Of a stretch of DNA of 64,000 bases, positions 1 through 64,000 are shown piece after piece; within the stretch, counting starts at the first letter, position 1, and each line of letters starts with the position of its first letter. The notes beneath the pieces are model-generated. The model saw only the letters and a program-made list of their open reading frames with translations, did no database searches and was not told the origin of the DNA. Source of the stretch: Rebecca billardiae RCC1528. Its lineage: Eukaryota > Protista > Haptophyta. The position numbers were made by a program, and so were the translations under genes. Where the stretch lies: NCBI GenBank assembly GCA_965240325.2, contig OZ251225.1, forward strand, positions 930,001 through 994,000, in the 5' to 3' direction.

Positions 1-1021
1 GAGATGGAACTAATTAATTGCGGTACGTCGGATATAACTATATGCTGATGCAACCCGTTGCCTACTTACGGCGACGCGCACCGCGGGCGGCCGGCCTGAG
101 GCCCGTGCACTCGGGCACTTGGGCCACTAGCTGCGTGTCCCACGTGAGGGGTGGTGACGGTTGTGAGCGAACGTCGAGAGACAAGACACACTGACACAAA
201 ACAAGTCAGTGTCCACTGAATACCTGCCCCGGTTCACCAACTTAGCCCGTAGTAGTATTAGTAATAGTACGGCACGGCGAATAGTCTGCACTGCGGCCTG
301 GATGGCCGTACAGAGCGGGTGGGCTCTTGAACTCTCCACGGCGCCGCCCGGTGGCCGGTGGCGCACGCGACACACACGGAGTTCAAAGCTACAGGTACCC
401 GCTCAGGAGTGCACCGCCGCACAGCGGCTCAGGAGCTACGTGACCATCAAGTGACCAGGATAGCTCCCCGCCAATTCGCGGTGTCTGGTGGTCAGTGACT
501 GAGCCGTGTCGTCTCGTGGCAGTGGTGCGGCGCACGCCAGGGCGTGCAGACAGAAGAGAGGACGGCATGGAAGCGGCCTCCTCTTGGAGCCGCCCGCGTT
601 CAGCCGGAGCCACCCGCCATGCTGCTTCGCCATGCAGCGACGCAGAAGACGTGGCGTAGTCACGGAAGTCGTCGTCGCACATTTCGACCGACGACGAAAT
701 CAATCGTTCACACAAAAAAGACGGACCGACCGTTCGCCAGGCTTCTCAAGTCCCCCCCGCCCAACTCCGGCTAGGGAGCCCCGTAATCAGCAAGCGCTGA
801 TAGGCTCCGGATTGGGTTCTTGTGGCCAGTGGGCCTCTCAGATGGCCAATCAGCGTGCCGCCTCGCAACCCAAAGACCGCGGCTATCGAGGCCCCACCAC
901 GCGCGCGGCGCGGCGGCCGCCGCAACAGCAGCCTCGCGAGGCCTGTCTCGGCCGCGAGGGTTTGGCTTCGCTGCCTTCCCCCCCACCGTGGTCGGGCCTC
1001 CGCCCCCAGCCCCCGGCGACA

Positions 1022-2616
1022 ATGTCGTGGCAGCAGCCGCACCACCACCCCGACTCGCTGTACGCGCCGTTCCCGCCGCCCGGTCCGCCGGGCCCGTTCA
1101 TGCCGAGCGCGCCGAACGGCCTCCTCGCGCCGCCGCCTGTCTCGGCCCCAATCCCCCAGATGCCGCCGATGCCGCCTGGCTACCAGGGCGGCGGCCCGTC
1201 GCAGATGCATGCGGGCTCCATGTCTGGCATGGGCGGCGCGGGCAGCCAGCTCGTGCTGCCGCCCGATTTCGTGCCCCCTCCGAGCACGCTGCCGACCAGC
1301 GCGCCCACCTCGCAGCCGACGCCGCCTCCACCCGCCAAGCAGCGGGCGTCGAAGAAGGCGGCGGCTGCGGCCGCCGCGCCAGCGGGCGCGCCGCCGCCGC
1401 AGCGCATTGTGGACGGCAAGCTGCCGCCGGGCACGTACATCGGGCGTACCGTGGTCGAGAACAACCGCGTGATCAAGATCGCGCAGCCGTACACGACCGG
1501 CCACCTCACCTGCCCGTACTACCCCGACTGCGAGCGCACGTTCAAGCATGCCTCGGAGCGCGTCATCCACGTGCGCAAGGTGCACACGGGCGAGAAGCCG
1601 TTCAAGTGCTCGTACGAGGGGTGCGACAAGCGGTTCTGCTCGTCCAAGCAGCTCAAGTCACACGAGCGCTCGCACAGCAACGAGAAGCCCTTCGTGTGCA
1701 CCGAGTGCGGCAAGGGCCTCGGGTGCGCCGCCGAGCGCGAGCGCCGCACGTGCCCCTGCTCGCGCGCGCCCCGGCCTGCGCCATCCCGCCCGTGGCGCGG
1801 CGCGCGCGCGGCTCGCGCGCTGAGCAGGCGGCGCCCCTTCCCTCCCCCCTCGCCCGCCCCGCCGACGCAGCACCTCGTGCGCGCTCGCCTACCACGTGAA
1901 GGCCGTGCACACGAAGGAGCGGCCGTTCAAGTGCGAGCTGGAGAGCTGCGGCCTCACGTACATGACCAAGGCGGACCTCGACCGGCACTACGCCAAGCAC
2001 AAGCGGCTGTGAGCGCGCGCGGGGCGCGACGCGTGGGGCGCGACGCGCGCGCCTGCGGGGAGCCGTGATGCGGAGGGCGCGCAGCGTGCGTCCGGTGCGC
2101 TGCCGGCGCGCCACTCACGCAGCGCGGCCCGGCGCTGCCCACGCCCTGCGCGCGCGCACGGCCGCGCGCAGCAAGGAGAAGGCCGAGCGCGCGGAGGCGG
2201 CGACGCTGAAGAAGCGCGCGGAGGGCGCGGAGAAGAAGCTCGAGAAGGCGCTCGCAACGATCCAGCGGCTCAAGGCCATGCCGCCTAAGCGGCAGCTCGT
2301 GTCCGCGCCCAAGCCGGCCGGCCCCTCGGCCGCATCCGTTCTCTCGCAGCTGCTCAAGGACGCGCCTCCGGCCAAGCTCGAGCCCATCCTCGCGCAGGAG
2401 ACGGCGATGCTCGCGTCGGCGGGCTCGCGGATCTCGACGGCGATCGGCGTGCTCTTCGCCAACGAGCGCGGCGCACTCTCTGCCGACGACGTCTCCGACT
2501 TCGTGCTCGTCAAGAAGTCGGTGCTCACGCGGCTCCAGCAGCGCGCTGCGGCCGCGGCGAGCGCCATCGCGGCCGCGCGGCCCAAGAGCGCGCCCTCGGC
2601 GGCGGCGGCGGCGGCA

Positions 2617-2648
<32 letters not shown>

Positions 2649-3696
2649 AGGAGGCAGCGTCGCGGCAGACTCGGCCGCTGGCGCCTCGCAGCCCCCCGCC
2701 GCGCTCGAGCAGGCGCTCGGGCTCAACGTGCAGATCGGCAGCGCCAGCGCCGACGCTGGCGGCAGCAGCGGCGCCGCGGCGACGGCAGCCGGCGCGGGTG
2801 CCGCTGCCGGGTCCAGCGTCCCGCCCGCCGAGCAGCCCGCGGGTGCACCGGGCGCACCGGCCGCTGAGCCGATGGATCTCACCGAGCCCGACTCCGCCGC
2901 GCAACCCCGCCTCGCAGGGGCGCCCTCCGCCGCCGCCGCGCCAGCCTATGCGGCGCCTCGTCCGGCATCTCCGCAAACGCTGGTGGCGGCCGTGGCGGCG
3001 CGGCCGCCGTTGGCCGAGGGCTCGACGGCTGCGCCGAGTGCGCCGGGGCTGCCGCCGCCGCCGCCGCCGCCGGCCTTCCTGGCGGGTCAGCTCCCGAGCG
3101 CGCCAGCACCGCTCGCAGCCTCCGCCGCGCCCATGGCAGATGCGCCGCCCGCCGCTGCCGCCGATGGCGCCTCTGAGCAGCTCAGCGGCAAGAAGCGACG
3201 CATCTCCGATCCGGCGACTGCCTTGGCGCGCAAGAAGAAGAAGGAGAACGAGGCGCTGCTGCGCGCCGAGTTCGACCGGCAGAACCTGGTGGGCGTGCCG
3301 TACCAGTCGTGGCGCCGCTGCCTGCCGCAGAAGCAGCACGATCTCATCATCGCGGGCGCGCAGCTCGCGAAGGCGTCCGCGCCTGGCACGGATGGCGACG
3401 CCAGCGGCCTGGGTGGCTTGGTGGCCGCAGCCGACAGCGCGGCGCACGATCCCACGCCCGCGGGCGGCCTCGCTGGCGCTGACGTGGGCGCGCCGATGCC
3501 GCCACTGTCCGCCGCTGCTGCCGCGACTGCCGCCGCCGCCGAGCCGCTGAACGCCGAGCTCGAGCACGCTGAGCACGAGGCGGCGGCCGCAGCCGCCTTG
3601 ATGAGCGACGGTGGTGCGCACGCGGATGACGGCCGCTTCGTGTCAGCGCGGCTGGTCTCGGAGGCCGCCGGTGAGCCAAGCCGCACCCAGCCATAG
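1022..3696 (+). CDS. C2H2 zinc-finger transcription factor (about 4 fingers), 3 exons: 1022-1722, 1871-2008, 2172-3696
   Basis: Fingers CPYYPDC..HVRKVH-TGEKPF-KCSYEGC..HERSH-SNEKPF-VCTECGK. Splicing GT(1723)..AG(1870) and GT(2009)..AG(2171) restores HVKAVH-TKERPF-KCELESC..HYAKH and joins the 2065..3696 frame. Confidence 0.85.
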
Positions 3697-4044
3697 GCCT
3701 CTTCTCGGTGGGCGGGGCGTGCGGAGCGAGCGGGGCCACTTGGCGTCGCGCAACCCGCGCTCGCCCATCGTGGGCTGCCACCGAGGTGCTCGCTACATTT
3801 GCGAGCGGCGAATGAACTGCCGCTGCCTGCTCTGCTCCGCTCCACGGCTCCGCGCGGCTCATCACCAAATGACCGACACTGACACCATCACTCATCAGAT
3901 TCAGGCGACGGACGCGCCGGTCCGGCGCGCGTCGCGGATCAAACAGCTGCATGTGAGCTTGCTCACGCCCGGCGAGCAGCAGCTGCGCTGCTGTCGTAAT
4001 ACTAAAATACCGCCGCCGTCATCATCGTCAATGAAGCTGACGGC

Positions 4045-5760
4045 TAGGGGGGCCAAACCGCCCATTTAAAAAAGAAAATCAAAGCCGCGGCGCATTTTCG
4101 CTCCGCCCTCGGGCTTTTAGGGTGGCGCGGAGCCTTTTTCTCGGACCCCGCTCGAAAATCGAGCTCCGACGCCTTCGGGCGCTCAGAGCTCGGTTCCGCT
4201 CCAGACGAGCGGCCGGAGGCAGTGGACCGCCGCGCGCTCGCGACCTCTGAGACGCCGAGATGGTCTCGGGTGCGCGCGCGCGTGACGCTGGTGGGCGCTA
4301 CTGGCCCGTGCCTTTGCGTCACCAGCGGCTCACCACCCGCTTCTTGGCCACCTCGCGCCGTGCGCGGCGCGCGTCGGCCGGCTTGAATTGGCGCGCTGCG
4401 TGCGCCTCTCACGCTACCGCTCGGTGTGGGTCATGATCAACTCGGAGTGGTGAGATCGGTGCTCGGAGCAGGTGTCTAGGTATGTATGTGCATGGTCAAC
4501 TCGCCTAACCTGCCCTACTGCGCCGGAATCGCCGTCAGCAGACCGGCGCGAGCTCGCGCGCAACACCTCCGCGGAGCCCGCAACTGCCATCTTCCGCTCG
4601 TAGGGCCCGTGTTTGCACCTGCCGTGGCACTTGCGATGGTCAGCACGTTGGGTATGGGTCACGTGTGCCCGCTGATGGCGTCGGGACGCCTCCCATTTGC
4701 CTCTCAGGACGTCGCGGACGTGCTCGCAGGCAGCGGTTGGCTCATTCGACAGGTCCGACTAGCACTGGACCGTGCCTGCAAGCGCGCCCCTGTGACGCTC
4801 ATGCCTGCAGAAGCAGATGCAGATGGGCCCCCATGCACCCTGGTGCGCCGAAGACCGGCGGGAGCGTCAGAGACCGTCTCAATCTTGACACCTTGCACAC
4901 GCCGGCGCTTGCCGTTGGGCTCCGCGCAGCCAGCCAGGAGCGCCGAACAACGCCGGATCAGCCTCTGTAGGCCGAATATCCGCCCCAAAGCCCAGAAATA
5001 GCGCGGAACAGGGTAGGGCGTACCTATATGGACCGATCCCATCCAGCCTGGTTTGGTGCAGAGACGCCAGCCACCGCCTGGAGCAGGCGTTTGCTGCCGA
5101 ATCGCATGCTCGGCACTGTGCCGCACTGCGACGACGACAGATTTGACCTGCCTCGTAGGTCTCGGCCAGGGAGCGGTGGCGGTTGGCTCGGGTGACTTTA
5201 AACCTTGACTATGACCGAGAGCACTCCCGGGCTGAGGACGTGGGGCCGGTGCCTTGGGTCCATCATGTCTGCAATATGCCGTACGCGTGGCCGTATACAC
5301 AGTCTGAAAACGTATCTCGCAGCTCGAGATCAGGCGAGACTGTATTCATCAGCATGGCGGCTATATACACGGTGGGTATGTAACGACCAGTGGCTTCCAG
5401 GAAACTACATATTTGACAGCCTGCCAGTACACAGCCTATATCGCATGTTGGGACCTGCTGCTGCTGGGGACTGAGAACGATCTCGCTGAGATGCTCTATC
5501 AAAGTGAGGTCGACATGGTCTATATGTCACATATAGGACGGCCGTTACATGCCGTTTCCAATAAGTTCAGGCTCATTCTAATAAGTAAATATGCTAGCCG
5601 TTACGCCCTATATTCAGGGTATGTGCACCTGATTTTTTTACATGGCCGGCCCAGACCCCTCCAGAGGGCAAATGATCCAGCCCGAAATCAGCTCTAAACA
5701 CTCGCTAGGACGCGCGCTCGTGGCCGTCAGTAACGCTACAGTGCCTCTTTGGCCCCCCTA
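4045..5760. mobile_element. Non-autonomous hAT-like DNA transposon, 13-bp TIR TAGGGGGGCCAAA, 7-bp TSD TGACGGC
   Basis: TIRs at 4045-4057 and 5748-5760. TGACGGC at 4038-4044 and 5761-5767. No intact transposase ORF. Confidence 0.8.
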
Positions 5761-6319
5761 TGACGGCAGCTGATCAATATTCAATCCATTTATCCGACTC
5801 GTGACCGGATCGTGAAGAGAACAGCCTGCCCGGGAGAAGCCCGCCGGGGCTGACCTTGGGCAGCAGCCATACATGCAGGCCAGCATGCGCGGCGGGGTGG
5901 CATCAGTGCCGGCCCCGGCCCGCAAACGCAAACAGCCGGACGCCCCGGCCCACGCAGCTGATGCGCCAGCAAACCCTGCTCCGGGCAACACGGAACCCTG
6001 CCGCCGGCTTTGAGGCCGACACGCCACACTGGGGCGCATATCACCTGAGGGCCAGGCCTTCTGTGTGATAAGCTACCCCAGTCATGCCGCTTGATACACA
6101 CCTTCCTCAACCGACAGTGGGGCTCTACATTCCCTACTACATCCTCATCCTGTCGGCGCGCTGTCGCATCGGCGCCCAGTCGGCGAGTTTGGACGACGAC
6201 GTTTTGCGGACGACGGTGGGGCGAGGACGACGGGCGCTGGCGCGCCGCGAGGCGGCCGCAGCCCTCATCCAGGCCTAGCAGGCGGACGGCTGAACGAATT
6301 TTTCCGGCGGCGCTACCAT

Positions 6320-6404
6320 CGGCGACGGCTTCATGGGCGGTGACAGTTGGCGGGCGTCAATCTCGCCTGCCTGAGCTGTGTGCGTCTCTTATTCTTAGTA
6401 AACT
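6320..6404 (+). repeat. 85-bp dispersed repeat, identical to the reverse complement of 43788-43872
   Basis: Direct comparison, CGGCGACGGCTTCATGGG...TTATTCTTAGTAAACT. Confidence 0.9.
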
Positions 6405-6683
6405 CCTGAGAAGTGAGATGATGATATGTCGTCAGATGACTGCTGACAGTCTGACACTTATTGACATCACTTGACGACAGCGGCGGGCTGCGGGCGGGGC
6501 CACGGCGGCAGTCACAGTCACTGTGTGAGTGTGAATCGGTAGCTACACTGTCACTGTCACAATCACGCGCCTTTAAAACCAACGTACGTGCACGTTAAAT
6601 CTTAGTAAACTGTAGTTAGACGTAAACTTTCGTGTGGTGCGCCGTCTCAAACCTCGATGGCCCGGACGCACGCGGCGCTCCGC

Positions 6684-9680
6684 CTATTCGTCATCATCCC
6701 CCAACTCGCGAGCGAACGAGCGCAGCACCTCGAGCACATGCGCGATCCCCGCGCTGTCCTTGTTGTGGCACACGTCGAGGCCAGCTGCGTCGAACTCGTC
6801 GCGGTCGGGCGATCCGATCGGGTCGCCGGTCATGCCGATGATCACGCCGGTGTACCCTCCGAGCCGCAGCGCGCGCGTGGCCGCCGTGCCCGTCATGCGC
6901 GGCATCTGCACGCGCGCGCACGCGAGGGAGAGAGAGAGGGCACACGAGGGCTGAGCGCCGCTGCCACGTCGGCGCACCACGCGGCGCTCGCGCGTGCGCA
7001 CCTGGTTGTCCATCACAATCATCGCGTACTGCACGTCCCCGCGCTCCACCATCGAAACCGCCTCCACGCCGTCGGACGCGATGTCGTACTCTGCGCCCAC
7101 CTTTCGGAAGGTGCGCAGCGGGAGCGAGCGCTGCAGGATCTTGTCGTCGTCTACGTAGAGGCAGCGGAAGCCCGGCGCGAAGCGCAGCCGCTGCGGCGTG
7201 CGCGGCGGCGCGGCGGCAGGGGTCCTGGCGCCGCTGGCCGTGCTGTCACTCGCCGCGATCAACCCGGGCGCGCCGGAGCCGTTCGCCTCCGCTGATGGCT
7301 GCGACACGGCAACGGCCACTCCGGCCGATTCGCCGAGGTAGGCCGCGTGGACGGGTGCCGCGGCGGCGAGAGCGCTGGGAAGTGGCGGCATGTGCTCGAT
7401 CCCGCCGTCGTCCTCGGTCATCGGCGCCCCCGCCGTGCCGCCAGGCTCCTGGACGGCCCACAAGGCGGCGGCGGCAGGCAGGGCGAGCGGCGTGCACGAC
7501 TCTCGAGACGAGCCCGCGCCGCTGGCCGAGAGCGGCGGCGAGGGCGAGCCGCGGCCAAACTCGGTGGAGCGGCGGGCGGAGTCGAAGCGGCCGCGCATGC
7601 GCGCAGAGAGCGCGTCCGCGACCGAGTCGGGGTCCGACAGCGAGGCGGCGTCCATGGTGCGCGAGCGCCCCGCACTGCGCCTCAGGCTGCTGTCGCCCGC
7701 GCCCACGGAGCTCGCACGCGAGCTGACGAACGAGAGCGCGCTCGACTTGGCGCTCATCGGCGCCCCGCGCGGCAGGCAGAGCACGAGCTCGAAGGTGGTA
7801 CCGCAGCCGTGGCCCTCCGAGTGCAGCCGCAGCTGCGAGCCGTGGTGCAGCTGCAGCAGCTGCCGGCAGATGTGCAGCCCGAGCCCCGTGCCGCCCGAGC
7901 CCTGCATCTGCCCTTTCCCCACCTGCTCGAATGGCTCGCGCACACTCTGCAGCGTGTGCAGCTCATGCGCGTCGAGGCCGACGCCCGAGTCGACGACGCA
8001 GATGTGCACCGGCCGGCCGAGCGAGCGGGTGAAGCGCGGGTGCACGACGGAGGACGGCGACTCCCCGGAGAGCGTGGACGCGTCGGCCCTTTTCGCCGTC
8101 ACCACGGCCGTGGACCGGGGCGTTCGCTCCGACTCTTCGCCTTGCCCTGCGCGCTCGGGCGTGGCCATCGGAGCGGTCGTTGGCGCCGCCCCTGCCGCCG
8201 CCGCTGCCGCACGCGTCGGGCTCTCGCACGCGAAGACGCGCACGCTGCCGCCCGCATCGGTGAACTTGAGCGCGTTCGAGATGCCGTTGTTGAGGCACTG
8301 CTGCAGCCGGCGCATGTCGCCCACCAGCCAGCAGCCGCCGAGCTCGCCCTCCGGCTCCGCCACCTCGAGCCGAATCTGCTTCTCCGCGGCTACCGCGCCA
8401 AAGGTGTCCGAGACGGAGCGCAGCAGCCGCGAGAGCGCAAACGGCGCGTGCACGAGGTTGAGCCGCCCTGAGTCAATGCGCTCGAAGTCGAGCATGTCGG
8501 ACACGACGTACTCCATCAGCGAGGCGCACGTCGAGAGGCCCTCGAGCGCCTCGAGCACGTGCGGCGCGTTGAGCGGCGCGGCGTCCGAGTCGGACGCGTC
8601 GTCACGCAGCGAGTCGGAGAGCGCGCGTATGGAGAGGAGCGGGGAGCGCAGGTCGTGCATTACCATGCGGATCAGCCGGCTACGCGCGCTCGACGCTACG
8701 CGCGCCGTCTGCAGCTGCAGCTCGGCTGCGACCTCCGCCTCCCGGTGAGCGCCCTGCTCGGCGAGCGCGCGCGTGACCGTCGCGGTCAGGTGGAAGTGGT
8801 TTCGCTCGAGCCGCGCGAGCCGCGCGTGGCCGGCGACGAGCGAGGCCGCGACGAGCGCAAAGTACGTCAGGCCCACCGCCTCGACCGTCGTGTCGCCGGA
8901 CGGCGCGTTGCCCACGCAGATCGCGCCGGCGGCGCCGCCGAGCGCGCACGCTGCGACGAGCGCGTACACGGTGAGCCGGAGCGGCGCAAAGAGGCCGACC
9001 CCCGTGAGTACCACGAGCTCGAGCCCGCGCCAGAGCGGCTCGCCTCCCGTGCGTGCGTGATGCAGGTCGATGAGCGCCAACACCACCGGCATGCACGCCG
9101 CGTGCGCGCACAGGCCCGCCGCGAGCACCGCCTCCGTGGCTGCATGCGAGAAGACAAACTTCGCCGCGCAGAGCGAGAACAGGGCCATGGCCCAGAAGAG
9201 CGCGGCGGCGGCGCACGAGACCAGGGTGCCCACGTCGTCCCAGCCGTGCGCATGCGCTAGCGTGCCCGTCTGCATCACGTGGATCGCGCCGATCGCGACG
9301 CAGATAACGAGCGCTCGACGCGGCAGCTTGGCGCGCATCACGCGCTCGCGGAAGTCCGCCTCGACAACTGGGTCGGCAAACGTGCCGTCGAGGCGGAGGC
9401 CGATGCACGGCAGCGATAGCCCATCTCTGGTGGCGGCTGCATTGCTTGCGTCTGCGCGGCGTGGCGCGCCGCCGACGCCGGCACCGTGAGTGCCCTCGAG
9501 CTCACTTGCGCGCTCGTCGCGTGCACCGCTCGCGTTGGACACGCGCCAGCGCGGCGGCGAGAGCTTGCTGTCAGCGCGTGGTGGCACGCAGCGCACGCGC
9601 GTCAGACGCGGGCTCATGCGCTTGCCTGCCGCGACGATGTCGGCTGATTCGCGCGCTGGGTGCACCCGAGGCGTGCGCAT
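6684..9680 (-). CDS. Membrane-bound hybrid sensor histidine kinase (TM sensor-HisKA-HATPase-receiver); intron 6906-7001; start uncertain
   Basis: H-box MVMHDLRSPL, N-box LNNGISNALKFT, G1 DSGVG, G2 GTGLGL. Receiver LYVDDD..MDNQ|MPRMTG..GMTG is restored by removing a 96-nt GTGCGC..GTGCAG intron. Several hydrophobic helices at the N-terminus. Confidence 0.9.
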   Translation of the reverse strand: MRTPRVHPARESADIVAAGKRMSPRLTRVRCVPPRADSKLSPPRWRVSNASGARDERASELEGTHGAGVGGAPRRADASNAAATRDGLSLPCIGLRLDGTFADPVVEADFRERVMRAKLPRRALVICVAIGAIHVMQTGTLAHAHGWDDVGTLVSCAAAALFWAMALFSLCAAKFVFSHAATEAVLAAGLCAHAACMPVVLALIDLHHARTGGEPLWRGLELVVLTGVGLFAPLRLTVYALVAACALGGAAGAICVGNAPSGDTTVEAVGLTYFALVAASLVAGHARLARLERNHFHLTATVTRALAEQGAHREAEVAAELQLQTARVASSARSRLIRMVMHDLRSPLLSIRALSDSLRDDASDSDAAPLNAPHVLEALEGLSTCASLMEYVVSDMLDFERIDSGRLNLVHAPFALSRLLRSVSDTFGAVAAEKQIRLEVAEPEGELGGCWLVGDMRRLQQCLNNGISNALKFTDAGGSVRVFACESPTRAAAAAAGAAPTTAPMATPERAGQGEESERTPRSTAVVTAKRADASTLSGESPSSVVHPRFTRSLGRPVHICVVDSGVGLDAHELHTLQSVREPFEQVGKGQMQGSGGTGLGLHICRQLLQLHHGSQLRLHSEGHGCGTTFELVLCLPRGAPMSAKSSALSFVSSRASSVGAGDSSLRRSAGRSRTMDAASLSDPDSVADALSARMRGRFDSARRSTEFGRGSPSPPLSASGAGSSRESCTPLALPAAAALWAVQEPGGTAGAPMTEDDGGIEHMPPLPSALAAAAPVHAAYLGESAGVAVAVSQPSAEANGSGAPGLIAASDSTASGARTPAAAPPRTPQRLRFAPGFRCLYVDDDKILQRSLPLRTFRKVGAEYDIASDGVEAVSMVERGDVQYAMIVMDNQVRTRERRVVRRRGSGAQPSCALSLSLACARVQMPRMTGTAATRALRLGGYTGVIIGMTGDPIGSPDRDEFDAAGLDVCHNKDSAGIAHVLEVLRSFARELGDDDE

Positions 9681-11429
9681 GGGTCCGCCGAGGAAGAGGT
9701 GGTGACTCGGGCGTGCGAGGCGAGGGAGTTTTGGGCCTCTCAGAGCGACGAAGCGGGTCAACGCCTCAACGCAGCAATTAGTCATCTGAGGCAGGTCTTC
9801 GCCGAGTAGGTGGTGTTGACCGACGATTCGGGCGACGAAAACGGAGATCCTGATTGGCTGAACAGTAGAAGAATCTTTTTCGATACTGCATTTGCATAGG
9901 AATGTCGTCTACTGTAATCTGATTAGCCTCAACCGCGACCAAAAACGACGCATCATTTGACCGCCTCATCATCATCATCATCCCGTAGATTTGTTAAGTT
10001 CAACTGAGCAATATGCCAATCGTTATGGTCCACTCAGTTGGGGTAAGAGCAGTTGAGTTTCGTTCATCTACGGTTAAAGATACCTCTCCGGGATCCTTGA
10101 GTAATCCAACCGTAGAGGTCATGGTATCCAGGTGATGAATATTGAGTATGGACCATGGGGGTAGCCAGGTGGGAGACCAGCAAGCAGAGTATATTTAAAA
10201 AAATGATGTCGCTGGACGTCTCCGCCCCTTCCGTCCCGGTCGGCTCTCTTGCGGACGTGAGATATGTCTCTGGTTCCGTCGTCGATGACTGCTGCCAAGG
10301 TGTGTCTTGACCACTGCTGCCTTGTAGTCTGTGCGGATTTGACACGTCACGCCGTCGCGGTCTCACTGCCGCCCCGGTGTAGACGACTCAGGCATTGCCC
10401 GCTGCCGCAGCTGCCCCGTCGTTGTCCGCTTATCACTCAAATATCAGAGCACATATTCGGAGTCGAGCTACATAGAGCTAGCAGGGCTGGCCATCGCATT
10501 GTCAGGCAGCACCCACAGGCCCGACAGTCGGGCTATTGAAATTGGGTCATTACAGTGATTACTCATTGCGGCAGTGATCCTTCACGGTGCAGTCGCCTTT
10601 CAGTTTCACCCGATTTTAACATTTTTACCGTTTACGGGCGGTGCCTAGTGGCTAGTTACTGACTAGCTGAGCCTACGCGGACCGAGTAGTACTACTGAGT
10701 ACACAAAATCGTTATGACACCGTACGGCTGTATGTAGTGAGTTGAGCCTGGAGGCCGGGCGGCTTCGTGACTTCGTGTCGGAGCCGGACTCGGAGGCCGC
10801 GAGGCCGAGGGCGGTGCTCCGTCCATCCCGGCCCCGCTCCCGTAGGGGGGCAGGGCTGCGTGTGGCGCACTGTCTGACCTGGACGGAAGGCGCGGACGCA
10901 TTCTATGTGTCTGTTGCACTCTGAGCCTGACGCTTGTCCGAAGTGCTGCCACGTCGGTAATATATATATATATTAAATAGTTATATATATATATATAAAT
11001 TATAATTACAATATTAATGGGGCCGGCAATCGGCATGCCAATAGAAGTGTGAGAATGTCGATCGATCAGAAGTCTTTCAGTAGCAGTACTAAGCAGCCTG
11101 GGAGGAGGTCATCGGACCGTCCGAAGACTCCGACCGTCACCGATATCGGCGGGTCGGGCGAGGCTGACGAGGGCACTACGAGTACGAAGTGCGAGTGCGA
11201 GTCCGGTGCGAGAACCATCTGAGGGAGAACGCCAACTGCAGCTGCAGCCGCTGGCGGCGCACAGCTGGCGGCGCGGGGCACGCCGGTGAGCGTGCGCCCT
11301 GCACGGGGCAGAGTCAGGCGAAAGAGAGGACGAGCGGCCGGTCAGCGGCCGCCCACGCACCGCACGCGCGGCCCGCGATGCTCGGCTGCGCGCGCGAAGC
11401 CGGCGCGCACGGCCGCCCGCCTTCCGCCC

Positions 11430-14212
11430 TCATCCCCTGCCCCAGATGCGCGAGAGCAGGCCGCCGCGCCGCTCTTGCCGCTTGAGGGCGGACACGTCTG
11501 GCAGCCGCGCCGCCGTGTTGCGAGCCACGTCGAAGAGCAGCGGCTTGCACGCCACCGCCTCGAAGGGCGGGGGCAGCTGGATCAGATGGAACTCGGGGCC
11601 CGCCCCGCCAGCCTGCGCGGCGGGCGCGAGCGCGGTGCACGCCCAGAGGCCCAGGTCGTCCAGCACGTGGGGCGAGGGCTGGCCGCCGCCGCGCCCACTC
11701 GGCGCGTTGGCGAGTGTGAGCTGCTCGAGTCGCGAGGCGGGGAGCCCCTCGGGCTGCTGCGCCTGCACCCGCTGGAGCAGCGCGCTCGCCCTGAGCCGGC
11801 AGCGCGCGCCCGCCACCTCGGTGTGCAGCGTCTCGAGCGCCGCCCTCTCCGCCTCCATCTCCTCCGCTGGGAACTGCGGCAGGCGCGGCGGGGGCGGGCG
11901 CGGGCGCGGGCGCGGGGGCGGGCGGCGGCGGGCGCGGCGAGCGTGAGCGTCGTCGGGCGTCGCGCCGGCGGGGGCGGGCGGCAGCGCACGGCCGCGTCAC
12001 CGGCGCCGGCGCCGGCGCGCGCGTCGAGCGCGGCCGGCGCGCGCGGTGCGCGCGCGCGCGCACCAGCGGCGCCGGCGCCGTGACCTGCTCGAGCTGCTGC
12101 TCCGCCGTAGCCATGTGCTCGTCGGCGCGGTCGAGCAGTGCGCGCGCGTGCGCCCAGCGCGCCGCGCCCATGCACGAGAGCGCCAGGTAGAAGCAGCGGT
12201 GCGCCTTGGCCGAGGTCGCCGCCAGCTCGAGCGCGAGCAGGTCGGGGGCGTCCTCGTGTGCGTCCAGCAGAGCGCCCGTCTCGCCGAGGCACTCGAGCAC
12301 GACCGCGTAGACGCGCGCGATGTCCTCGGCGGTGACGAGCCGGCCGCCGGTGCCCGGCGCCGCGCCGCCGCTCGGCGCGGCGGCGTCGGCGCGCGCCGTC
12401 CCGCCCACGCGCTCGCGCATGTCGAGCAGCATCACGCCGTGCCTGCGCACGGTGTGCCGCAGCTTGCGCACAGAGAAGTACGTCTGCAGCGCGGAGAGCT
12501 GCGACGCGTCGGCGCGCGGCGCGGCGCCGCCGGGCTTGGCGCCGCCGCCGCGCGCCTCGGCCTTCGAGTCCGCGCGGATGATCTCGAGCGCGTCGTTGTC
12601 CTCGACGAGCAGCTGGTCGTACAGCTGCAGCAGCGGCTCGGACCGCGAGCGCGCGCGCTTGCCGCCGGCCGGCTGCGGCGCGGCCGCGTCGGCGCCGTCG
12701 GCCGCGGGCGCCGCGGCGCGCAGCGCGGCGTGCGCGTCTCGGATCTGGGTCATCAGCTCCTGCGCGCGCAGCGGGCGCGGCCGCGGGCACGCGCGCGTGA
12801 GCGCGCCGCGCGCGCGGTGCGCCGTGCCGCCGCGGCGCTCCCGTTGCCCCGGCGCCGCGCCGCGCGTCCCCGGCGCGCCGCGCGCGTGCGTCAGTGCCCA
12901 GTGCATGTGGACTCATGGCCCGCCGCGATTCAGACGGCGGGCTCAGTATTAACGAGATTCCTTTTGCAAATCGTCAGCCGCACGCGCGCGACGCGCGGCG
13001 CTGCTGCGCGCCGGCCTCCGCCGGGGCCCGGCGCCGTCGCGCGCCGCACGGCCGAGCGGCCGGCGGGCGGGCGGGCCGCGGCCGGCGCGCAGCGAGGCGC
13101 CCGCGTGCGCGCCCCGCCCCTCCCCACGGCGGGTGCCCCGGCGCCGCCCGCGCGCCGCGCCGCGCGCACCTGCGCGCGCAGGATCGAGACGCGCAGCTTC
13201 TCGTTCGTCACGGGGATCGGCTGCTGCCGGAAGACGATCTGGTCGAGGGACGCGGCCTGCTTCGCCTGCATGTCCGCCAGCATCGGCTCGAGCTTGGAGC
13301 GGAGGAGGTTGGAGGCGAGGTTGTGCGAGTCGTCCTTGAGCAGGTCCACGATGGACAGCTCGTCGTCCGCCTCCCCCGCGCCCTCCGCCTCCGCGCCCTT
13401 CCCGCCGCCCCCGGACATCTGCAGCTCGTACCGGGCGTAGCGCGCGATGGGCTGGATCTCGTCCGCCATCTCGCGGTACAGCTGCTGCTCGCCGAGCAGC
13501 GAGACGCGCGAGAGCTCGGAGTAGATGGTCTGCGCGCGGAAGAAGGAGCGGAGCGCCGAGGCCCAAGACTCGCGCTCGAGCGCGTGCGTGCCCACGATCC
13601 ACGCGGCGTACGCCTCCGCCTCGAGCAGCGTGCGCTTGTCCGCGCGCTCGGCGCACAGCGCGTGCAGCTCGGTCGCCCAGCGCGCGGCCTTGGCGAGGCG
13701 GTGGAGCATGTGGTGCCGCGGGCGCAGGTCGCCGCTCGACTGGCGCTTCAGGTGCATCGCCAGGCTCCACGCGCGCTCGGCGTTCATCAGCGGGATCATC
13801 AGGTGGCGCGCGTCCGTGCATGCGTCCGCGCGCAGCGTGCGCTTCGAGAAGCGCGACTTGCTGCCGTGCAGGAAGCCGACGGACTTGCGGATGCGGCGCA
13901 CGCGCTTGGTGCAGTACGCGCGGTAGCGCTCGTAGTCACCGTGCCGCAGGCCGTGCTCGTTCTGCGACGTCTTGATCAGCTCCAGGACTGCGCGCGCGCA
14001 GTGCCGCGCGCCGTGCCGGCGTGCGCGCGGATGAGTGCGCCTTGCGCGCGCGCGCGTGCAGCGCGCGCGTGCTGAGCCCGCGAGCGCGCGCGCGTGGGCG
14101 CGGGTAGGCGCGCACTGTGAAGCGTGAGCGGCTCGAGCGGCGCCGCGGGCGCGCCCGGCCCCGCGTCCGCCGCGTCGTCCATGCGCGCGTCGACGTCATC
14201 TGCGCCCTCCAT
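11430..14212 (-). CDS. SRP68: Signal recognition particle subunit SRP68, 4 exons: 14212-14116, 13987-13170, 12759-12064, 11873-11430
   Basis: [52 protein letters not shown], and C-terminal [17 protein letters not shown]. All GT-AG junctions are in frame. Confidence 0.93.
12886..12983 (-). ncRNA. Intronic box C/D snoRNA with two LSU rRNA guides, in SRP68 intron 2 (12760-13169)
   Basis: Sense strand: C-like UGACGA (12976-12971), guide GGAAUCUCGUUAAU (12961-12948), D' CUGA (12946-12943), 8-bp hairpin, guide GCACUGGGCA (12904-12895), D CUGA (12894-12891), 12-bp flanking stem (12879-12890/12979-12990). The guides are complementary to the conserved LSU rRNA segments AUUAACGAGAUUCC and UGCCCAGUGC. 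Confidence 0.88.
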
Positions 14213-14409
14213 CTCTGCCGAGGCCGCCGCGTGGCGCGCAGGTGGGGAAAATAATCCGGTGCGCCTGATGATGGCGACCCGGACTTGTCCGGGACGCCTT
14301 CCGGTTGCACCGTTTCACCGGAAAAACGACCGCGCGCTTTTTCTTTCGAACCGGCTGCTGCAACCCGCGGCCGCGCGCCCGCCCGTGCAGAGGGACTGCG
14401 CGCGCAACG

Positions 14410-17400
14410 ATGGACTCCTCGGACCTTGAGCTCGGCCTTGAGCTCGGCCAGCCTCGGCTTGCGTGGCAGCCGGCCGAGCATGCGCTCACCGTCATGCCCG
14501 AGCCCTCGCCGTCCTCCGACCGCCGCCGCTCCACGATGGTGTCGATCGGCATGCAGCAGAAGGACGTGCAGTGGCAGCGCATCCGGTGCGCGCCGCCGTC
14601 CTTCCGTGGGAGCACGCGCCGCCGCGAGCGCTCCGTCGGCGCGAACCGTGACTCGTCATCTCACGCGCGCGCGTCTCACTCCCGCGCGCGACCTGTCCTC
14701 CACGCGCAGCGAGCTCACGGACACCCTGCAGAAGGAGCGCGACGTGTCGGCCGGCCTGACGACTCGCTTCCACGAGTTCCAGCGCGAGGCGTCGGCCAAG
14801 GAGCGGCAGCTGCAGCAGCTCGTCGAGGCGAAGGAGCAGATGGCTATGGCACGCGCGGCGGAGCTCGAGGCCCATCGCGAGGCCGCGCGCACGCGCGAGC
14901 AGCAGCTCCTCGACGACGTTGCCGAGGCGCAGGAGCGCGCGCGCACGCTCGAGGACGAGCTCGGGAGTGCGCGCGCCGAGGCGGCGCGCGCCAAGGAGGC
15001 GCTCGACGCGGCGGAGGCCGCGCACGCTGAGGAGCTCGCCGCACGCGATCGGCTCCTCGAGGCCGACGAGCTCGACGCCGACGGCATCGCCGGCAAGGAG
15101 AAGGGCCTCGAGGTGGTCGAGCGCGCGCTGCTCGAGCGGGCGCGCGGGGCCAAGACCGCCGCCGCCGCCGAGCAGCCGCTCATCTCGCTCGACGACGAGG
15201 CGGGCGACAACCCCGAGGACGCGGGCTCGTCGCGCACGAGCGTCGCCCGCATGATCGCCGACGGGCGCTCCGGCCTCGAGGTGGCGCGCGCACTCGTCGA
15301 CGAGGCGGCGTGCTCGGGCCGCGCAGAGGTGGAGGACTCGGTGGAGCAGATGGCGCGCCGCTGGCGGCAGGAGCGCACGGTGCGGCGGCAGCTGCAGAAC
15401 ACGCTGCAGGAGATCAAGGGCTCGATCCGCGTGATGTGCCGCGTGCGCCCGCTCTCGAACGCCGAGCGCGAGCGCAGCACCGACGAGGTGGTGCAGCTCT
15501 CCAACGACATGGCGTGCACGCTCGTCGACCCGTCCAAGCCGAGCGCGCGCCGCCACTTTGGGTACGACCGCGTCTTCGGCGCCGCCGCGTCTCAGGCGGA
15601 GGTGTTCGACGAGGTGCAGCCGCTCGTGCAGTCGGTGTTCGACGGGCAGAACCTGTGCATCTTCGCGTACGGCCAGACCGGCTCTGGCAAGACGCACACC
15701 ATGCAGGGCTCGCACGACGACCCGGGCGTGGGTCCGCGCCTCCTCGGCGCCGTGTTCACCGAGGCGGCCGAGCGGCGCGCGCTCGCCGAGGCGGCGCGCG
15801 CCGAGGCGGCGGCGGCGGGCGGCGGCGCGGGCGGCGGCGCGGGCGGCGCCGACGCGGACGACTGGGAGTACGCCGTGAGCGTGAGCTACCTCGAGGTGTA
15901 CAACGAGGCGGTGCGCGACCTGCTCGCCCCCGGGCCCAAGCCGGTCGGCGTGGACGTGCGGCAGGCGTCTGGGACGGAGGTGCACATCCCCAACCTCACG
16001 CAGGTCTCGGTGTCGAGCGCGGAGGAGGTGACGGCGGCGCTGCGCACGGGCGCGTCGAAGCGCGCCGTGGGCGCGACCAACATGAACGCGCACTCGTCGC
16101 GCTCGCACTCCCTCGTCCTCGCCACCATCACGGGCAGGCACGCGCGCACCGGCGCGGCGGTGAGCGGCAAGATGTACCTCGTCGACCTCGCGGGCTCGGA
16201 GCGCGTCGGGCGCTCGGGCGCGGCGGGCGAGCGGATGACCGAGGCGCAGAACATCAACAAGAGCCTCTCGGCGCTGGGCGACGTGATGGCCGCGCTGCAG
16301 TCCAAGGCGTCCCACGTGCCGTACCGCAACTCGAAGCTGACGCAGCTGCTCGCCGACTGCCTGGGCGGCCGCTCCAAGTCGATCATGTTTGTCAACGTGG
16401 CGCCCACCGCCGACTCGGCCGGCGAGACGCTGTGCTCGCTGCAGTTCGCCTCGCGCGTGGGCTCGGTCGAGCTGGCGAGCGCCAAGCGACCCGGCGCGGC
16501 TGGCGGCGGGGGCGGCGGCGCAGCGCTCGCGCTCAAGCTCTCGCGCGACTCGGAGGACAAGCTGCGCGCCGAGCTGATCGAGAGCAAGGACAGGCTCGCG
16601 GCCGCCGAGCGGCGCGGCGCCGAGGCCAGCGCGGCGCTGGCCGAGGCGCAGCGCCTGGCGGCGGAGGAGCTCGAGTGCGCGCAGTCGGAGCGCGAGGGCG
16701 TCGAGTTCGCCGCGCGCGCCGAGGCGGACCGGCTGAGCGCCGAGCTCGCCCAGGAGGTGCGCCGCCGCGAGCTGGCGGAGGCGGCGGCGGCCAAGGCGGC
16801 AGACGCGGCCAGCGCAGAGGTCGGCGCGCTGCGCGCAGAGGTGGAGCGCGCGCGGGGAGCGCTCGAGATGGCGCACGCGGCGGCTGCGAGTGCCGTCGCG
16901 AGCGGGGCGGCCGGTGCGCCGGGCGGCACGCGCGCGCTCGTCCCCTCGGCGCACGACAAGGCGGCGGCTGTGGCCGCGCTGCGTCAGCAGGCGATGGCCG
17001 CGCGCTCGGCCGCGGGCGGCGGCGGCGGCGCTGCCGCCGCCGCCTCCGCCGGCGCAGCTACCGCGCAGGCGCAGCCGCCGCCAGTGCCTGCGCCCGAGCC
17101 GATGGCGCCGGCGGCACCGGCTGCGCCGCTGGTCGACGTGGCGGTGATGGCCGCGGCCGCTGCGCCCACGCCGCCGCCGCCGCCCGCCGGCCCTGTGGCG
17201 GCGCCGCCCGTCAGCTCCGCGCCCGAGCCGCCCGCGGCCACCTCCGCATCGGCCGCGCCGGCGAGCAAGCTGGTCCGCTTCGCCGAAGGTCGTACCGCCC
17301 TTACGGATGAGCCGGCTGCAGCCGCGGCGCAGGGCACGCCCGCTCGCGCCGCCGCCGCCGCCGCGCGCGCGCCCGCAGCCAGCACGCCGCGCGCCGCTGC

Positions 17401-18223
17401 GGCGCAGCTCCGCGCCATGCCCGCGGTGCAGGCGCTGTATGGCGCCAACGCGCTGACCATCTTTGAGGACGCGCCCACGGCACAGCCGCGCAAGGCAGAG
17501 CCGCCGCCGAGCGCCGAGCAGGCGGAGAGCACGCTGGTCTCGGTCCACGCCGGCGCCGGCGCGGAGAAGGAGAATGCCGCAAACGACTCGCGATCGACGG
17601 TCACCGGCGAGCTTGCCGCCGCACCGCCGGGCTTTGGCGCCGGCGGTGGCGCCCCGCACTCGGCACTCAAGCCGTCGCTCAAGCAGTCCTCCGTGCTCGG
17701 CGGCGGCATGTCGAAGGCGGGCGCGGCGGGCGTGCACGCGACCTTTGCGAGCACGCTGCCCACCACGTCCACAGCGGATGCCCATTGCGAGGCTGACAAG
17801 GTGCGCCTCGCCGGCGGCAACGGATCCCGAGCGATCCTACCGCATCCCCTGTCGCGCCGCCGCGCCGCGTGCGCGAGCCGGTCTCTCCCCGAGCCGGTGG
17901 CCTCGCGCACGCCCTGAGGCCGCATCGCCCCCGTGCGCGCGCGCGCGCGCGCGCAAACGTGCGTGCAGATTCGTTCGGCGGTGGCAAGCGGCACCGTGGC
18001 CGCAGTCCGATTCAACTTTGAGCCCTCGTACGCTCACGCGACCAATTCCTCCTCTTCGCGCTTCGGCGGGCTTGGCGGCGCGCAGCGCGTCGCGGCGGGG
18101 AGCAAGGCGGCGGCGAGAGGCGGCGCGCGCATGTCGGAGGCAGGAGGTGCGCGACTGTCTTCCCTGCCGCGTCCGAGCGCGCCGCACGCGCTCTTCGCGG
18201 CATGCGGCGCGTCCGGCACTTGA
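14410..18223 (+). CDS. Kinesin-14 family motor (coiled coil + motor + low-complexity tail), exons 14410-14585, 14710-17800, 17969-18223
   Basis: Neck LQNTLQEIKGSIRVMCRVRP, P-loop FAYGQTGSGKTHTM, switch I NAHSSRSH, switch II LVDLAGSER, HVPYRNSKLT. Confidence 0.93.
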
Positions 18224-18759
18224 GCACATCCAGCATGCGTGATGCGACACTCATTTTGCCCCTTTGTCTGGCGCGACGTTCACACACTCACACACACCCT
18301 CCCTCCCCATCGCGCACTGCCGCTCGGCGCACAGGTCGTGGTGGGAACAGGCGCATGTCTCTCGTCGCGCGACAGTCGCTCGCGACGGATCATGGCTTCC
18401 GCCGCCAGGTCGCGCAGCCATGGGATGACTCGACGGGCATGGGCGATGGGCGCAGCCACAAGCGCAAGCGCTTCTAATCGGTAGCACGTTGCGTGGTCGT
18501 GAAGACAGGCGGAACCTCACGGGTCAGGCAGAATCTTGGCGATGGCGAGGTGGACGCGTCGATTCAGTCACCATCCCCGATGGATGACAGGATGAGGCGG
18601 GCCCAGCAGTGCGGGCGGGCACCACCGCCATTGTTGGTTGTACGTATTCGGTCTCGGAAAGTCCTTATGGGGGTACGGAACCACGGGTTCCTGTCGATTT
18701 CCGATTGGACCAATGGGGTACGTATTGGACCACAACGCGCGCGCGAGCTTCAATGAACG

Positions 18760-19599
18760 ATGGTGCTCGTGCACATCCGGGCGGATAAGAATGATGAGGC
18801 CCGCGACGAGTTCCTCTTCGAGACGCGCTGCACTCAGCCGCTGCGGGACCTTGTCGAGCATGCACTCGAGCTAGTTGCCCTGAGGGCGCAGCTGCGCTCT
18901 CTCGCCGCCGCACGGGCTGATGTTCCCGCGGCGCTGCTCGAAGTCCTCTCGCCGCATGCGATCCGGCAAAAGCGGCTCAGCGTGGCGCACGCGCTGCGCG
19001 AGCATGTGGCCGCTGCAACACCTTCGCATGACGATCAGACGTCAGCACTCGTCCGCCCCGAGCTGGTCTTTGCCTCGCGCACGCTGCCAGCTGACGACAC
19101 GCCCCTCTCCAAAATCGTCGGCACCAACGAGAAGAGCAAGGTGACATTCACGCTGCGCTCGGGCGGCGGCGCGGATGGAGCTCCCGCAGCCGCCGCGCCA
19201 GGCAAGCGCGAGAGATCAGTGGAGATCGCTGGCAGCGAGACCCTGGATGCCGCCGAGGTGAGCCTTCTCAAGTTTGTCAAGCGCAAGAAGGAGTGCGCGG
19301 CTGCCCCGGCAGCAGCCGATGCCAACACGCTTCAGGCGGCTGGTGCCCACGCGGCCGACGAGGATGACGAGGACGAGGAGCGCCCGCGGCTGACATCCGA
19401 GCAGTTGGCTCGACTGTGTGCGTGCGCCGCCGTACGCGACGCACTGCGGAGCGAGGAGCTGCGCCGCGCACTCACGCACATCAACTCGTCCGCTACTCCT
19501 GAGCGCGAGCTGGACAAGGCCATGCATGAACCGGCCTTTGCGACGTTTGTGCGCACCATGCTTGTGTCAGCGGGTGTTCGCGCCCCCGACGCTGAGTAA
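18760..19599 (+). CDS. Protein with a CFAP298(C21orf59)-like N-terminal region and a ZNHIT3/Hit1-like C-terminal helical domain
   Basis: N-terminal MVLVHIR..DEFLFET and LVFASRTL..LSKIVGTNEKSKV resemble CFAP298. C-terminal RLTSEQLARL..VRDALRSEELRRAL..LDKAMHEPAFATFVRTML resembles the ZNHIT3 C-terminus. Single 279-aa ORF. Confidence 0.65.
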   Translation: MVLVHIRADKNDEARDEFLFETRCTQPLRDLVEHALELVALRAQLRSLAAARADVPAALLEVLSPHAIRQKRLSVAHALREHVAAATPSHDDQTSALVRPELVFASRTLPADDTPLSKIVGTNEKSKVTFTLRSGGGADGAPAAAAPGKRERSVEIAGSETLDAAEVSLLKFVKRKKECAAAPAAADANTLQAAGAHAADEDDEDEERPRLTSEQLARLCACAAVRDALRSEELRRALTHINSSATPERELDKAMHEPAFATFVRTMLVSAGVRAPDAE

Positions 19600-20182
19600 A
19601 GTGTCTGAAACGGCGGCGTATGCGCGACGACTCGATGGGCTGCTGGCAGGCGTACGCGACGGTGGCGCGCCATCCGGCGGCCGGCGCAGCTTGGCACGAT
19701 TCAGTGCCATTTGGGCCTCGCGCCAGCGGTCCTAGCGGCTAGAATGACCGCCGCCGGCGCCTGTCGGCGCCGTGTCGCAGCAGTCTGCAGTGGCGCGGGC
19801 GCCCGGCGGCGGCTCAATCTTTCCGCGACGACGTCCGGTGCCCATCCTCGGGTCATCATCCGGTTCGCTCGTCAAATTTAATCCGACTAGGTAGTCACAG
19901 GTGCCTTATTGTCATCAAATTACCGAGGCCCGCGACTTGAGTTAAATCATATAAATGAGACTGAGTAGACTGAGTAGTTAGACGCCGGACCGTGTCACTC
20001 CGATATGACTGTGAGTGTGACTGAGACTAATAACTACTGTCATTATTACTTAGAGACGGTCGTCGCTGACGGCTGAGTCACGAGTGCCGTAGTCGTAGAC
20101 TACGCGGGCGTAGAATGCGGTAGCAGTAGTCTCAGTGCCGTCTCATGACAGTGGCGACACGCCGAATAGTCTGACCGCGTAC

Positions 20183-21971
20183 TAGGGGGTCCAGGCCCTC
20201 AGCCTAGCGGTTGGGGGTATTCGACAGGCCTGCCATGTAGGTGTCTGTCGAGGCTGTCGCCTGTTGAAGTGCCCTCTAGTATGCCCCCCAGCCCAGCCCA
20301 GCCGTCAGAAGCACTCAAAACCGACTCCGCGTGCCGTCGCGCCGTCGTGCGGGCGCGCTGCCGGCCACTTTGTGTCACATAGAGATTCAGCGAAGTGGTA
20401 CCCACCCGTGATGGCGGCTAGATGACGGAATGCGGTCGGTAGTACTTATTGACAACCGTTGCCACTCAGTCGAATGAATTTATGATGCAGCGACTGAATA
20501 TTTGGCGCACCATGCTGGGCGCGTAGAAATTCAGGAGAAACAGCAGCAAGATCGAGCATGTTACCCATTTAAATACAGATAGATACCCGTAAATATGAGC
20601 ATGTGTGTACCCGTACATACTAACGGTCGATGCGAGTCCATATGTATTCAAATCAATGTCTATATATGTGGGTACGTTCGAATACGGGCGCCGGAGATGA
20701 ATATGCGGGCTCGGTCGCAACACTGGCGACTCAGCCGGCACCGGCGCCGCGTCGCCAGTCGTCCTACCCCAGCCCATGAGCCCATGCGAGGCCACCACCG
20801 GTCTACGATTACCGCGGCTGCAGCGGCCAGCCACCGAGGCGGCCTCCGGCTCGGCGAGCTGCTCGGCGGCGAGCTTCGCGCTCTCTGACTCTGCTGCCAC
20901 GCCCGCCGTGCTCACCGCCTTGACCATAGTGCGGTCCGCGCGCTGCTCCGCTGTGATCGCCGCCAGATCCTCACGCCGCGCCTTGGCCTCGGATGTGCCT
21001 GCGCGGCTGTTGGCGGCCGTGATGGCGCCGGCGGGCTCGGCGTCGCGCGCCTGCTCCGCGGTGAGCGTGACGTCCGTGCGCGTTCTTTGCTTCGCACATC
21101 CGTGCTGCAGCCCCACTATCCAGGCGTGCGCCTCGGCCGTGCACAGAGAACAGGCAGGGCCAAGGAAGCGGCCACTCGAGGCGGAACGCGAGAGATTCAA
21201 ACCAGTAGTGCACCACCTTCTTGTTCAACAGGCCATCCTTGCCGAGCTGGGTCCATCCTGAGCGCCGTGGCGTTCTCGTGTGCCTTGAGTTGTTGCTAGA
21301 GCGCGCGGACATCGCCCAGCGAGAGGAGGTTGATGCGCTCGCGCAGCCGGCACCGGTAAGAAACTAGCGGCAGGCATCATGATGATTACATTCAGCGTAT
21401 CGGCGTCGGAGAGAGGCAGCACACGCGACGGCGCGCGCTCGCCAACGCCTGCATGAGTGAATGCGGCAGTGGAAAGCATGCGCGCGGGAGTACCGCGGGG
21501 CCATCAGGGGGGCAGGTACGTGCGCAGGAACGCTACACATGGAAGGAGTATGTGTTGGGGACCGCGTATGCGCACCGTATGCGTGCGCGGCGCGCGCGCA
21601 TCACCTGCAAGGGGAGCACCCTCCTCCATCTCGAGCGCATGAGCCAGCTTGAACGCACTGGCACGCGTGCAACCTCGCGGTTTCAATGTCCGACGCCGGC
21701 GACCGATATGTCCGGGGACTTCATGGTGGTCACGTAGACTCGCTCGATCGGGCGCTCTCGACGCTCGTACGCGCTCTGTCGCGCCGAGGCGACGGTGGTG
21801 GTGACCGTCCAGTCGTGCATCTCCGTCGCCGCCAGCCCACTGAACAGCCCGACCCGGCAGCTCGCCGCGTACGCTCGCGGCGCTCGAATTTATGGCGAAA
21901 CTCGCGCTCACTCCACTTGAAAACCCGTCGAGGCATTTTTTCGATTTTATTTTGGTGTGCTGGACCCCCTA
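20183..21971. mobile_element. Non-autonomous or decayed hAT-like DNA transposon, 12-bp TIR TAGGGGGTCCAG, 7-bp TSD CGCGTAC
   Basis: TIRs at 20183-20194 and 21960-21971. CGCGTAC at 20176-20182 and 21972-21978. Confidence 0.82.
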
Positions 21972-22382
21972 CGCGTACGGCTACTATAAGTTCTGCCGTA
22001 GCCGCGTCGCGTACACGACGCGCGGCATTTTGAGAGTCTCTGACTGACTCAGTGCCACTACGCCGGCCGGCCGCCGTCTATGGCGCCCGGGTCGGGCACC
22101 GGGCGGCACCGGCGCACGGCGCGGCCCCGGTACACGCAGGTCCGGAGTACTCGTTGTCATTAAATTAAGTTATTTTTTAAAAAAAGACAAAGTGACCGGC
22201 CGCGTAGCCGAGTGAGCAATAGCCCATCGATCTCTCTCTCGACTCTCTCTCTCTCTCTCTCTCTATAAATGCTGTCAGGCGGCACGTCCGGACTCCGGAC
22301 CGCACGGTCGGACCCTCTGCAGACTGCAGGACAGCAGGTCGACCGCGATGCGCCCATCACGCGATTTCCCGCCGGTAGTCAT

Positions 22383-22895
22383 TCACTGAGCACAGCTGAC
22401 GGCCGACTGGCCGGCGCCGGCCCAGACCGGGCGTCGTGGTAGAACCGACGCGCCATGAGCGAGCACGTTGTCCTTGGCGCGGAGGGGATGTGTTGCCCTC
22501 GCGCGGATAGCGCCCGGGTCAGCGCTCTGCGACCGCACTGGGTCTCGGCGCGATTGCGGGCACAGCAGCGCATGGGCAAACAGCACAGCTTCGCGCGTGG
22601 GGGCTCGGGTGACGGGTGGGGCTGGCGGGCACTCGGACCGTTCGATGATGTAAGCGATCGCCGTATCGGCCTCCCCATCCGAGGCCAAGAGGGCGCGCTC
22701 GATGCGTTCATGGATGCTGCGCGCACTCACGCCAGCCGCGCAAAGGCCGTCATGCACGCGCAGTGCCTGCTCCTCGGAGATGGTCTCCGGCATGACCGAG
22801 GCCGATCTGCCAGGTGGACTGAGCGGACCTGGCGATGCGGCGTCGGCTTCACCGGTAACATTCATCGCCTGCAGCTCGTTGAGGTGGTTAGGCAT
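22383..22895 (-). CDS. Small protein with a possible UBA-like domain; 3' structure uncertain
   Basis: LCAAGVSARSIHERIERALLASDGEADTAIAYII fits a three-helix UBA pattern. Confidence 0.35.
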   Translation of the reverse strand: MPNHLNELQAMNVTGEADAASPGPLSPPGRSASVMPETISEEQALRVHDGLCAAGVSARSIHERIERALLASDGEADTAIAYIIERSECPPAPPVTRAPTREAVLFAHALLCPQSRRDPVRSQSADPGAIRARATHPLRAKDNVLAHGASVLPRRPVWAGAGQSAVSCAQ

Positions 22896-23538
22896 GCTTG
22901 GAGGAGGGCGGCTGCGGCTTGGCTCCGAGGAGTTCAAGAGTCGACAAAGAGTCCCACCGCGCGCGCGCGGGCGGCTGCCGAGCACCGCCGGCCGTTTGGC
23001 GCTTTTTAATTGTTGGCACTTTCAGCATCCCGAGTTTTCCTCCGCCGCTCGGGAGCCAGCCTGGCGCGGCGATTTTTTTCCAACAGTGGGCTCCTTCTCA
23101 AGCGATGATGCCTTCTCAAAACTGAAATCTCCATAAGAGCTCGCCCGGGACTTGGGGAGGGGGTAGGAGAGGACCAAAACATGATTATGGGCAAATTGAC
23201 GCGTTCGCTGTTCGCAGGCTGTCCTTGGACTCCCAACGAATATGGCGGTCGTACTTGTCCGTAGTGTGGAGCCGGACAGATGCGCGGCCCCAAGCAAGAT
23301 TCCAACGGGGCAGGCCCTGATCAAGACCTTGACGGTTGCACTTACAGCCTGAGACGACTATGTATTTCGCTCCGCATATATGATGTGGGTAAGTCGCATC
23401 TTGACGACCTTTCGGCCTTTTCGCTCGGAGGCGATTCACCCGCGCGGCACTCGCCTGCGCAGTGAGCGTCTGTGTGGATCACCGCGACGGTCGACGCGCC
23501 GTCCGCCGGCCACCTTCCGCACCTGGGCGAAGGACAAC

Positions 23539-24501
23539 ATGACGCGTAGCTTCAGCGGCAAGTCCTTTCCGGCGGGCACGACGGCCGACGACATCAAGGC
23601 GCTCGATGCCTTCCTTGCCAAGGCGAGCGACGCCCGTCCGGTCGACTACCCGAGGGCGCTGCGCTTCCTGCGGAGCCGCAGCCTGGACGTGCAGGAGGCG
23701 CTCAAGCTCTGGCAGGGCGACCAGCGCTGGCGGCAGGACGAAGCGATCGACGGCATCATCGACGAGGCGGGCCCCCCGCCGAAGATCGACGCGCTGCTCG
23801 ACAAGCTCTACGAGCCCATCATCCTCCCGGGCCGCTCGCGCTCCGGGCAGGTCGTCATGTACCGCCAGGTCGGCACGATCGACGTCGAGAAGCTGCGCAC
23901 AGTGCCGGACGCGAAGCTGAGGCATCTCATCCGGCGCCACGTGCGCGAGATGGAGCGCCTGCGCCTCACGATGGAGGCGGACACAGTCGGTGTTGGCCCG
24001 CTCGGCGGCCACCTCACCGTCCTCGACCTGGCAAACACGTCGCTGCCCAAATTCCTCAACGGGCGGCAATTCTGGCAAGAAGTGGGTGGCATCGACCAGA
24101 ACCACTTCGGCGAGATGCTGGGCTGCATGCTGCTCATCAACCCGCCGCCCCTGACCAAATTCGCCATCGACACCGTGAAGGCGTTCATCGACCCCACCAC
24201 TGCCGAGAAGATCGTCGTGCGCTCGGGGGACCCTCGCTCCTTCATGCACGAGTACGTCGACGCTGAGCACCTGCCCGAGCACCTTAGGCCCAAGGATAGC
24301 CCGCCTTCGCCGCCCGGGCTCGCGCGGACGCGCTCGGAGGGCAGCAAGCCGAAGGCATCGCCGCTGCGCTCGTTCCCGCGCCCGCCTTCCCTCGGCCGCT
24401 TTGAGTCAGAGGGCAGCAAGCCCAGGTCGGCTTTGCCCTCGTTCCCACGGCCGCCATCCCTTGGCCGCTTCCGCTCGGCGGCGCCCGCCGAGCGCGTGTG
24501 A
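23539..24501 (+). CDS. Sec14/CRAL-TRIO lipid-binding protein
   Basis: LRFLRSRSLDVQEA..WR, GRSRSGQVVMYRQVG, LTVLDLAN, DQNHFGEMLGCMLLINPP, KAFIDPTTAEKI, YVDAEHLPEHL. Confidence 0.88.
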   Translation: MTRSFSGKSFPAGTTADDIKALDAFLAKASDARPVDYPRALRFLRSRSLDVQEALKLWQGDQRWRQDEAIDGIIDEAGPPPKIDALLDKLYEPIILPGRSRSGQVVMYRQVGTIDVEKLRTVPDAKLRHLIRRHVREMERLRLTMEADTVGVGPLGGHLTVLDLANTSLPKFLNGRQFWQEVGGIDQNHFGEMLGCMLLINPPPLTKFAIDTVKAFIDPTTAEKIVVRSGDPRSFMHEYVDAEHLPEHLRPKDSPPSPPGLARTRSEGSKPKASPLRSFPRPPSLGRFESEGSKPRSALPSFPRPPSLGRFRSAAPAERV

Positions 24502-24970
24502 GCTGGAAGGCGGGGCAGAGCCGGAAACCTCGCGCGTCTGAGAGGGGACACGCCGCGGCGCAGGCATCTCTCTTGTGCTCGACCCGACGTCCGTGCACCC
24601 GTAGGCTTCTCGCCCCAGCTAGGCCAGACCCCTGGCAGGCGACACAAGCCTTAGCCGACATATACATATATACATATATACATATAGCTATTATTAAATT
24701 GTTACAGTCATCCGCGGACGACGCCCGCCAACCGCGCGGCGAACCCGCAACGGCGGCAAGCGTCAAATCAGATAATATTATATTGCTACTAAGTCGTCGT
24801 AACTCGTATTCCGTAGCGGCACTTGGGCTTGGCCCAAGGCCAAGCGGACCCAAGGTCCGCCTGCTGAGCCTGAGCCTGAGGCCTCCCTGGCTCAGTGACT
24901 GAGATATAGTCGATCTCGTCTGAATAGCCGATATATATATATGATGATCAGAATCGTACGTGACGGTTCA

Positions 24971-26617
24971 TCATTCGGAGCGCGGGCCCGCCGTAGGCGT
25001 TGCTGGCGGACTTGCCCTGCCTCCTGACGAGACGAATGCCATGATTGCGTACGAGCCGACGGCGAGCACATACATGGCGAGAAGGGCGAACCCCTTGGCG
25101 CGCGTGAGCACCGCCTTGTCTCGTCGGCGGATCAGCGCGACGCCGAGGAGCGCGGAGAAGAGCGCGGCCACGTTGAGCGCCTGCAGTGCACCCATCCGGT
25201 GGATGTCGCTCACGTGCACAATCTCGATGGGCTGGCCAGCCGTGTTCGAGATGGCCCAAGGCATGCCCAGCCCGACGAGGATGTTGATGATCTGCGAGCC
25301 GAACGAGTTGGAGACGGCCATCGAGCCGTATCCCCTCCGCGCGACCGTGACGGACTGGATGGTATCCGGCACCTCCGCGCCGATCGCGATGATGGCGAGG
25401 CCGAGGAACGAGCGCGGCACGCCCGACAGCTCGCCCCAGTGGCTCACCACGGCTGCGATGACCATCGAGAAGGCCGAGACCCACACAAAGGACATGGCGA
25501 AGGTGAGCGGGTACCACGCGGCGTGCGGGCCGTCGTGCGAGCACTCGGGGCACGTCCAGGCGAAGAGCGCGTCCAGGGGCTTGGCCAGCGTCTCCACCAG
25601 CTCGCCGAGCCGCGCTCCGCTCGCGCACTCACCGATCGACGCGAGCGCGGCCGCAGGGCCACCGCTGCCAGCCGAGCCGCGGCTCCGGCCGCCGCTGTCC
25701 TGTGTCGAGCCTCCACCTCCGTAGGACGAGTCGAGCTCGAGCGGGAACGCGACCGTCCACGTCGAGCCGTCGCTCTCGTCCGCATGCGCCATCTCCAGCG
25801 GCGAGGCCTCCAGTGGGAGGCTGTCCCACTCGACGCCCTCGATGGCGGATTCGCCGCCCTCGGCCGCGCCGGCCGCCACCGGGACGCTGTGCACCGCGCC
25901 CGTCGCCCAGTCAGCCGACGCGAGCGATGGCGTGGGCAGCCCGCCAGGCGCGTTGTGCTCGTCCACGGGCGGCAACGGCTCGGCATTGGGCGACGGCGGC
26001 GCCGCACCGTGCACGAAAGACGCCCGAGGCCGCGGCGCGAGCCCGAGCACGCGCATGCGATACAGCGTGCGCACGTGCGACGAGGAGACGACCACGGCCA
26101 TGTAGACTGCGTAGAGCGCGAGCATGAAGTACGCCTCCGCAATGTGGATGACGCCGTCGCTCACGAAGGCGAGGAGGCATAGCAGGCTGGTCGCGTAGAA
26201 GAGCAGGTCGCGCAGCAGCGGCCGCCGCTTCAGGTGCAGCGCCTCGTCGCTGCAGAGCGCACACGCGCCTGGGATGAGGGTGAAGGCGATCATGCCGGAG
26301 CCGATGATGGCGCCGATGCCGAGCGCGGTCTCCTCGGCGGAGTCGCCGTCGGAGGTGACGGCTTTGATCGTGCTGATCGCGTTCACGATGATCTCCGGCG
26401 CCGCGCTCCCGAATGCCATGAACGATGCGCCCGCCACGTCCTCACGCACGTGCAGCCGCACGCACAGCGTCTCGAGGGAGGTGACGAGGTAGTTGTCGGC
26501 GACGCGCGCGAGGCCGAGGAATGTGTAGAGCAGGACAATGAGCTCGAAGGGCACGGCCCACCAATAGCCGTCGAGCGCGTCGAGGCAGAGGTTCTCCAGC
26601 CCCGCCTCGCACCGCAT
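24971..26617 (-). CDS. K+-dependent Na+/Ca2+ exchanger (NCKX/SLC24 family)
   Basis: Alpha-1 repeat EDVAGASFMAFGSAAPE..GIGAIIGSG and alpha-2 repeat GLAIIAIGAEVPD..GYGSMAVSNSFGSQIINILVGLGMPW. Two TM clusters around a large loop. Start inferred at MRCEAG. Confidence 0.92.
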   Translation of the reverse strand: MRCEAGLENLCLDALDGYWWAVPFELIVLLYTFLGLARVADNYLVTSLETLCVRLHVREDVAGASFMAFGSAAPEIIVNAISTIKAVTSDGDSAEETALGIGAIIGSGMIAFTLIPGACALCSDEALHLKRRPLLRDLLFYATSLLCLLAFVSDGVIHIAEAYFMLALYAVYMAVVVSSSHVRTLYRMRVLGLAPRPRASFVHGAAPPSPNAEPLPPVDEHNAPGGLPTPSLASADWATGAVHSVPVAAGAAEGGESAIEGVEWDSLPLEASPLEMAHADESDGSTWTVAFPLELDSSYGGGGSTQDSGGRSRGSAGSGGPAAALASIGECASGARLGELVETLAKPLDALFAWTCPECSHDGPHAAWYPLTFAMSFVWVSAFSMVIAAVVSHWGELSGVPRSFLGLAIIAIGAEVPDTIQSVTVARRGYGSMAVSNSFGSQIINILVGLGMPWAISNTAGQPIEIVHVSDIHRMGALQALNVAALFSALLGVALIRRRDKAVLTRAKGFALLAMYVLAVGSYAIMAFVSSGGRASPPATPTAGPRSE

Positions 26618-26801
26618 GGCGCCAGGCAGCTGCCGGGCGTGGCAGGCGTGGAGACAGCCAGAACTCCAAAGCGACAAGCCCCTGCCGGGAGCCGGACCAT
26701 TGTCAGATACAGTATTTCGGCGACGCCGCCTCCATGGCGGCCCGATGTCTGTATGAAGGCGCCGCGCCCGCGCGGTCACGCATCGTTGGCGCCGCCACAG
26801 T

Positions 26802-29800
26802 CTAGGCGCTCGCGGGCGAGCACAGGCAGTCTTCGTATCCCCAGCCGCGGATGATCGACCCGAACTGGCGCTGCACGCGCGCCCACACGCCGCTGGTGTC
26901 CCGCGCCGCCTCGTCGCACCACGCGCCCTGTGAGCGCAGCTCGTCGGCGAGCGGCTGGAGCTCCTCCGCGTCGAGCGGGCTCGTCTCACCCGTCGCGTTT
27001 AGCGTGAGTGCCATCAGCTTGTGCGCCGCCGTCTCGAACGCCTTGGCCACATCAAAGTGCGCGACTGTCTGCGGGAAGAGCCATTTCGAAATGCGATGGA
27101 ACGCGACCTTGTAGTTGGACGCGACGTCCTCGTACCGCACGAAGAGCACGCGCTCGTCAGACGCGGCGTACACCTCGTGCGCCGCGCGCAGCACGCAGCC
27201 GCCCACGTGCTCCGCCTCGAACGACACTGCGTCGCCCATGTCTGCGCGTGCGCGCGCCGCCTCCAGATACGATCTCGGCCGTGCGCGCTCGGAGCTCCCG
27301 GCCGCGAGATCGAATCGCGTGCCGCCCGGCTGCGTCAGCCACGGCGGGAGCGTGCGCGAGACGCCGTGGGCGCTCGTCGCGATGGGTGGCGTGCCCGTGC
27401 GCTCGGCGGCCTCACGGATCGCGACGGACGAGGCGATCCAGGGCAGGCCACCGAAGAGCGTGTCCGCCGCAGGGCCGCTGCGCCCAGGCCCACGTTCGGG
27501 CCCTTCCCCCGCTCGCGCTCGCCTGGGCACGGCGTCGAGCTCGTCGGCGGCGCTCACGCCGCGCGCGCGGCGCGGCTCGAGCCACGGCGGGACCGTGTCC
27601 CACGGCGCCTGGCGCACGGGGCTGCGGTGCGCACGCGCGGCGGACAGCAGCACGTCGCGCGGGTCGCGCACGAGCGAGAGCGCGCGGTAGTCAAAGTGCT
27701 CGCCAATGCGGTGCAGGTCGGCGGCAGTCGGCGAGAAGACGACGGCGAGGAAGAGCGGCGGCGCCGCGGACGCGGGCTGCTCGTCGTCGCGGTCGGGCGA
27801 CGAGGAGGCGGGGTCGCTGCCACCGGCACTGCTGCTCCCTGCATCCCTGCCATCTGCCGCAGCCGGTGCCGCCGCCGCCGCCTTGGCCGCCGCCTGCTTG
27901 GCGTGTGCCGCGGCCGCGAGCAGAGTGCTCCTGGCCGCGCCATCGAAGCAGACCGACTCGCTGAGCGAGCGGCCGAATGTGGCGAAGCACGGGTGCGCCT
28001 CTGCGAAGCCGCCCTCGCACAGGATCGGCTCTGGCTTGACGAACGCCGCCTCTCCCGTCTCGCCCGCACCGCGCCGTTTCTGCCGGCGTAACGACTTGAC
28101 CCACGCCTTGTGTATCTCCCGCTTGAGATCGGTCGCCACAAAGCGGAGAAGCTGCCGCAGCCAGAAGGCGCCCATGCGGTGGTACGCGAGGACGAGGACG
28201 AGGCGCGGCTTGGGAGACGCGGCGGGCTCCGCGGTCGCGTCTCCCACGCCGCCTGCCGCGCCCGCCTCCGCACTCAGATCGAAGCCGGTCACCGCGATCG
28301 GCGCGAGCCGTGCGAGCGGATTGGCGGGCCACCACTGCGCGGCAGCCGCCTCTGGCACGCGCTCGGCCGCGCCACGCGCAGTCGGCCGCACCCACTCGAG
28401 GCTGGCGAGGACGGCGGTGAGCGGCTGGATGAGCACGCGCGACGTGCGATCCTGGTACCCGTACCCCAGCGCGACGCTCGTCCGCGACGCGTCCGCCCAG
28501 TGCAGCGCCGTCGCGTAGGTGACACACTGGAAGCCCGTGAGCAGCTTGCACGCGAGCGGCACTGCCGCCAGCTCGATCGGCCGCCGACCCACCGCGAGCA
28601 CGTCGTACGGCGGGCACGCCGAGGTGACGTAGAAGTAGGCGGCGTACGAGTTGTGCACGTAGTCCTTGACCGCGAAGACGCCGAGCATGCGCCAGCCCTC
28701 GCACGCCTGCGCGCGTGCACGCGGCGCCCGCTGCGCCGCGCCTGCGCCCTCGCCCGGCTGAGGGGGCCACGGCACCGGGAGCGTGTTTGTCCCGAGGTGC
28801 ACTCCAAACACGCAGCCCTTGCGGGCGTCCTTCGCGTGCGCGAAGGTGGTCGCCGTGTCGTGTGCCGCGCTCGACGCGCACGCCTGCTCGACCGGCTCGA
28901 AGATCACTCGCGTGTCCGTGCGCGCCACCTCCACACAGCCGCTGCGCGCCCCGGGCGCAGCGCGCCTCGCCTTGGCCGTCGAGCAGTTGAGGACGACGTG
29001 CGGCCAGATCGAATAGGTGAGGAGCACCCAGCTGGGGACCGGACCCGCCGCGGGCTGCGGCGCGACCGCCGGGCCGCTCGGCGCGTCGGCGAACGAGGAG
29101 CGCGCGCTGCCTTCGCGCGCGTGCCACGGCGGGAACTGATGCCACGGCGCCCAGTTCTTTTCGTTCCGGCCGCGCTCGCGGCCCTCGGCGGACGAGTCCG
29201 CGCGGAGGGCCGAGGCTTCGTCGGCATCGTCGGCCTCTGGGTCTGCCCGCGCCAGCCGGCGCTGGCGGGAGTGCTCGCTGGCGTTGCCGCCCTCCCCCCG
29301 CTCGGCAGCGTCGCCCCGCCCCCCGCGCGCGCCGCGCCCGTCGCGCCCTGCGCCGCCGCCGCCGCCTCGCGCGTGCGGCCGCAGCCGCAGCTCCTCGTGC
29401 GTGCCCGGCAGGAGCGTCTGCAGGTACATGCGCCTGTGCCGGTGGTACACGGCGATGAGGTGGCCGCCGATGGTGACCACGCGCGCGTCCTCGTTGCGCA
29501 TGCCGTGCTGGCAGCACTCGGGGTACCGGTGGTGTCGCGAGAGGCACAGCTCGCGCACGCGCCCCTTGGGCGACCGCCCTTGGTGCTCGTCCGGCCGTGC
29601 GCGCCACAGGCCTCTGCGCACGGCGAGCGCGCTGACATTCACGCCATGCGTGAAGAGGACGACGGGGCTGGCCTGCTGGAGCTCACGCGTCAGCACCCAC
29701 AGCGCAAAACGCGGATCCCGGCACTGCACCCCGCCGCCGTGTGCGCAGGCCGCACCCCGGGAAGCTTGTCAGCTGGTGGGACTGCGCCGGCCGCGTGCGC

Positions 29801-30185
29801 CAACACCATGCGCGCGCGTCGCACGCGCGTGCGCGCACACCGTGTCGTGCGGCGGCCCTCCGCTCCGGGCGAGGGCCAGCAGCATACCACTATACCAGAA
29901 GACGCTCGGGTTGTACACCTGCACGTCGCGCTCCGTGAGGTGGCGCCAGCTGCTCTCCGCGTGCGCAGACACGCCCAGGTTGAGCGGCACTGGCTCACGA
30001 CACATGAGGGCGAAGGAGGTGCCCGTCTCCGAGCGCGGGCCGACGGTCGGCGTGATGTCATAGTCGCCGGGCGAAAGAGGGCTGCCTCGTACTGGGCATG
30101 CCCAGCGCCCCAGCGCGAGGTAGAGCCACGCCCCTGAAAGGAGGACTCGCACGGGCTCCGGTGCGGCAGCCATCGTGGACGACAT
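26802..30185 (-). CDS. Secretory protein: five-bladed beta-propeller (GH130/GT91-like) fused to a sulfotransferase-like domain; intron 29724-29840
   Basis: YNPSV, EDARV, EKNWAPW, LLTYSIWPHVVL and LGYGYQD propeller motifs, followed by AYHRMG, VRDPRDVLLS and LFVRYEDV sulfotransferase-type motifs. Hydrophobic N-terminus. In-frame phase-0 splice. Confidence 0.65.
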
Positions 30186-30253
30186 TCGCTGCCAACGGGC
30201 GGCCGTCGCCGGCTCGCCGCTGAGTGAGATCGATCGATGTCTTCGACCGGGCG

Positions 30254-31135
30254 ATGAGCGTCGACGAGAGCCTGCTCGACGCGCTCGAGGGCGAGCTATT
30301 GACGGTGCATGACGTGCACCGCGTGATCGCGCGCGAGCCAGACCCGAGCCTGACGTTCGAGTGCCTGTTCTCGCTGCTCGCGAGCCGCACCACTTCGCGC
30401 GTGCGGCGCACCATTCACACGGTGGCACAGGAGCACGAACGAATTGCGTCCGCCAATGCCGAGCGTCGGCTGCTGGTGCGCATGCGCCGGGGCGAGTCGC
30501 TGAGCGAGATAGCGCGCGAATATAAGCTCCCTGCGACAGAGCTGGTGCGTAAGCTTGTGCTCCCCGAGCTCTGCAGGGAGAAGAAGCTCTACCTGCCGCG
30601 CACGCAGCTACGGCCGGGTGAGAAGCCGCGGCTGGTGCGCGAGGGCGAGAAGGTGAAGCTGAAGGAGGTGGTGCACGAGCCGCGCAGCATCGTAGACGAT
30701 ACGATCCGGCAGCACGTGCTCGACGCCGTCGACGCCGACCGGCTCAACTCGCCCGCGTCCGACGAGGCGCGCCGACTGATCGGCCTCGAGTATGAACACG
30801 TGCTGATGCGCAAGCTGGTGGCGGCGGGCGTGCCCTTCCACACCGAGTCGCAGCTCAAGGCGCAGCACGCTGCGAAGACGCCTGACTTTGAGCTGCCGAT
30901 CCCCATCGAAGTCGACGGGCGCATCGTCAACTGGATCGACTCGAAGGGCACCTTTGCCGACCCGGCAGTGCACGCGGAGTGCATCGACCAGTACCGCGCG
31001 TACGTCAACCGGCTCGGTCCGGGCATGGTGATCTACTGGTGCGGGTATTCAAGTGGGCTGCCCGAGGACGACGACGTGGTCGTGGTGGACAACTTCCCCG
31101 CGCGAGTCGTGACCGCGCGCGCGGCGGGCGTGTGA
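30254..31135 (+). CDS. CDIN1: CDAN1-interacting nuclease 1 (C15orf41, TPD domain) homologue
   Basis: GLEYEHVL..FHTESQLK..KTPDF..NWIDSKGTF..YVNRLGPGMVIYW. Confidence 0.85.
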   Translation: MSVDESLLDALEGELLTVHDVHRVIAREPDPSLTFECLFSLLASRTTSRVRRTIHTVAQEHERIASANAERRLLVRMRRGESLSEIAREYKLPATELVRKLVLPELCREKKLYLPRTQLRPGEKPRLVREGEKVKLKEVVHEPRSIVDDTIRQHVLDAVDADRLNSPASDEARRLIGLEYEHVLMRKLVAAGVPFHTESQLKAQHAAKTPDFELPIPIEVDGRIVNWIDSKGTFADPAVHAECIDQYRAYVNRLGPGMVIYWCGYSSGLPEDDDVVVVDNFPARVVTARAAGV

Positions 31136-31402
31136 GTTCTGTGCCGACCGAGGGGGGGGGGAGTGGTTTCGGTACCAAGGCTCCCGGCTCCCAGGCTCGC
31201 CCGACCCTGGCCGAGATATGTACCCTGACCACTCTGCGCATGGGGGACCCAAGCTGCTCTGCGAGCGTGGTTCACCAAGCGCAGACCGACCGGCCAGTCG
31301 CTCACCATCACCTGCTTGCTTGATGTCCGGTCGTCTACGGCAACAGACGATGCTAACGCGATGATTTTTAAAATGAAATTTGATTCGTCACTGGAAATTG
31401 GT

Positions 31403-33444
31403 ATGTCGATTTCGGAATTGGACCTCGCCGCTCACAACGCGCGCCATCTGACGTCCGCGACGAAACGCGAGATGGAGGAGACGGCCCCGGAGGCGCGCAC
31501 GCGCGCCGAGCTGCGCGGGAGGCGCCTATCGTGGATCTCGGAGCTCCTGGCCATCCCTCGCTTCGACGAGACCGTCCAGTCCAACTACCACCCGTGGTAC
31601 ATGGTCGGCATGTTCCACTTCCGCCGCGCGCCACGCCTCGCTGACATCCGCAGCGACACGTTTCCACGCATCGCGCGCTTTCCTCGCTTCGCGATGGTGC
31701 TGCGAGAAGGTGAGCGCAACGAGTACGTTACGGAGCCCGTAGACCCTGCATCTATGGACGCGACGTATCACGTCCGCGCGCTCCAGCAAGAGCGGCCGTG
31801 GACACAGGACGATCTGAACGACTACGTGGGCTCGCTGGGCGATTCGTTGCAGCTCGAGAACAGCCGGCCGCTGTGGCAGCTGCGCCTCGTGGAGCGGCTG
31901 GAAGGGGGCGGCGCGGTGCTCATATGCGTGCTCGATCACACCATCGGCGATGGGGCCTACGCCATGACAGCGCTCCTCAGCGCGACCGATGCGGTGGACG
32001 GGCTGCCTGCCGTGCGCAAGCAGACCATGACGGCGCCGCCACGCCGGCGCATGCAGCGCAAGTTGGGCGCAGCCGAGTGGCTGGGCGTGCAAGGCACCGG
32101 GCTGGCGACGGTGTTTGCTCCGGGGCTGGTCAGTGACGGCCCGAGCCCGCTCAAACCCCCGTTCAACCTGCCCCCCTCCGCGCGCAAGCACGTGTCCACC
32201 TCGAGGCCAATCGCGCTCGACGCGGTGCGCACGCTGCGTCAGGCCGTGCGGCTGCCGGGGCTGCCAGAGAGAGCGGGGTCGCTCACGGTGCACGACGTAA
32301 TCGTCGCGGCGACGGCCGTGGCGCTGCACGAGTGCATCGCCGACGCCGGCGTCGAGCGGTACACCCCGCGCATCGGGTACACCTTCAGCTTGCGCCCGCC
32401 TGGATTCGACGCGCTGAGCGACGCGCGCGGCTCCGTCACGCTCGGGCACAAGTGCGCGCTGCCATCTGCCGCAGTGGCGCGCGGCCCGGCGGCGGGCGTG
32501 CTGCGGCACATGAAGCTCGAGCACGACCGGAGCAAGCAGAGCATCGACGGCTTCCTCTTCGACGGCCTTGGCGAGCGCATGTTCCCCGCGATGAAGGGGC
32601 TGCGAATGCACAGCACTATGCTGCATCTGCTCCACCAAGAGTGCGCGCCGCCGTGCGCTGCGCTCGGTGCACGGCGCAGCTGGTGCTGTGCGCGCGCACA
32701 GAGCTGCTGCCCTGGTCATCCGCTGCCACCAACGGCGGTGCGTGGGCGACAATCGAGCCCGCCCGCACGCACGCGGCAGGGTCGTCGCGCTGCCTGAGCC
32801 CCATGCCTGCACGACCCTCCCGCTGACGCAGCCCCCCTTGTGCAATCAGAGCCGGGGTGTGTGCGAGCTCACGTCCCTGCGCGCCCGCTGCTGCTGCACC
32901 TGTCTGCAACTGCAGCGGCGAGGACCACATGCTCCGCCTCAGCAATCTACCCGGGCCGCAGCAGCCGATCCGGCTCGCGGGCGAGCTGGTTGACTCCATC
33001 TACGTCCTCCCGATCTGCTACTACGGCATCTTTGTCACCGCGACCTCGTACAACGGACTGATCACGCTCACAGCCGCGGTCGACGATGGCTGCCATCCGA
33101 GTGCGCGCCAGTTGGCTGAGCGCTGGGCCCCCGCGTTCGACCAGCTCTTCGAGGAAGTGGTTGGGGTGCGCGCTGACTCGCTCTGCGCACGCTATCAAGG
33201 GAGTGTTGCCAAGGGAGTGCCGCCTGGCCAGCGCGCCCATGTCATAGCTCATCACGGATGCCCGCCCGCCGCCCATGCGAGCAGGCACCACCACCGGCTG
33301 TCGCTGCGAGCCCGACCGGTTCCATGCTCGCACATGCGGATGCTCAACACAGCGCTCCCAAGGGCTACGCGGTGGGCGCAGACAGCCCGGGGCGATGTGG
33401 CTGTCTTCCTCGGACTGGCGGCCAGCGACAGATCGAGCGCTTAG
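31403..33444 (+). CDS. Wax ester synthase/diacylglycerol acyltransferase (WS/DGAT); intron 32641-32915; start and last exon uncertain (possible donor at 33166)
   Basis: RPLWQLRLVE, catalytic-type DHTIGDG, and C-terminal SNLPGP..LAG..SYNG recovered in frame after splicing. Confidence 0.8.
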
Positions 33445-33614
33445 CTCCGACGACTCGATCGATATCATCACATCAGCAGCAGTAGCGACGTACCAACGCC
33501 GACGCCGACGAGCGGCAATAATATACGCGCCGCGCGCGCACGCGACTGACATATTTACTGCTGCTATCAGACGTCATCACTATGCTGTCTCATGCATGCA
33601 AAAATAATATATAT

Positions 33615-33666
33615 CTGCTACAGCTTGCTGACTCTGACGCCTGCCCGTTGCATACCACGTCGTTAA
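33615..33666 (+). mobile_element. About 50-bp 3'-end fragment of the CRE-like retrotransposon, within (TA)n
   Basis: Reverse complement of about 55875-55926. TA repeats on both sides. Confidence 0.85.
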
Positions 33667-33918
33667 TATATATATGATGACGAAAATAAATTGGAACTCG
33701 GTAGTCATCATGATCATCTCCGCCAGGCCGCCTGAAAAGCAGCGCCCTCCGTCCCTTTTTCTTATTGATAATCATCAGCAACTTATTCGAGATCATCGAT
33801 CTTTCTGAATAAACGTCGTGGTCGTGACTCGTGACAGTAGTGCCCGCGCTGCGGGCTCCGCCACGCTCACGCTGCGCGCTCCGCCCCATGCACCGCGCGG
33901 GCCATTATTAGGCCGCCT

Positions 33919-35739
33919 CTAATCAACCGAGCGCAGCCCTCTGAGCGCCTCATCGAGCAGCACCTCGGCGATGCCAGTCGCGCAGTCGTTCACACCGTAC
34001 GAAAAGCGTAGCGCCTCCCTCTTTTCAGAGCTGCTGTAGCTCTTCGAGCGCACATCGCTCCGACCTTGCTTTGCGGCGGTGCGCGGAAGGTGTGCTGGGC
34101 TAATCTGCGTGAGCTCCATGCCGCACACGAACTGGATGCTTTCGCAGTCGTCCGGACGTGACGTCGACGTCTTGAGTGCGGGAAAGCACCACTCGGGACC
34201 AACGCGCCGCACGGCAAAGGGCGGCCGTGCGTCGAGCGTGAGCATCAGCTGCGTGTAGTGGTGGCCCCATAAGGTTGGTTGAGTGCCAGCGAGCTGTGCG
34301 CGAGAGGCAGCGGAGAGATTTGCCACCGAATTGGCCGCTGGCCCCAACGTCATCGTCGACGCGCCAGGTCCGACCTCGTGCCGATGCATCAGCACGAGCA
34401 GCTCGGCGCTGTCTCGCAGAAGGAGCGGCCCGACTGAAAGGTGCAGCCGATGCGAGTACCACTGCTCCAGGTGGGGCGCGCGCGCCGGCACCGCAAAGCG
34501 CCCAACTGCAGTGGCATTGAGGCTGGCAGGAGGCCGCGCAACGCCATCCATGGCGCCGGCAGTCTCGCTCGTTGCACGCGTGGCTGCAGTGGGCATGGCA
34601 AGCTGCTCGGGCCGCACAAGCGGGAGGAGGCGGTGCGGCGGCCCGACATCGGCTGGGCTGAAGCCGAGAAACGCAGGGCCTCCATTGATGGACTGCCCTT
34701 TGACCAGGCTGGCGTTCACGGCGACCATTGCCATCTTGGGGGTCGTCCCTGCGCTCTGACTAAGACCCCACAGCACGTGCATGCGCCCGCGGTACCAGAA
34801 CGGCAGCAGGTTTCGATTCCTTGGGCCTCCTGCCACGCCGAGCGCAGGAGCCAGCTCCTTGGAGACGAACAGGTACCCGCCCAAGCTGTCGGAGAGCAGC
34901 CGCGCGCGCAGGGCACACGTGCCCTCCCGGACGGAAGGTTTTGCGTGGCGCCCGCTGCTCGGTGCGCGCTTTGTGGCGCTCGCGCACTGGAGGTGCAGCG
35001 GCCCGATTGCCATCGTCTCAGCGCCACGCTCGTACCTCTCAAAGGGCTTTCCGCGTTGCTGACACAAGCACGAGGCCCACACCGCACCTGTGCTCGTCCC
35101 CAGGCCGTTGCCGACCTCGCCCCCTGCTGGACCAGGCGGCTCGCGGAGGAGCCGGCAGTCCATGAGAGCGCGGCATCTGTTGATAGACTCCACAGGCCCG
35201 CGCGCCAGCTCACGCATCGACCCGCTGAGCACCGCTACGCCGACCGAAAATCGAGCTCGATGCAGCCCAAAGGGGTCCGCCCAGTCGCTCGAGCCTGCGC
35301 GGCCGGGGTCATTCCTAAGGTCGGCTCGTCTGCACTCGTTGTTGCCCCGTTCGTTGAAGAGCATCACGAAGCGTGCGTCGGGCATACCGAGCTGGAGCCG
35401 CTCCGACGGGAGTAACCGTGCCAGCGGCGAGTTGAACGCGTCGATCAGGTGCTTGCCGCGGGGCGGCTCCGGCTCACGAGCGCCTCGAAGCGTGGGCATC
35501 ACGCGCGGCGCGGTGCAGTCGCTCCCGATGTGCCCGTCCCAAGAGCGATCGCACAGCACAGGCCTGTTCAGCCTCAGCTCGCCAGCGGCAAGCGCTGGAA
35601 CACCAAACATGTACTCGGGCACCCACTCGTGCTGGACTGATGCGCGAGCCGCTGAATTCGCGAGGACGACGAGCTCAAGAGCCATCACCAGAGTCAGCAG
35701 TGGCTGACGACGCAGGCCGTATGTGATGTGAGCGCTCAT
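33919..35739 (-). CDS. Secretory beta-propeller protein (GT91/GH130-like C-terminal motifs), function unknown
   Basis: Hydrophobic N-terminus; MDCRL, RNRNLLPF, LTLDARPPFAV..EWCFP, IQFVCGM, FSYGVNDC. Confidence 0.6.
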   Translation of the reverse strand: MSAHITYGLRRQPLLTLVMALELVVLANSAARASVQHEWVPEYMFGVPALAAGELRLNRPVLCDRSWDGHIGSDCTAPRVMPTLRGAREPEPPRGKHLIDAFNSPLARLLPSERLQLGMPDARFVMLFNERGNNECRRADLRNDPGRAGSSDWADPFGLHRARFSVGVAVLSGSMRELARGPVESINRCRALMDCRLLREPPGPAGGEVGNGLGTSTGAVWASCLCQQRGKPFERYERGAETMAIGPLHLQCASATKRAPSSGRHAKPSVREGTCALRARLLSDSLGGYLFVSKELAPALGVAGGPRNRNLLPFWYRGRMHVLWGLSQSAGTTPKMAMVAVNASLVKGQSINGGPAFLGFSPADVGPPHRLLPLVRPEQLAMPTAATRATSETAGAMDGVARPPASLNATAVGRFAVPARAPHLEQWYSHRLHLSVGPLLLRDSAELLVLMHRHEVGPGASTMTLGPAANSVANLSAASRAQLAGTQPTLWGHHYTQLMLTLDARPPFAVRRVGPEWCFPALKTSTSRPDDCESIQFVCGMELTQISPAHLPRTAAKQGRSDVRSKSYSSSEKREALRFSYGVNDCATGIAEVLLDEALRGLRSVD

Positions 35740-36506
35740 CTCGCTCCTTCGCCTCCACTGGCGAGCCCCACTGGCTCAGGTCGGCTGCAGCCTTATCTAG
35801 GCCGCCTGCAGGCTGCAGCCAAGCATTTTCATCACGCCACCCTTCAAGGCTGTGGAGCCAGGGGCGTTCCCCGCATTGGTCATACGCCAAATTGAACCAC
35901 CTTCCTATTGCAACGAGCTTCCTTCATTTGAAGCGGGTACATTTGAATACGGGAAAAGGCAAAGCCCCCGCAGCGGGGGCTTTGCTTTTCGCGAGCGTGT
36001 GGCAGGATCCCGGGAACCCTTAGGTGGGGGTTTGGTGCGCTGGCTCCGCCGCCATCGAACTTTTTCGAATTTCGAGGCGAGGAGGCTGGTGTGATGAGGA
36101 AAATGATCAGCGATGGCGGCGGCGCGTTGTGCAGCGTTGTCGAGTCTACCAGACAGGCGCCCTCTGAGGGTCGGAGGCGGGGAGGGACGGAGGTTCTGAG
36201 GATGGATGCTCAGCGGCAAGGCGATCGGTCGTAGCCAGTGCGATCTCCGACGACAGCGCACCCGCTACCTCCTGCTGGCGCACGAGCACGTCCTGCATCC
36301 GGCCTTACGCCTTACGGCGTCCGGCCAGCGGTTCATAATAGTGTGCGACACCGCGGTGTAATTTTAAACGCGGAGCGGCGCGACACGCCACGCGCGGCAC
36401 GCGGGCCGGCGACCACTCTCATCATGCCTCAAAGTTATGACTGGCAATCGTCGCACGTCGACCTGTCGCTAGTGTCTGAGACAGAGACTGACGAGTCGGT
36501 CGGTCG

Positions 36507-39500
36507 TCAACTCGCGGGTTTTAAGCTCTGCAGCTCATTGCTCAGCGCGCGCTGCTGCTCCTGCATCGCCTTCTGTTGCTCCTCCATTGCGCGGATCTGC
36601 GCCTCCAGCCGCGCCACTTTGGCCTCCTGCTGCTGCTTCTGCAGCTGCTCATCGCTCTCGCTCTGCGCTGCCCTGGTGGCTGGAGCGGTGTTGCCGGCGG
36701 CAGGCGGCCGAGCGGAAGGCGGCGGCGCGAGCTGCGCCGGGGCAGCGGGGGCTGCGTCCCTGCCCTTCGCGTGGGCGGCGGCGTGTTGCGCGCCTACCGT
36801 CGTCACCTGTGCCGCTGCATCTGGCGGCTGGTAGCCGAAGCCTGCGACACGCGCGCAGCAAGGGTCGCCCAGGCAGTAGGGGACGGGGCAGCCGCGAGGC
36901 ATGAGTGAGTCAGCGGCTGCCGTCGCGTGGTGGCGGCGGCGGGAGCGAGGGGCTTTGCACGCGGCGCGGCCCATCGGCACGAGTACACGACGCGTGGGCG
37001 CACGGGCGCCTGCCACGCGCGCACCGTCGCCAGCCGCCTCCCACTTCACCGCCCACTGCAGCATGGCGCGGTCGCCGCCGCCGACCGACACAACCCTCGC
37101 GTCATCGCCAAGCCAGCACACGTTCTTGACAAACGACGAGTGCCCGTCGTATCGGTGGTACGGCGCGCGGTTGATCACCGCGGGGAAGTTGAACGCGAGC
37201 ACATCGCCGTGGTCGGTCGAGCCCAGGACCACCTGGCCCCTCCGCGCCGGCTTGTCCGGGTCGCGCGGGCCGCCCGTGCCGCGCGAGACGGCGACCACGT
37301 TCATCTTCTCGAGCGCCATGCCCTGCGGGAAGATGCCCATCACCGGGAAGCCGAGGATCGAGCTCCACGTGTCCCACTGCGTGTACTCGCGCTGCGCCTC
37401 GGTGAGCTGCTCGCCCGGCTTGGGCGGCGTCTCGCGCCCCTCCGCCCACAGGTGGAGGTCCCTGAGCTCCTGCTCCGTGCCCGAGCGGCCCCACCAGTAC
37501 AGGTGCTCGTTCGCGGTCGAGTTGGACTGCAGCAGCTTGCCCGTGCGGTCCCAGTCGAGCCGCGTGACCGAGGAGCTGTGCCCGACGCACTTGCCGATGC
37601 GGCGGTACCGCTCGCGCGAGGCGACCGTCGCCTCCGTCCGCGCCAGCTCGGGCGCCACGTCGTACAGGTAGATGAGCTGGTCGTACGAGCCGAGGGCGAG
37701 CGTGCGGCCGGTCGGGCAGTACTTGACGCACGCGATGCCCTGCGATGCGCGGCGCGAGCACGGCGCGGGGCGGGTGGCGCTGGGCTCAGCGCGGCGCGTC
37801 GAACGCGTGACGCGAGCGTGACGCGAGGCGCGCGCGCGCACCTGCTCCTCGAGGATGGGCAGCCCGGTCGCCGAGTTCTTGTTGGACGGCCGACCCGGCG
37901 TGTACTCCTTGGCGTACGCGAGGTGCTGCGTGTTGTACACCTTCCAGCTGCCGGAGGCGAGGCCGATGGCGATCTCGTCGCCCGAGGGCGAGTACGCGAT
38001 GCACGTGGCCTGCTCGTTCTCGATCGAGCGCGTGAGCGTCGGCCTGCGCTGCCGCGCGTCCCACACGAACCACCGCCCCGAGTAGCACGCGGTCGCGTAC
38101 TCGTCCGGCCGCACCGGGTTGGGCGCGACCGCGTCCAGCCGGTCCGAGTGGCCGACCACGACCGGCTCGGGGTCGTTGTCGACCTCGTAGATGTCTGACT
38201 GCGTGGTGCCGACCACGTAAATGTCCGAGCCTGGGTAGCAGTCGAGCGCCTTGATGCCGGGGAGCCGCGGGTCCGGGTCCGCGTGCGGCGGCGCAATCGT
38301 GCGCCGCGAGATGGGCTGGGGCGTGGCGCCCTGCACGTTCCACTCGATGATGGTGCCGTTGAGCGAGCCGCTCAGCAGGCGCGTGCCGTCGGCGCGCAGC
38401 GTGAGCACCGAGAGCGCCGTCTTGTGCGCCTGGCTGTGCCACACGTACTGGGTGTCGCGCCACAGCCAGATCTCGCCCTCCTTCGTGCCGCTCACGCAGT
38501 CGCCATTTGGCAGCCACACGGCGCACTTGTGATGCGAGAGCGAGGGCAGGTCGCCCGTGCCCGTCCTCACCTTGTAGTCGGGCTGGTTGGCGCCCAGGTC
38601 TGTGAAGGTGCCGATCTTCTGCATCTTTGCGCGGTTGTACCGCGCGCTGCCGTCCTTCACCACCTTGGGCAGCTTCCAGAACGAGAGCCACTTCACGCCG
38701 TACGTGCAGAAGTCGTACTTCTGCACCTCCTTGTTCGGGTCGGCGCGCACGTGGTTGTTCCACGAGATGCCAAAGATCATCGGGATGCCGCCGGGCGCGG
38801 GGCCCTTGAGCGACTTGTCCTCCATCAGCTTGGTGGCTGTCGACCAGTGCCACACCGAGATGTGGTGGTCGATGTCGCGCTGGATGCACACGAGCAGCGA
38901 GCCGTCGTGCGAGAACGAGAGCGCCGTCACCGCCGGGTCGCCCTCGTGCTTCTTCAGGTTGAGCCGCTGCAGCTGCTGCATCGAGTTGGCGTCCCAGACG
39001 CACACGAACGGCGGCGCCGCGCCCTTGGACTTCACCTGGCCGGTCGCGACGATCGTCCTGGTCGGGTCGATCGCGAGCGAGACGATGTCGTCGGTGTGCC
39101 CGACGAAGAAGCGCTGCGCCTTCGCCTCCTTGTTGAACACCACACCCACGCCCGCCGTGAAGTACACGATCTCCTTGCTCGCCGTGTAGAAGAGGTTGGG
39201 CGAGGTGACCGCGTCGTCCGCGCGGTACCCGTACGCGTACTCGAGCTCGAGCTTGGCGTCAGGCGGCAGCTTGGACCGCTCGGCGGTCTGCGGGCAGGGC
39301 AGGGGTGCGCGGGGCGCGGCGCGTGGTCAGAGGCTCGCGCGCGGGCACCGATGCCAGCCTCGCCACGGGCGCCCGCGGCGGGCTGCGCGGCCGAACGCGC
39401 GCGCGCCCGGGCAGGACGGGCGCGCGCTGCGTGTGGCGCGCCGCGCCGCGCCGCGCCGCGCCGCGCCGCGCCGCGCACCTCGGCGTCCCAGTCCAGCGGC

Positions 39501-40234
39501 GTGTAGATGGAGGCGAAGGGCGTCTTGTCCACCTTGAACTTGCCGTTGAAAGCGAGCGCGTCGCGACCGCCGTGCCCGCTGAACGCGCCCTTGTGCTGCT
39601 CCGTCCACGCGAGCAGCCGGTTCTGCGAGGTGAAGAGCCGGTTGGTGAACACGTCGTACGGCATCAGCCGGCGCATGTCCTGCCCGTACTTGTCAAACAT
39701 GTACACGACCTCGAGCTCGTCGACGTGCACGCCGAGCGTCTTGAGCGCCTTGCGGAAGCCGTCGCGCGAGATCTTGCCCGTGCCCTCGTAGTCGAAGCAC
39801 TCGAACGTGCGCACCAGGATCGACTTCTCCGTCTCGTGCAAGCCCTCGCGCCGCGCCAGCTCGCGCAGGTTCTTCCGCAGGTCGATCTCGACGCGCTGGA
39901 TCTTGTCGTTGAGCAGCGGCGTCGAGGGGACCAGCGCGCCACCAGTCGACCGGTTCCGATCGGTCAGCGCGCCGCTGCGCCGCCCGGCGAGCGCGCCGCC
40001 ACCGCCGCCGCCACCGCCGCCGGTGGCCACCACATCCTTGCGCGCGAGCACCAGCTTGGTCTGCGCCGGCTCGTCGAGCCGCATGCCCGGGATGTACTTG
40101 TTGGGCACGCCGTGCACCTTGGAGGACCAGAGCGGCGGCCGGCTCGTCTTCAGCTTGGCAGGCACCGTGCGCTCGGCCATCTTCAACGGCCTCTCACGTG
40201 CGGGGCGGCCGCCGCCGCCAGCGTTGTCCACCAT
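36507..40234 (-). CDS. EMAP/EML-family WD40 microtubule-associated protein with an N-terminal EF-hand; introns 39288-39478, 37740-37841, 36842-37024
   Basis: EF-hand FDYEGTGKISRDGF. HELP-like LELEYAYGYR..YFTAGVGVV..QRFFVGHTDDI. Also GHSSSVTRLDW, WDTWSSILGFPVMGIF, YDGHSSFVKNVCW, SVGGGDRAMLQW. C-terminal coiled coil. Confidence 0.9.
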
Positions 40235-40985
40235 GCTGTCGCGTTCAAGCAGCCGTTAAAACCCGCCTGGCCTGATGCCGCTGCGAGAATAAAATATGCG
40301 CGCCACCCAATAAATACAAATTGCTGCTCCGCCCTTTATTCCTTTGCTCCGGGGAGGCAAGACCAAGACCGCGCACACTCGGCGCTCGGCGCACAGTCCG
40401 CACACCGACCGGCCAGGGCGACCACATCCACTATATTTGCACTACGGCATCAACTTGAACAGCCTCGGACCGACGCGGGCAACTACATGATGACCAAGGC
40501 CTGCGACGATTGCAAATACAGCGGCATCCCTGGGCACCCACCTAACCCACTACCTCCGTGTGATCAGCATTGGCGACAGACTCTGACTCTCTCAGTCTCA
40601 CCCACGGGCACGGCCAACGCGCTCCGCGGACATCCTCCGTCTCCTGATCAGTACTTCGACACGACGAATCACGAATCACTAATCAGGAGAGCTGCGCCCT
40701 CGTGCCTAAGTAGTCTTTAAATCATAGAATTAGTCAAGCGCCGCGCGGCATGATACGTCGTTGGCCGAGTGGGTCGTGCCACTCGTGGCCCCGTGTCAGG
40801 ACGTGACTCACAGTCACTACACTCAGTCTCAGGAGTCAGGTGTCTGGTAACTAGTTAAGTGGCGGTAGTAGTAGTAATAATAATTAAAGCCCGCGTATAG
40901 TAATGATCGGCTACGCCGATCTTCGGGTAGTGAACAACGAAGTTGGGGGCGCACGGCCCTAGTGGCTAGTGCTCAGAGTCACCGA

Positions 40986-42288
40986 TCACGCAGCTTGTGA
41001 ATGTGAGCAGCAGCCGCGGCTTGTGACGACACGGTCGGACGGTCGGACGGTGCCGGTGCGGCGGGGGCAGCGGCGGCGCGACGGCGTCGGCGGTGGCGCG
41101 CTCGCACAGCGTCCTGCAGCACGTAAGCGCAGCGTGACTGCGTGTGCAGCAGCGCGCCGCTCAGCTCCCGCCGCTCCACGCCGCCGCAGCGGCGCGCGCG
41201 GCGCGCGCCCGCTTCGGCCGCGGCCGCGCCCGCCACCGTCCGTCGCGCCGCCGCCAGCTGCTGCGCCGTCGGTGACGGCGGCGGGTCGAGTGCGGAGAGG
41301 AGGTGGATGAGCCAGTGCAGCCCGGACTGCGTGACGTCCACGTCCACCACCGCGTCCTCCTTCGCCACCGCCATCTCCTCCGCCCGCCCCGCCCCCCAGC
41401 GGCGGTCCCACCACCCAGGCGGCGACCGGCCCGGCGCGCGCTGCGGGCGCCCGCGCGCCGCCGCTGCCGTCGGCGGCGGCGATCGCGGCGGCGAGCGGCG
41501 ATCGCGGCAGCCCGTCGGGCGGCGGCGGCGGCGCGCCGCCGCCCTCCGCTCCGCCCTCCGACGCCGCCCTCCGACGCCGCCCTCCGACGCCGCCCTCCGA
41601 CGCCGCCCTCCGACGCCGCCCTCCGACGCCGCCGCCTCCGATCCGCCCCGCCGCCGCCGGGCGACTGCGCTCGGATGACGAACCGGCTGGGCGGCAGCGA
41701 CCAGCCGCGTGGGCGGCGTGACGCGACGCGCTCTCCGCCGCTGACGGAGGAGTTGACGGAGGTCGTGCGCGCGAGGTCGGCGGCGGTGTGCGCGGCGGCG
41801 CTGGGCGAGTGCGCCAGCCTCTCGGGCAGCACATGCCCCGCCGCGCGCCCGCCGCCGCCCAGGCTCCCGCGCTCGGCCTCGCGCCGCACCGCCGCGCGGT
41901 CCGAGTGCAGACGCCTGTCGACCGGATAGGTCAGATTTGCGACGCAGCCTGCGGAGAGGGTGGCGCATGCGGCGGGCTCGGCGGGGTCGAGCGCGCAGTG
42001 CGCGATCACCTCGAGCAGCAGCTGCGCCACCCCGTACGCGCGCAGCATCGGCGCGTCCGGTCGCATCACCCGTGCAGTCCGGTCGCCAGCAAGCCGCGGA
42101 GCCGCGGCGGCGGCGGCACGCGGGCGGCCGCCGCCGGCGAGGGTGAGGACGGACATGCCATTCGGCGCACCTCCCTCGACTGCGCCGCCACCATCGCCCT
42201 CGCTCCCTTCAGCCGCCTCCCCCGACGCCTCCGCCTCCGCCTCCGCCGCACCGACGCCGCCGCACCCGTGCCGTTGGATCGTCGTCAC
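40986..42288 (-). CDS. Hypothetical protein; frame interrupted around a 13-bp minisatellite (intron or pseudogene)
   Basis: Coding-like segments VMRPDAPMLRAYGVAQLLLEVIAHCALD and SGLHWLIHLLSALD..LLHTQSRCAYVLQDAV lie in different frames. Confidence 0.35.
41551..41628 (+). repeat. Minisatellite (CCGCCCTCCGACG) x6
   Basis: Six perfect 13-bp units with degenerate flanking units. Confidence 0.92.
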
Positions 42289-42338
42289 CGAGCCGTCACG
42301 CGCAACTTTCCGTGCCGATCATCATTATTGATCAGAGT

Positions 42339-43129
42339 CTGTCCAGGACAGCGTATTGATGGTGCAAGAAAACCTAGAGCCCCGACCGTTACACGGGTAT
42401 ATTAGGTCTCAGCGGCATGATGGGCATCCGGCGAATAAGTCATTCTGGGTCTCCCTGACACCATGATACAGGCCCAACACCTTCAGGGACCTGAGCATCA
42501 CCCTGGGACCTAATATTGCAGTCTGAAGTTGGGTGGGTCACTCTCGACGACGGCACGGCGGACGGTCGTGATGCACGCGGGACAGCACATCAGGGGCATT
42601 CGGTGCACTAGCGAGGGTGGCATACGATGTCATCCCAACGTATGCATCCGTAGTATACTTGCCCGGCCCCAGGCGCCCTGTCATCCGGCACAATGTCACG
42701 TGCGCGGGCTTCACGCGGTCGTGATCGCGGGGTTCAACATGCTGTTCCGAACGAGCGCACGCACGCGCGCCGGCGCGAGGCTAGCGAGAGGAATGCACCC
42801 CTCGCGTGCTCGCGCGGGCAAACGCACTTCGAGAGCATCCCACAGGCGCCAAGAACTTCCTCCGATGGCGATGCGCAAGCCGCTAGCCCCCACAAGCGCG
42901 GGGCGAACCACGCCGCAGGGCGGTGTCGCCGCTTCCCGCGCTGGGCCGGGGCTCTAGGTTTTCTTGCAACGTCAATACACCCATTTGAATCAGAGAGCTC
43001 TTATTGATCGCAGATAGAGCACAAACGCGTCGATTCATACCCGCATTGGCTTTGAATCAGTTGGCAATACGGGGTGAGGAATCTTGAATCCCGTGATTAT
43101 TGACCTTTCCGCTCAGGCTGTCCAGGACA
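42339..43129. mobile_element. Putative non-autonomous element: 37-bp inverted repeats (42351-42387 / 42944-42980) inside 12-bp direct repeats CTGTCCAGGACA
   Basis: IR GYGTATTGAYGKTGCAAGAAAACCTAGAGCCCCGRCC with 4 mismatches. DRs at 42339-42350 and 43118-43129. Confidence 0.6.
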
Positions 43130-43787
43130 CACTCACCACACTATTCTAGCGCAGTTCTCTTAAGAGAAGAGGGATGCGTCTAATCTAAAACGCTGTTTTT
43201 CAGAAGCGCGTGAATCAAAGCTGACGACCCAACCTATCGTTTCTATGCGGTTGGCGAGCTGTTTCAGGCTCTTACAATTCAGGCATCTTACTATGACGGA
43301 ATGTTCTAACACACGGCTGGTGTTATGTGCTATTCCACCCTGCATTCCCCTAAGTGTTACTATCGTTAAAATTAGCATCTACTACAAACGCAATCATTGC
43401 GGCAGCGATATCCACTCATACGCGGTGGCCACCTACCGAAAAATCCCCAAAATCCTGCGCGCATCCTCTTTTTGATTTTGCGGAGCACGTGCGCCGCCCC
43501 CCCCCGGCTTTCGCTCACGCTCAGACCTTTCGGGGGGGGGCCGTGCGCCATAACTAACGTCTTCAATGGTGACGAAGACTTCCGGACGGTCTCGCCTCTA
43601 GGATGACGAGCATGGCTCGGAAGTGTCACTCGCAACGACATCACATGCGCATATATATATATATATATATATATCGTCAGTATTCGCGCGCAGACCGAGT
43701 CACGTATTCAACGGCGTGCGCGGCCCGCGATGTGCCGCAACTGACGACGTCGCTGGCGGGGCCATAAGCTCGGCGTGAGCTGCGTAC

Positions 43788-43872
43788 AGTTTACTAAGAA
43801 TAAGAGACGCACACAGCTCAGGCAGGCGAGATTGACGCCCGCCAACTGTCACCGCCCATGAAGCCGTCGCCG
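43788..43872 (-). repeat. 85-bp dispersed repeat (copy of 6320-6404)
   Basis: Identical reverse complement. Confidence 0.9.
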
Positions 43873-44051
43873 CCGTCGCAGTAGCCTGCAGTGACTGTAG
43901 CCGGCGGTCCGCGCGCGGCCGGCGGCGGCCGGCCCGCGGCGATGAGGGAGCAGCGCAGAGCTCTGCCAGTGACTCGAGCGCGCGCGCGCATCCGCCCCGA
44001 GCGTGTTCGGGCACCGTGCTCAATTCCCAGCGAGAGCCGAGAGCCTCCCCC

Positions 44052-46559
44052 TCACGGCTGGCTGCCGGGGCTCCGCGTGAGAGCGCACTCGCTCACGTTG
44101 AGCACAGCCGTGAGCATGGACGCCGATGTGCCGTCGGCATCAGGCGCGGCTGGCGACGCGCGCGCGCGCGGCGGCATCTCGGCGAGCAGGTGGCCGGCGA
44201 ACGTGCGCACGCGCCACGCGTCGCCCGCGCTGCCCTCGAACGTGAGCGCCTGCGCGGCCATCACCGCCTGCAACTCGTGCTCTGCGCCGCGCGCGTCGAG
44301 GTGGAACAGGAGGGCTGGGTATGGCGCGCGGTTCTGCACGGTCAGGGCGAGCGGCCGCGTGTCGAGAGCGTTCGGCCGGAGGTGTGCGGAGGGCTGCGGG
44401 CACGGCGACGGGCGGGGCGCGTCAGGCCCACCCTCCGCCTTGCCCACCGCGCACGCGGGCTGCAGCGCCGGAGGGCAGCAGCTGCTGTCGCGCGCGCAGT
44501 CGCCCCCACACGAGCATGAGGAGCCATCAGTGAAGTGCAGGCTCACCACTCGCCGCCCCTTCGGCCGCGCGACGCGTGGCTGCTCGGCGGCGATGAGGGC
44601 GGGCACGGGGGGCAGCTGCAGCCGTTGCGCGAGGGCCGTGCGCCCGCCGATGCGCAGCTCGCCCAGCAGCTGCACGGCCGCCGCGCCGCCTGTGCCACTC
44701 ACTAAGCCACCGCCGCCCTCGCCGCCCTCGCCCGCTCCGCTCCCGCCGTCCACCGCGCCGCCCGCCGCGCCCGCGCCCTCGTCCGAGGCTGATGCCTGCC
44801 CGTCGGTGGTGCCGGCTGGGTCAGCGTCGGCCGATGATGGCGAGGTCTCGCCCGGCGGCGGCGGCGCCGGACCGGCCGCATCAGCAGCCGCGCCCTCCGC
44901 CGCGCACGTCTCCGCCTCGGCGTGGATGAGACGCGCGTGCGCCGCGAGCACTGTTGTGCGCAGGTGCGCGGCCGCGCCGGTCGTGGCCGTCGGCACGGGG
45001 CCGATGAAGGCGGGCCGGGTCGGCGCGCGCATCGCGGCCTCGACGGCGGCCGTCAGGTTGGCCGCGCACTGCGCGCTCGGCTTGCCGCGCCGCTCCAAGC
45101 ACCCCTCCTCCACGCCCGCCACCGAGAGGTGCGCGCGCAGGTGATGGTTGAGCACGCTCGGCCTCACGTCGTCGGGCGCGTGTGCGACAATCGTCGGCAG
45201 GAGCGCCTCGTCGGCGTGCGGCCGGTGCGCGAGCGCGCGGACGATCTCGTCGATGCGGCCGGAGCCGTCCGGGCGGTCGTCGAGCGGGGCGCTGCCGATG
45301 CCGAAGGCGCGCGCGATGTGCGCGCTCAGCTCGTGCGAGAGCACAACCCCGGCCGCTCGGCTGGTGGGCGACGGCTGCGCAGCGCGCCGCACGGCCGAGC
45401 AGCCGCCCTCCGCCTCCGCTGCGGCGGGCGCGGGCATGTCCGCCCAGAGCACGGGCTGCGTGTGCGGCGGTAGCAGCAGCATGGCCTGCTCGGCCGAGAG
45501 GTGCTCGCCGGTGCCCGAGCGCTGCGCACGCCCTGCGCCAGGCGGAGGCGCACAGCCGCAACCACGCGCGCGCGCCGCGCGCAGTGGACGCACACGCGCA
45601 GAGGGATCGCACGGGGGTGTCAGCTCGGCGCGCGCAGAAGAGGCGCGCAGGCGGACGTGTTGAGGGTACGCACCGTGGTGGGCTGCGTGCGCTGCAGTCG
45701 CAGCAGAGCCGTCGGGCAAGAACCCCAGCTCAACCACGCCGCCGCCGCCGCCGCCGCCGCCATCGTCCGCACCATCGGCGACGCCGGCCCCGCCGCCCGC
45801 CTCGGCCACGGCCGCGCCGATGCCGACGAGAGTGCCCTCGCCCTCGCAGCCGATGGCGAGGTCGTACGCGTCGAGTGCGCTCGGGGCGGACAGCTCGGTG
45901 CACGCACGCGGATACCGCGCCGCCACTCGCCGCGCGCTCAGCGGCACGAACGAGAACCCCTTCATCTCGCGCAGCAGCGCGCGCACGGACGCGCCGGGCG
46001 CCGCCACCAGCTCAGCTTCGTGCAGCGCGACAAACGCGTCGAAGGCGAGCTCGCGCTGGACGGCGGCGCAGAGGGCGTCGAGCAGCGGCGCGACGGCGGA
46101 GAAGGTGGAAGGCTGCACGCGGTGGTGCGTGCGCATCACGTGCACGTTCGGCGCGCCCGCCAGCACCGTGCTCGCGCGCAGCTCGGCGCGCATCGCGTGG
46201 TCTGCGCGCGGGTCTGTGTGCAGGAGGAATGCGTCATGTGGCGCGTGCAGGAGCTCGAGATTGGTGCGGGCGAGCGGGGCGGCACCAGGCGATACGAGCG
46301 ATATGAACCAGACCACGACCACGCCCTCAGTGTCGTCTCCACGCCCCGAGACATTCAGCTCTGCCAGCGAGTCGTTTGCCGGCGCAAACGGGTGAGCATG
46401 CGCGTCGAGTGCGCGCTGCAGAGCAGCGGCGCAGCTGGCGGGGACGTGACCGTCCGCGCCGGCGGAGGGGCCTGATCCCGGTCGGCGTGCCCAGCCCGCG
46501 CCGGCGTTCTGGGGGCGGAAGAGCAGAGCGAGCAGCAGCCACGGCTCGGTGCGCAGCAT
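44052..46559 (-). CDS. Secretory protein: divergent GT14 (core-2/I-branching/xylosyltransferase-like) domain + somatomedin-B-like Cys motif + VHL-beta-like domain; probable intron near 45520-45660
   Basis: Signal peptide; LHAPHDAFLLHTD..PNVHV..V..STFSAV..FDAFVALHEAE and HADEALLPT; CSCGGDCARDSSCCP; LTVQNRAPYPALLFHLDARGAEHEL..GDAWRVR. Confidence 0.55.
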   Translation of the reverse strand: MLRTEPWLLLALLFRPQNAGAGWARRPGSGPSAGADGHVPASCAAALQRALDAHAHPFAPANDSLAELNVSGRGDDTEGVVVVWFISLVSPGAAPLARTNLELLHAPHDAFLLHTDPRADHAMRAELRASTVLAGAPNVHVMRTHHRVQPSTFSAVAPLLDALCAAVQRELAFDAFVALHEAELVAAPGASVRALLREMKGFSFVPLSARRVAARYPRACTELSAPSALDAYDLAIGCEGEGTLVGIGAAVAEAGGGAGVADGADDGGGGGGGGVVELGFLPDGSAATAAHAAHHGAYPQHVRLRASSARAELTPPCDPSARVRPLRAARARGCGCAPPPGAGRAQRSGTGEHLSAEQAMLLLPPHTQPVLWADMPAPAAAEAEGGCSAVRRAAQPSPTSRAAGVVLSHELSAHIARAFGIGSAPLDDRPDGSGRIDEIVRALAHRPHADEALLPTIVAHAPDDVRPSVLNHHLRAHLSVAGVEEGCLERRGKPSAQCAANLTAAVEAAMRAPTRPAFIGPVPTATTGAAAHLRTTVLAAHARLIHAEAETCAAEGAAADAAGPAPPPPGETSPSSADADPAGTTDGQASASDEGAGAAGGAVDGGSGAGEGGEGGGGLVSGTGGAAAVQLLGELRIGGRTALAQRLQLPPVPALIAAEQPRVARPKGRRVVSLHFTDGSSCSCGGDCARDSSCCPPALQPACAVGKAEGGPDAPRPSPCPQPSAHLRPNALDTRPLALTVQNRAPYPALLFHLDARGAEHELQAVMAAQALTFEGSAGDAWRVRTFAGHLLAEMPPRARASPAAPDADGTSASMLTAVLNVSECALTRSPGSQP

Positions 46560-46754
46560 GGCCGCGCAGACCGAAACGTGGCGCCACGTCCCGGCTTGAC
46601 AAGACGAAAAAGGGCATCACGGCAGTACGGCCAAGTACGGCACTTCTTCCGCCTGCGCGGTGGACGTGACAAGTCGGCAGCTGGAGGCCCCCCGGCGCCG
46701 GCGCGTCGTCGGCTGGCACGCGTGCTGGTGTCAGCCCAGCGGGAGTCGCGTTCG

Positions 46755-47606
46755 ATGGGGAAACGCCGCCGCGATGAGAGCTCTTCGGACAGTAGCAGCA
46801 CGTCGGGTGGCGACAGCGAAGCGCGAGATGACGAACGCCGCGGCAAGCACCGCGATGGGAGCGACAGTGACGGCAGCCGGCGGCGCAAGGAGAAGCACTC
46901 GTCGAAGAAGGACAAGCGCTCGCGCCGGCACGAGAGGGACTCGAAGAAGGAGAAAAGCCGCGGGAAGGAGAAGAAGGCGAAGCGCTCCAAGGACAAGCGG
47001 CACAAGAAGGAGAAGAAGGGGAAGGACAAGCACCAAGGCGGCTCGTCGAGCGGCGCGGGGAACCTGATGGGCTCGTGGGGCAAGTACGGCATCATCAAAG
47101 ACGATCGGCCGGACCTCTCGCGGTACGAGGACGAGTTCCAGGCGTGGATGTCCGACGTGAAGGGGATCGGCGCAGCCGGCCTTCCGCGGTGGGAGCTCGA
47201 AGAGCACTGGAAGACCTTTGTCGAGGACTTCAACACGGGCACGCTGCCGGACAAGAAGTACTACGACCTGAAGAAGTGGATGGTGAAGGAGGCGGAGAGG
47301 CGCAAGGCCACGGGCGAGGACGAGCGCACCACGTTTGACGACGAAGAGGCGCTTCGGCGCGAGCGCGCCGAGGCGGCCAGGCGGCGCGAGCAGGAGGTCT
47401 CTCGCGACACGCTGCTGCGCATGGGCGCGGCCAACACGATCGAGGACATGCGCGCGCAGGAGATGGCGAGGCTGGAGATGCAGCACGCATGGCGCACGGG
47501 GGACAACGCCAAGGCAGAGGAGCTGCTCAAGAAATTTGCGCCGGAGACAAATGACGAGAAGTGGAGGCAGCTCAAAGCAGAAGCACGCGCCCTCGGCAGG
47601 GGTTGA
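46755..47606 (+). CDS. Conserved Lys/Arg/Ser-rich, probably nuclear, protein of unknown function
   Basis: K/R/S-rich N-terminus, then WGKYGII..EFQAWMSDVK..FVEDFNTGTLPDKKYYDL, a motif I recall from plant and protist uncharacterised proteins. Confidence 0.8.
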   Translation: MGKRRRDESSSDSSSTSGGDSEARDDERRGKHRDGSDSDGSRRRKEKHSSKKDKRSRRHERDSKKEKSRGKEKKAKRSKDKRHKKEKKGKDKHQGGSSSGAGNLMGSWGKYGIIKDDRPDLSRYEDEFQAWMSDVKGIGAAGLPRWELEEHWKTFVEDFNTGTLPDKKYYDLKKWMVKEAERRKATGEDERTTFDDEEALRRERAEAARRREQEVSRDTLLRMGAANTIEDMRAQEMARLEMQHAWRTGDNAKAEELLKKFAPETNDEKWRQLKAEARALGRG

Positions 47607-48234
47607 CCACCCTCGCATTCTGAACACCAGCCCGTGCCGACAGTGCACAGGCAGCCCGCGCCGGAAGATTTCAGCACACTTCAGAATCCGACCGTGAGCC
47701 TAGTAATCAGGAGTGACGACTGACGCCTGGCGATCATGATGGCGGCGGGCGGACTATACCGCAATAATAACCGGCCACGAGCGCCGGGGCCGAGTGGCGA
47801 CGAGTCGCTGTCGGCGGTGACACCGTGCGTATGACGTCTTAAATTCTTAAAAGTAAAACGTGATACGCCGTCCGGAAGGCGTCACCCGCCCTAGCCCTAG
47901 GTCTCTCTTCGGAGAGCGTGCGATGAAGGATGGCGCGGCAACCTGCCACCGTGAGCCTTACGCACGTTAAAACAAATAAACTGTAGGTAGGCTAGCGGGC
48001 CTAGGCTCAGAGCCCGGCGGCTAGAGCCCGAGTAGAGGCCTACCCGCTACCGCCTAGGCCCGGGGCCCGCCCGCCCGCCCAGACCCCGGGCCCGGCAGCC
48101 GGGCCGACTTCCGACGCCGCTGACGCCGGCGACGCTGACGGCGCGGCGTCGGCCGCCGTCGTCTCTCTCTCTCTCTCTGTGTGTAGTGTGCGTGTACGCG
48201 TACTCATATTTGCTATATCTATATCTATATTGTC

Positions 48235-49221
48235 TCATGGGCGGACCGTGGAGCAGTTGGGATTGCTCACGGCCCACTCCGGAGGGAAGGGCGCGCAGTC
48301 CTTGCCTCGCCGCGGCTTTCGGATCCACCACTTGCGGTCCTGCCACGACGCGTCGATGTACAGCCCCTTCTGAGCGGCGAAGTCGCACGCGCCGCGTACA
48401 ACACTCGGCCACGAGATGCTCCAGTCGTCGCCGAGCAGCACGCCGCCCGGCTTGAGCAGCGGCCACCAGTGCGCGAGGTCCTGCAGCACGTCCTCGTACT
48501 CGTGCGCCGCGTCGATGTGGATCAGGTCGGCCTGCACGCCGCCGAGTCTCGAGAGGACCGCGCTCGCCATCCCACTCGGCGCAGGGAACGGGATAACGTA
48601 CGCCGACGCATTCGCCTTGAGCACATTACTGAGGAACTGGTAGTACACTTGTGGGAAGCCATTCTTTAGCATCAGGTTGCGTGTGGGGTCGGGCTTGCCG
48701 TACGAGCGCTCGCGCGTCCAGAACTCGGGCGCGCCGAGCCACGTGTCCACCGCGACGAGCGCGCCGCCACCCACGTGCTGCGCCATCGCGCGCGTGAGAT
48801 GCAGCGCGGACGAGCCCTTCCACACGCCAATCTCGATCGTCAGCTGTGGCCGCACGCTCGCGACCAACCGCTCGTAAAACTCGTACCCGGGGCCCCACCC
48901 GCTGACATCGGCAGGGATCGCGCGCACGTCGCCGAGTTCGGCGTACGGGTCGTGCTCGTGGAAGATCGAGCGCTTGTTGTGCTGGCACTTGGACCCAAAG
49001 TGGCCAGGCGGGCACGCTGGTTGCGCGACGCCCTGCGGCGCGCTCGGCGCCATGGCCGCGGGCCGGAGCGGCACTGGCCTACACTCCGGCGACGAGGAGT
49101 GGCGGCTCAGGATGTACACACCCGCGCCGGGCCGGAAGAACCAGGCGTAGCACGCGCACAGCGCGAGCATGCCGCCAAGGGCGACGACGCCTTTCCTACT
49201 ACTGCGCGTGCGCATCGCCAT
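48235..49221 (-). CDS. Type II membrane class I SAM-dependent methyltransferase (Methyltransf_24-like)
   Basis: N-terminal TM; IEIGVWKGSS, VAVDTWLG, DLIHIDAAHEY, LLKPGGVLLGDDW. Confidence 0.9.
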   Translation of the reverse strand: MAMRTRSSRKGVVALGGMLALCACYAWFFRPGAGVYILSRHSSSPECRPVPLRPAAMAPSAPQGVAQPACPPGHFGSKCQHNKRSIFHEHDPYAELGDVRAIPADVSGWGPGYEFYERLVASVRPQLTIEIGVWKGSSALHLTRAMAQHVGGGALVAVDTWLGAPEFWTRERSYGKPDPTRNLMLKNGFPQVYYQFLSNVLKANASAYVIPFPAPSGMASAVLSRLGGVQADLIHIDAAHEYEDVLQDLAHWWPLLKPGGVLLGDDWSISWPSVVRGACDFAAQKGLYIDASWQDRKWWIRKPRRGKDCAPFPPEWAVSNPNCSTVRP

Positions 49222-49431
49222 TTCGGGCGCGCTTTCAATGTTACCGCGCCGAGTTCCGACTCAGCGGGTGCGCAGCAAGGGCCCTTGTCCGGCCTTCGGC
49301 GGCCGACCCGCTGTTCCGGGCGGCCGGGGGAGGGGCGCGTCCGCCCGGTGAGCGGTTCCGCTTTCAGCTTAGTTAGGCTGCCGGTCGCGCAGGCTGCGCC
49401 GCCTGTAGAGTGTAGACATAGCCTATGACTG

Positions 49432-50868
49432 CTACATGCTGCGCCGCCGGCAACGGCTGCGGCGACGTCGCCCACGACGGTTCTGCGTCTCCAGCCCAGG
49501 GTTGGTATTGAAGTGGAATCCGTTCGCGAAGAGTGTCATGCGACCCGGTGGGCCGACGACGAGGGCGCGCAGGACGAGGCGGTGGCGGTTGGCGGGCGGC
49601 GGCTCATGGCCGTCTCCGTTGCTCACCTCCAGCTCGCACGCGCATCCGTCACTTGCCTCGCGTCCCGAGACCTCAGCGCCACCTACCCGGCGCGGCGGCG
49701 GACTTGCTTTCGCGACGTAGAAATCGGTGATCGTGCTGCGCGTGCGCGTGTTCTTGTGCAGGCCGTCAAAGCTGCAGTTATGTTTAGCGCACTCGGGTCG
49801 CTGGTTCATGCCCCGGAAGACAGTGCTGCACTGGCAGCCCCCGACACAGCTCACGTTCGCGAGGCCCATGAGCGGCCTTGCGGCGTCGTGCGACTTGAGC
49901 ATGCCGAGCGACGCCTGCACCGGGCTTGCGAGGGGCCCGCGCCCGCGTGCGATACACACGCGCGCGCGTGAGCCCGGCTCTGTCGCCTCCCAGCCGACCT
50001 TTGTGGCAGTTCCAGCGCCCAAGCGCGATGCCTCTGGCGACAGCAGGTCGACCCGCTTGAAGCCATCTGCCGCAGTCAGCACGTCCTGAAGCTCGCTGCC
50101 CATGTAGCAGGTGACGGGGGGCGACGAGACTGCGGGCACTCCGCCCGGCTGGTCCGTGCGCGGGGCCACGGGCTGGGGTGACGAGCGCGTGCCCGCGGGC
50201 GGCCAAGTGCCGGCCTTGCGTGGGGGGAGGTTGCGCGGGGGGGAGGCGGGTGACGAGGGTGCGCGGAAGTGCTCCATCACCGCCCTGGCGACGAGCGCGT
50301 GCCCGGGGGCGGCCAAGTGCCGGCCGTGTGACTCGAAGGTGCCCTCTGGCGCGGTGCGCGCGTTGACGACGACGACGGGAACGTCGAGCTCGCGCGCGAG
50401 CTGTAGCATCACGCCATGCGTTCGATTCATCTCCGGCAACGGGTAGGCGTACTGGTGCCGGCCGGACTCATTGCGCGCGCCCTCAAACACGTGCACGGCA
50501 ACGATCCGCAAGTCAGGCGTGGCCACGAGTGATCGAAGGAGGGAAGCGTATGCACCGAGTTGTAGCTTGGTGCCGCCGTCGCCCATGTTGGGCAGGTACT
50601 CGACCGTTGCGAACCGAGCGTCAGCTGTCAGGAATCCCGAGAAGCATGCTGCCGCGAACAGCGGGCCCGTCGCCGGCACGCATCTGTTCACTTGACGCAC
50701 GCTCGGGCCGAGCGCCCTTTGCACGAGGGTGCGGAAATTCGCATCCTTGGTAACGCCGTGGCCACATGTGTTGCTGCCACCGAACGCGACGTACGCTGCA
50801 GTGCCCCCACTTTTGCGAGGAGGTACTGCGTGCAAGATGACCGCCGCCAGCACGAGCGCGACCGCCAT
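49432..50868 (-). CDS. Secreted SGNH/GDSL hydrolase-like protein
   Basis: Signal peptide MAVALVLAAVILHA; block I AFGGSNTCG, block II PATGP, block III VEYLPN, block V GRHLAAPGHALVA. Confidence 0.75.
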   Translation of the reverse strand: MAVALVLAAVILHAVPPRKSGGTAAYVAFGGSNTCGHGVTKDANFRTLVQRALGPSVRQVNRCVPATGPLFAAACFSGFLTADARFATVEYLPNMGDGGTKLQLGAYASLLRSLVATPDLRIVAVHVFEGARNESGRHQYAYPLPEMNRTHGVMLQLARELDVPVVVVNARTAPEGTFESHGRHLAAPGHALVARAVMEHFRAPSSPASPPRNLPPRKAGTWPPAGTRSSPQPVAPRTDQPGGVPAVSSPPVTCYMGSELQDVLTAADGFKRVDLLSPEASRLGAGTATKVGWEATEPGSRARVCIARGRGPLASPVQASLGMLKSHDAARPLMGLANVSCVGGCQCSTVFRGMNQRPECAKHNCSFDGLHKNTRTRSTITDFYVAKASPPPRRVGGAEVSGREASDGCACELEVSNGDGHEPPPANRHRLVLRALVVGPPGRMTLFANGFHFNTNPGLETQNRRGRRRRSRCRRRSM

Positions 50869-51074
50869 GCTGCTCGACGACGACCTGGAAATAAAACGCC
50901 GAACGGCCGAAGCGTGAGTCACCCGGACTTCAGACTGCTCGCTGGTGAAGAACAGCTGGTGAGGAACCGGAGACGCAGGAAGGAAAGTAGGGCGCTTGGC
51001 GCGACGACTGCGAGGATTCGCGAGGCGCGAGCAGGCCGGCCGCGGTCGTCGTCGTCATCAGAGCCGGCACGAGG

Positions 51075-51341
51075 ATGCGCGGGGGCCGCGCACAACTCAT
51101 CAACACGCGCAGGTGGTGTGGACCGGCGGCGATGGCCGTGCTGATGTCCGCTGCATGGCGCCCCTGCGCCGCGTTGCGCTCGTCGGTCGTCCTTCCGTGG
51201 CGAGCAGCGAGTGCGCGGGCCGGTGCCGCGCGGATGCAGATGAACGAGCCGCCAGCATCGACCAATTTTGTCCGCAATATCGTGCTCGACGACCTTGAGA
51301 GCGGGAAGCACTCGCAGCTCGTCACTCGCTTCCCGCCCGAA

Positions 51342-51374
<33 letters not shown>

Positions 51375-52973
51375 TCGATCTGCCTCAACTTTGGGCTTGC
51401 CGCCGAGCTGAATGGCATCACGTACATGCGGCTGGACGACACCAACCCGCTGAAGGAGGACGTTGAGTACGAGGATTCGATCCTCGAGGACGTGAAGTGG
51501 CTTGGGTACGACTGGGCTAACCGGCTCACCCACGCCTCCGACTACTTCGACCGCCTCTACGAGATCGCCGAGCAGATGATCGAGGACGGCCTCGCGTACG
51601 TGGACACAGCGGACCTCGAGATGATCCGCGAGTACAGGGGCAACTACGCAAACCCGGGGCGGCCGACGCCGGACCGCGAGCGCCCGCCCGCCGAGTCGCT
51701 CGAGATGTTCCGCCGCATGCGCGCCGGCGAGTTCAAGGAGGGCGAGTGCGTCCTCCGCGCCAAGATCGACCTTGAGGCGAACAACATGAACATGCGCGAC
51801 CCCGTGCTGTACCGGGTGCGGCACGCGCCGCACCAGCAGACGGGGGACAAGTGGTGCATCTACCCGCTGTACGACTTCGCGCACCCGCTCTCCGACGCGC
51901 TCGAGTCGATCACGCACTCGCTGTGCACGCTCGAGTTCCAGGACCACCGCCCGCTCTACGACTGGGTGCTGCAGGCGCTGCGAGAGCCGCGGCCGTGCAG
52001 CCCGCTGCCACGCCAGATCGAGGTGAGCCGGCTCAACGTGCACTACACCGTGCTGAGCAAGCGCAAGCTGGTGCGGCTGGTGGAGGAGGGCCACGTGCGC
52101 GGCTGGGACGACCCGCGGATGCCCACGCTCGCCGGCCTGCGCCGCCGCGGCTACCCGCCCGCCGCGGTGCGCCTCTTCTGCGAGCGCACGGGCATCTCGA
52201 AGGAGGACAAGAACATCGACCTGGGCGTGCTCGAGGACTGCTGCCGCGAGGCACTCGACGCCGAGGCGGCGCGCGCGATGGCCGTGCTCCGCCCGCTCAA
52301 GGTGACGATCACCAACTGGCCGGAGGGCGAGACCGAGACGCTCGAGGCGCCCGTCCACCCCAAGCAGCCCGAGCGCGGCTCGCGCGAGCTCACCATGTCG
52401 CGCACCGTGTACATCGACCGCGAGGACTTTGCCCTCGAGCCGCCGCCCAAGTTCTTCCGGCTGGCGCCGGGCCGCGAGGTGCGGCTGCGCAACGCGTACG
52501 CGATCAAGTGCGAGGAGGTGCTGTACGGCGAGGACGGCGAGGTGAGCGAGCTTCGCTGCACGTACGACGAGAGCACCAAGCAGGGCGCCGGGCGCAAGAT
52601 CAAGGGCGTGGTCCACTGGGTCTCGGCCGAGGCGGCTGTGAGCCTGACCGTACGCAACTGGGACCGGCTGTTCACGCAGGCAGTGCCGGGCGCGGCGCAC
52701 GAGTCGGGCGACTTCCTCGCAGACCTCAACCCTGAGTCAGCCGTCGAGCTCGAGGGCTGCCTCGGCGAGGCGTCACTGCGCGACGTCGCACCAGGCATGC
52801 AATTCCAATTCGAGCGCCTCGGATATTACGCGGTGGACGCACACGACTCGACGCCCGAGCGGCCTGTGCTCAACCGCGTCGTGACACTGCGGGACACGTG
52901 GGGCAAGATGAACGCGAAGGAGGCGGAGGCGGCAGCCAAGGCCCTGCGCAAGATGGAGAAGGCAGGCGGCTGA
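51075..52973 (+). CDS. glnS: Glutaminyl-tRNA synthetase, bacterial-type architecture with an N-terminal organelle transit peptide (start 51075 or 51132)
   Basis: TRFPPEPNGYLHIGHAKSI, DDTNP, WCIYPLYDFAH, THSLCTLEF, VLSKRKL, GWDDPRMPT, FQFERLGYY. Ala/Arg/Ser-rich leader. No intron evident. Confidence 0.95.
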
Positions 52974-53655
52974 TGATGTTTGGATGATGCGAACTCCGGT
53001 GTGCTGCTGCATGAGCGTCGCGCAAGTGAGATACTGTCATAGCGCGAGTCAGTTCTCACACGGTGGTGATGATCAATATGTAGCTACCGCCCACGGGTGG
53101 GAAATGAATCAAAATGTTTACTGCGTATATATGGCTCGGACTGATGAATGACAGCGCATAATTCATCAGCAATGATCTGATATACAGTATATATAAGTAT
53201 ATATGCTGCTCCGCGCTTGATCCCGTGCCGCATCCGACGACTCGATAGCTATATATGATGTATATATATATAGTCGTTGATTAATAATTGAGTAGTGTAT
53301 TTTATTAAACGTACGGTCCGTGAGACTAGTCTGTTCGCATTCGCGTGCCTTCATCAGAATGCGAATCATCAGATGGCAATTCTCATAAGATGGCAGATGC
53401 AACAGGCTGAGGCTGAGCACTCTGAATGAAGTCTGAGAGCGGAGTGAGAGCCGGCAGCGGCGCCGGCGTAGCCGGTCGGCGTAGCCGGGACTCGCCACTC
53501 GGCGACTCACGGACTCACGGTCACGGACTGCCACCGGACTCCGGAGTCAGTACTCGGAGCTGTAGCGGATCGGTCAGCTAGTTATATGGACAGACCAGAT
53601 GACTACTGATTTTTATTATGGTCTGACACAATTGAAACAAACCGAATAATAATAA

Positions 53656-53661
<6 letters not shown>

Positions 53662-53696
<35 letters not shown>

Positions 53697-53810
53697 CGTC
53701 GTCGTGTAACTAGCGGCGGTAAGCGGAGTATAACCGTACTGCAGTCTGCATGCGCATGCTGCGCCGTACAGCGGTCGGACAGAATCCCTCAATCCGCGCA
53801 CTCTTCGGAG

Positions 53811-53862
<52 letters not shown>
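53662..53862. repeat. Two long (TA)n tracts bracketing a 120-bp unique insert (53695-53814)
   Basis: Read directly from the sequence. Confidence 0.85.
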
Positions 53863-53865
<3 letters not shown>

Positions 53866-54116
53866 AGCCTGAATAAAAATCGTCCCGACGAAATATTATT
53901 AGCGCTGTACGGTTTTGTGCTGGCCCAGTCTCGCCGCGTCGTTGTCAGTCTTGTCAGAGACCGGGCGGCCCGGGAGCTTACTGCCCCCCGCCCGACTGAG
54001 CCCGAGCCTGCGCCGTCTGGCGACTCTGGCGTTTGCGCCAGCAGGCCCGTGTGTCCCCAGCGGATAGGCGCGGGCAGAGTGACTGCTACCAGCAATGCGA
54101 GCTCGAACGCGGGCGC

Positions 54117-54977
54117 TCAGAGGCCGTTCCCACTGCGCACGGCCACCAGCTCGATGTCGGCGATGAGGGACTCATCGTAGCGCCGCAGCATGCGCCTACG
54201 CGAGGCAAAGTTGGAAGGGCTGGGCTGCAGATCTGCAGCAAAGCAGGCGTCGTTCTCTTGGACGCGGGTAGTCGGCACAAGCGCCACGTCGGTGATGGTG
54301 GTGAGGCACTGAGCGTCGGGAAGCTTCCAGCCGCGCTCCGGCCGCACGTTGATCCGACGCCGCCCGCCGGGCTTCATGCCCCGGAGCGCCGCATCCAGCG
54401 CCGGCGCCACGCGCCCGCTGCCAATGGCGAGGTCGAAGGTGTCGCCGACCTTGTCGTCGTCTTCACCGTAGCCCACGCTGAAGATGGACGAGCCCTCACC
54501 CGAGAGCCCATCGCGTGAGCGCTTGCCCTGCCTGAGCACCCGATACCGGATACTGGCGACCGTATTCTCGCGCACCTCCTCACCGCCACTCCCACCCGGG
54601 GTGATGTCATAATAACGGTCGCCTTCAGGTGTGCGCTTGATAGAAGCGGCGTCCACCTCCTCGAAGAGGGTCGCTTCGCGCGCTTCGCCGAGCTCACGGC
54701 ACTCATCGACGGAGGAGCACGCCTGCCGCTCGCGCTTCGCGCCCTTGACCGGCGGGGTTGAGCCCTTGATAAGCGCACCGGCAGGCAAGCCGCCGGCAAT
54801 CAGCGCGCTGCCAACGGTGATGCTGGCGAGCCTTGCGACTGCGACGCGGCGCGGAGCGTCGGCGTTTGCGGAGGCCCGAGGAGCGGCACGCTGACAGCTG
54901 GCACTGGGCAGAGCCCGGTGCACAGGTGGGGCAAAGGCTGCAGCGAAAAGGAAGCCGAGGAGACCGGCCGACGGCAT
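54117..54977 (-). CDS. Thylakoid-lumen FKBP-type peptidyl-prolyl isomerase
   Basis: Signal peptide + AAAFAP plastid motif, twin-Arg PRR + hydrophobic stretch + AGA. FKBP motifs YYDITPGG, ALDAALRGMKPGGRRRINVRPERGW, LIADIELV. Confidence 0.85.
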   Translation of the reverse strand: MPSAGLLGFLFAAAFAPPVHRALPSASCQRAAPRASANADAPRRVAVARLASITVGSALIAGGLPAGALIKGSTPPVKGAKRERQACSSVDECRELGEAREATLFEEVDAASIKRTPEGDRYYDITPGGSGGEEVRENTVASIRYRVLRQGKRSRDGLSGEGSSIFSVGYGEDDDKVGDTFDLAIGSGRVAPALDAALRGMKPGGRRRINVRPERGWKLPDAQCLTTITDVALVPTTRVQENDACFAADLQPSPSNFASRRRMLRRYDESLIADIELVAVRSGNGL

Positions 54978-55083
54978 CGTAATTGCTAAACGCGCTCGGG
55001 CCGCGCTCGTGAGCAGCGGCCGAAGTTTCCCGCGGCCGCGCGCGCTCCGGACCAAGACGGGGTTGGGATTCCCGGTGGCCGCG

Positions 55084-55521
55084 ATGACGGCGCACCGCGC
55101 AACGCTGCTCGCTGCCCTCCTCGCGTGCCTCGGCGCCGCGGATGGGCTCGCCGCGTTCGTGCCGCCGAGCAGCCGAGTCCATACCCCATGCCGCACCGTG
55201 CGCGTCGCATCCCCCACGCTGATGTCTACACCCGACGAGCCGCCACCCGACGCTGTCGAGCCGAGCCCCGTGGAGCCGAGCATCGCTGACGCCACGGCGC
55301 CCACCAGCGCACCTGCCCCGAAGGAGCCAATCTGTGGCACGTGTGATGGGAGTGGCCGCATTGAGGGTGGGTGGGGCACGATTCCGGGCCTCAAATGGGT
55401 CAGCACCACCTTCGGCCTCCGTGCCTACCGCCCATGCCCAGAGTGTGCGCGTGCTGGGCGACGGTACAAACGCGTCGGGCAGAACCTGGACGAGATCTAT
55501 TTCGGGGGGCTCAAGGACTAA
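55084..55521 (+). CDS. Plastid-targeted DnaJ-type zinc-finger protein
   Basis: Signal peptide + AAFVP; CGTCDGSG..GG..PG..W..AYRPCPEC..YKRVGQNLDEI. Confidence 0.75.
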   Translation: MTAHRATLLAALLACLGAADGLAAFVPPSSRVHTPCRTVRVASPTLMSTPDEPPPDAVEPSPVEPSIADATAPTSAPAPKEPICGTCDGSGRIEGGWGTIPGLKWVSTTFGLRAYRPCPECARAGRRYKRVGQNLDEIYFGGLKD

Positions 55522-55874
55522 ATGTAAGCGACCCGCACGCGCACTAGGCCAACAGCTCTACGACCCCACTTGCTTGCGTGCCGTGGCGAAGCCCGAAAGA
55601 CCCTTAGCAATACAAACTGACTGTGTCGACATTCCGTGACCGTCACACCGCTGCCGAGTCTGACGCTGACGCTGTCGCTTGTCGGCCACGGTGTGCACCA
55701 GTGCCAGTGGCACGATTCGTATAATAACGCGCGGATCACTGTTCGATCAATGCTTAAAAGTCTTACTGAGACAGTGTCGGTGAATCAAGTGAAAAGTCTT
55801 CATGGCCCGCGGTACTGTATCATAATCTGCATCAAACTTATTAGTTATTCAAAGAACATTATAATATATATATA

Positions 55875-56373
55875 TTAACGACGTGGTATGCAACGGGCAG
55901 GCGTCAGAGTCAGCAAGCTGTAGCAGCAGATCGAGCAGCAGAGACAAACACCAGGATCAGCGCTCCTCGCCGTCGTCCCCCCCCCCTCGTAGTCGCCCAT
56001 CACTCCATCGCCGAGCGGAAGCTCGAGTCTCGACGCACCGTCTGGCGTCGACGCGCGCGCGCCACCGCGGTGGTCGCGGTGCCACGCGTCGTCAGCCGTC
56101 GTCTCGAAGTAGTCGTCGTATGCAGCGCCCCCGCGGGCGCGTGCCCCCGGGCGCACGTGCGCCATGCGCGCGCGGGCGATGAGCATCTTGGCCTGGCCAC
56201 GCAGGCAGCGCATGCCCCAGCTCGCGCCGCATGGTGCCGAGCAGCGCGCGCTCGGCGGCGGGGCGCGAGGGCGCGCTGAGGCGCGCGCGCCACGTGTCCC
56301 GCCCCATCTTGGCGATCTTCTTGAGGGTGAGGTCCACCTCCGCGCTCCACTCGCCAAACGCCCCCACGACAAT
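55875..56373 (-). mobile_element. 5'-truncated RLE-type (CRE-like) non-LTR retrotransposon copy in (TA)n
   Basis: Near-identical to 61373-61864. Encodes IVVGAFGEWSAEV.. with a frameshift. (TA)n on both sides. Confidence 0.8.
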
Positions 56374-56745
56374 ATATATATATATAATTAATTAAAAAGG
56401 CACCGTACTAGCATTATTTACGCGGGCCCGATATTTTCCTGTCAGTTCATTAATTCAAGTCCGGCTGCAGGCAGCACCAGCCGTCGGCAGCCGTCGCAAC
56501 GCTTTGGCACCCCGACGACTTGCCGCGGCGACCGCACGCATTGCTTGCAGCCGCCGCTGCGGCAAGTCGTCCATCCTCCAAGCACGCGGCGGCAGCGTCT
56601 GAGCGCGCATGCCGTTAATTAACACCAGCGGCAGCAAGCACCCACTGCGCCGCTCGTGAAGCGTGCGGCGGCGTCCGTCGCGGGTGGCGCGGCCGCGCGC
56701 CGTGCCGCGCCCGCGCCGCCCGCCGCCGCGCTCGGCGCCGCGCGC

Positions 56746-57741
56746 CTACTCCGTCTCGAACTTCTTCGGCGTCTGCAGCTGGAAGAGGCAGCAGAAGCCG
56801 TTGATGAAGATGATGAGCAGCAGCCCGCCAACCAGCAGGCCCATGAGGATGTCCGGCGTGAGCGGGATCTGCCTCATCTGCGTGTCGGCGTAGTTGAGGC
56901 GTCGGCGGTTTGACGCGCCGCCCATCTTGGGCGCGAACTCGAGCACCAGGTCCGACGGCACCGTCTTGTTGGCGGTGAGCACCGCCGCGTACCGGCCGGC
57001 CGTCGCCTCGTCCACGAGCTGGACGAGGTCGACGATGCGCTGGTCGTTCTCCTCCGACGGGCTGCCCACGTTGATGAGCACGAGCTCGCTCTCGCCGTTC
57101 GAGAGCATGCCCGAAGACTCCAGGTACGACGCCGCCTGCGAGCAGCAGACGCGGTGGCTCGTCGCGGGGCCGGCGGCGAGCGAGCTCTCGGCGAGCACGT
57201 ACGGCACCTCGAGCGAGGAGGGCGCGCCGGCGAGCATCGACTTGAAGCGCGAGAACTCGGGCGCGCGCGACACGAGATCCGAGCGCATCTGATCATACGC
57301 GAAGGCGAGCACCACCTCGGGCGACTCCTTGGGCGCGCGCATCAGCGGCATCGTCGCCTCGCGCTCCAGGCCCATCAGACGGTCCGCCGCATCCCACACC
57401 GCCGACGCCGGCACGTAGTCAGTGATGACATGGGTGTCGAAGATCGGCTGTCCGGCCCAGAAGTACGCCGGCACGGTCTGCAGCAGGCGCTCCTGCGCGC
57501 GTAGAGAGGCCGGGGAGGGCGCGGCACGCGGGACGCGCAGGGTGCGGCCGGCAGCCATTGCCAAATGAGGTTCGTTGCGATGCGCTCGCGCCGCTCCGCG
57601 CTCGGCTGTGAGGGTGGCGTGCTGGCGGGGACCGGGCCGGTCGCGTGGCTACGACCGCGCGGGGTGGTAAGCACGGCTGCGCACCTGCGCCGACGCCGCC
57701 CCCACCACCGCCGACGCGACAAGCAGCCGAGCACCGAGCAT
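56746..57741 (-). CDS. V-ATPase accessory subunit Ac45/Voa1 (ATP6AP1)-like; exons 57741-57685, 57492-56746
   Basis: Signal peptide MLGARLLVASAVVGAASAQ; C-terminal TM LTPDILMGLLVGGLLLIIFINGFCCLFQLQTPKKFE. Confidence 0.8.
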
Positions 57742-58042
57742 GAGTCCTCTGCTTGCACCTCCTCTCGGCGCACTGAGGCTGCTGTGCCGAAGGCTCGGCC
57801 CGCACTGACCACGCCCGCTTCATCGGGGGCAGGAGGCACCGGACCACGAGATGCACGGCCGCCTGCACCCGGATTCGAGCTGGGACAAGATCCGGACGCT
57901 GCGTCCGTACCTTACCCGGCGCCCTCGCTTGCTCGGTCGTCAGGGGAGCCCAAAGAGGGAGCCGAGCAGGCGTGAGGGCTGACACAGGGGCTGGCGGACG
58001 AGAAGCGCTCGTAACTGGGGAGACCGCCGCCGCCCCTCGCCC

Positions 58043-61033
58043 ATGAGCGTCGAGCCTGCCCCGCCGAGCCTGAGGATGTCTCTCGGACAGGCGCTGATCT
58101 CGCAGCGCCAGGCCGAGGTGTGCGCGCGCTGCGCGGGTGCGCTCACGGACCCCTGGAGGCCCGGTCGATGGCCGCCGCGGCTGACGCCCCGGGGCGCCCG
58201 CCATGCGCGTGCAGGACCTCAACCTCAAGCTTGCGGAGGGTGCGGACGACTCGGGCGGGTGGATCCTGATCCCAGCGAGCGATTCACGCGGGCCCCAGGT
58301 CAACGTGGTCACTCGCAAGGTGCGTGGCCACCGGGCGTAAGCCGCGGCTGTGCCCACGCGTGCTCCCACGGGTGCAGTGGCTCACGCGGCCCGCCTCGTG
58401 CGCACCGATGCGGTGCGCGCGTGCAGGTGGTGATCGGGACGCCACCCGCCCCTCTCGGCGTGGGCGCGGCGGGCCGAGGGAGCACAGCCATGTACCCATC
58501 GGCAGGGGCGCCGCGCACATCGTCGACACCGATGTTGCCGGGAGCGGGCGGCGCAGGCGTTCGCGATGCGAACGGCATCAAGCCGCTGCCGCCGTCGGTG
58601 CGCAGCGCGGCGCGCGCGCCCAGGACCGCGCGCCGCGCGCACCGCGCACCGCTCCGCGCCGCCTGCCGGCGCTCACGCGCTCGCGCCCCACACGGCCTCA
58701 CGGCGGGCGGGCGGGCGGCCACCACGCGCAGCGTAAGCGCGCAGACGGGGGCGGGAGCGATGGCGCCGCGGCGAAGCGGCCAAAGCCTGCGGGCAAGGGG
58801 AAAGGCGCGCTCTCGAGCCTGGAGCACAAAGAGTGCCTCAAGATCGTCGACCAGCTCATCGCCCACCCCAAGTCGTATTGGTTCCGCGAGCCGGTGAATC
58901 CGCTCCAGCTGCCGGACTACCACACAATTATTCAGCAGCCCATGGACCTGGGCACCGTCAAGGTGCGCGGCCGGGCGAAGCGCGGGCGGCGCGGCGGTGG
59001 GCGGCGCGAGGGGGACGCCGACGCCCGCGCCGCCCGCGCTCACCGGGCCCTGCACGCGCGCGCGCGCGCGCCCGCTCGGCTGCGCCGCGCGCAGCGCAAG
59101 CTGATCGGAGGCGAGTACACGAGTGTCACGGCGTTCGCGGACGAAATGCAGCTCATCTTCGCGAACTGCAAGACGTACAACGCGCCGGGCACGGACCCGT
59201 ACAAGAAGGGCGAGGACCTCGAGACCATGTTCGACAAGCGCTTCACCGCGCTCGAGAAGAAGCTCGAGGAGCGAGCCGCCGCGGGCGGCGGCAGCAGCGG
59301 CGGCAGCGGGGCGCGCCGCCCGAGCGGCGCCAAGGGCGCGCAGGGCGACATGATGGCGCAGATGCAGCAGATGATGGCGGCGGGCAACCCGATGGCCATG
59401 ATGATGCAGCAGATGATGGGCTCGAACCCGATGGCCGCGATGAACCCCATGGCCATGATGAACCCGATGATGTGGATGGGCATGATGGGCGGCCAGGGCG
59501 GTGCTGCCGCGGGCGGCGCCGATCAGATGCAGATGATGCAGCAGATGATGGCGCAGATGCAGCAGATGGCGGCGGGCGGCGGCGCGGGCGGCGGGGCTGG
59601 CGGGGGCATGCCCATGCCGTCCGCCGCGCAGCCCAACGGCGGCAGCGCGAAGGCGGCCGGCGGCAAGGCGGCCGCGCCGAAGCCCGCGCCCGCCCAGCGC
59701 GGGCCGATGTCCTTTGATGAGATGCGCCAGCTGACCGTGCAGATCGGCAAGCTCAAAGCCAACCAGGTGGCGAAGGTGGCGGACATCATCCGCCGGGAGT
59801 CGCCGCACCTGATCGCGCAGGGCGACGAGGTCAAGCTCGACCTCGACACGCTCGAGCCGCCCACGCTGTGGAAGCTCCACGACTACGTGAGCACGTGCAA
59901 GGGCGTGAATGCGAAGAAGAAGGCCGCGCCCGTCTCCTCCGACCAGCGCCTCGAGGCCGCCAAGGCGAAGGCGGCGGCGAGCAGGCAGAAGATCTCGGAG
60001 ATCAGCAAGCGCGCGGGCGGCAGCGCGCCCTACGTCGACCCACTCATGCCCCGCCCCGGCGCCGCGCCGACGAGCACGTCGAGGGGGACGGGCTCGCGCA
60101 AAGGTGCGCGCGCCCGCGCCGCGGGTCTGCTCCGCGCCGCGCGCCACGCGCCGCGCCCTCGGCGCCTCGCGCGCCGCGCCGCTGCAGCCAGCCGGTGGGT
60201 GCGCTCACACCGCGCACCGCGCACCGCCCCCTCGGCGCCCGCAGCTCCGGCCTTCGCGCCGCCCGCGCCGATGCCCTCGATGCCCTCGAAGAGCGCCTCG
60301 AGGACGGGCCCGTCCAAGTCGGTGGGGATGCCGGCCGGCGCCGCCGCGGCCGACGACTCGTCGAGCGATTCGTCCGACGGCGGCGCGCCCGCGCCCAAGG
60401 CGCCGCTGCTCGGCACGGGGGCGCTCCCCATGCCGATCGGCCGCGGCAAGACGGCGGCGAGCAGCGGCGGCACGGCGGGCGGGCTGCTCGGCAAGGCGCC
60501 GCTCCCGAACAAAGCCGCCTGGTCCAACCTCGCTCGGCCACAGGGCGCGCCGGCGCTCCCTGGCGGTCCGTCCAAGGCGTGGGGCCAGGCCGTGGCGGCG
60601 CGCCAGGCGACTGTTGCTCAGAAGGAGCAGGTGTGAGGCGAGCGAGCGCGGCGCGCGCGCCCGGCCGCCTGGCCGCCGCGCCGAGCACGCACGCACCGTG
60701 CCGCGCACCCCGGGCCTCAAGCGATGACCGCCGCCCCCGGCCGGCCGGCGCGTGCACGCACGGCGGCGGCGCCAGGCCGCCCTCACCCAGGCGCAGGCGG
60801 CGCGAGAGCGCGAGGCGGCCGCGGCGCGGCTCAAGGAGCAGCAGGAGCAGGACGCGGCGAAGGCGCGCGAGGAGGCCGAGACGGCCGAGCGCAAGAAGCT
60901 CGAGGAGCGCGAGGCCGCGCGCGCCAAGGCGCGCGCCGAGCGCGAGCAGATGTCGGGCATCAACATGTCTGAGCAGGCCTCGGTGATGCAGGCCTTCCAG
61001 GCGGGCTCGTTCGATGACCTGATGACGACGTGA
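58043..61033 (+). CDS. BET/GTE-family bromodomain protein (single bromodomain + ET domain + C-terminal motif), multi-exon
   Basis: YWFREPVNP..PDYHTIIQQPMDLGTVK|RKL..QLIFANCKTYN after removing intron 58963-59094. ET domain PMSFDEMRQL..LDLDTLEPPTLWKLHDYV. Terminal INMSEQASVMQAFQ. The 5' exons are less certain. Confidence 0.88.
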
Positions 61034-61372
61034 GCGATGGCGGCTGGCGGTCCTGCTATTCGCGGCACCACCCGGGCAGCTGGCTTGTGGATTTCAACGG
61101 CAAGGTCTCAAGCATGGACGGCGCTCTGCGCCGAGGGGGAAAACTGGGGGCGGGGAAAGCTGCTGCACGTGCGCGCGCCCCGCCCATCAAGCAACACACA
61201 CACTTTGCCTGCCGAGGGTGGCCGCGGATCCTCAGACCCTTCTTTCTGTGGTCGGACTGGGAGTCCGAGAGTCTGTCGGCGCCATAAGACATCACCATCG
61301 ACGTCGTCGTTCATTCGTCATCATTGCCATGATTAAATTAAATACGACTTATAATATATATATATATATATA

Positions 61373-61885
61373 TTAACGACGTGGTATGCAACGGGCAGGC
61401 GTCAGAGTCAGCACTAGCTGTAGCAGCAGATCGAGCAGCAGAGACAAACACCAGGATCAGCGCTCCTCGCCGTCGTCCCCCCCCCCTCGTAGTCGCCCAT
61501 CACTCCATCGCCGAGCGGAAGCTCGACGCACCGTCTGGCGTCGACGCGCGCGCGCCACCGCGGTGGTCGCGGTGCCACGCGTCGTCAGCCGTCGTCTCGA
61601 AGTAGTCGTCGTATGCAGCGCCCCCGCGGGCGCGTGCCCCCGGGCGCACGTGCGCCATGCGCGCGCGGGCGATGAGCATCTTGGCCTGGCCACGCAGGCA
61701 GCGCATGCCCAGCTCGCGCCGCATGGTGCCGAGCAGCGCGCGCTCGGCGGCGGGGCGCGAGGGCGCGCTGAGGCGCGCGCGCCACGTGTCCCGCCCCATC
61801 TTGGCGATCTTCTTGAGGGTGAGGTCCACCTCCGCGCTCCACTCGCCAAACGCCCCCACGACAATCGGGACGATCGCGGGGAAGG
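61373..61885 (-). mobile_element. 5'-truncated RLE-type (CRE-like) non-LTR retrotransposon copy in (TA)n
   Basis: Open frame FPAIVPIVVGAFGEWSAEVDLTLKKIAK..RRELGMRCLRGQAKML. Same 3' end as the other copies. (TA)n on both sides. Confidence 0.82.
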
Positions 61886-61903
61886 TATATATATATATAT
61901 GAT

Positions 61904-63866
61904 TAAACTTTTCTGAGGATAGCGCACCAGCAATTTCCCTTGACCGCCATCCGGGCCGAAGTGGCGCAAAATGGCGGTTGCCCCGTTTGGGCGCCCTTCC
62001 GCGCCTTCGAGCGGCTCGTGCGCGTCGGGAAGTGCGCCGAAGCGTATCCGGAGCATGCTCCATCGACGCGTCGCACTGCCGGGCCCTCGTATGCGAGCCC
62101 ATGCCGACGTCTGAGTGCGCCTCGCTGCGCACGGTACAGCTTGACGGTACACGGCACGATTGGGCCCGCGAGCAGCCTCGTGCGCGCGACCGAGCCAGAG
62201 GTGGTCGTCAAGAGTAGCACGAGCGGCGGCACACGAGCGGGGCTGGTCGTTGCCGAATATCTGACGCACCAATCGACCTCGCGCAGACCCGTCTGCTCGT
62301 TTGTGCGCGTGTTGGAAAGGATGAGCAGCTGCGTGCAAACGCCGAGCGCACAGATGAGGCGTGGGCGAGCGAAGGGGCGGCGAGGGCCGGCGCGTGCGCG
62401 CGCGTAAATTCGAGCCTCCCCATACGCATCGAAACACACCGCGCTCGCTCGTCGAGCTGCGCACGGGTATCGGTGCGCGCGCGCCAACGCGGCGCGCAGT
62501 GAACGCGCCCGGCGAATGCACACCTGCTCGCGCGCGCACGCGCACGTGATGGACCGAGGAGGTCGCGCGAGCATGCGCGATGTGTCTGGATGGAGCGTGT
62601 AGGAGGTGTAGGCTACGCTCCGCACGCGCTCCGCCACCGTGCACCGCGCTGCCCCTCGTCCACGCGATCGCCGCCGAGCCCAGATTCAAACGCGCGCGAG
62701 CCCGCGAGCGCGCCTCCGAGCAGCGCTTGCAGCAATCGTGTCGAAGGCTTGGCGAGAGGCAGATGTGCATGGCAAGTAGCGCCATGGGGGTGCCCATCAC
62801 GCACACACACCCGCGCACGCTCGCCGCACCACCTCGTCGTGCCCACGTTCAGCGCGCGGGGCGCACTTTGCGCCTCGAGCAGCTGCCGAGCGGCTCCCGC
62901 GCGCGGCGCGCGCAGCGAGTAGAACTCAGCCAATGGTCCGAGGGCGAGCCGGCCGAGCGTCGTGCGTGACGCACATGGACCTGGTGCAACGCCGCGTACC
63001 ACTCGCAGCCACCATCGCGCCCGTACCAGCGAGCTGTGGCCGCCGCCGACACCCCAAAGCAGCCCAGCCGTCAGCGCGCGACAGCCGACGAGCGCGCGAC
63101 GCGCGCGTGCACCACCGTGATGAGCACGGATGAGCGCGCGCGCCCGTGTCGTAGCCCAGGTGGGGTCCCCCGATCGCACGCACCACCGCGCTGCCACGCC
63201 TTCGACCATCTTGTGTCACCACGCGGGCACACGCCGGGCAGGCGGCGGGGGCAGCCCGCTCGGCAAACGGTCAGCGCGCAGCGAGGATGGAGTCCGGCGA
63301 GGGGCGACCGGAGTGTCCGGCGCGACGGAGGTGGTCCACGCCGTGGTCGCCGACGCGTTCCTCACCACCTCCGAGGCCGTGGTGGCCGCACGGGAGAAGG
63401 AATGCTCCCAGTCGCACCCTTTGCAGTGCTCCTTTGCGCGCGCACGCAGCGCCAACGAGCGAAAGCGTTTAGCGGGACCTAGTCCGGGGCTCAAGGGTAC
63501 CATCATCAAAGAATGGAATGCGTGCAAAGGTCCCGCTAAACAAATTTTGTGTCGCCCGTGCCGCGCGCGCGCGAGCACGGCCAATGCGGCTCCTTGCACA
63601 TCTGCTGCAGATCGGCTCGTGCTCGGCGAGCGCGGCGAGGAGGAAGGTGCGCGCTCGCGAGCTGGCGCACCTGGGAGTCCTCGCGGCCTCCGAGCAGAAA
63701 GAGCGCGTCGAGCGCAACGCCGCAGGTCGCACGGTCGCGATCTCGCGAGAGCGGTGGTGCGAGGGCGGGCCTCGCCATCGCGCGTTTCTGCGTCCAAACG
63801 CGGCCTCCGTAAAATCCGGATGGCGGTCAAGGGATTTTGCTGGTGCGCTATCCTCAGAAAAGTTTA
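61904..63866. mobile_element. Non-autonomous DNA transposon with about 50-bp TIRs, possible TA TSD
   Basis: TAAACTTTTCTGAGGATAGCGCACCAGCAAwwTCCCTTGACCGCCATCCGG at 61904-61953 and inverted at about 63816-63866, differing only in a short central segment. Confidence 0.85.
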
Positions 63867-64000
63867 CACTCATCCTCATCCAGGCGCCCACGCGGGCGCA
63901 CGGGGGCGACAGCCGCGGCTGCCGCTTGCCGGAGCTGCTCGCCGCTAGGTCGGCGGGCGGCGACATCGACTACGACCTCACCCTCATCCAAGTGCTCCGG

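Follow-up and report, generated by a model that had tools for sequence, protein, structure and literature searches.

Intron 2 of the SRP68 gene of Rebecca billardiae very probably encodes a functional box C/D snoRNA with two guides against LSU rRNA. In the window, by which we mean the whole stretch of 64,000 nucleotides that was analysed, this element has the anatomy of the class and complementarity to the organism's own rRNA, and it is conserved with covariation in six distinct sequences. These are the window itself and the loci L126, L127, L128, L134 (identical to L135) and L137, in which the RNA recurs in the corresponding SRP68 intron, after the same exon end. The element looks like a real, conserved and previously unannotated dual-guide snoRNA, and like an ordinary member of a well-known class of RNAs. 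The release of the RNA, its assembly into a snoRNP and the two methylations that it would guide are predictions drawn from these observations.

The first-pass annotation had placed the element in a 410-nt second intron of SRP68, as an island of balanced composition in a CG-repeat background, and both statements agree with our results. The flanking exons match the SRP68 family of Pfam when searched singly, and the intron separates them in frame:

13170..13987, minus strand: SRP68 exon 2, upstream flank (Pfam PF16969, E 2.9e-61; 5' end approximate).
12760..13169, minus strand: SRP68 intron 2, GT..AG, 410 nt, about 90% GC outside the snoRNA.
12075..12759, minus strand: SRP68 exon 3, downstream flank (Pfam PF16969, E 1e-17; 3' end approximate).

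A third piece, further downstream, also matches PF16969. We number the 410-nt intron as the second because a shorter one lies upstream of it, between the exon with the start codon and the exon starting near 13987. The best named match of the protein is the SRP68 of Emiliania huxleyi (50% identity). Base composition drops sharply over the element, with a GC content of 0.62 at 12900-12999 and of 0.85-0.93 on both sides, and such a dip is present in every one of the six sequences. The snoRNA reads in the same direction as SRP68, on the minus strand of the window. In the literature that we searched, SRP68 is nowhere reported to host a snoRNA. In two relatives a STEEP1-like/PF1765-like gene follows SRP68 on the same strand (L127, 3422-4375; L143, 1803-2720).

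The element contains the features of its class: boxes C and D, a terminal stem, boxes D' and C', and guides of at least 10 nt. This includes all the boxes named at first pass (C, in the variant UGACGA, D' and D, on the sense strand), together with the 12-bp closing stem and the internal hairpin of 8 bp. Read 5' to 3' along the RNA, after the whole gene, the parts are as follows:

12879..12990, minus strand: the complete snoRNA gene, with its 12-bp closing stem; conserved in L126, L127, L128, L134/L135 and L137.
12979..12989, minus strand: 5' strand of the terminal stem, pairing with 12890-12880.
12978-12976, minus strand: 3-nt bulge G-C-U after the 5' stem strand, overlapping the first base of box C.
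12971..12976, minus strand: box C, variant UGACGA, read from the sequence.
Between box C and the D' guide, minus strand: spacer of 9 nt.
12947..12961, minus strand: D' guide, 15 nt long, pairing over 14 nt with the LSU segment AUUAACGAGAUUCC.
12943..12946, minus strand: box D', CUGA (CCGA in L134/L135).
12918..12942, minus strand: internal hairpin, with an 8-bp stem (12942-12935 with 12925-12918) and the 9-nt loop UCUGAAUCG.
12911..12916, minus strand: box C', degenerate AUGAGU.
12895..12904, minus strand: D guide, 10 nt, after a short spacer from C', pairing with the LSU segment UGCCCAGUGC.
12891..12894, minus strand: box D, CUGA, invariant in the six sequences.
12880..12890, minus strand: 3' strand of the terminal stem, beginning right after box D.

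The terminal stem has 11 bp as listed (12989-12979 with 12890-12880), 12 bp on extension, and 16 bp in the structure predicted by RNAfold, where it closes the molecule (-66 kcal/mol, z = -4.8 relative to shuffles). Boxes D' and D are 52 nt apart, and the mature form probably has a length of some 95-100 nt. A characteristic kink-turn spacing is part of the established structure of box C/D RNAs. Read from the sequence, the element has this spacing in both its C/D and its C'/D' motifs: a stem starts immediately after the GA of the D-type box, and exactly three unpaired nucleotides precede the GA of the C-type box. In the C'/D' motif these three nucleotides are a bulge between the internal hairpin and the GA of box C'. 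The box C of the window departs from the class consensus (UGACGA for RUGAUGA). The whole element is single-copy in the genome.

A word search of public assemblies with SRP68 exon 2 returned homologues 61-70% identical, and from these and the window we aligned the six distinct sequences. The search thereby answered the proposal made at first pass to look for the RNA in SRP68 introns of relatives: the guides are invariant and the stems change in a compensatory manner. All 15 nucleotides of the D' guide are the same in the six sequences, as are the nine 3' nucleotides of the D guide, which adjoin box D, and the UGAGU core of C'. The spacer next to the D guide varies, and so do the spacer between C and D', the stems and the flanking intron. 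Identity between sequences is 71-82% over the snoRNA and 28-66% over the 90-nt intron flanks. Box C reads UGAUGA in four of the six (L126, L127, L134 and L137) and UGACGA in the window and L128. At the position opposite the U of box D, the window (12973) and L128 (about 3347) thus have a C and the other four a U. The C-box variant of the window is, judging from this alignment, a tolerated change opposite the U of box D. The D' box and the hairpin loop also differ in a reciprocal way in two relatives: in L134/L135 (about 1375) D' is CCGA and the loop retains CUGA, and in L128 D' is canonical and the loop is without CUGA.

The stems were compared column by column. Over the two stems and six sequences, 94.9% of the stem cells form standard pairs, compared with 22-63% when the partners are slid by one to three columns. 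Five pairs show compensatory changes, and the observed covariation score was reached by none of 500 shuffles. In the terminal stem, which has 3-8 bp in the relatives, column pair 10/111 is GC in three sequences and UA in three, and 14/107 is GC in five and AU in one. In the internal hairpin (helix 2) 97.7% of the cells are paired and two pairs have compensatory changes. In L128 this place is taken by an unrelated hairpin whose spacing is the same, an argument that selection acts on the structure itself. Beyond these sequences, neither guide was found on either strand of the SRP68 loci L129-L133 (a 46%-identical homologue, and incomplete loci of Emiliania huxleyi and Phaeothamnion). A word search with exon 3, dominated by low-complexity words, returned a single protein, from the same sample as L134, on a contig that breaks off at the gene and lacks intron 2.

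Both LSU segments on which the first-pass annotation had rested its target assignments are present in the rRNA of the organism itself. At least four copies of the LSU rRNA lie on contig 20, and all of them contain UGCCCAGUGC and AUUAACGAGAUUCC. The D' guide forms 14 contiguous and perfect base pairs with this rRNA, and only its position 1 (A12947), which faces a G, is unpaired. The resulting duplex is the best in the LSU locus (-21.4 kcal/mol, compared with -15.9 for the next). The D guide forms 10 perfect base pairs, in a G+C-rich duplex. We searched both strands of the window for CTGA sites preceded, within 0-1 nt, by at least 10 nt of perfect antisense to LSU rRNA. Only two of 424 sites qualify, namely boxes D' and D of this snoRNA. 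The pattern made of the D' guide and its box occurs once in the 72-Mb genome, and the reversed control pattern does not occur.

A few other matches to the guides were considered and rejected. Three D-guide-like matches elsewhere in the genome (L140-L142) lack both box C and stem, and they occur as often as the control pattern. One of them (L141, contig 20, about 196012, plus strand) repeats the D guide over 10 nt, a single base away from a CTGA and on the same contig as the rDNA copies; it has neither box C nor terminal stem, and we took it as chance. Within the window, a 9-nt antisense-LSU match beside a CTGA at about 10004 (plus strand) was set aside as AT-rich intergenic sequence without boxes. 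The region around that match, 9880-10060, is an AT-rich intergenic patch with a CATCAT repeat. In a metagenome scan the two-guide pattern gave no match. The D' guide pattern alone gave at least 120, and those inspected all proved to be chance occurrences, with neither boxes nor an extended complementarity to rRNA.

By the +5 rule, the partner of D-guide position 5 (G12899) is the third C of GCCCAG (L002:3685), which we take to be yeast C2197. In the D' guide, position 5 (U12951) faces and pairs with the first A of UUAACG (L002:3808), the equivalent of yeast A2320. We computed a test of this register with 16 yeast modification sites (2197-2351): when the third C of GCCCAG is set to 25S C2197, 16 of the 16 sites fall on the correct base, and shifts of one or two bases bring this down to 7 of 16 at most. 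Arabidopsis numbering is yeast numbering plus one, and RiboMeth-seq in Arabidopsis lists C2198 (SnoR118), A2322 (U30) and A2327 (SnoR44) (PMC8053127). In human, C3680 is attributed to SNORD88 (bioRxiv 10.1101/037259). The spacing of the human sites, 3804 - 3680 = 124, is that from the third C to the second A in our sequence. The target predicted for the D guide, which the first-pass annotation had placed at the snR76/SNORD88 site, is therefore a conserved Cm position, namely C2197 of yeast, C2198 of Arabidopsis and C3680 of human.

The D' guide had been said to point one base away from the U30 site, and it does: its +5 position is one base 5' of that site, with the same offset in all six sequences. 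The cause of the offset is an extra A between the D' guide and the D' box. Since the six sequences have it in common, it is not an accident of a single sequence. To our knowledge, the first A of UUAACG is not methylated in yeast or human. Neither is it among the methylated sites of the Arabidopsis list (PMC8053127).

There is a modest chance that the RNA is a real dual-guide snoRNA whose D' guide directs methylation to the U30 site (the second A of UUAACG), or to both A's, through a non-canonical spacing. The second A is the one found methylated in Arabidopsis, and the same study validated the targeting of adjacent nucleotides by one guide, for SnoR58Y (C675/U676) and SnoR29 (G2410/U2411) (PMC8053127). 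Moreover, our genome search found no other guide for this rRNA segment, including one in the U30 register. Yet the +5 rule is normally strict, and an extra A before D' in six of six sequences suggests that the register was selected as it is. We thus retain the first A as the predicted target.

The D guide raises a different question, namely whether the 14-nt D' guide is the only active one, with a D complementarity too short to direct methylation and kept for another purpose, such as transient chaperoning of pre-rRNA. The D pairing is down to nine contiguous base pairs in L126, L134 and L137, and when the full 18-nt spacer was used in an energy scan, irregular duplexes other than the predicted D site scored equal to it. 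However, the nine nucleotides beside box D do not vary among the six sequences and the adjoining spacer does, the partner of position 5 is precisely the Cm site shared by yeast, plants and human, and the duplex is rich in G+C. We consider an inactive D guide improbable and keep the reading with two working guides.

The loop of the internal hairpin allows a further proposal. It is identical in five of the six sequences (window 12934-12926, L126, L127, L134 and L137) within a stem that varies, and it is absent from L128. Its first seven bases (UCUGAAU) are equal, in sense, to an rRNA 7-mer that directly follows the target of the D guide and that occurs once in the LSU locus. Complementarity of the loop to LSU rRNA amounted to chance-level duplexes with G-U pairs. 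One could imagine lineage-specific functions in which the shifted D' guide sets a new Am and the loop, as a mimic of the rRNA, occupies the folding partner of that segment while the snoRNA is bound, in the manner of a chaperone. We give this combination little credence. Finally, it is very hard to believe that the motifs came together by chance, or that they are a cis-acting structure regulating SRP68 splicing with no trans-acting RNA product, as the absence of an Rfam match above threshold might suggest, given the window-wide CTGA control and the uniqueness of the D' pattern in the genome, the six conserved copies with invariant guides, covarying stems and exact kink-turn geometry, and the fact that a splicing element would need no perfect antisense to two regions of rRNA methylation.

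The preferred reading, a functional intron-encoded snoRNA with two guides, would work as follows. The RNA would be transcribed within the SRP68 pre-mRNA and released from the spliced intron 2 by debranching and by exonucleolytic trimming up to the snoRNP. The snoRNP would assemble on the C/D kink-turn, which comprises the terminal stem and the 3-nt bulge, with tandem G-A pairs between boxes C and D. The internal hairpin brings D' and C' together and builds a second kink-turn from them. Fibrillarin would then methylate the 2'-OH of the rRNA nucleotide facing position 5 of the guide, counted upstream from D or D', and the predicted products are a Cm at the third C of GCCCAG for the D guide and an Am at the first A of UUAACG for the D' guide. 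Several points speak against this reading: the D guide is short (10 bp, and 9 bp in three relatives), box C is a variant, C' is degenerate, the canonical D' target is one base off the A that is methylated in Arabidopsis and human, the RNA matches no Rfam family at the gathering score, and the more distant SRP68 loci that we searched, two of them incomplete, do not show it.

We then compared the RNA with known families. At the gathering threshold, Rfam has no match in the whole window, and with E values up to 10 the intron returns nothing but spurious matches, to a miRNA and to a CRISPR repeat model. The relatives give sub-threshold matches only. The C'-to-D (3') half of two of them has a weak similarity to snR76 (19.3 and 21.3 bits, for a gathering threshold of 55). 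The best sub-threshold match of L134 is to snoR44/J54 (RF00357; 24.6 bits, E 1.1, gathering threshold 48), which targets an adjoining part of the same rRNA helix (Arabidopsis A2327 and C2338). The latter match rests mainly on boxes and stem, and the target nucleotides differ. We regard these snR76 and snoR44/J54 scores as reflecting boxes and guide content. U30/SNORD30 gives no match even at E values up to 10.

Under the +5 rule, the cytidine predicted to face position 5 of the D guide is the one targeted by snR76 of yeast, SNORD88 of human and SnoR118 of Arabidopsis; unlike these, the RNA described here carries a second guide and is hosted by another gene, and its D guide is short (9-10 nt). 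Its D' guide covers the rRNA segment of U30/SNORD30 (AUUAACGAGAUUCC), whose target is the LSU Am at Arabidopsis A2322 and human A3804, the second A of UUAACG. Here, the extra nucleotide between guide and D' makes the preceding A the canonical target, so the D' guide does not share the U30 target. We therefore describe the RNA as a box C/D snoRNA that is snR76/SNORD88/SnoR118-like by its D guide and U30-like by its D' guide, with membership of neither family demonstrated. The two sites are served by separate snoRNAs in Arabidopsis and human, and by one RNA here; this is what the first-pass annotation had proposed, and the Arabidopsis pair is SnoR118 and U30 (PMC8053127). In its general organisation the RNA resembles other intron-encoded dual-guide box C/D snoRNAs, which are likewise found one per intron, on the sense strand of a protein-coding host, as an AT-richer island in a GC-rich intron, with both D and D' guides in use. 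We found neither this pairing of guides nor an SRP68 host in the literature searched, which is an absence of matches and not proof of novelty. The reshuffling of guides among snoRNAs is common, and the combination of these two is therefore unsurprising.

The finding leaves the known working of box C/D snoRNAs unchanged. We found no snoRNA catalogue for haptophyte algae in our literature search, and this RNA is a contribution toward one, together with two concrete predictions for the map of rRNA methylation. The conserved one-base shift from the U30 site adds a small question about register. The way in which the RNA stands out, as an AT-richer island in an oversized intron of a genome with extremely GC-rich introns, seems usable in practice as a signal of snoRNA genes. 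Two guides that are separate in plants and animals are joined here in one molecule, which illustrates how guides are redistributed among snoRNAs in evolution.

What the first reader, a model, noticed from the sequence alone, without database searches (positions are those of the whole stretch)
33615..61885. (TA)n-microsatellite-targeting CRE-like retrotransposon: three 5'-truncated insertions with an identical 3' end
Seen: copies at 33615-33666 (+, about 50 bp), 55875-56373 (-, about 500 bp) and 61373-61885 (-, about 510 bp). All end ...CCCGTTGCATACCACGTCGTTA, have different 5' ends, lack a poly(A) tail, and are flanked on both sides by (TA)n in a very GC-rich genome. The two long copies differ only by small indels. 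Established: PIVVGAFGEWS...L..IA...R.L...LRG.A.ML matches the C-terminal part of the restriction-like endonuclease of early-branching non-LTR elements (CRE/R2/R4 type). These are often site-specific and are 5'-truncated by target-primed reverse transcription. Inference: a young, sequence-specific retrotransposon that uses TA repeats as a safe-harbour target, with its TTA 3' end possibly pairing with the nicked target. It is a candidate new site-specific integration system.
Basis: partly seen in the sequence, partly recalled or inferred. Interest (0 to 1): 0.8.

Follow-up and report, generated by a model that had tools for sequence, protein, structure and literature searches.

The report
LINE retrotransposon targeting TA repeats
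The window holds three dead, front-truncated fragments of a young jumping gene (a non-LTR retrotransposon with an R2-like nuclease) that inserts mostly into short TA-repeat tracts of this very GC-rich genome, a target I did not find reported for this class of element.

Summary
Three copies (51, 498 and 513 bp) share the exact 3' end ...CCCGTTGCATACCACGTCGTTA, have different 5' ends and no poly(A), and sit in (TA)n.

They are fragments of a 4,694-bp element with one 1,518-aa ORF. At least six loci keep the frame open; the two ORFs I read in full are identical.

The protein has a divergent LINE-type reverse transcriptase. Its best solved-structure matches are R2 proteins. The C-terminal domain is a PD-(D/E)xK nuclease that superposes on the R2 linker and endonuclease at Z 12-14, against Z 6.6 for the next fold.

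It lacks the CCHC knuckle and has G-H/A-D-D where LINEs have F/Y-A-D-D.

The 22-nt tail occurs 398 times in the genome, and 74% are followed by ATAT. TA runs cover 0.47% of the window. Of 39 copies with both junctions resolved, 36 have TA at the 3' side and 29 at the 5' side. Four independent target duplications of 7-14 bp begin with ATAT.

So this is a microsatellite-specific RLE LINE working by target-primed reverse transcription.

"CRE-like" could not be tested because I had no reference sequences.

The scan had already found this family on other DNA of the same genome (s1-353078, s1-357922).

The parts
33615..33665 (+). Copy 1: 51-bp 3'-terminal fragment of the LINE (element positions 4644-4694), 100% identical to a full-length copy
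33607..33614 (.). (AT)4 at the 5' junction of copy 1
33666..33675 (.). (AT)5 at the 3' junction of copy 1
55876..56373 (-). Copy 2: 498-bp 5'-truncated fragment (element positions 4207-4694). It encodes only the last ~120 codons (the part of the nuclease domain after beta-4, with frame-breaking indels) plus the 122-nt 3' UTR
55864..55875 (.). (TA)6 abutting the 3' end of copy 2
56374..56386 (.). (TA)n abutting the 5' end of copy 2
61374..61886 (-). Copy 3: 513-bp 5'-truncated fragment (element positions 4186-4694)
61354..61373 (.). (TA)10 abutting the 3' end of copy 3
61887..61900 (.). (TA)7 abutting the 5' end of copy 3. The same run is shared with the end of an unrelated inverted-repeat element

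Best explanation
The three sequences are dead, 5'-truncated copies of a recently active 4.7-kb non-LTR retrotransposon.

Shown:
- A single 1,518-aa protein carries a LINE-type reverse transcriptase and a C-terminal R2-like PD-(D/E)xK nuclease. The conserved residues are R-H-D 1264-66, E1287, D1318 and E1331-x-K1333.
- Copies share one 3' end and are truncated at scattered 5' positions.
- Most copies lie in (TA)n.
- Target duplications of 7-14 bp start with ATAT.

Inferred mechanism:
- The ribonucleoprotein recognises TA-repeat DNA.
- The nuclease nicks one strand inside the run or at its edge.
- The freed 3' end (...TATA) primes reverse transcription at the RNA 3' end ...CGUCGUUA. A TA microhomology or read-through TA repeats may help.
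- Reverse transcription often aborts, which gives the 5' truncation.
- The second strand is cut 4-14 bp downstream, often still inside the palindromic TA run.

A ~1.2-kb non-coding repeat carries the same last ~38 nt and also sits in TA runs. This suggests the 3' end is the signal the enzyme recognises, and that this repeat is moved in trans.
For: Copies and ends:
- The exact tail occurs 398 times in the genome, against 0 for the reversed-pattern control. 295 are followed by ATAT and 178 by ATATATAT.
- TA runs of 3 or more units make up 0.47% of the window.
- Of 39 distinct copies with both junctions resolved, 36 have (TA)>=2 within 10 nt on the 3' side, 29 on the 5' side and 28 on both. Their 5' ends are scattered from element position 2784 to 4671.
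- Five copies have duplications with 3 or more non-TA bases: 14, 13, 12, 12 and 7 bp. Two are tandem insertions sharing one duplication, so four are independent. Shuffled flank pairs gave a mean of 0.16 and a maximum of 2.

Full-length element:
- It is 4,694 bp, and its 1,518-aa ORF is identical at two loci.
- At least six loci have open frames of 1,522 or more codons.

Protein:
- A profile of the family against PDB sequences hits the RT of R2Tg (E 6e-7), then LINE-1 ORF2p (E 2e-3).
- The 918-residue model matches R2 proteins over 790-860 alignment columns (E 8e-12).
- The C-terminal domain model (pLDDT 91) aligns with R2Tg 948-1163 and R2Bm 889-1107 at Z 12.3-14.4. The next fold is influenza PA endonuclease at Z 6.6.
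- The catalytic D and E-x-K are invariant or nearly so in 49 sequences.

Non-coding partner.
Against: - About a quarter of exact tails are not followed by ATAT. In my sample a few copies have no TA at one or both junctions (L010, L044, L048, L024), so specificity is a strong preference rather than a rule.
- No empty sites or polymorphic insertions were examined.
- No part of the protein could be assigned to TA recognition. The N-terminal 600 residues have no family, structure or atlas match.
- The 3' UTR shows no unusual RNA structure (z +1.4).
- Other unrelated element classes in this genome are also reported in TA runs (earlier notes, not tested by me). Some property of TA tracts themselves may therefore contribute.
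Confidence: 0.85

Rival explanations
1. The (TA)n is the element's own microsatellite-like 3' tail, made by the reverse transcriptase, and not the target. Insertion sites would then be essentially unselected.
For: Every copy is followed on its 3' side by a TA run of variable length. Several LINE clades are known to end in simple repeats (my own knowledge).
Against: 5' junctions of copies truncated at many different positions also abut TA (29 of 39). Target duplications contain ATATAT plus unique downstream sequence on both sides (L040, L042, L008), so the TA was there before insertion. A few copies end ...TCGTTA directly against non-TA DNA (L037, L044).
Confidence: 0.03
2. There is no sequence-specific targeting. 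The element has only a loose taste for AT-rich or easily melted DNA, or insertions elsewhere are removed by selection. In a 68% GC, gene-dense genome the surviving copies then end up in TA tracts.
For: The genome is about 68% GC with AT-rich intergenic islands. Earlier notes of this scan report unrelated element classes in TA runs too (s1-353006, s1-357914; not tested by me). Some copies are flanked by AT-rich non-repeat DNA (L010, L048).
Against: The junction is phase-specific...GTTA|ATAT in 74% of 398 tails. TA runs are under 0.5% of sequence, although AT-rich intergenic DNA is much more abundant. Many copies are 100% identical to the full-length copy and only 24-60 bp long, so there has been little time and little reason for selection to sort them.
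Confidence: 0.08
3. Insertion does not use the nuclease. Long TA repeats form cruciforms or break spontaneously, and the element's cDNA is captured at those breaks.
For: TA repeats are palindromic and known to be fragile (my own knowledge). Some junctions lack a detectable duplication.
Against: Many targets are only 2-4 TA units, too short for cruciforms: 117 of 295 TA-flanked tails have fewer than 4 units. Staggered duplications of 12-14 bp are present. The nuclease catalytic residues are kept in intact copies and across 49 relatives.
Confidence: 0.04

Closest known systems
R2 (28S rDNA-specific non-LTR retrotransposon; solved structures R2Bm 8gh6, R2Tg 9dou/9nl3, R2Pm 9nl2)
   Same: Single ORF. 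RT followed by a linker and a C-terminal PD-(D/E)xK nuclease. It is the best sequence and fold match for both RT and nuclease. An R-H motif sits on helix 1 of the nuclease. There is no poly(A). It is site-specific and uses target-primed reverse transcription.
   Different: - No CCHC knuckle between RT and nuclease.
- A canonical E-x-K lysine on beta-3, whereas R2 places the lysine on helix 2 (PMC4838377).
- GAFGE.S after beta-4 instead of R2's RG.W.
- No recognisable N-terminal zinc finger or Myb domain.
- Motif C is G-H/A-D-D rather than F-A-D-D.
- The target is (TA)n, not 28S rDNA.
- Duplications of up to 12-14 bp.
Microsatellite-specific LINEs: Dong (TAA)n, Togen (TG)n, some HERO families (nuclease of RLE type); Kibi (TC)n, Koshi (TTC)n, Mino (AC)n, Waldo (ACAY)n
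   Same: A LINE that inserts into one kind of simple repeat, with the repeat on both sides of truncated copies (PMC4640811, PMC3812793).
   Different: (TA)n is not among the LINE targets listed in those papers. TA microsatellites are listed only for Micron MITEs, which are DNA transposons of rice (PMC3812793). TA is the only palindromic dinucleotide repeat among these targets, so both strands offer the same site.
CRE clade
   Same: An early-branching type of LINE with a C-terminal restriction-like nuclease and site-specific insertion.
   Different: Those elements target spliced-leader genes (my own knowledge). Clade membership is defined by RT phylogeny, which I could not run. No sequence-level link to CRE was obtained here.

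Membership tests
Non-LTR (LINE) retrotransposon | Reverse transcriptase of the LINE type | tested here: met
   Weak Pfam RVT_1 match (E 0.014). The family profile hits the RT of R2Tg (E 6e-7) and LINE-1 ORF2p (E 2e-3). By Foldseek, R2 comes first, then LINE-1, then group II intron RTs.
Non-LTR (LINE) retrotransposon | Common 3' end, variable 5' truncation, target-site duplication, no terminal repeats | tested here: met
   5' ends are scattered over element positions 2784-4671. Duplications are 7-14 bp. No LTR or TIR was seen in the full-length copies.
RLE-bearing LINEs (R2, R4, NeSL, CRE, HERO group) | C-terminal PD-(D/E)xK restriction-like endonuclease after the RT, and no APE domain | tested here: met
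   The domain model (pLDDT 91) aligns with the R2 C-terminal regions at Z 12.3-14.4 over about 200 residues. D1318 and E1331-x-K1333 are conserved. There is no Exo_endo_phos hit.
RLE-bearing LINEs (R2, R4, NeSL, CRE, HERO group) | CCHC cysteine-histidine motif between RT and nuclease | tested here: not met
   Only one conserved Cys (C1219) lies in residues 1190-1265. The consensus of 49 relatives shows LGLPSP.C ... VD.YGD in its place.
R2 clade | N-terminal zinc finger and/or Myb DNA-binding domains; insertion in 28S rDNA | tested here: not met
   No Pfam, PDB or atlas match for residues 1-600. The N-terminal region was not folded. Targets are TA runs.
CRE clade | RT groups with CRE1/SLACS/CZAR in a phylogeny | not testable with these tools
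Only R2 and LINE-1 could be compared, through PDB.
Microsatellite-specific LINEs | One repeat type flanks most copies at both junctions, far above its genomic frequency | tested here: met
   ATAT follows 74% of 398 tails. 28 of 39 copies have TA on both sides. TA runs cover 0.47% of the window.

The most novel reading that the evidence does not exclude
This family would be a separate, deep lineage of nuclease-bearing LINEs, common in algae and plankton metagenomes. It lost the zinc knuckle and the aromatic residue of the RT active site, and some members carry an N-terminal RNase H.

Its choice of a palindromic TA repeat would serve three purposes at once: a harmless landing site, complementarity for priming (and for 5' joining) on either strand, and a TATA-like promoter directly upstream of an element that has almost no 5' UTR (about 15 nt).
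Probability: 0.3. Interest if true: 0.7.

Novelty: new variant of a known kind. Interest (0 to 1): 0.55.

Why it matters
Site-specific nuclease-bearing LINEs such as R2 are being developed as tools to write DNA into chosen sites. They are also thought to reflect the early state of LINE evolution.

This element adds a target type (TA dinucleotide repeats) that I did not find reported for LINEs. Its nuclease module works without the CCHC motif found in R2. The family has hundreds of unnamed relatives in environmental data.

Intact copies and hundreds of near-identical insertions exist in one genome. Target recognition, priming and second-strand cleavage can therefore be tested directly on a very simple DNA substrate.

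The element also explains part of why TA tracts in this genome are nests of mobile elements.

Tried and rejected
- Pfam on the full protein gave only a sub-threshold RVT_1 hit.
- Sequence searches against PDB with the single protein, and with the nuclease-domain profile, gave nothing useful.
- The metagenome scan for related loci with alignment A1 confirmed no relative, so I could not check whether relatives elsewhere also sit in TA runs.
The unbiased flank sample is therefore 23 tails from contig C1, not the planned 60.
- Folding the 3' UTR showed no structure beyond shuffles.
- The atlas search of the N-terminal 270 residues gave nothing.
- The gap-pattern count double-counts on the reverse strand. 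Only its forward-strand figure is usable: 143 of 188.
- I considered Penelope-like, tyrosine-recombinase and LTR elements. I rejected them because the RT and nuclease match R2, copies are 5'-truncated and there are no terminal repeats.
Natural copies were used throughout.
Full report
**Observation.** The 22-nt string CCCGTTGCATACCACGTCGTTA occurs three times in the window, at 33644-33665 (+), 55876-55897 (-) and 61374-61395 (-). None is expected in 100 shuffles. Reading the sequence shows each copy ends ...TCGTTA and is followed at once by (AT)n. Each also has (TA)n directly upstream of a different 5' end. Against a full-length genomic copy, the three are element positions 4644-4694 (51 bp, 100%), 4207-4694 (498 bp, 97.4%) and 4186-4694 (513 bp, 98.6%).

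**The genome and the family.** The window is part of a 72-Mb, 41-contig, roughly 68% GC eukaryotic assembly. The 499-bp copy finds hundreds of candidates in the genome. 41 were scored, at 97-100% identity. The exact tail occurs 398 times (188 forward, 210 reverse), and 0 times for the reversed-pattern control.

**Full-length element.** Two loci that extend furthest upstream (L031, L032) align over about 4.78 kb at 99.6%. Both begin TAATGGCCGACTAGG after a TA-rich tract and end ...CGTCGTTA before (TA)n. That gives a 4,694-bp element with a 5' UTR of about 15 nt, one ORF of 1,518 codons and a 122-nt 3' UTR.
- The two ORFs are identical.
- A genome search with the C-terminal domain finds at least six loci whose open frame is 1,522 or more codons. 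One of them, at C7:161944, corresponds to an earlier report of this scan.
- A third full-length copy, L049, is 99.98% identical.
- The exact 5' end is uncertain by some 10-30 nt, because two of the three copies share ...TATATGCG upstream of TAATGG.

**Protein.** Pfam gives only a sub-threshold RVT_1 hit at residues 668-876. The word-based search found five relatives covering RT and C-terminus at 30-46% identity, all from metagenomes.
- Their alignment shows LINE-like RT motifs: D737-x-x-NAFN, GVQQGS, and G835-H-D-D. The others have G-A-D-D or C-M-D-D.
- A profile of this alignment hits only retrotransposon RTs in the PDB. R2Tg is first (E 6e-7), then LINE-1 ORF2p (E 2e-3). The alignment places G835 where R2 has the F of FADD.
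- An AlphaFold model of residues 601-1518 (pLDDT 62) matches R2 proteins over 790-860 columns (E 8e-12 to 1e-8), ahead of LINE-1 ORF2p at 1e-5.

**The nuclease.** Scoring residues 1190-1480 against every representative found 478 clusters at E <= 1e-3.
- Where the proteins are long, the domain is at the C-terminal end, behind a divergent RVT_1. Two relatives, P0004 and P0089, also have an N-terminal RNase H.
- With 49 sequences the domain folds confidently (pLDDT 91, pTM 0.88). The order is helix, strand, strand, strand, helix, strand.
- Invariant or nearly invariant residues are H1265 (in R-H-D on helix 1), E1287, D1318 just before strand 2, K1333 of E1331-x-K on strand 3, and G-x-F-G-E-x-S directly after strand 4.
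- The seven best Foldseek hits are all R2 proteins. Re-alignment gives Z 12.3-14.4 over about 200 residues against R2Tg 948-1163, R2Pm 900-1114 and R2Bm 889-1107. The next tier is influenza PA endonuclease, another PD-(D/E)xK enzyme, at Z 6.6.
- PMC4838377 describes the R2 module as CCHC, an RH motif on helix 1, PD, D/E, K..KY on helix 2 and RG.W after strand 4.
- This family keeps RH and PD. It has the canonical ExK lysine on strand 3, GAFGE.S in the place of RG.W, and no CCHC. Residues 1190-1265 hold a single conserved cysteine.
Its assignment to the C-terminal part of a restriction-like nuclease is therefore right.

**Target.**
- Of the 398 exact tails, 295 (74%) are followed by ATAT and 178 (45%) by ATATATAT.
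- TA runs of three or more units cover 0.47% of the window, including the runs that flank the insertions.
- I resolved both junctions in 39 distinct family copies. They come from 30 loci chosen by similarity plus an unselected sample of 23 tails on contig C1.
- 36 have (TA)>=2 within 10 nt of the 3' end, 29 within 10 nt of the 5' end, and 28 on both sides. Their 5' ends lie anywhere from element position 2784 to 4671, and many copies are only 24-60 bp long.
- The 5' junction of a truncated copy cannot come from an element tail. The TA must therefore be target.
- Five copies carry duplications that contain unique sequence: ATATATGTGTGTGT (14 bp), ATATATGAGTGAC (13), ATATATTACGTC (12, twice, in tandem insertions at one site) and ATATGTA (7). 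Shuffled pairs of flanks gave a mean of 0.16 such cases and at most 2.
- In each case the duplication starts with ATAT at the element's 3' junction. The first nick therefore lies at or inside the TA run and the second 7-14 bp downstream.
- Where the run is long, both junctions are TA and the duplication cannot be measured. In several short-run cases the duplication is just the TA run, 4-7 bp.
- Head-to-head and tandem insertions in one run are common.
- The preference is not absolute. L010, L024, L044 and L048 have no TA at one or both junctions, and about a quarter of tails lack ATAT.

**Mechanism.**
- Shown: the domain set; a constant 3' end with scattered 5' truncations; TA at both junctions; and staggered duplications.
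- Inferred from what is established for R2 and other LINEs (target-primed reverse transcription): the nuclease nicks one strand in the TA run. The exposed 3' end primes cDNA synthesis at the RNA 3' end. Synthesis often stops early. The second strand is then cut a few to 14 bp away.
- TA repeats read the same on both strands, so one specificity could serve both cuts.
- The junction ...GTTA|ATAT allows a two-base TA microhomology, or read-through TA repeats on the RNA, to help priming. This is compatible with the data but not shown.
- I found no candidate DNA-binding domain. Residues 1-600 include an RGG-rich stretch and a basic KRRR patch, but match nothing.
- The 3' UTR has no unusual fold.

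**A likely non-autonomous partner.** Five of the 23 tails sampled on C1 belong to different sequence. It shares only the last ~38 nt (92%) with the LINE. Two copies, L035 and L038, are ~1.2 kb and 99.4% alike. They contain 180-bp internal tandem repeats, have no similarity to the LINE protein, and start and end in TA runs. This is the pattern of a parasite that borrows a LINE's 3' recognition signal. It also means the count of 398 tails covers more than one family.

**Comparison with what is known.**
- Microsatellite-specific LINEs are well documented: Dong (TAA)n, Togen (TG)n, some HERO families, Kibi (TC)n, Koshi (TTC)n, Mino (AC)n and Waldo (ACAY)n (PMC4640811, PMC3812793).
- In the papers I could search, TA microsatellites appear as a target only for Micron MITEs of rice (PMC3812793). 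Five full-text searches found no TA-specific LINE. This is absence within the held library only.
- The element is thus a known kind of thing, with a new target and a nuclease module lacking the CCHC motif described for R2.
- I could not run an RT phylogeny with reference clades, so "CRE-like" stays untested.

**Limits.**
- The metagenome scan confirmed no relatives.
- For these reasons I could not check target conservation in relatives or take a larger unbiased flank sample.
- No empty sites were examined.

**Earlier reports.** The scan had already reported this family from other DNA of the same genome (s1-353078, s1-357922). My reading was formed before I saw those notes. I re-derived the GHDD and no-CCHC statements from my own alignments.

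**Verdict.** The CRE label is unproven and the predicted CCHC is absent. The window itself holds only dead fragments; intact copies lie elsewhere in the genome.

Noticed in passing
window 61900-63866: A ~1.97-kb element with inverted ends of roughly 60 bp (...GGATGGCGGTCAAGGGA.TTTGCTGGTGCGCTATCCTCAGAAAAGTTTA). Its left end abuts the same TA run as LINE copy 3. The terminal 26-mer occurs 71 times in the genome, often as inverted pairs 1,945 bp apart. The same end also flanks LINE copies in L026-L028. It looks like another TA-associated mobile element, of unknown class.
   Followed up: partly
L035:3850-5022, L038 (reverse strand), L042, L036, L052: A ~1.2-kb non-coding repeat with internal 180-bp tandem repeats. 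It shares only the last ~38 nt with the LINE and also lies in TA runs. It is probably a non-autonomous partner mobilised through the shared 3' end.
   Followed up: partly
proteins P0004 and P0089 (metagenome relatives): Two relatives of the LINE protein carry an RNase H domain at the N-terminus, ahead of the RT. From my own knowledge this is not where LINE RNase H domains usually sit.
   Followed up: no
L031:5181-5195 (-), L032, L049: Full-length copies have only about 15 nt between the upstream TA-rich tract and the start codon. The flanking TA run could act as a TATA-like promoter. Two of the three copies share ...TATATGCG just upstream, so the true 5' end is uncertain.
   Followed up: no
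L015, L027 5' junctions: Two copies have an extra GG between the TA flank and the truncated element, possibly untemplated bases added at the 5' junction.
   Followed up: no
window 53126-53862: A cluster of eight TA runs within about 740 bp, up to 48 bp long, with no copy of this LINE. I did not examine it for other elements.
   Followed up: no
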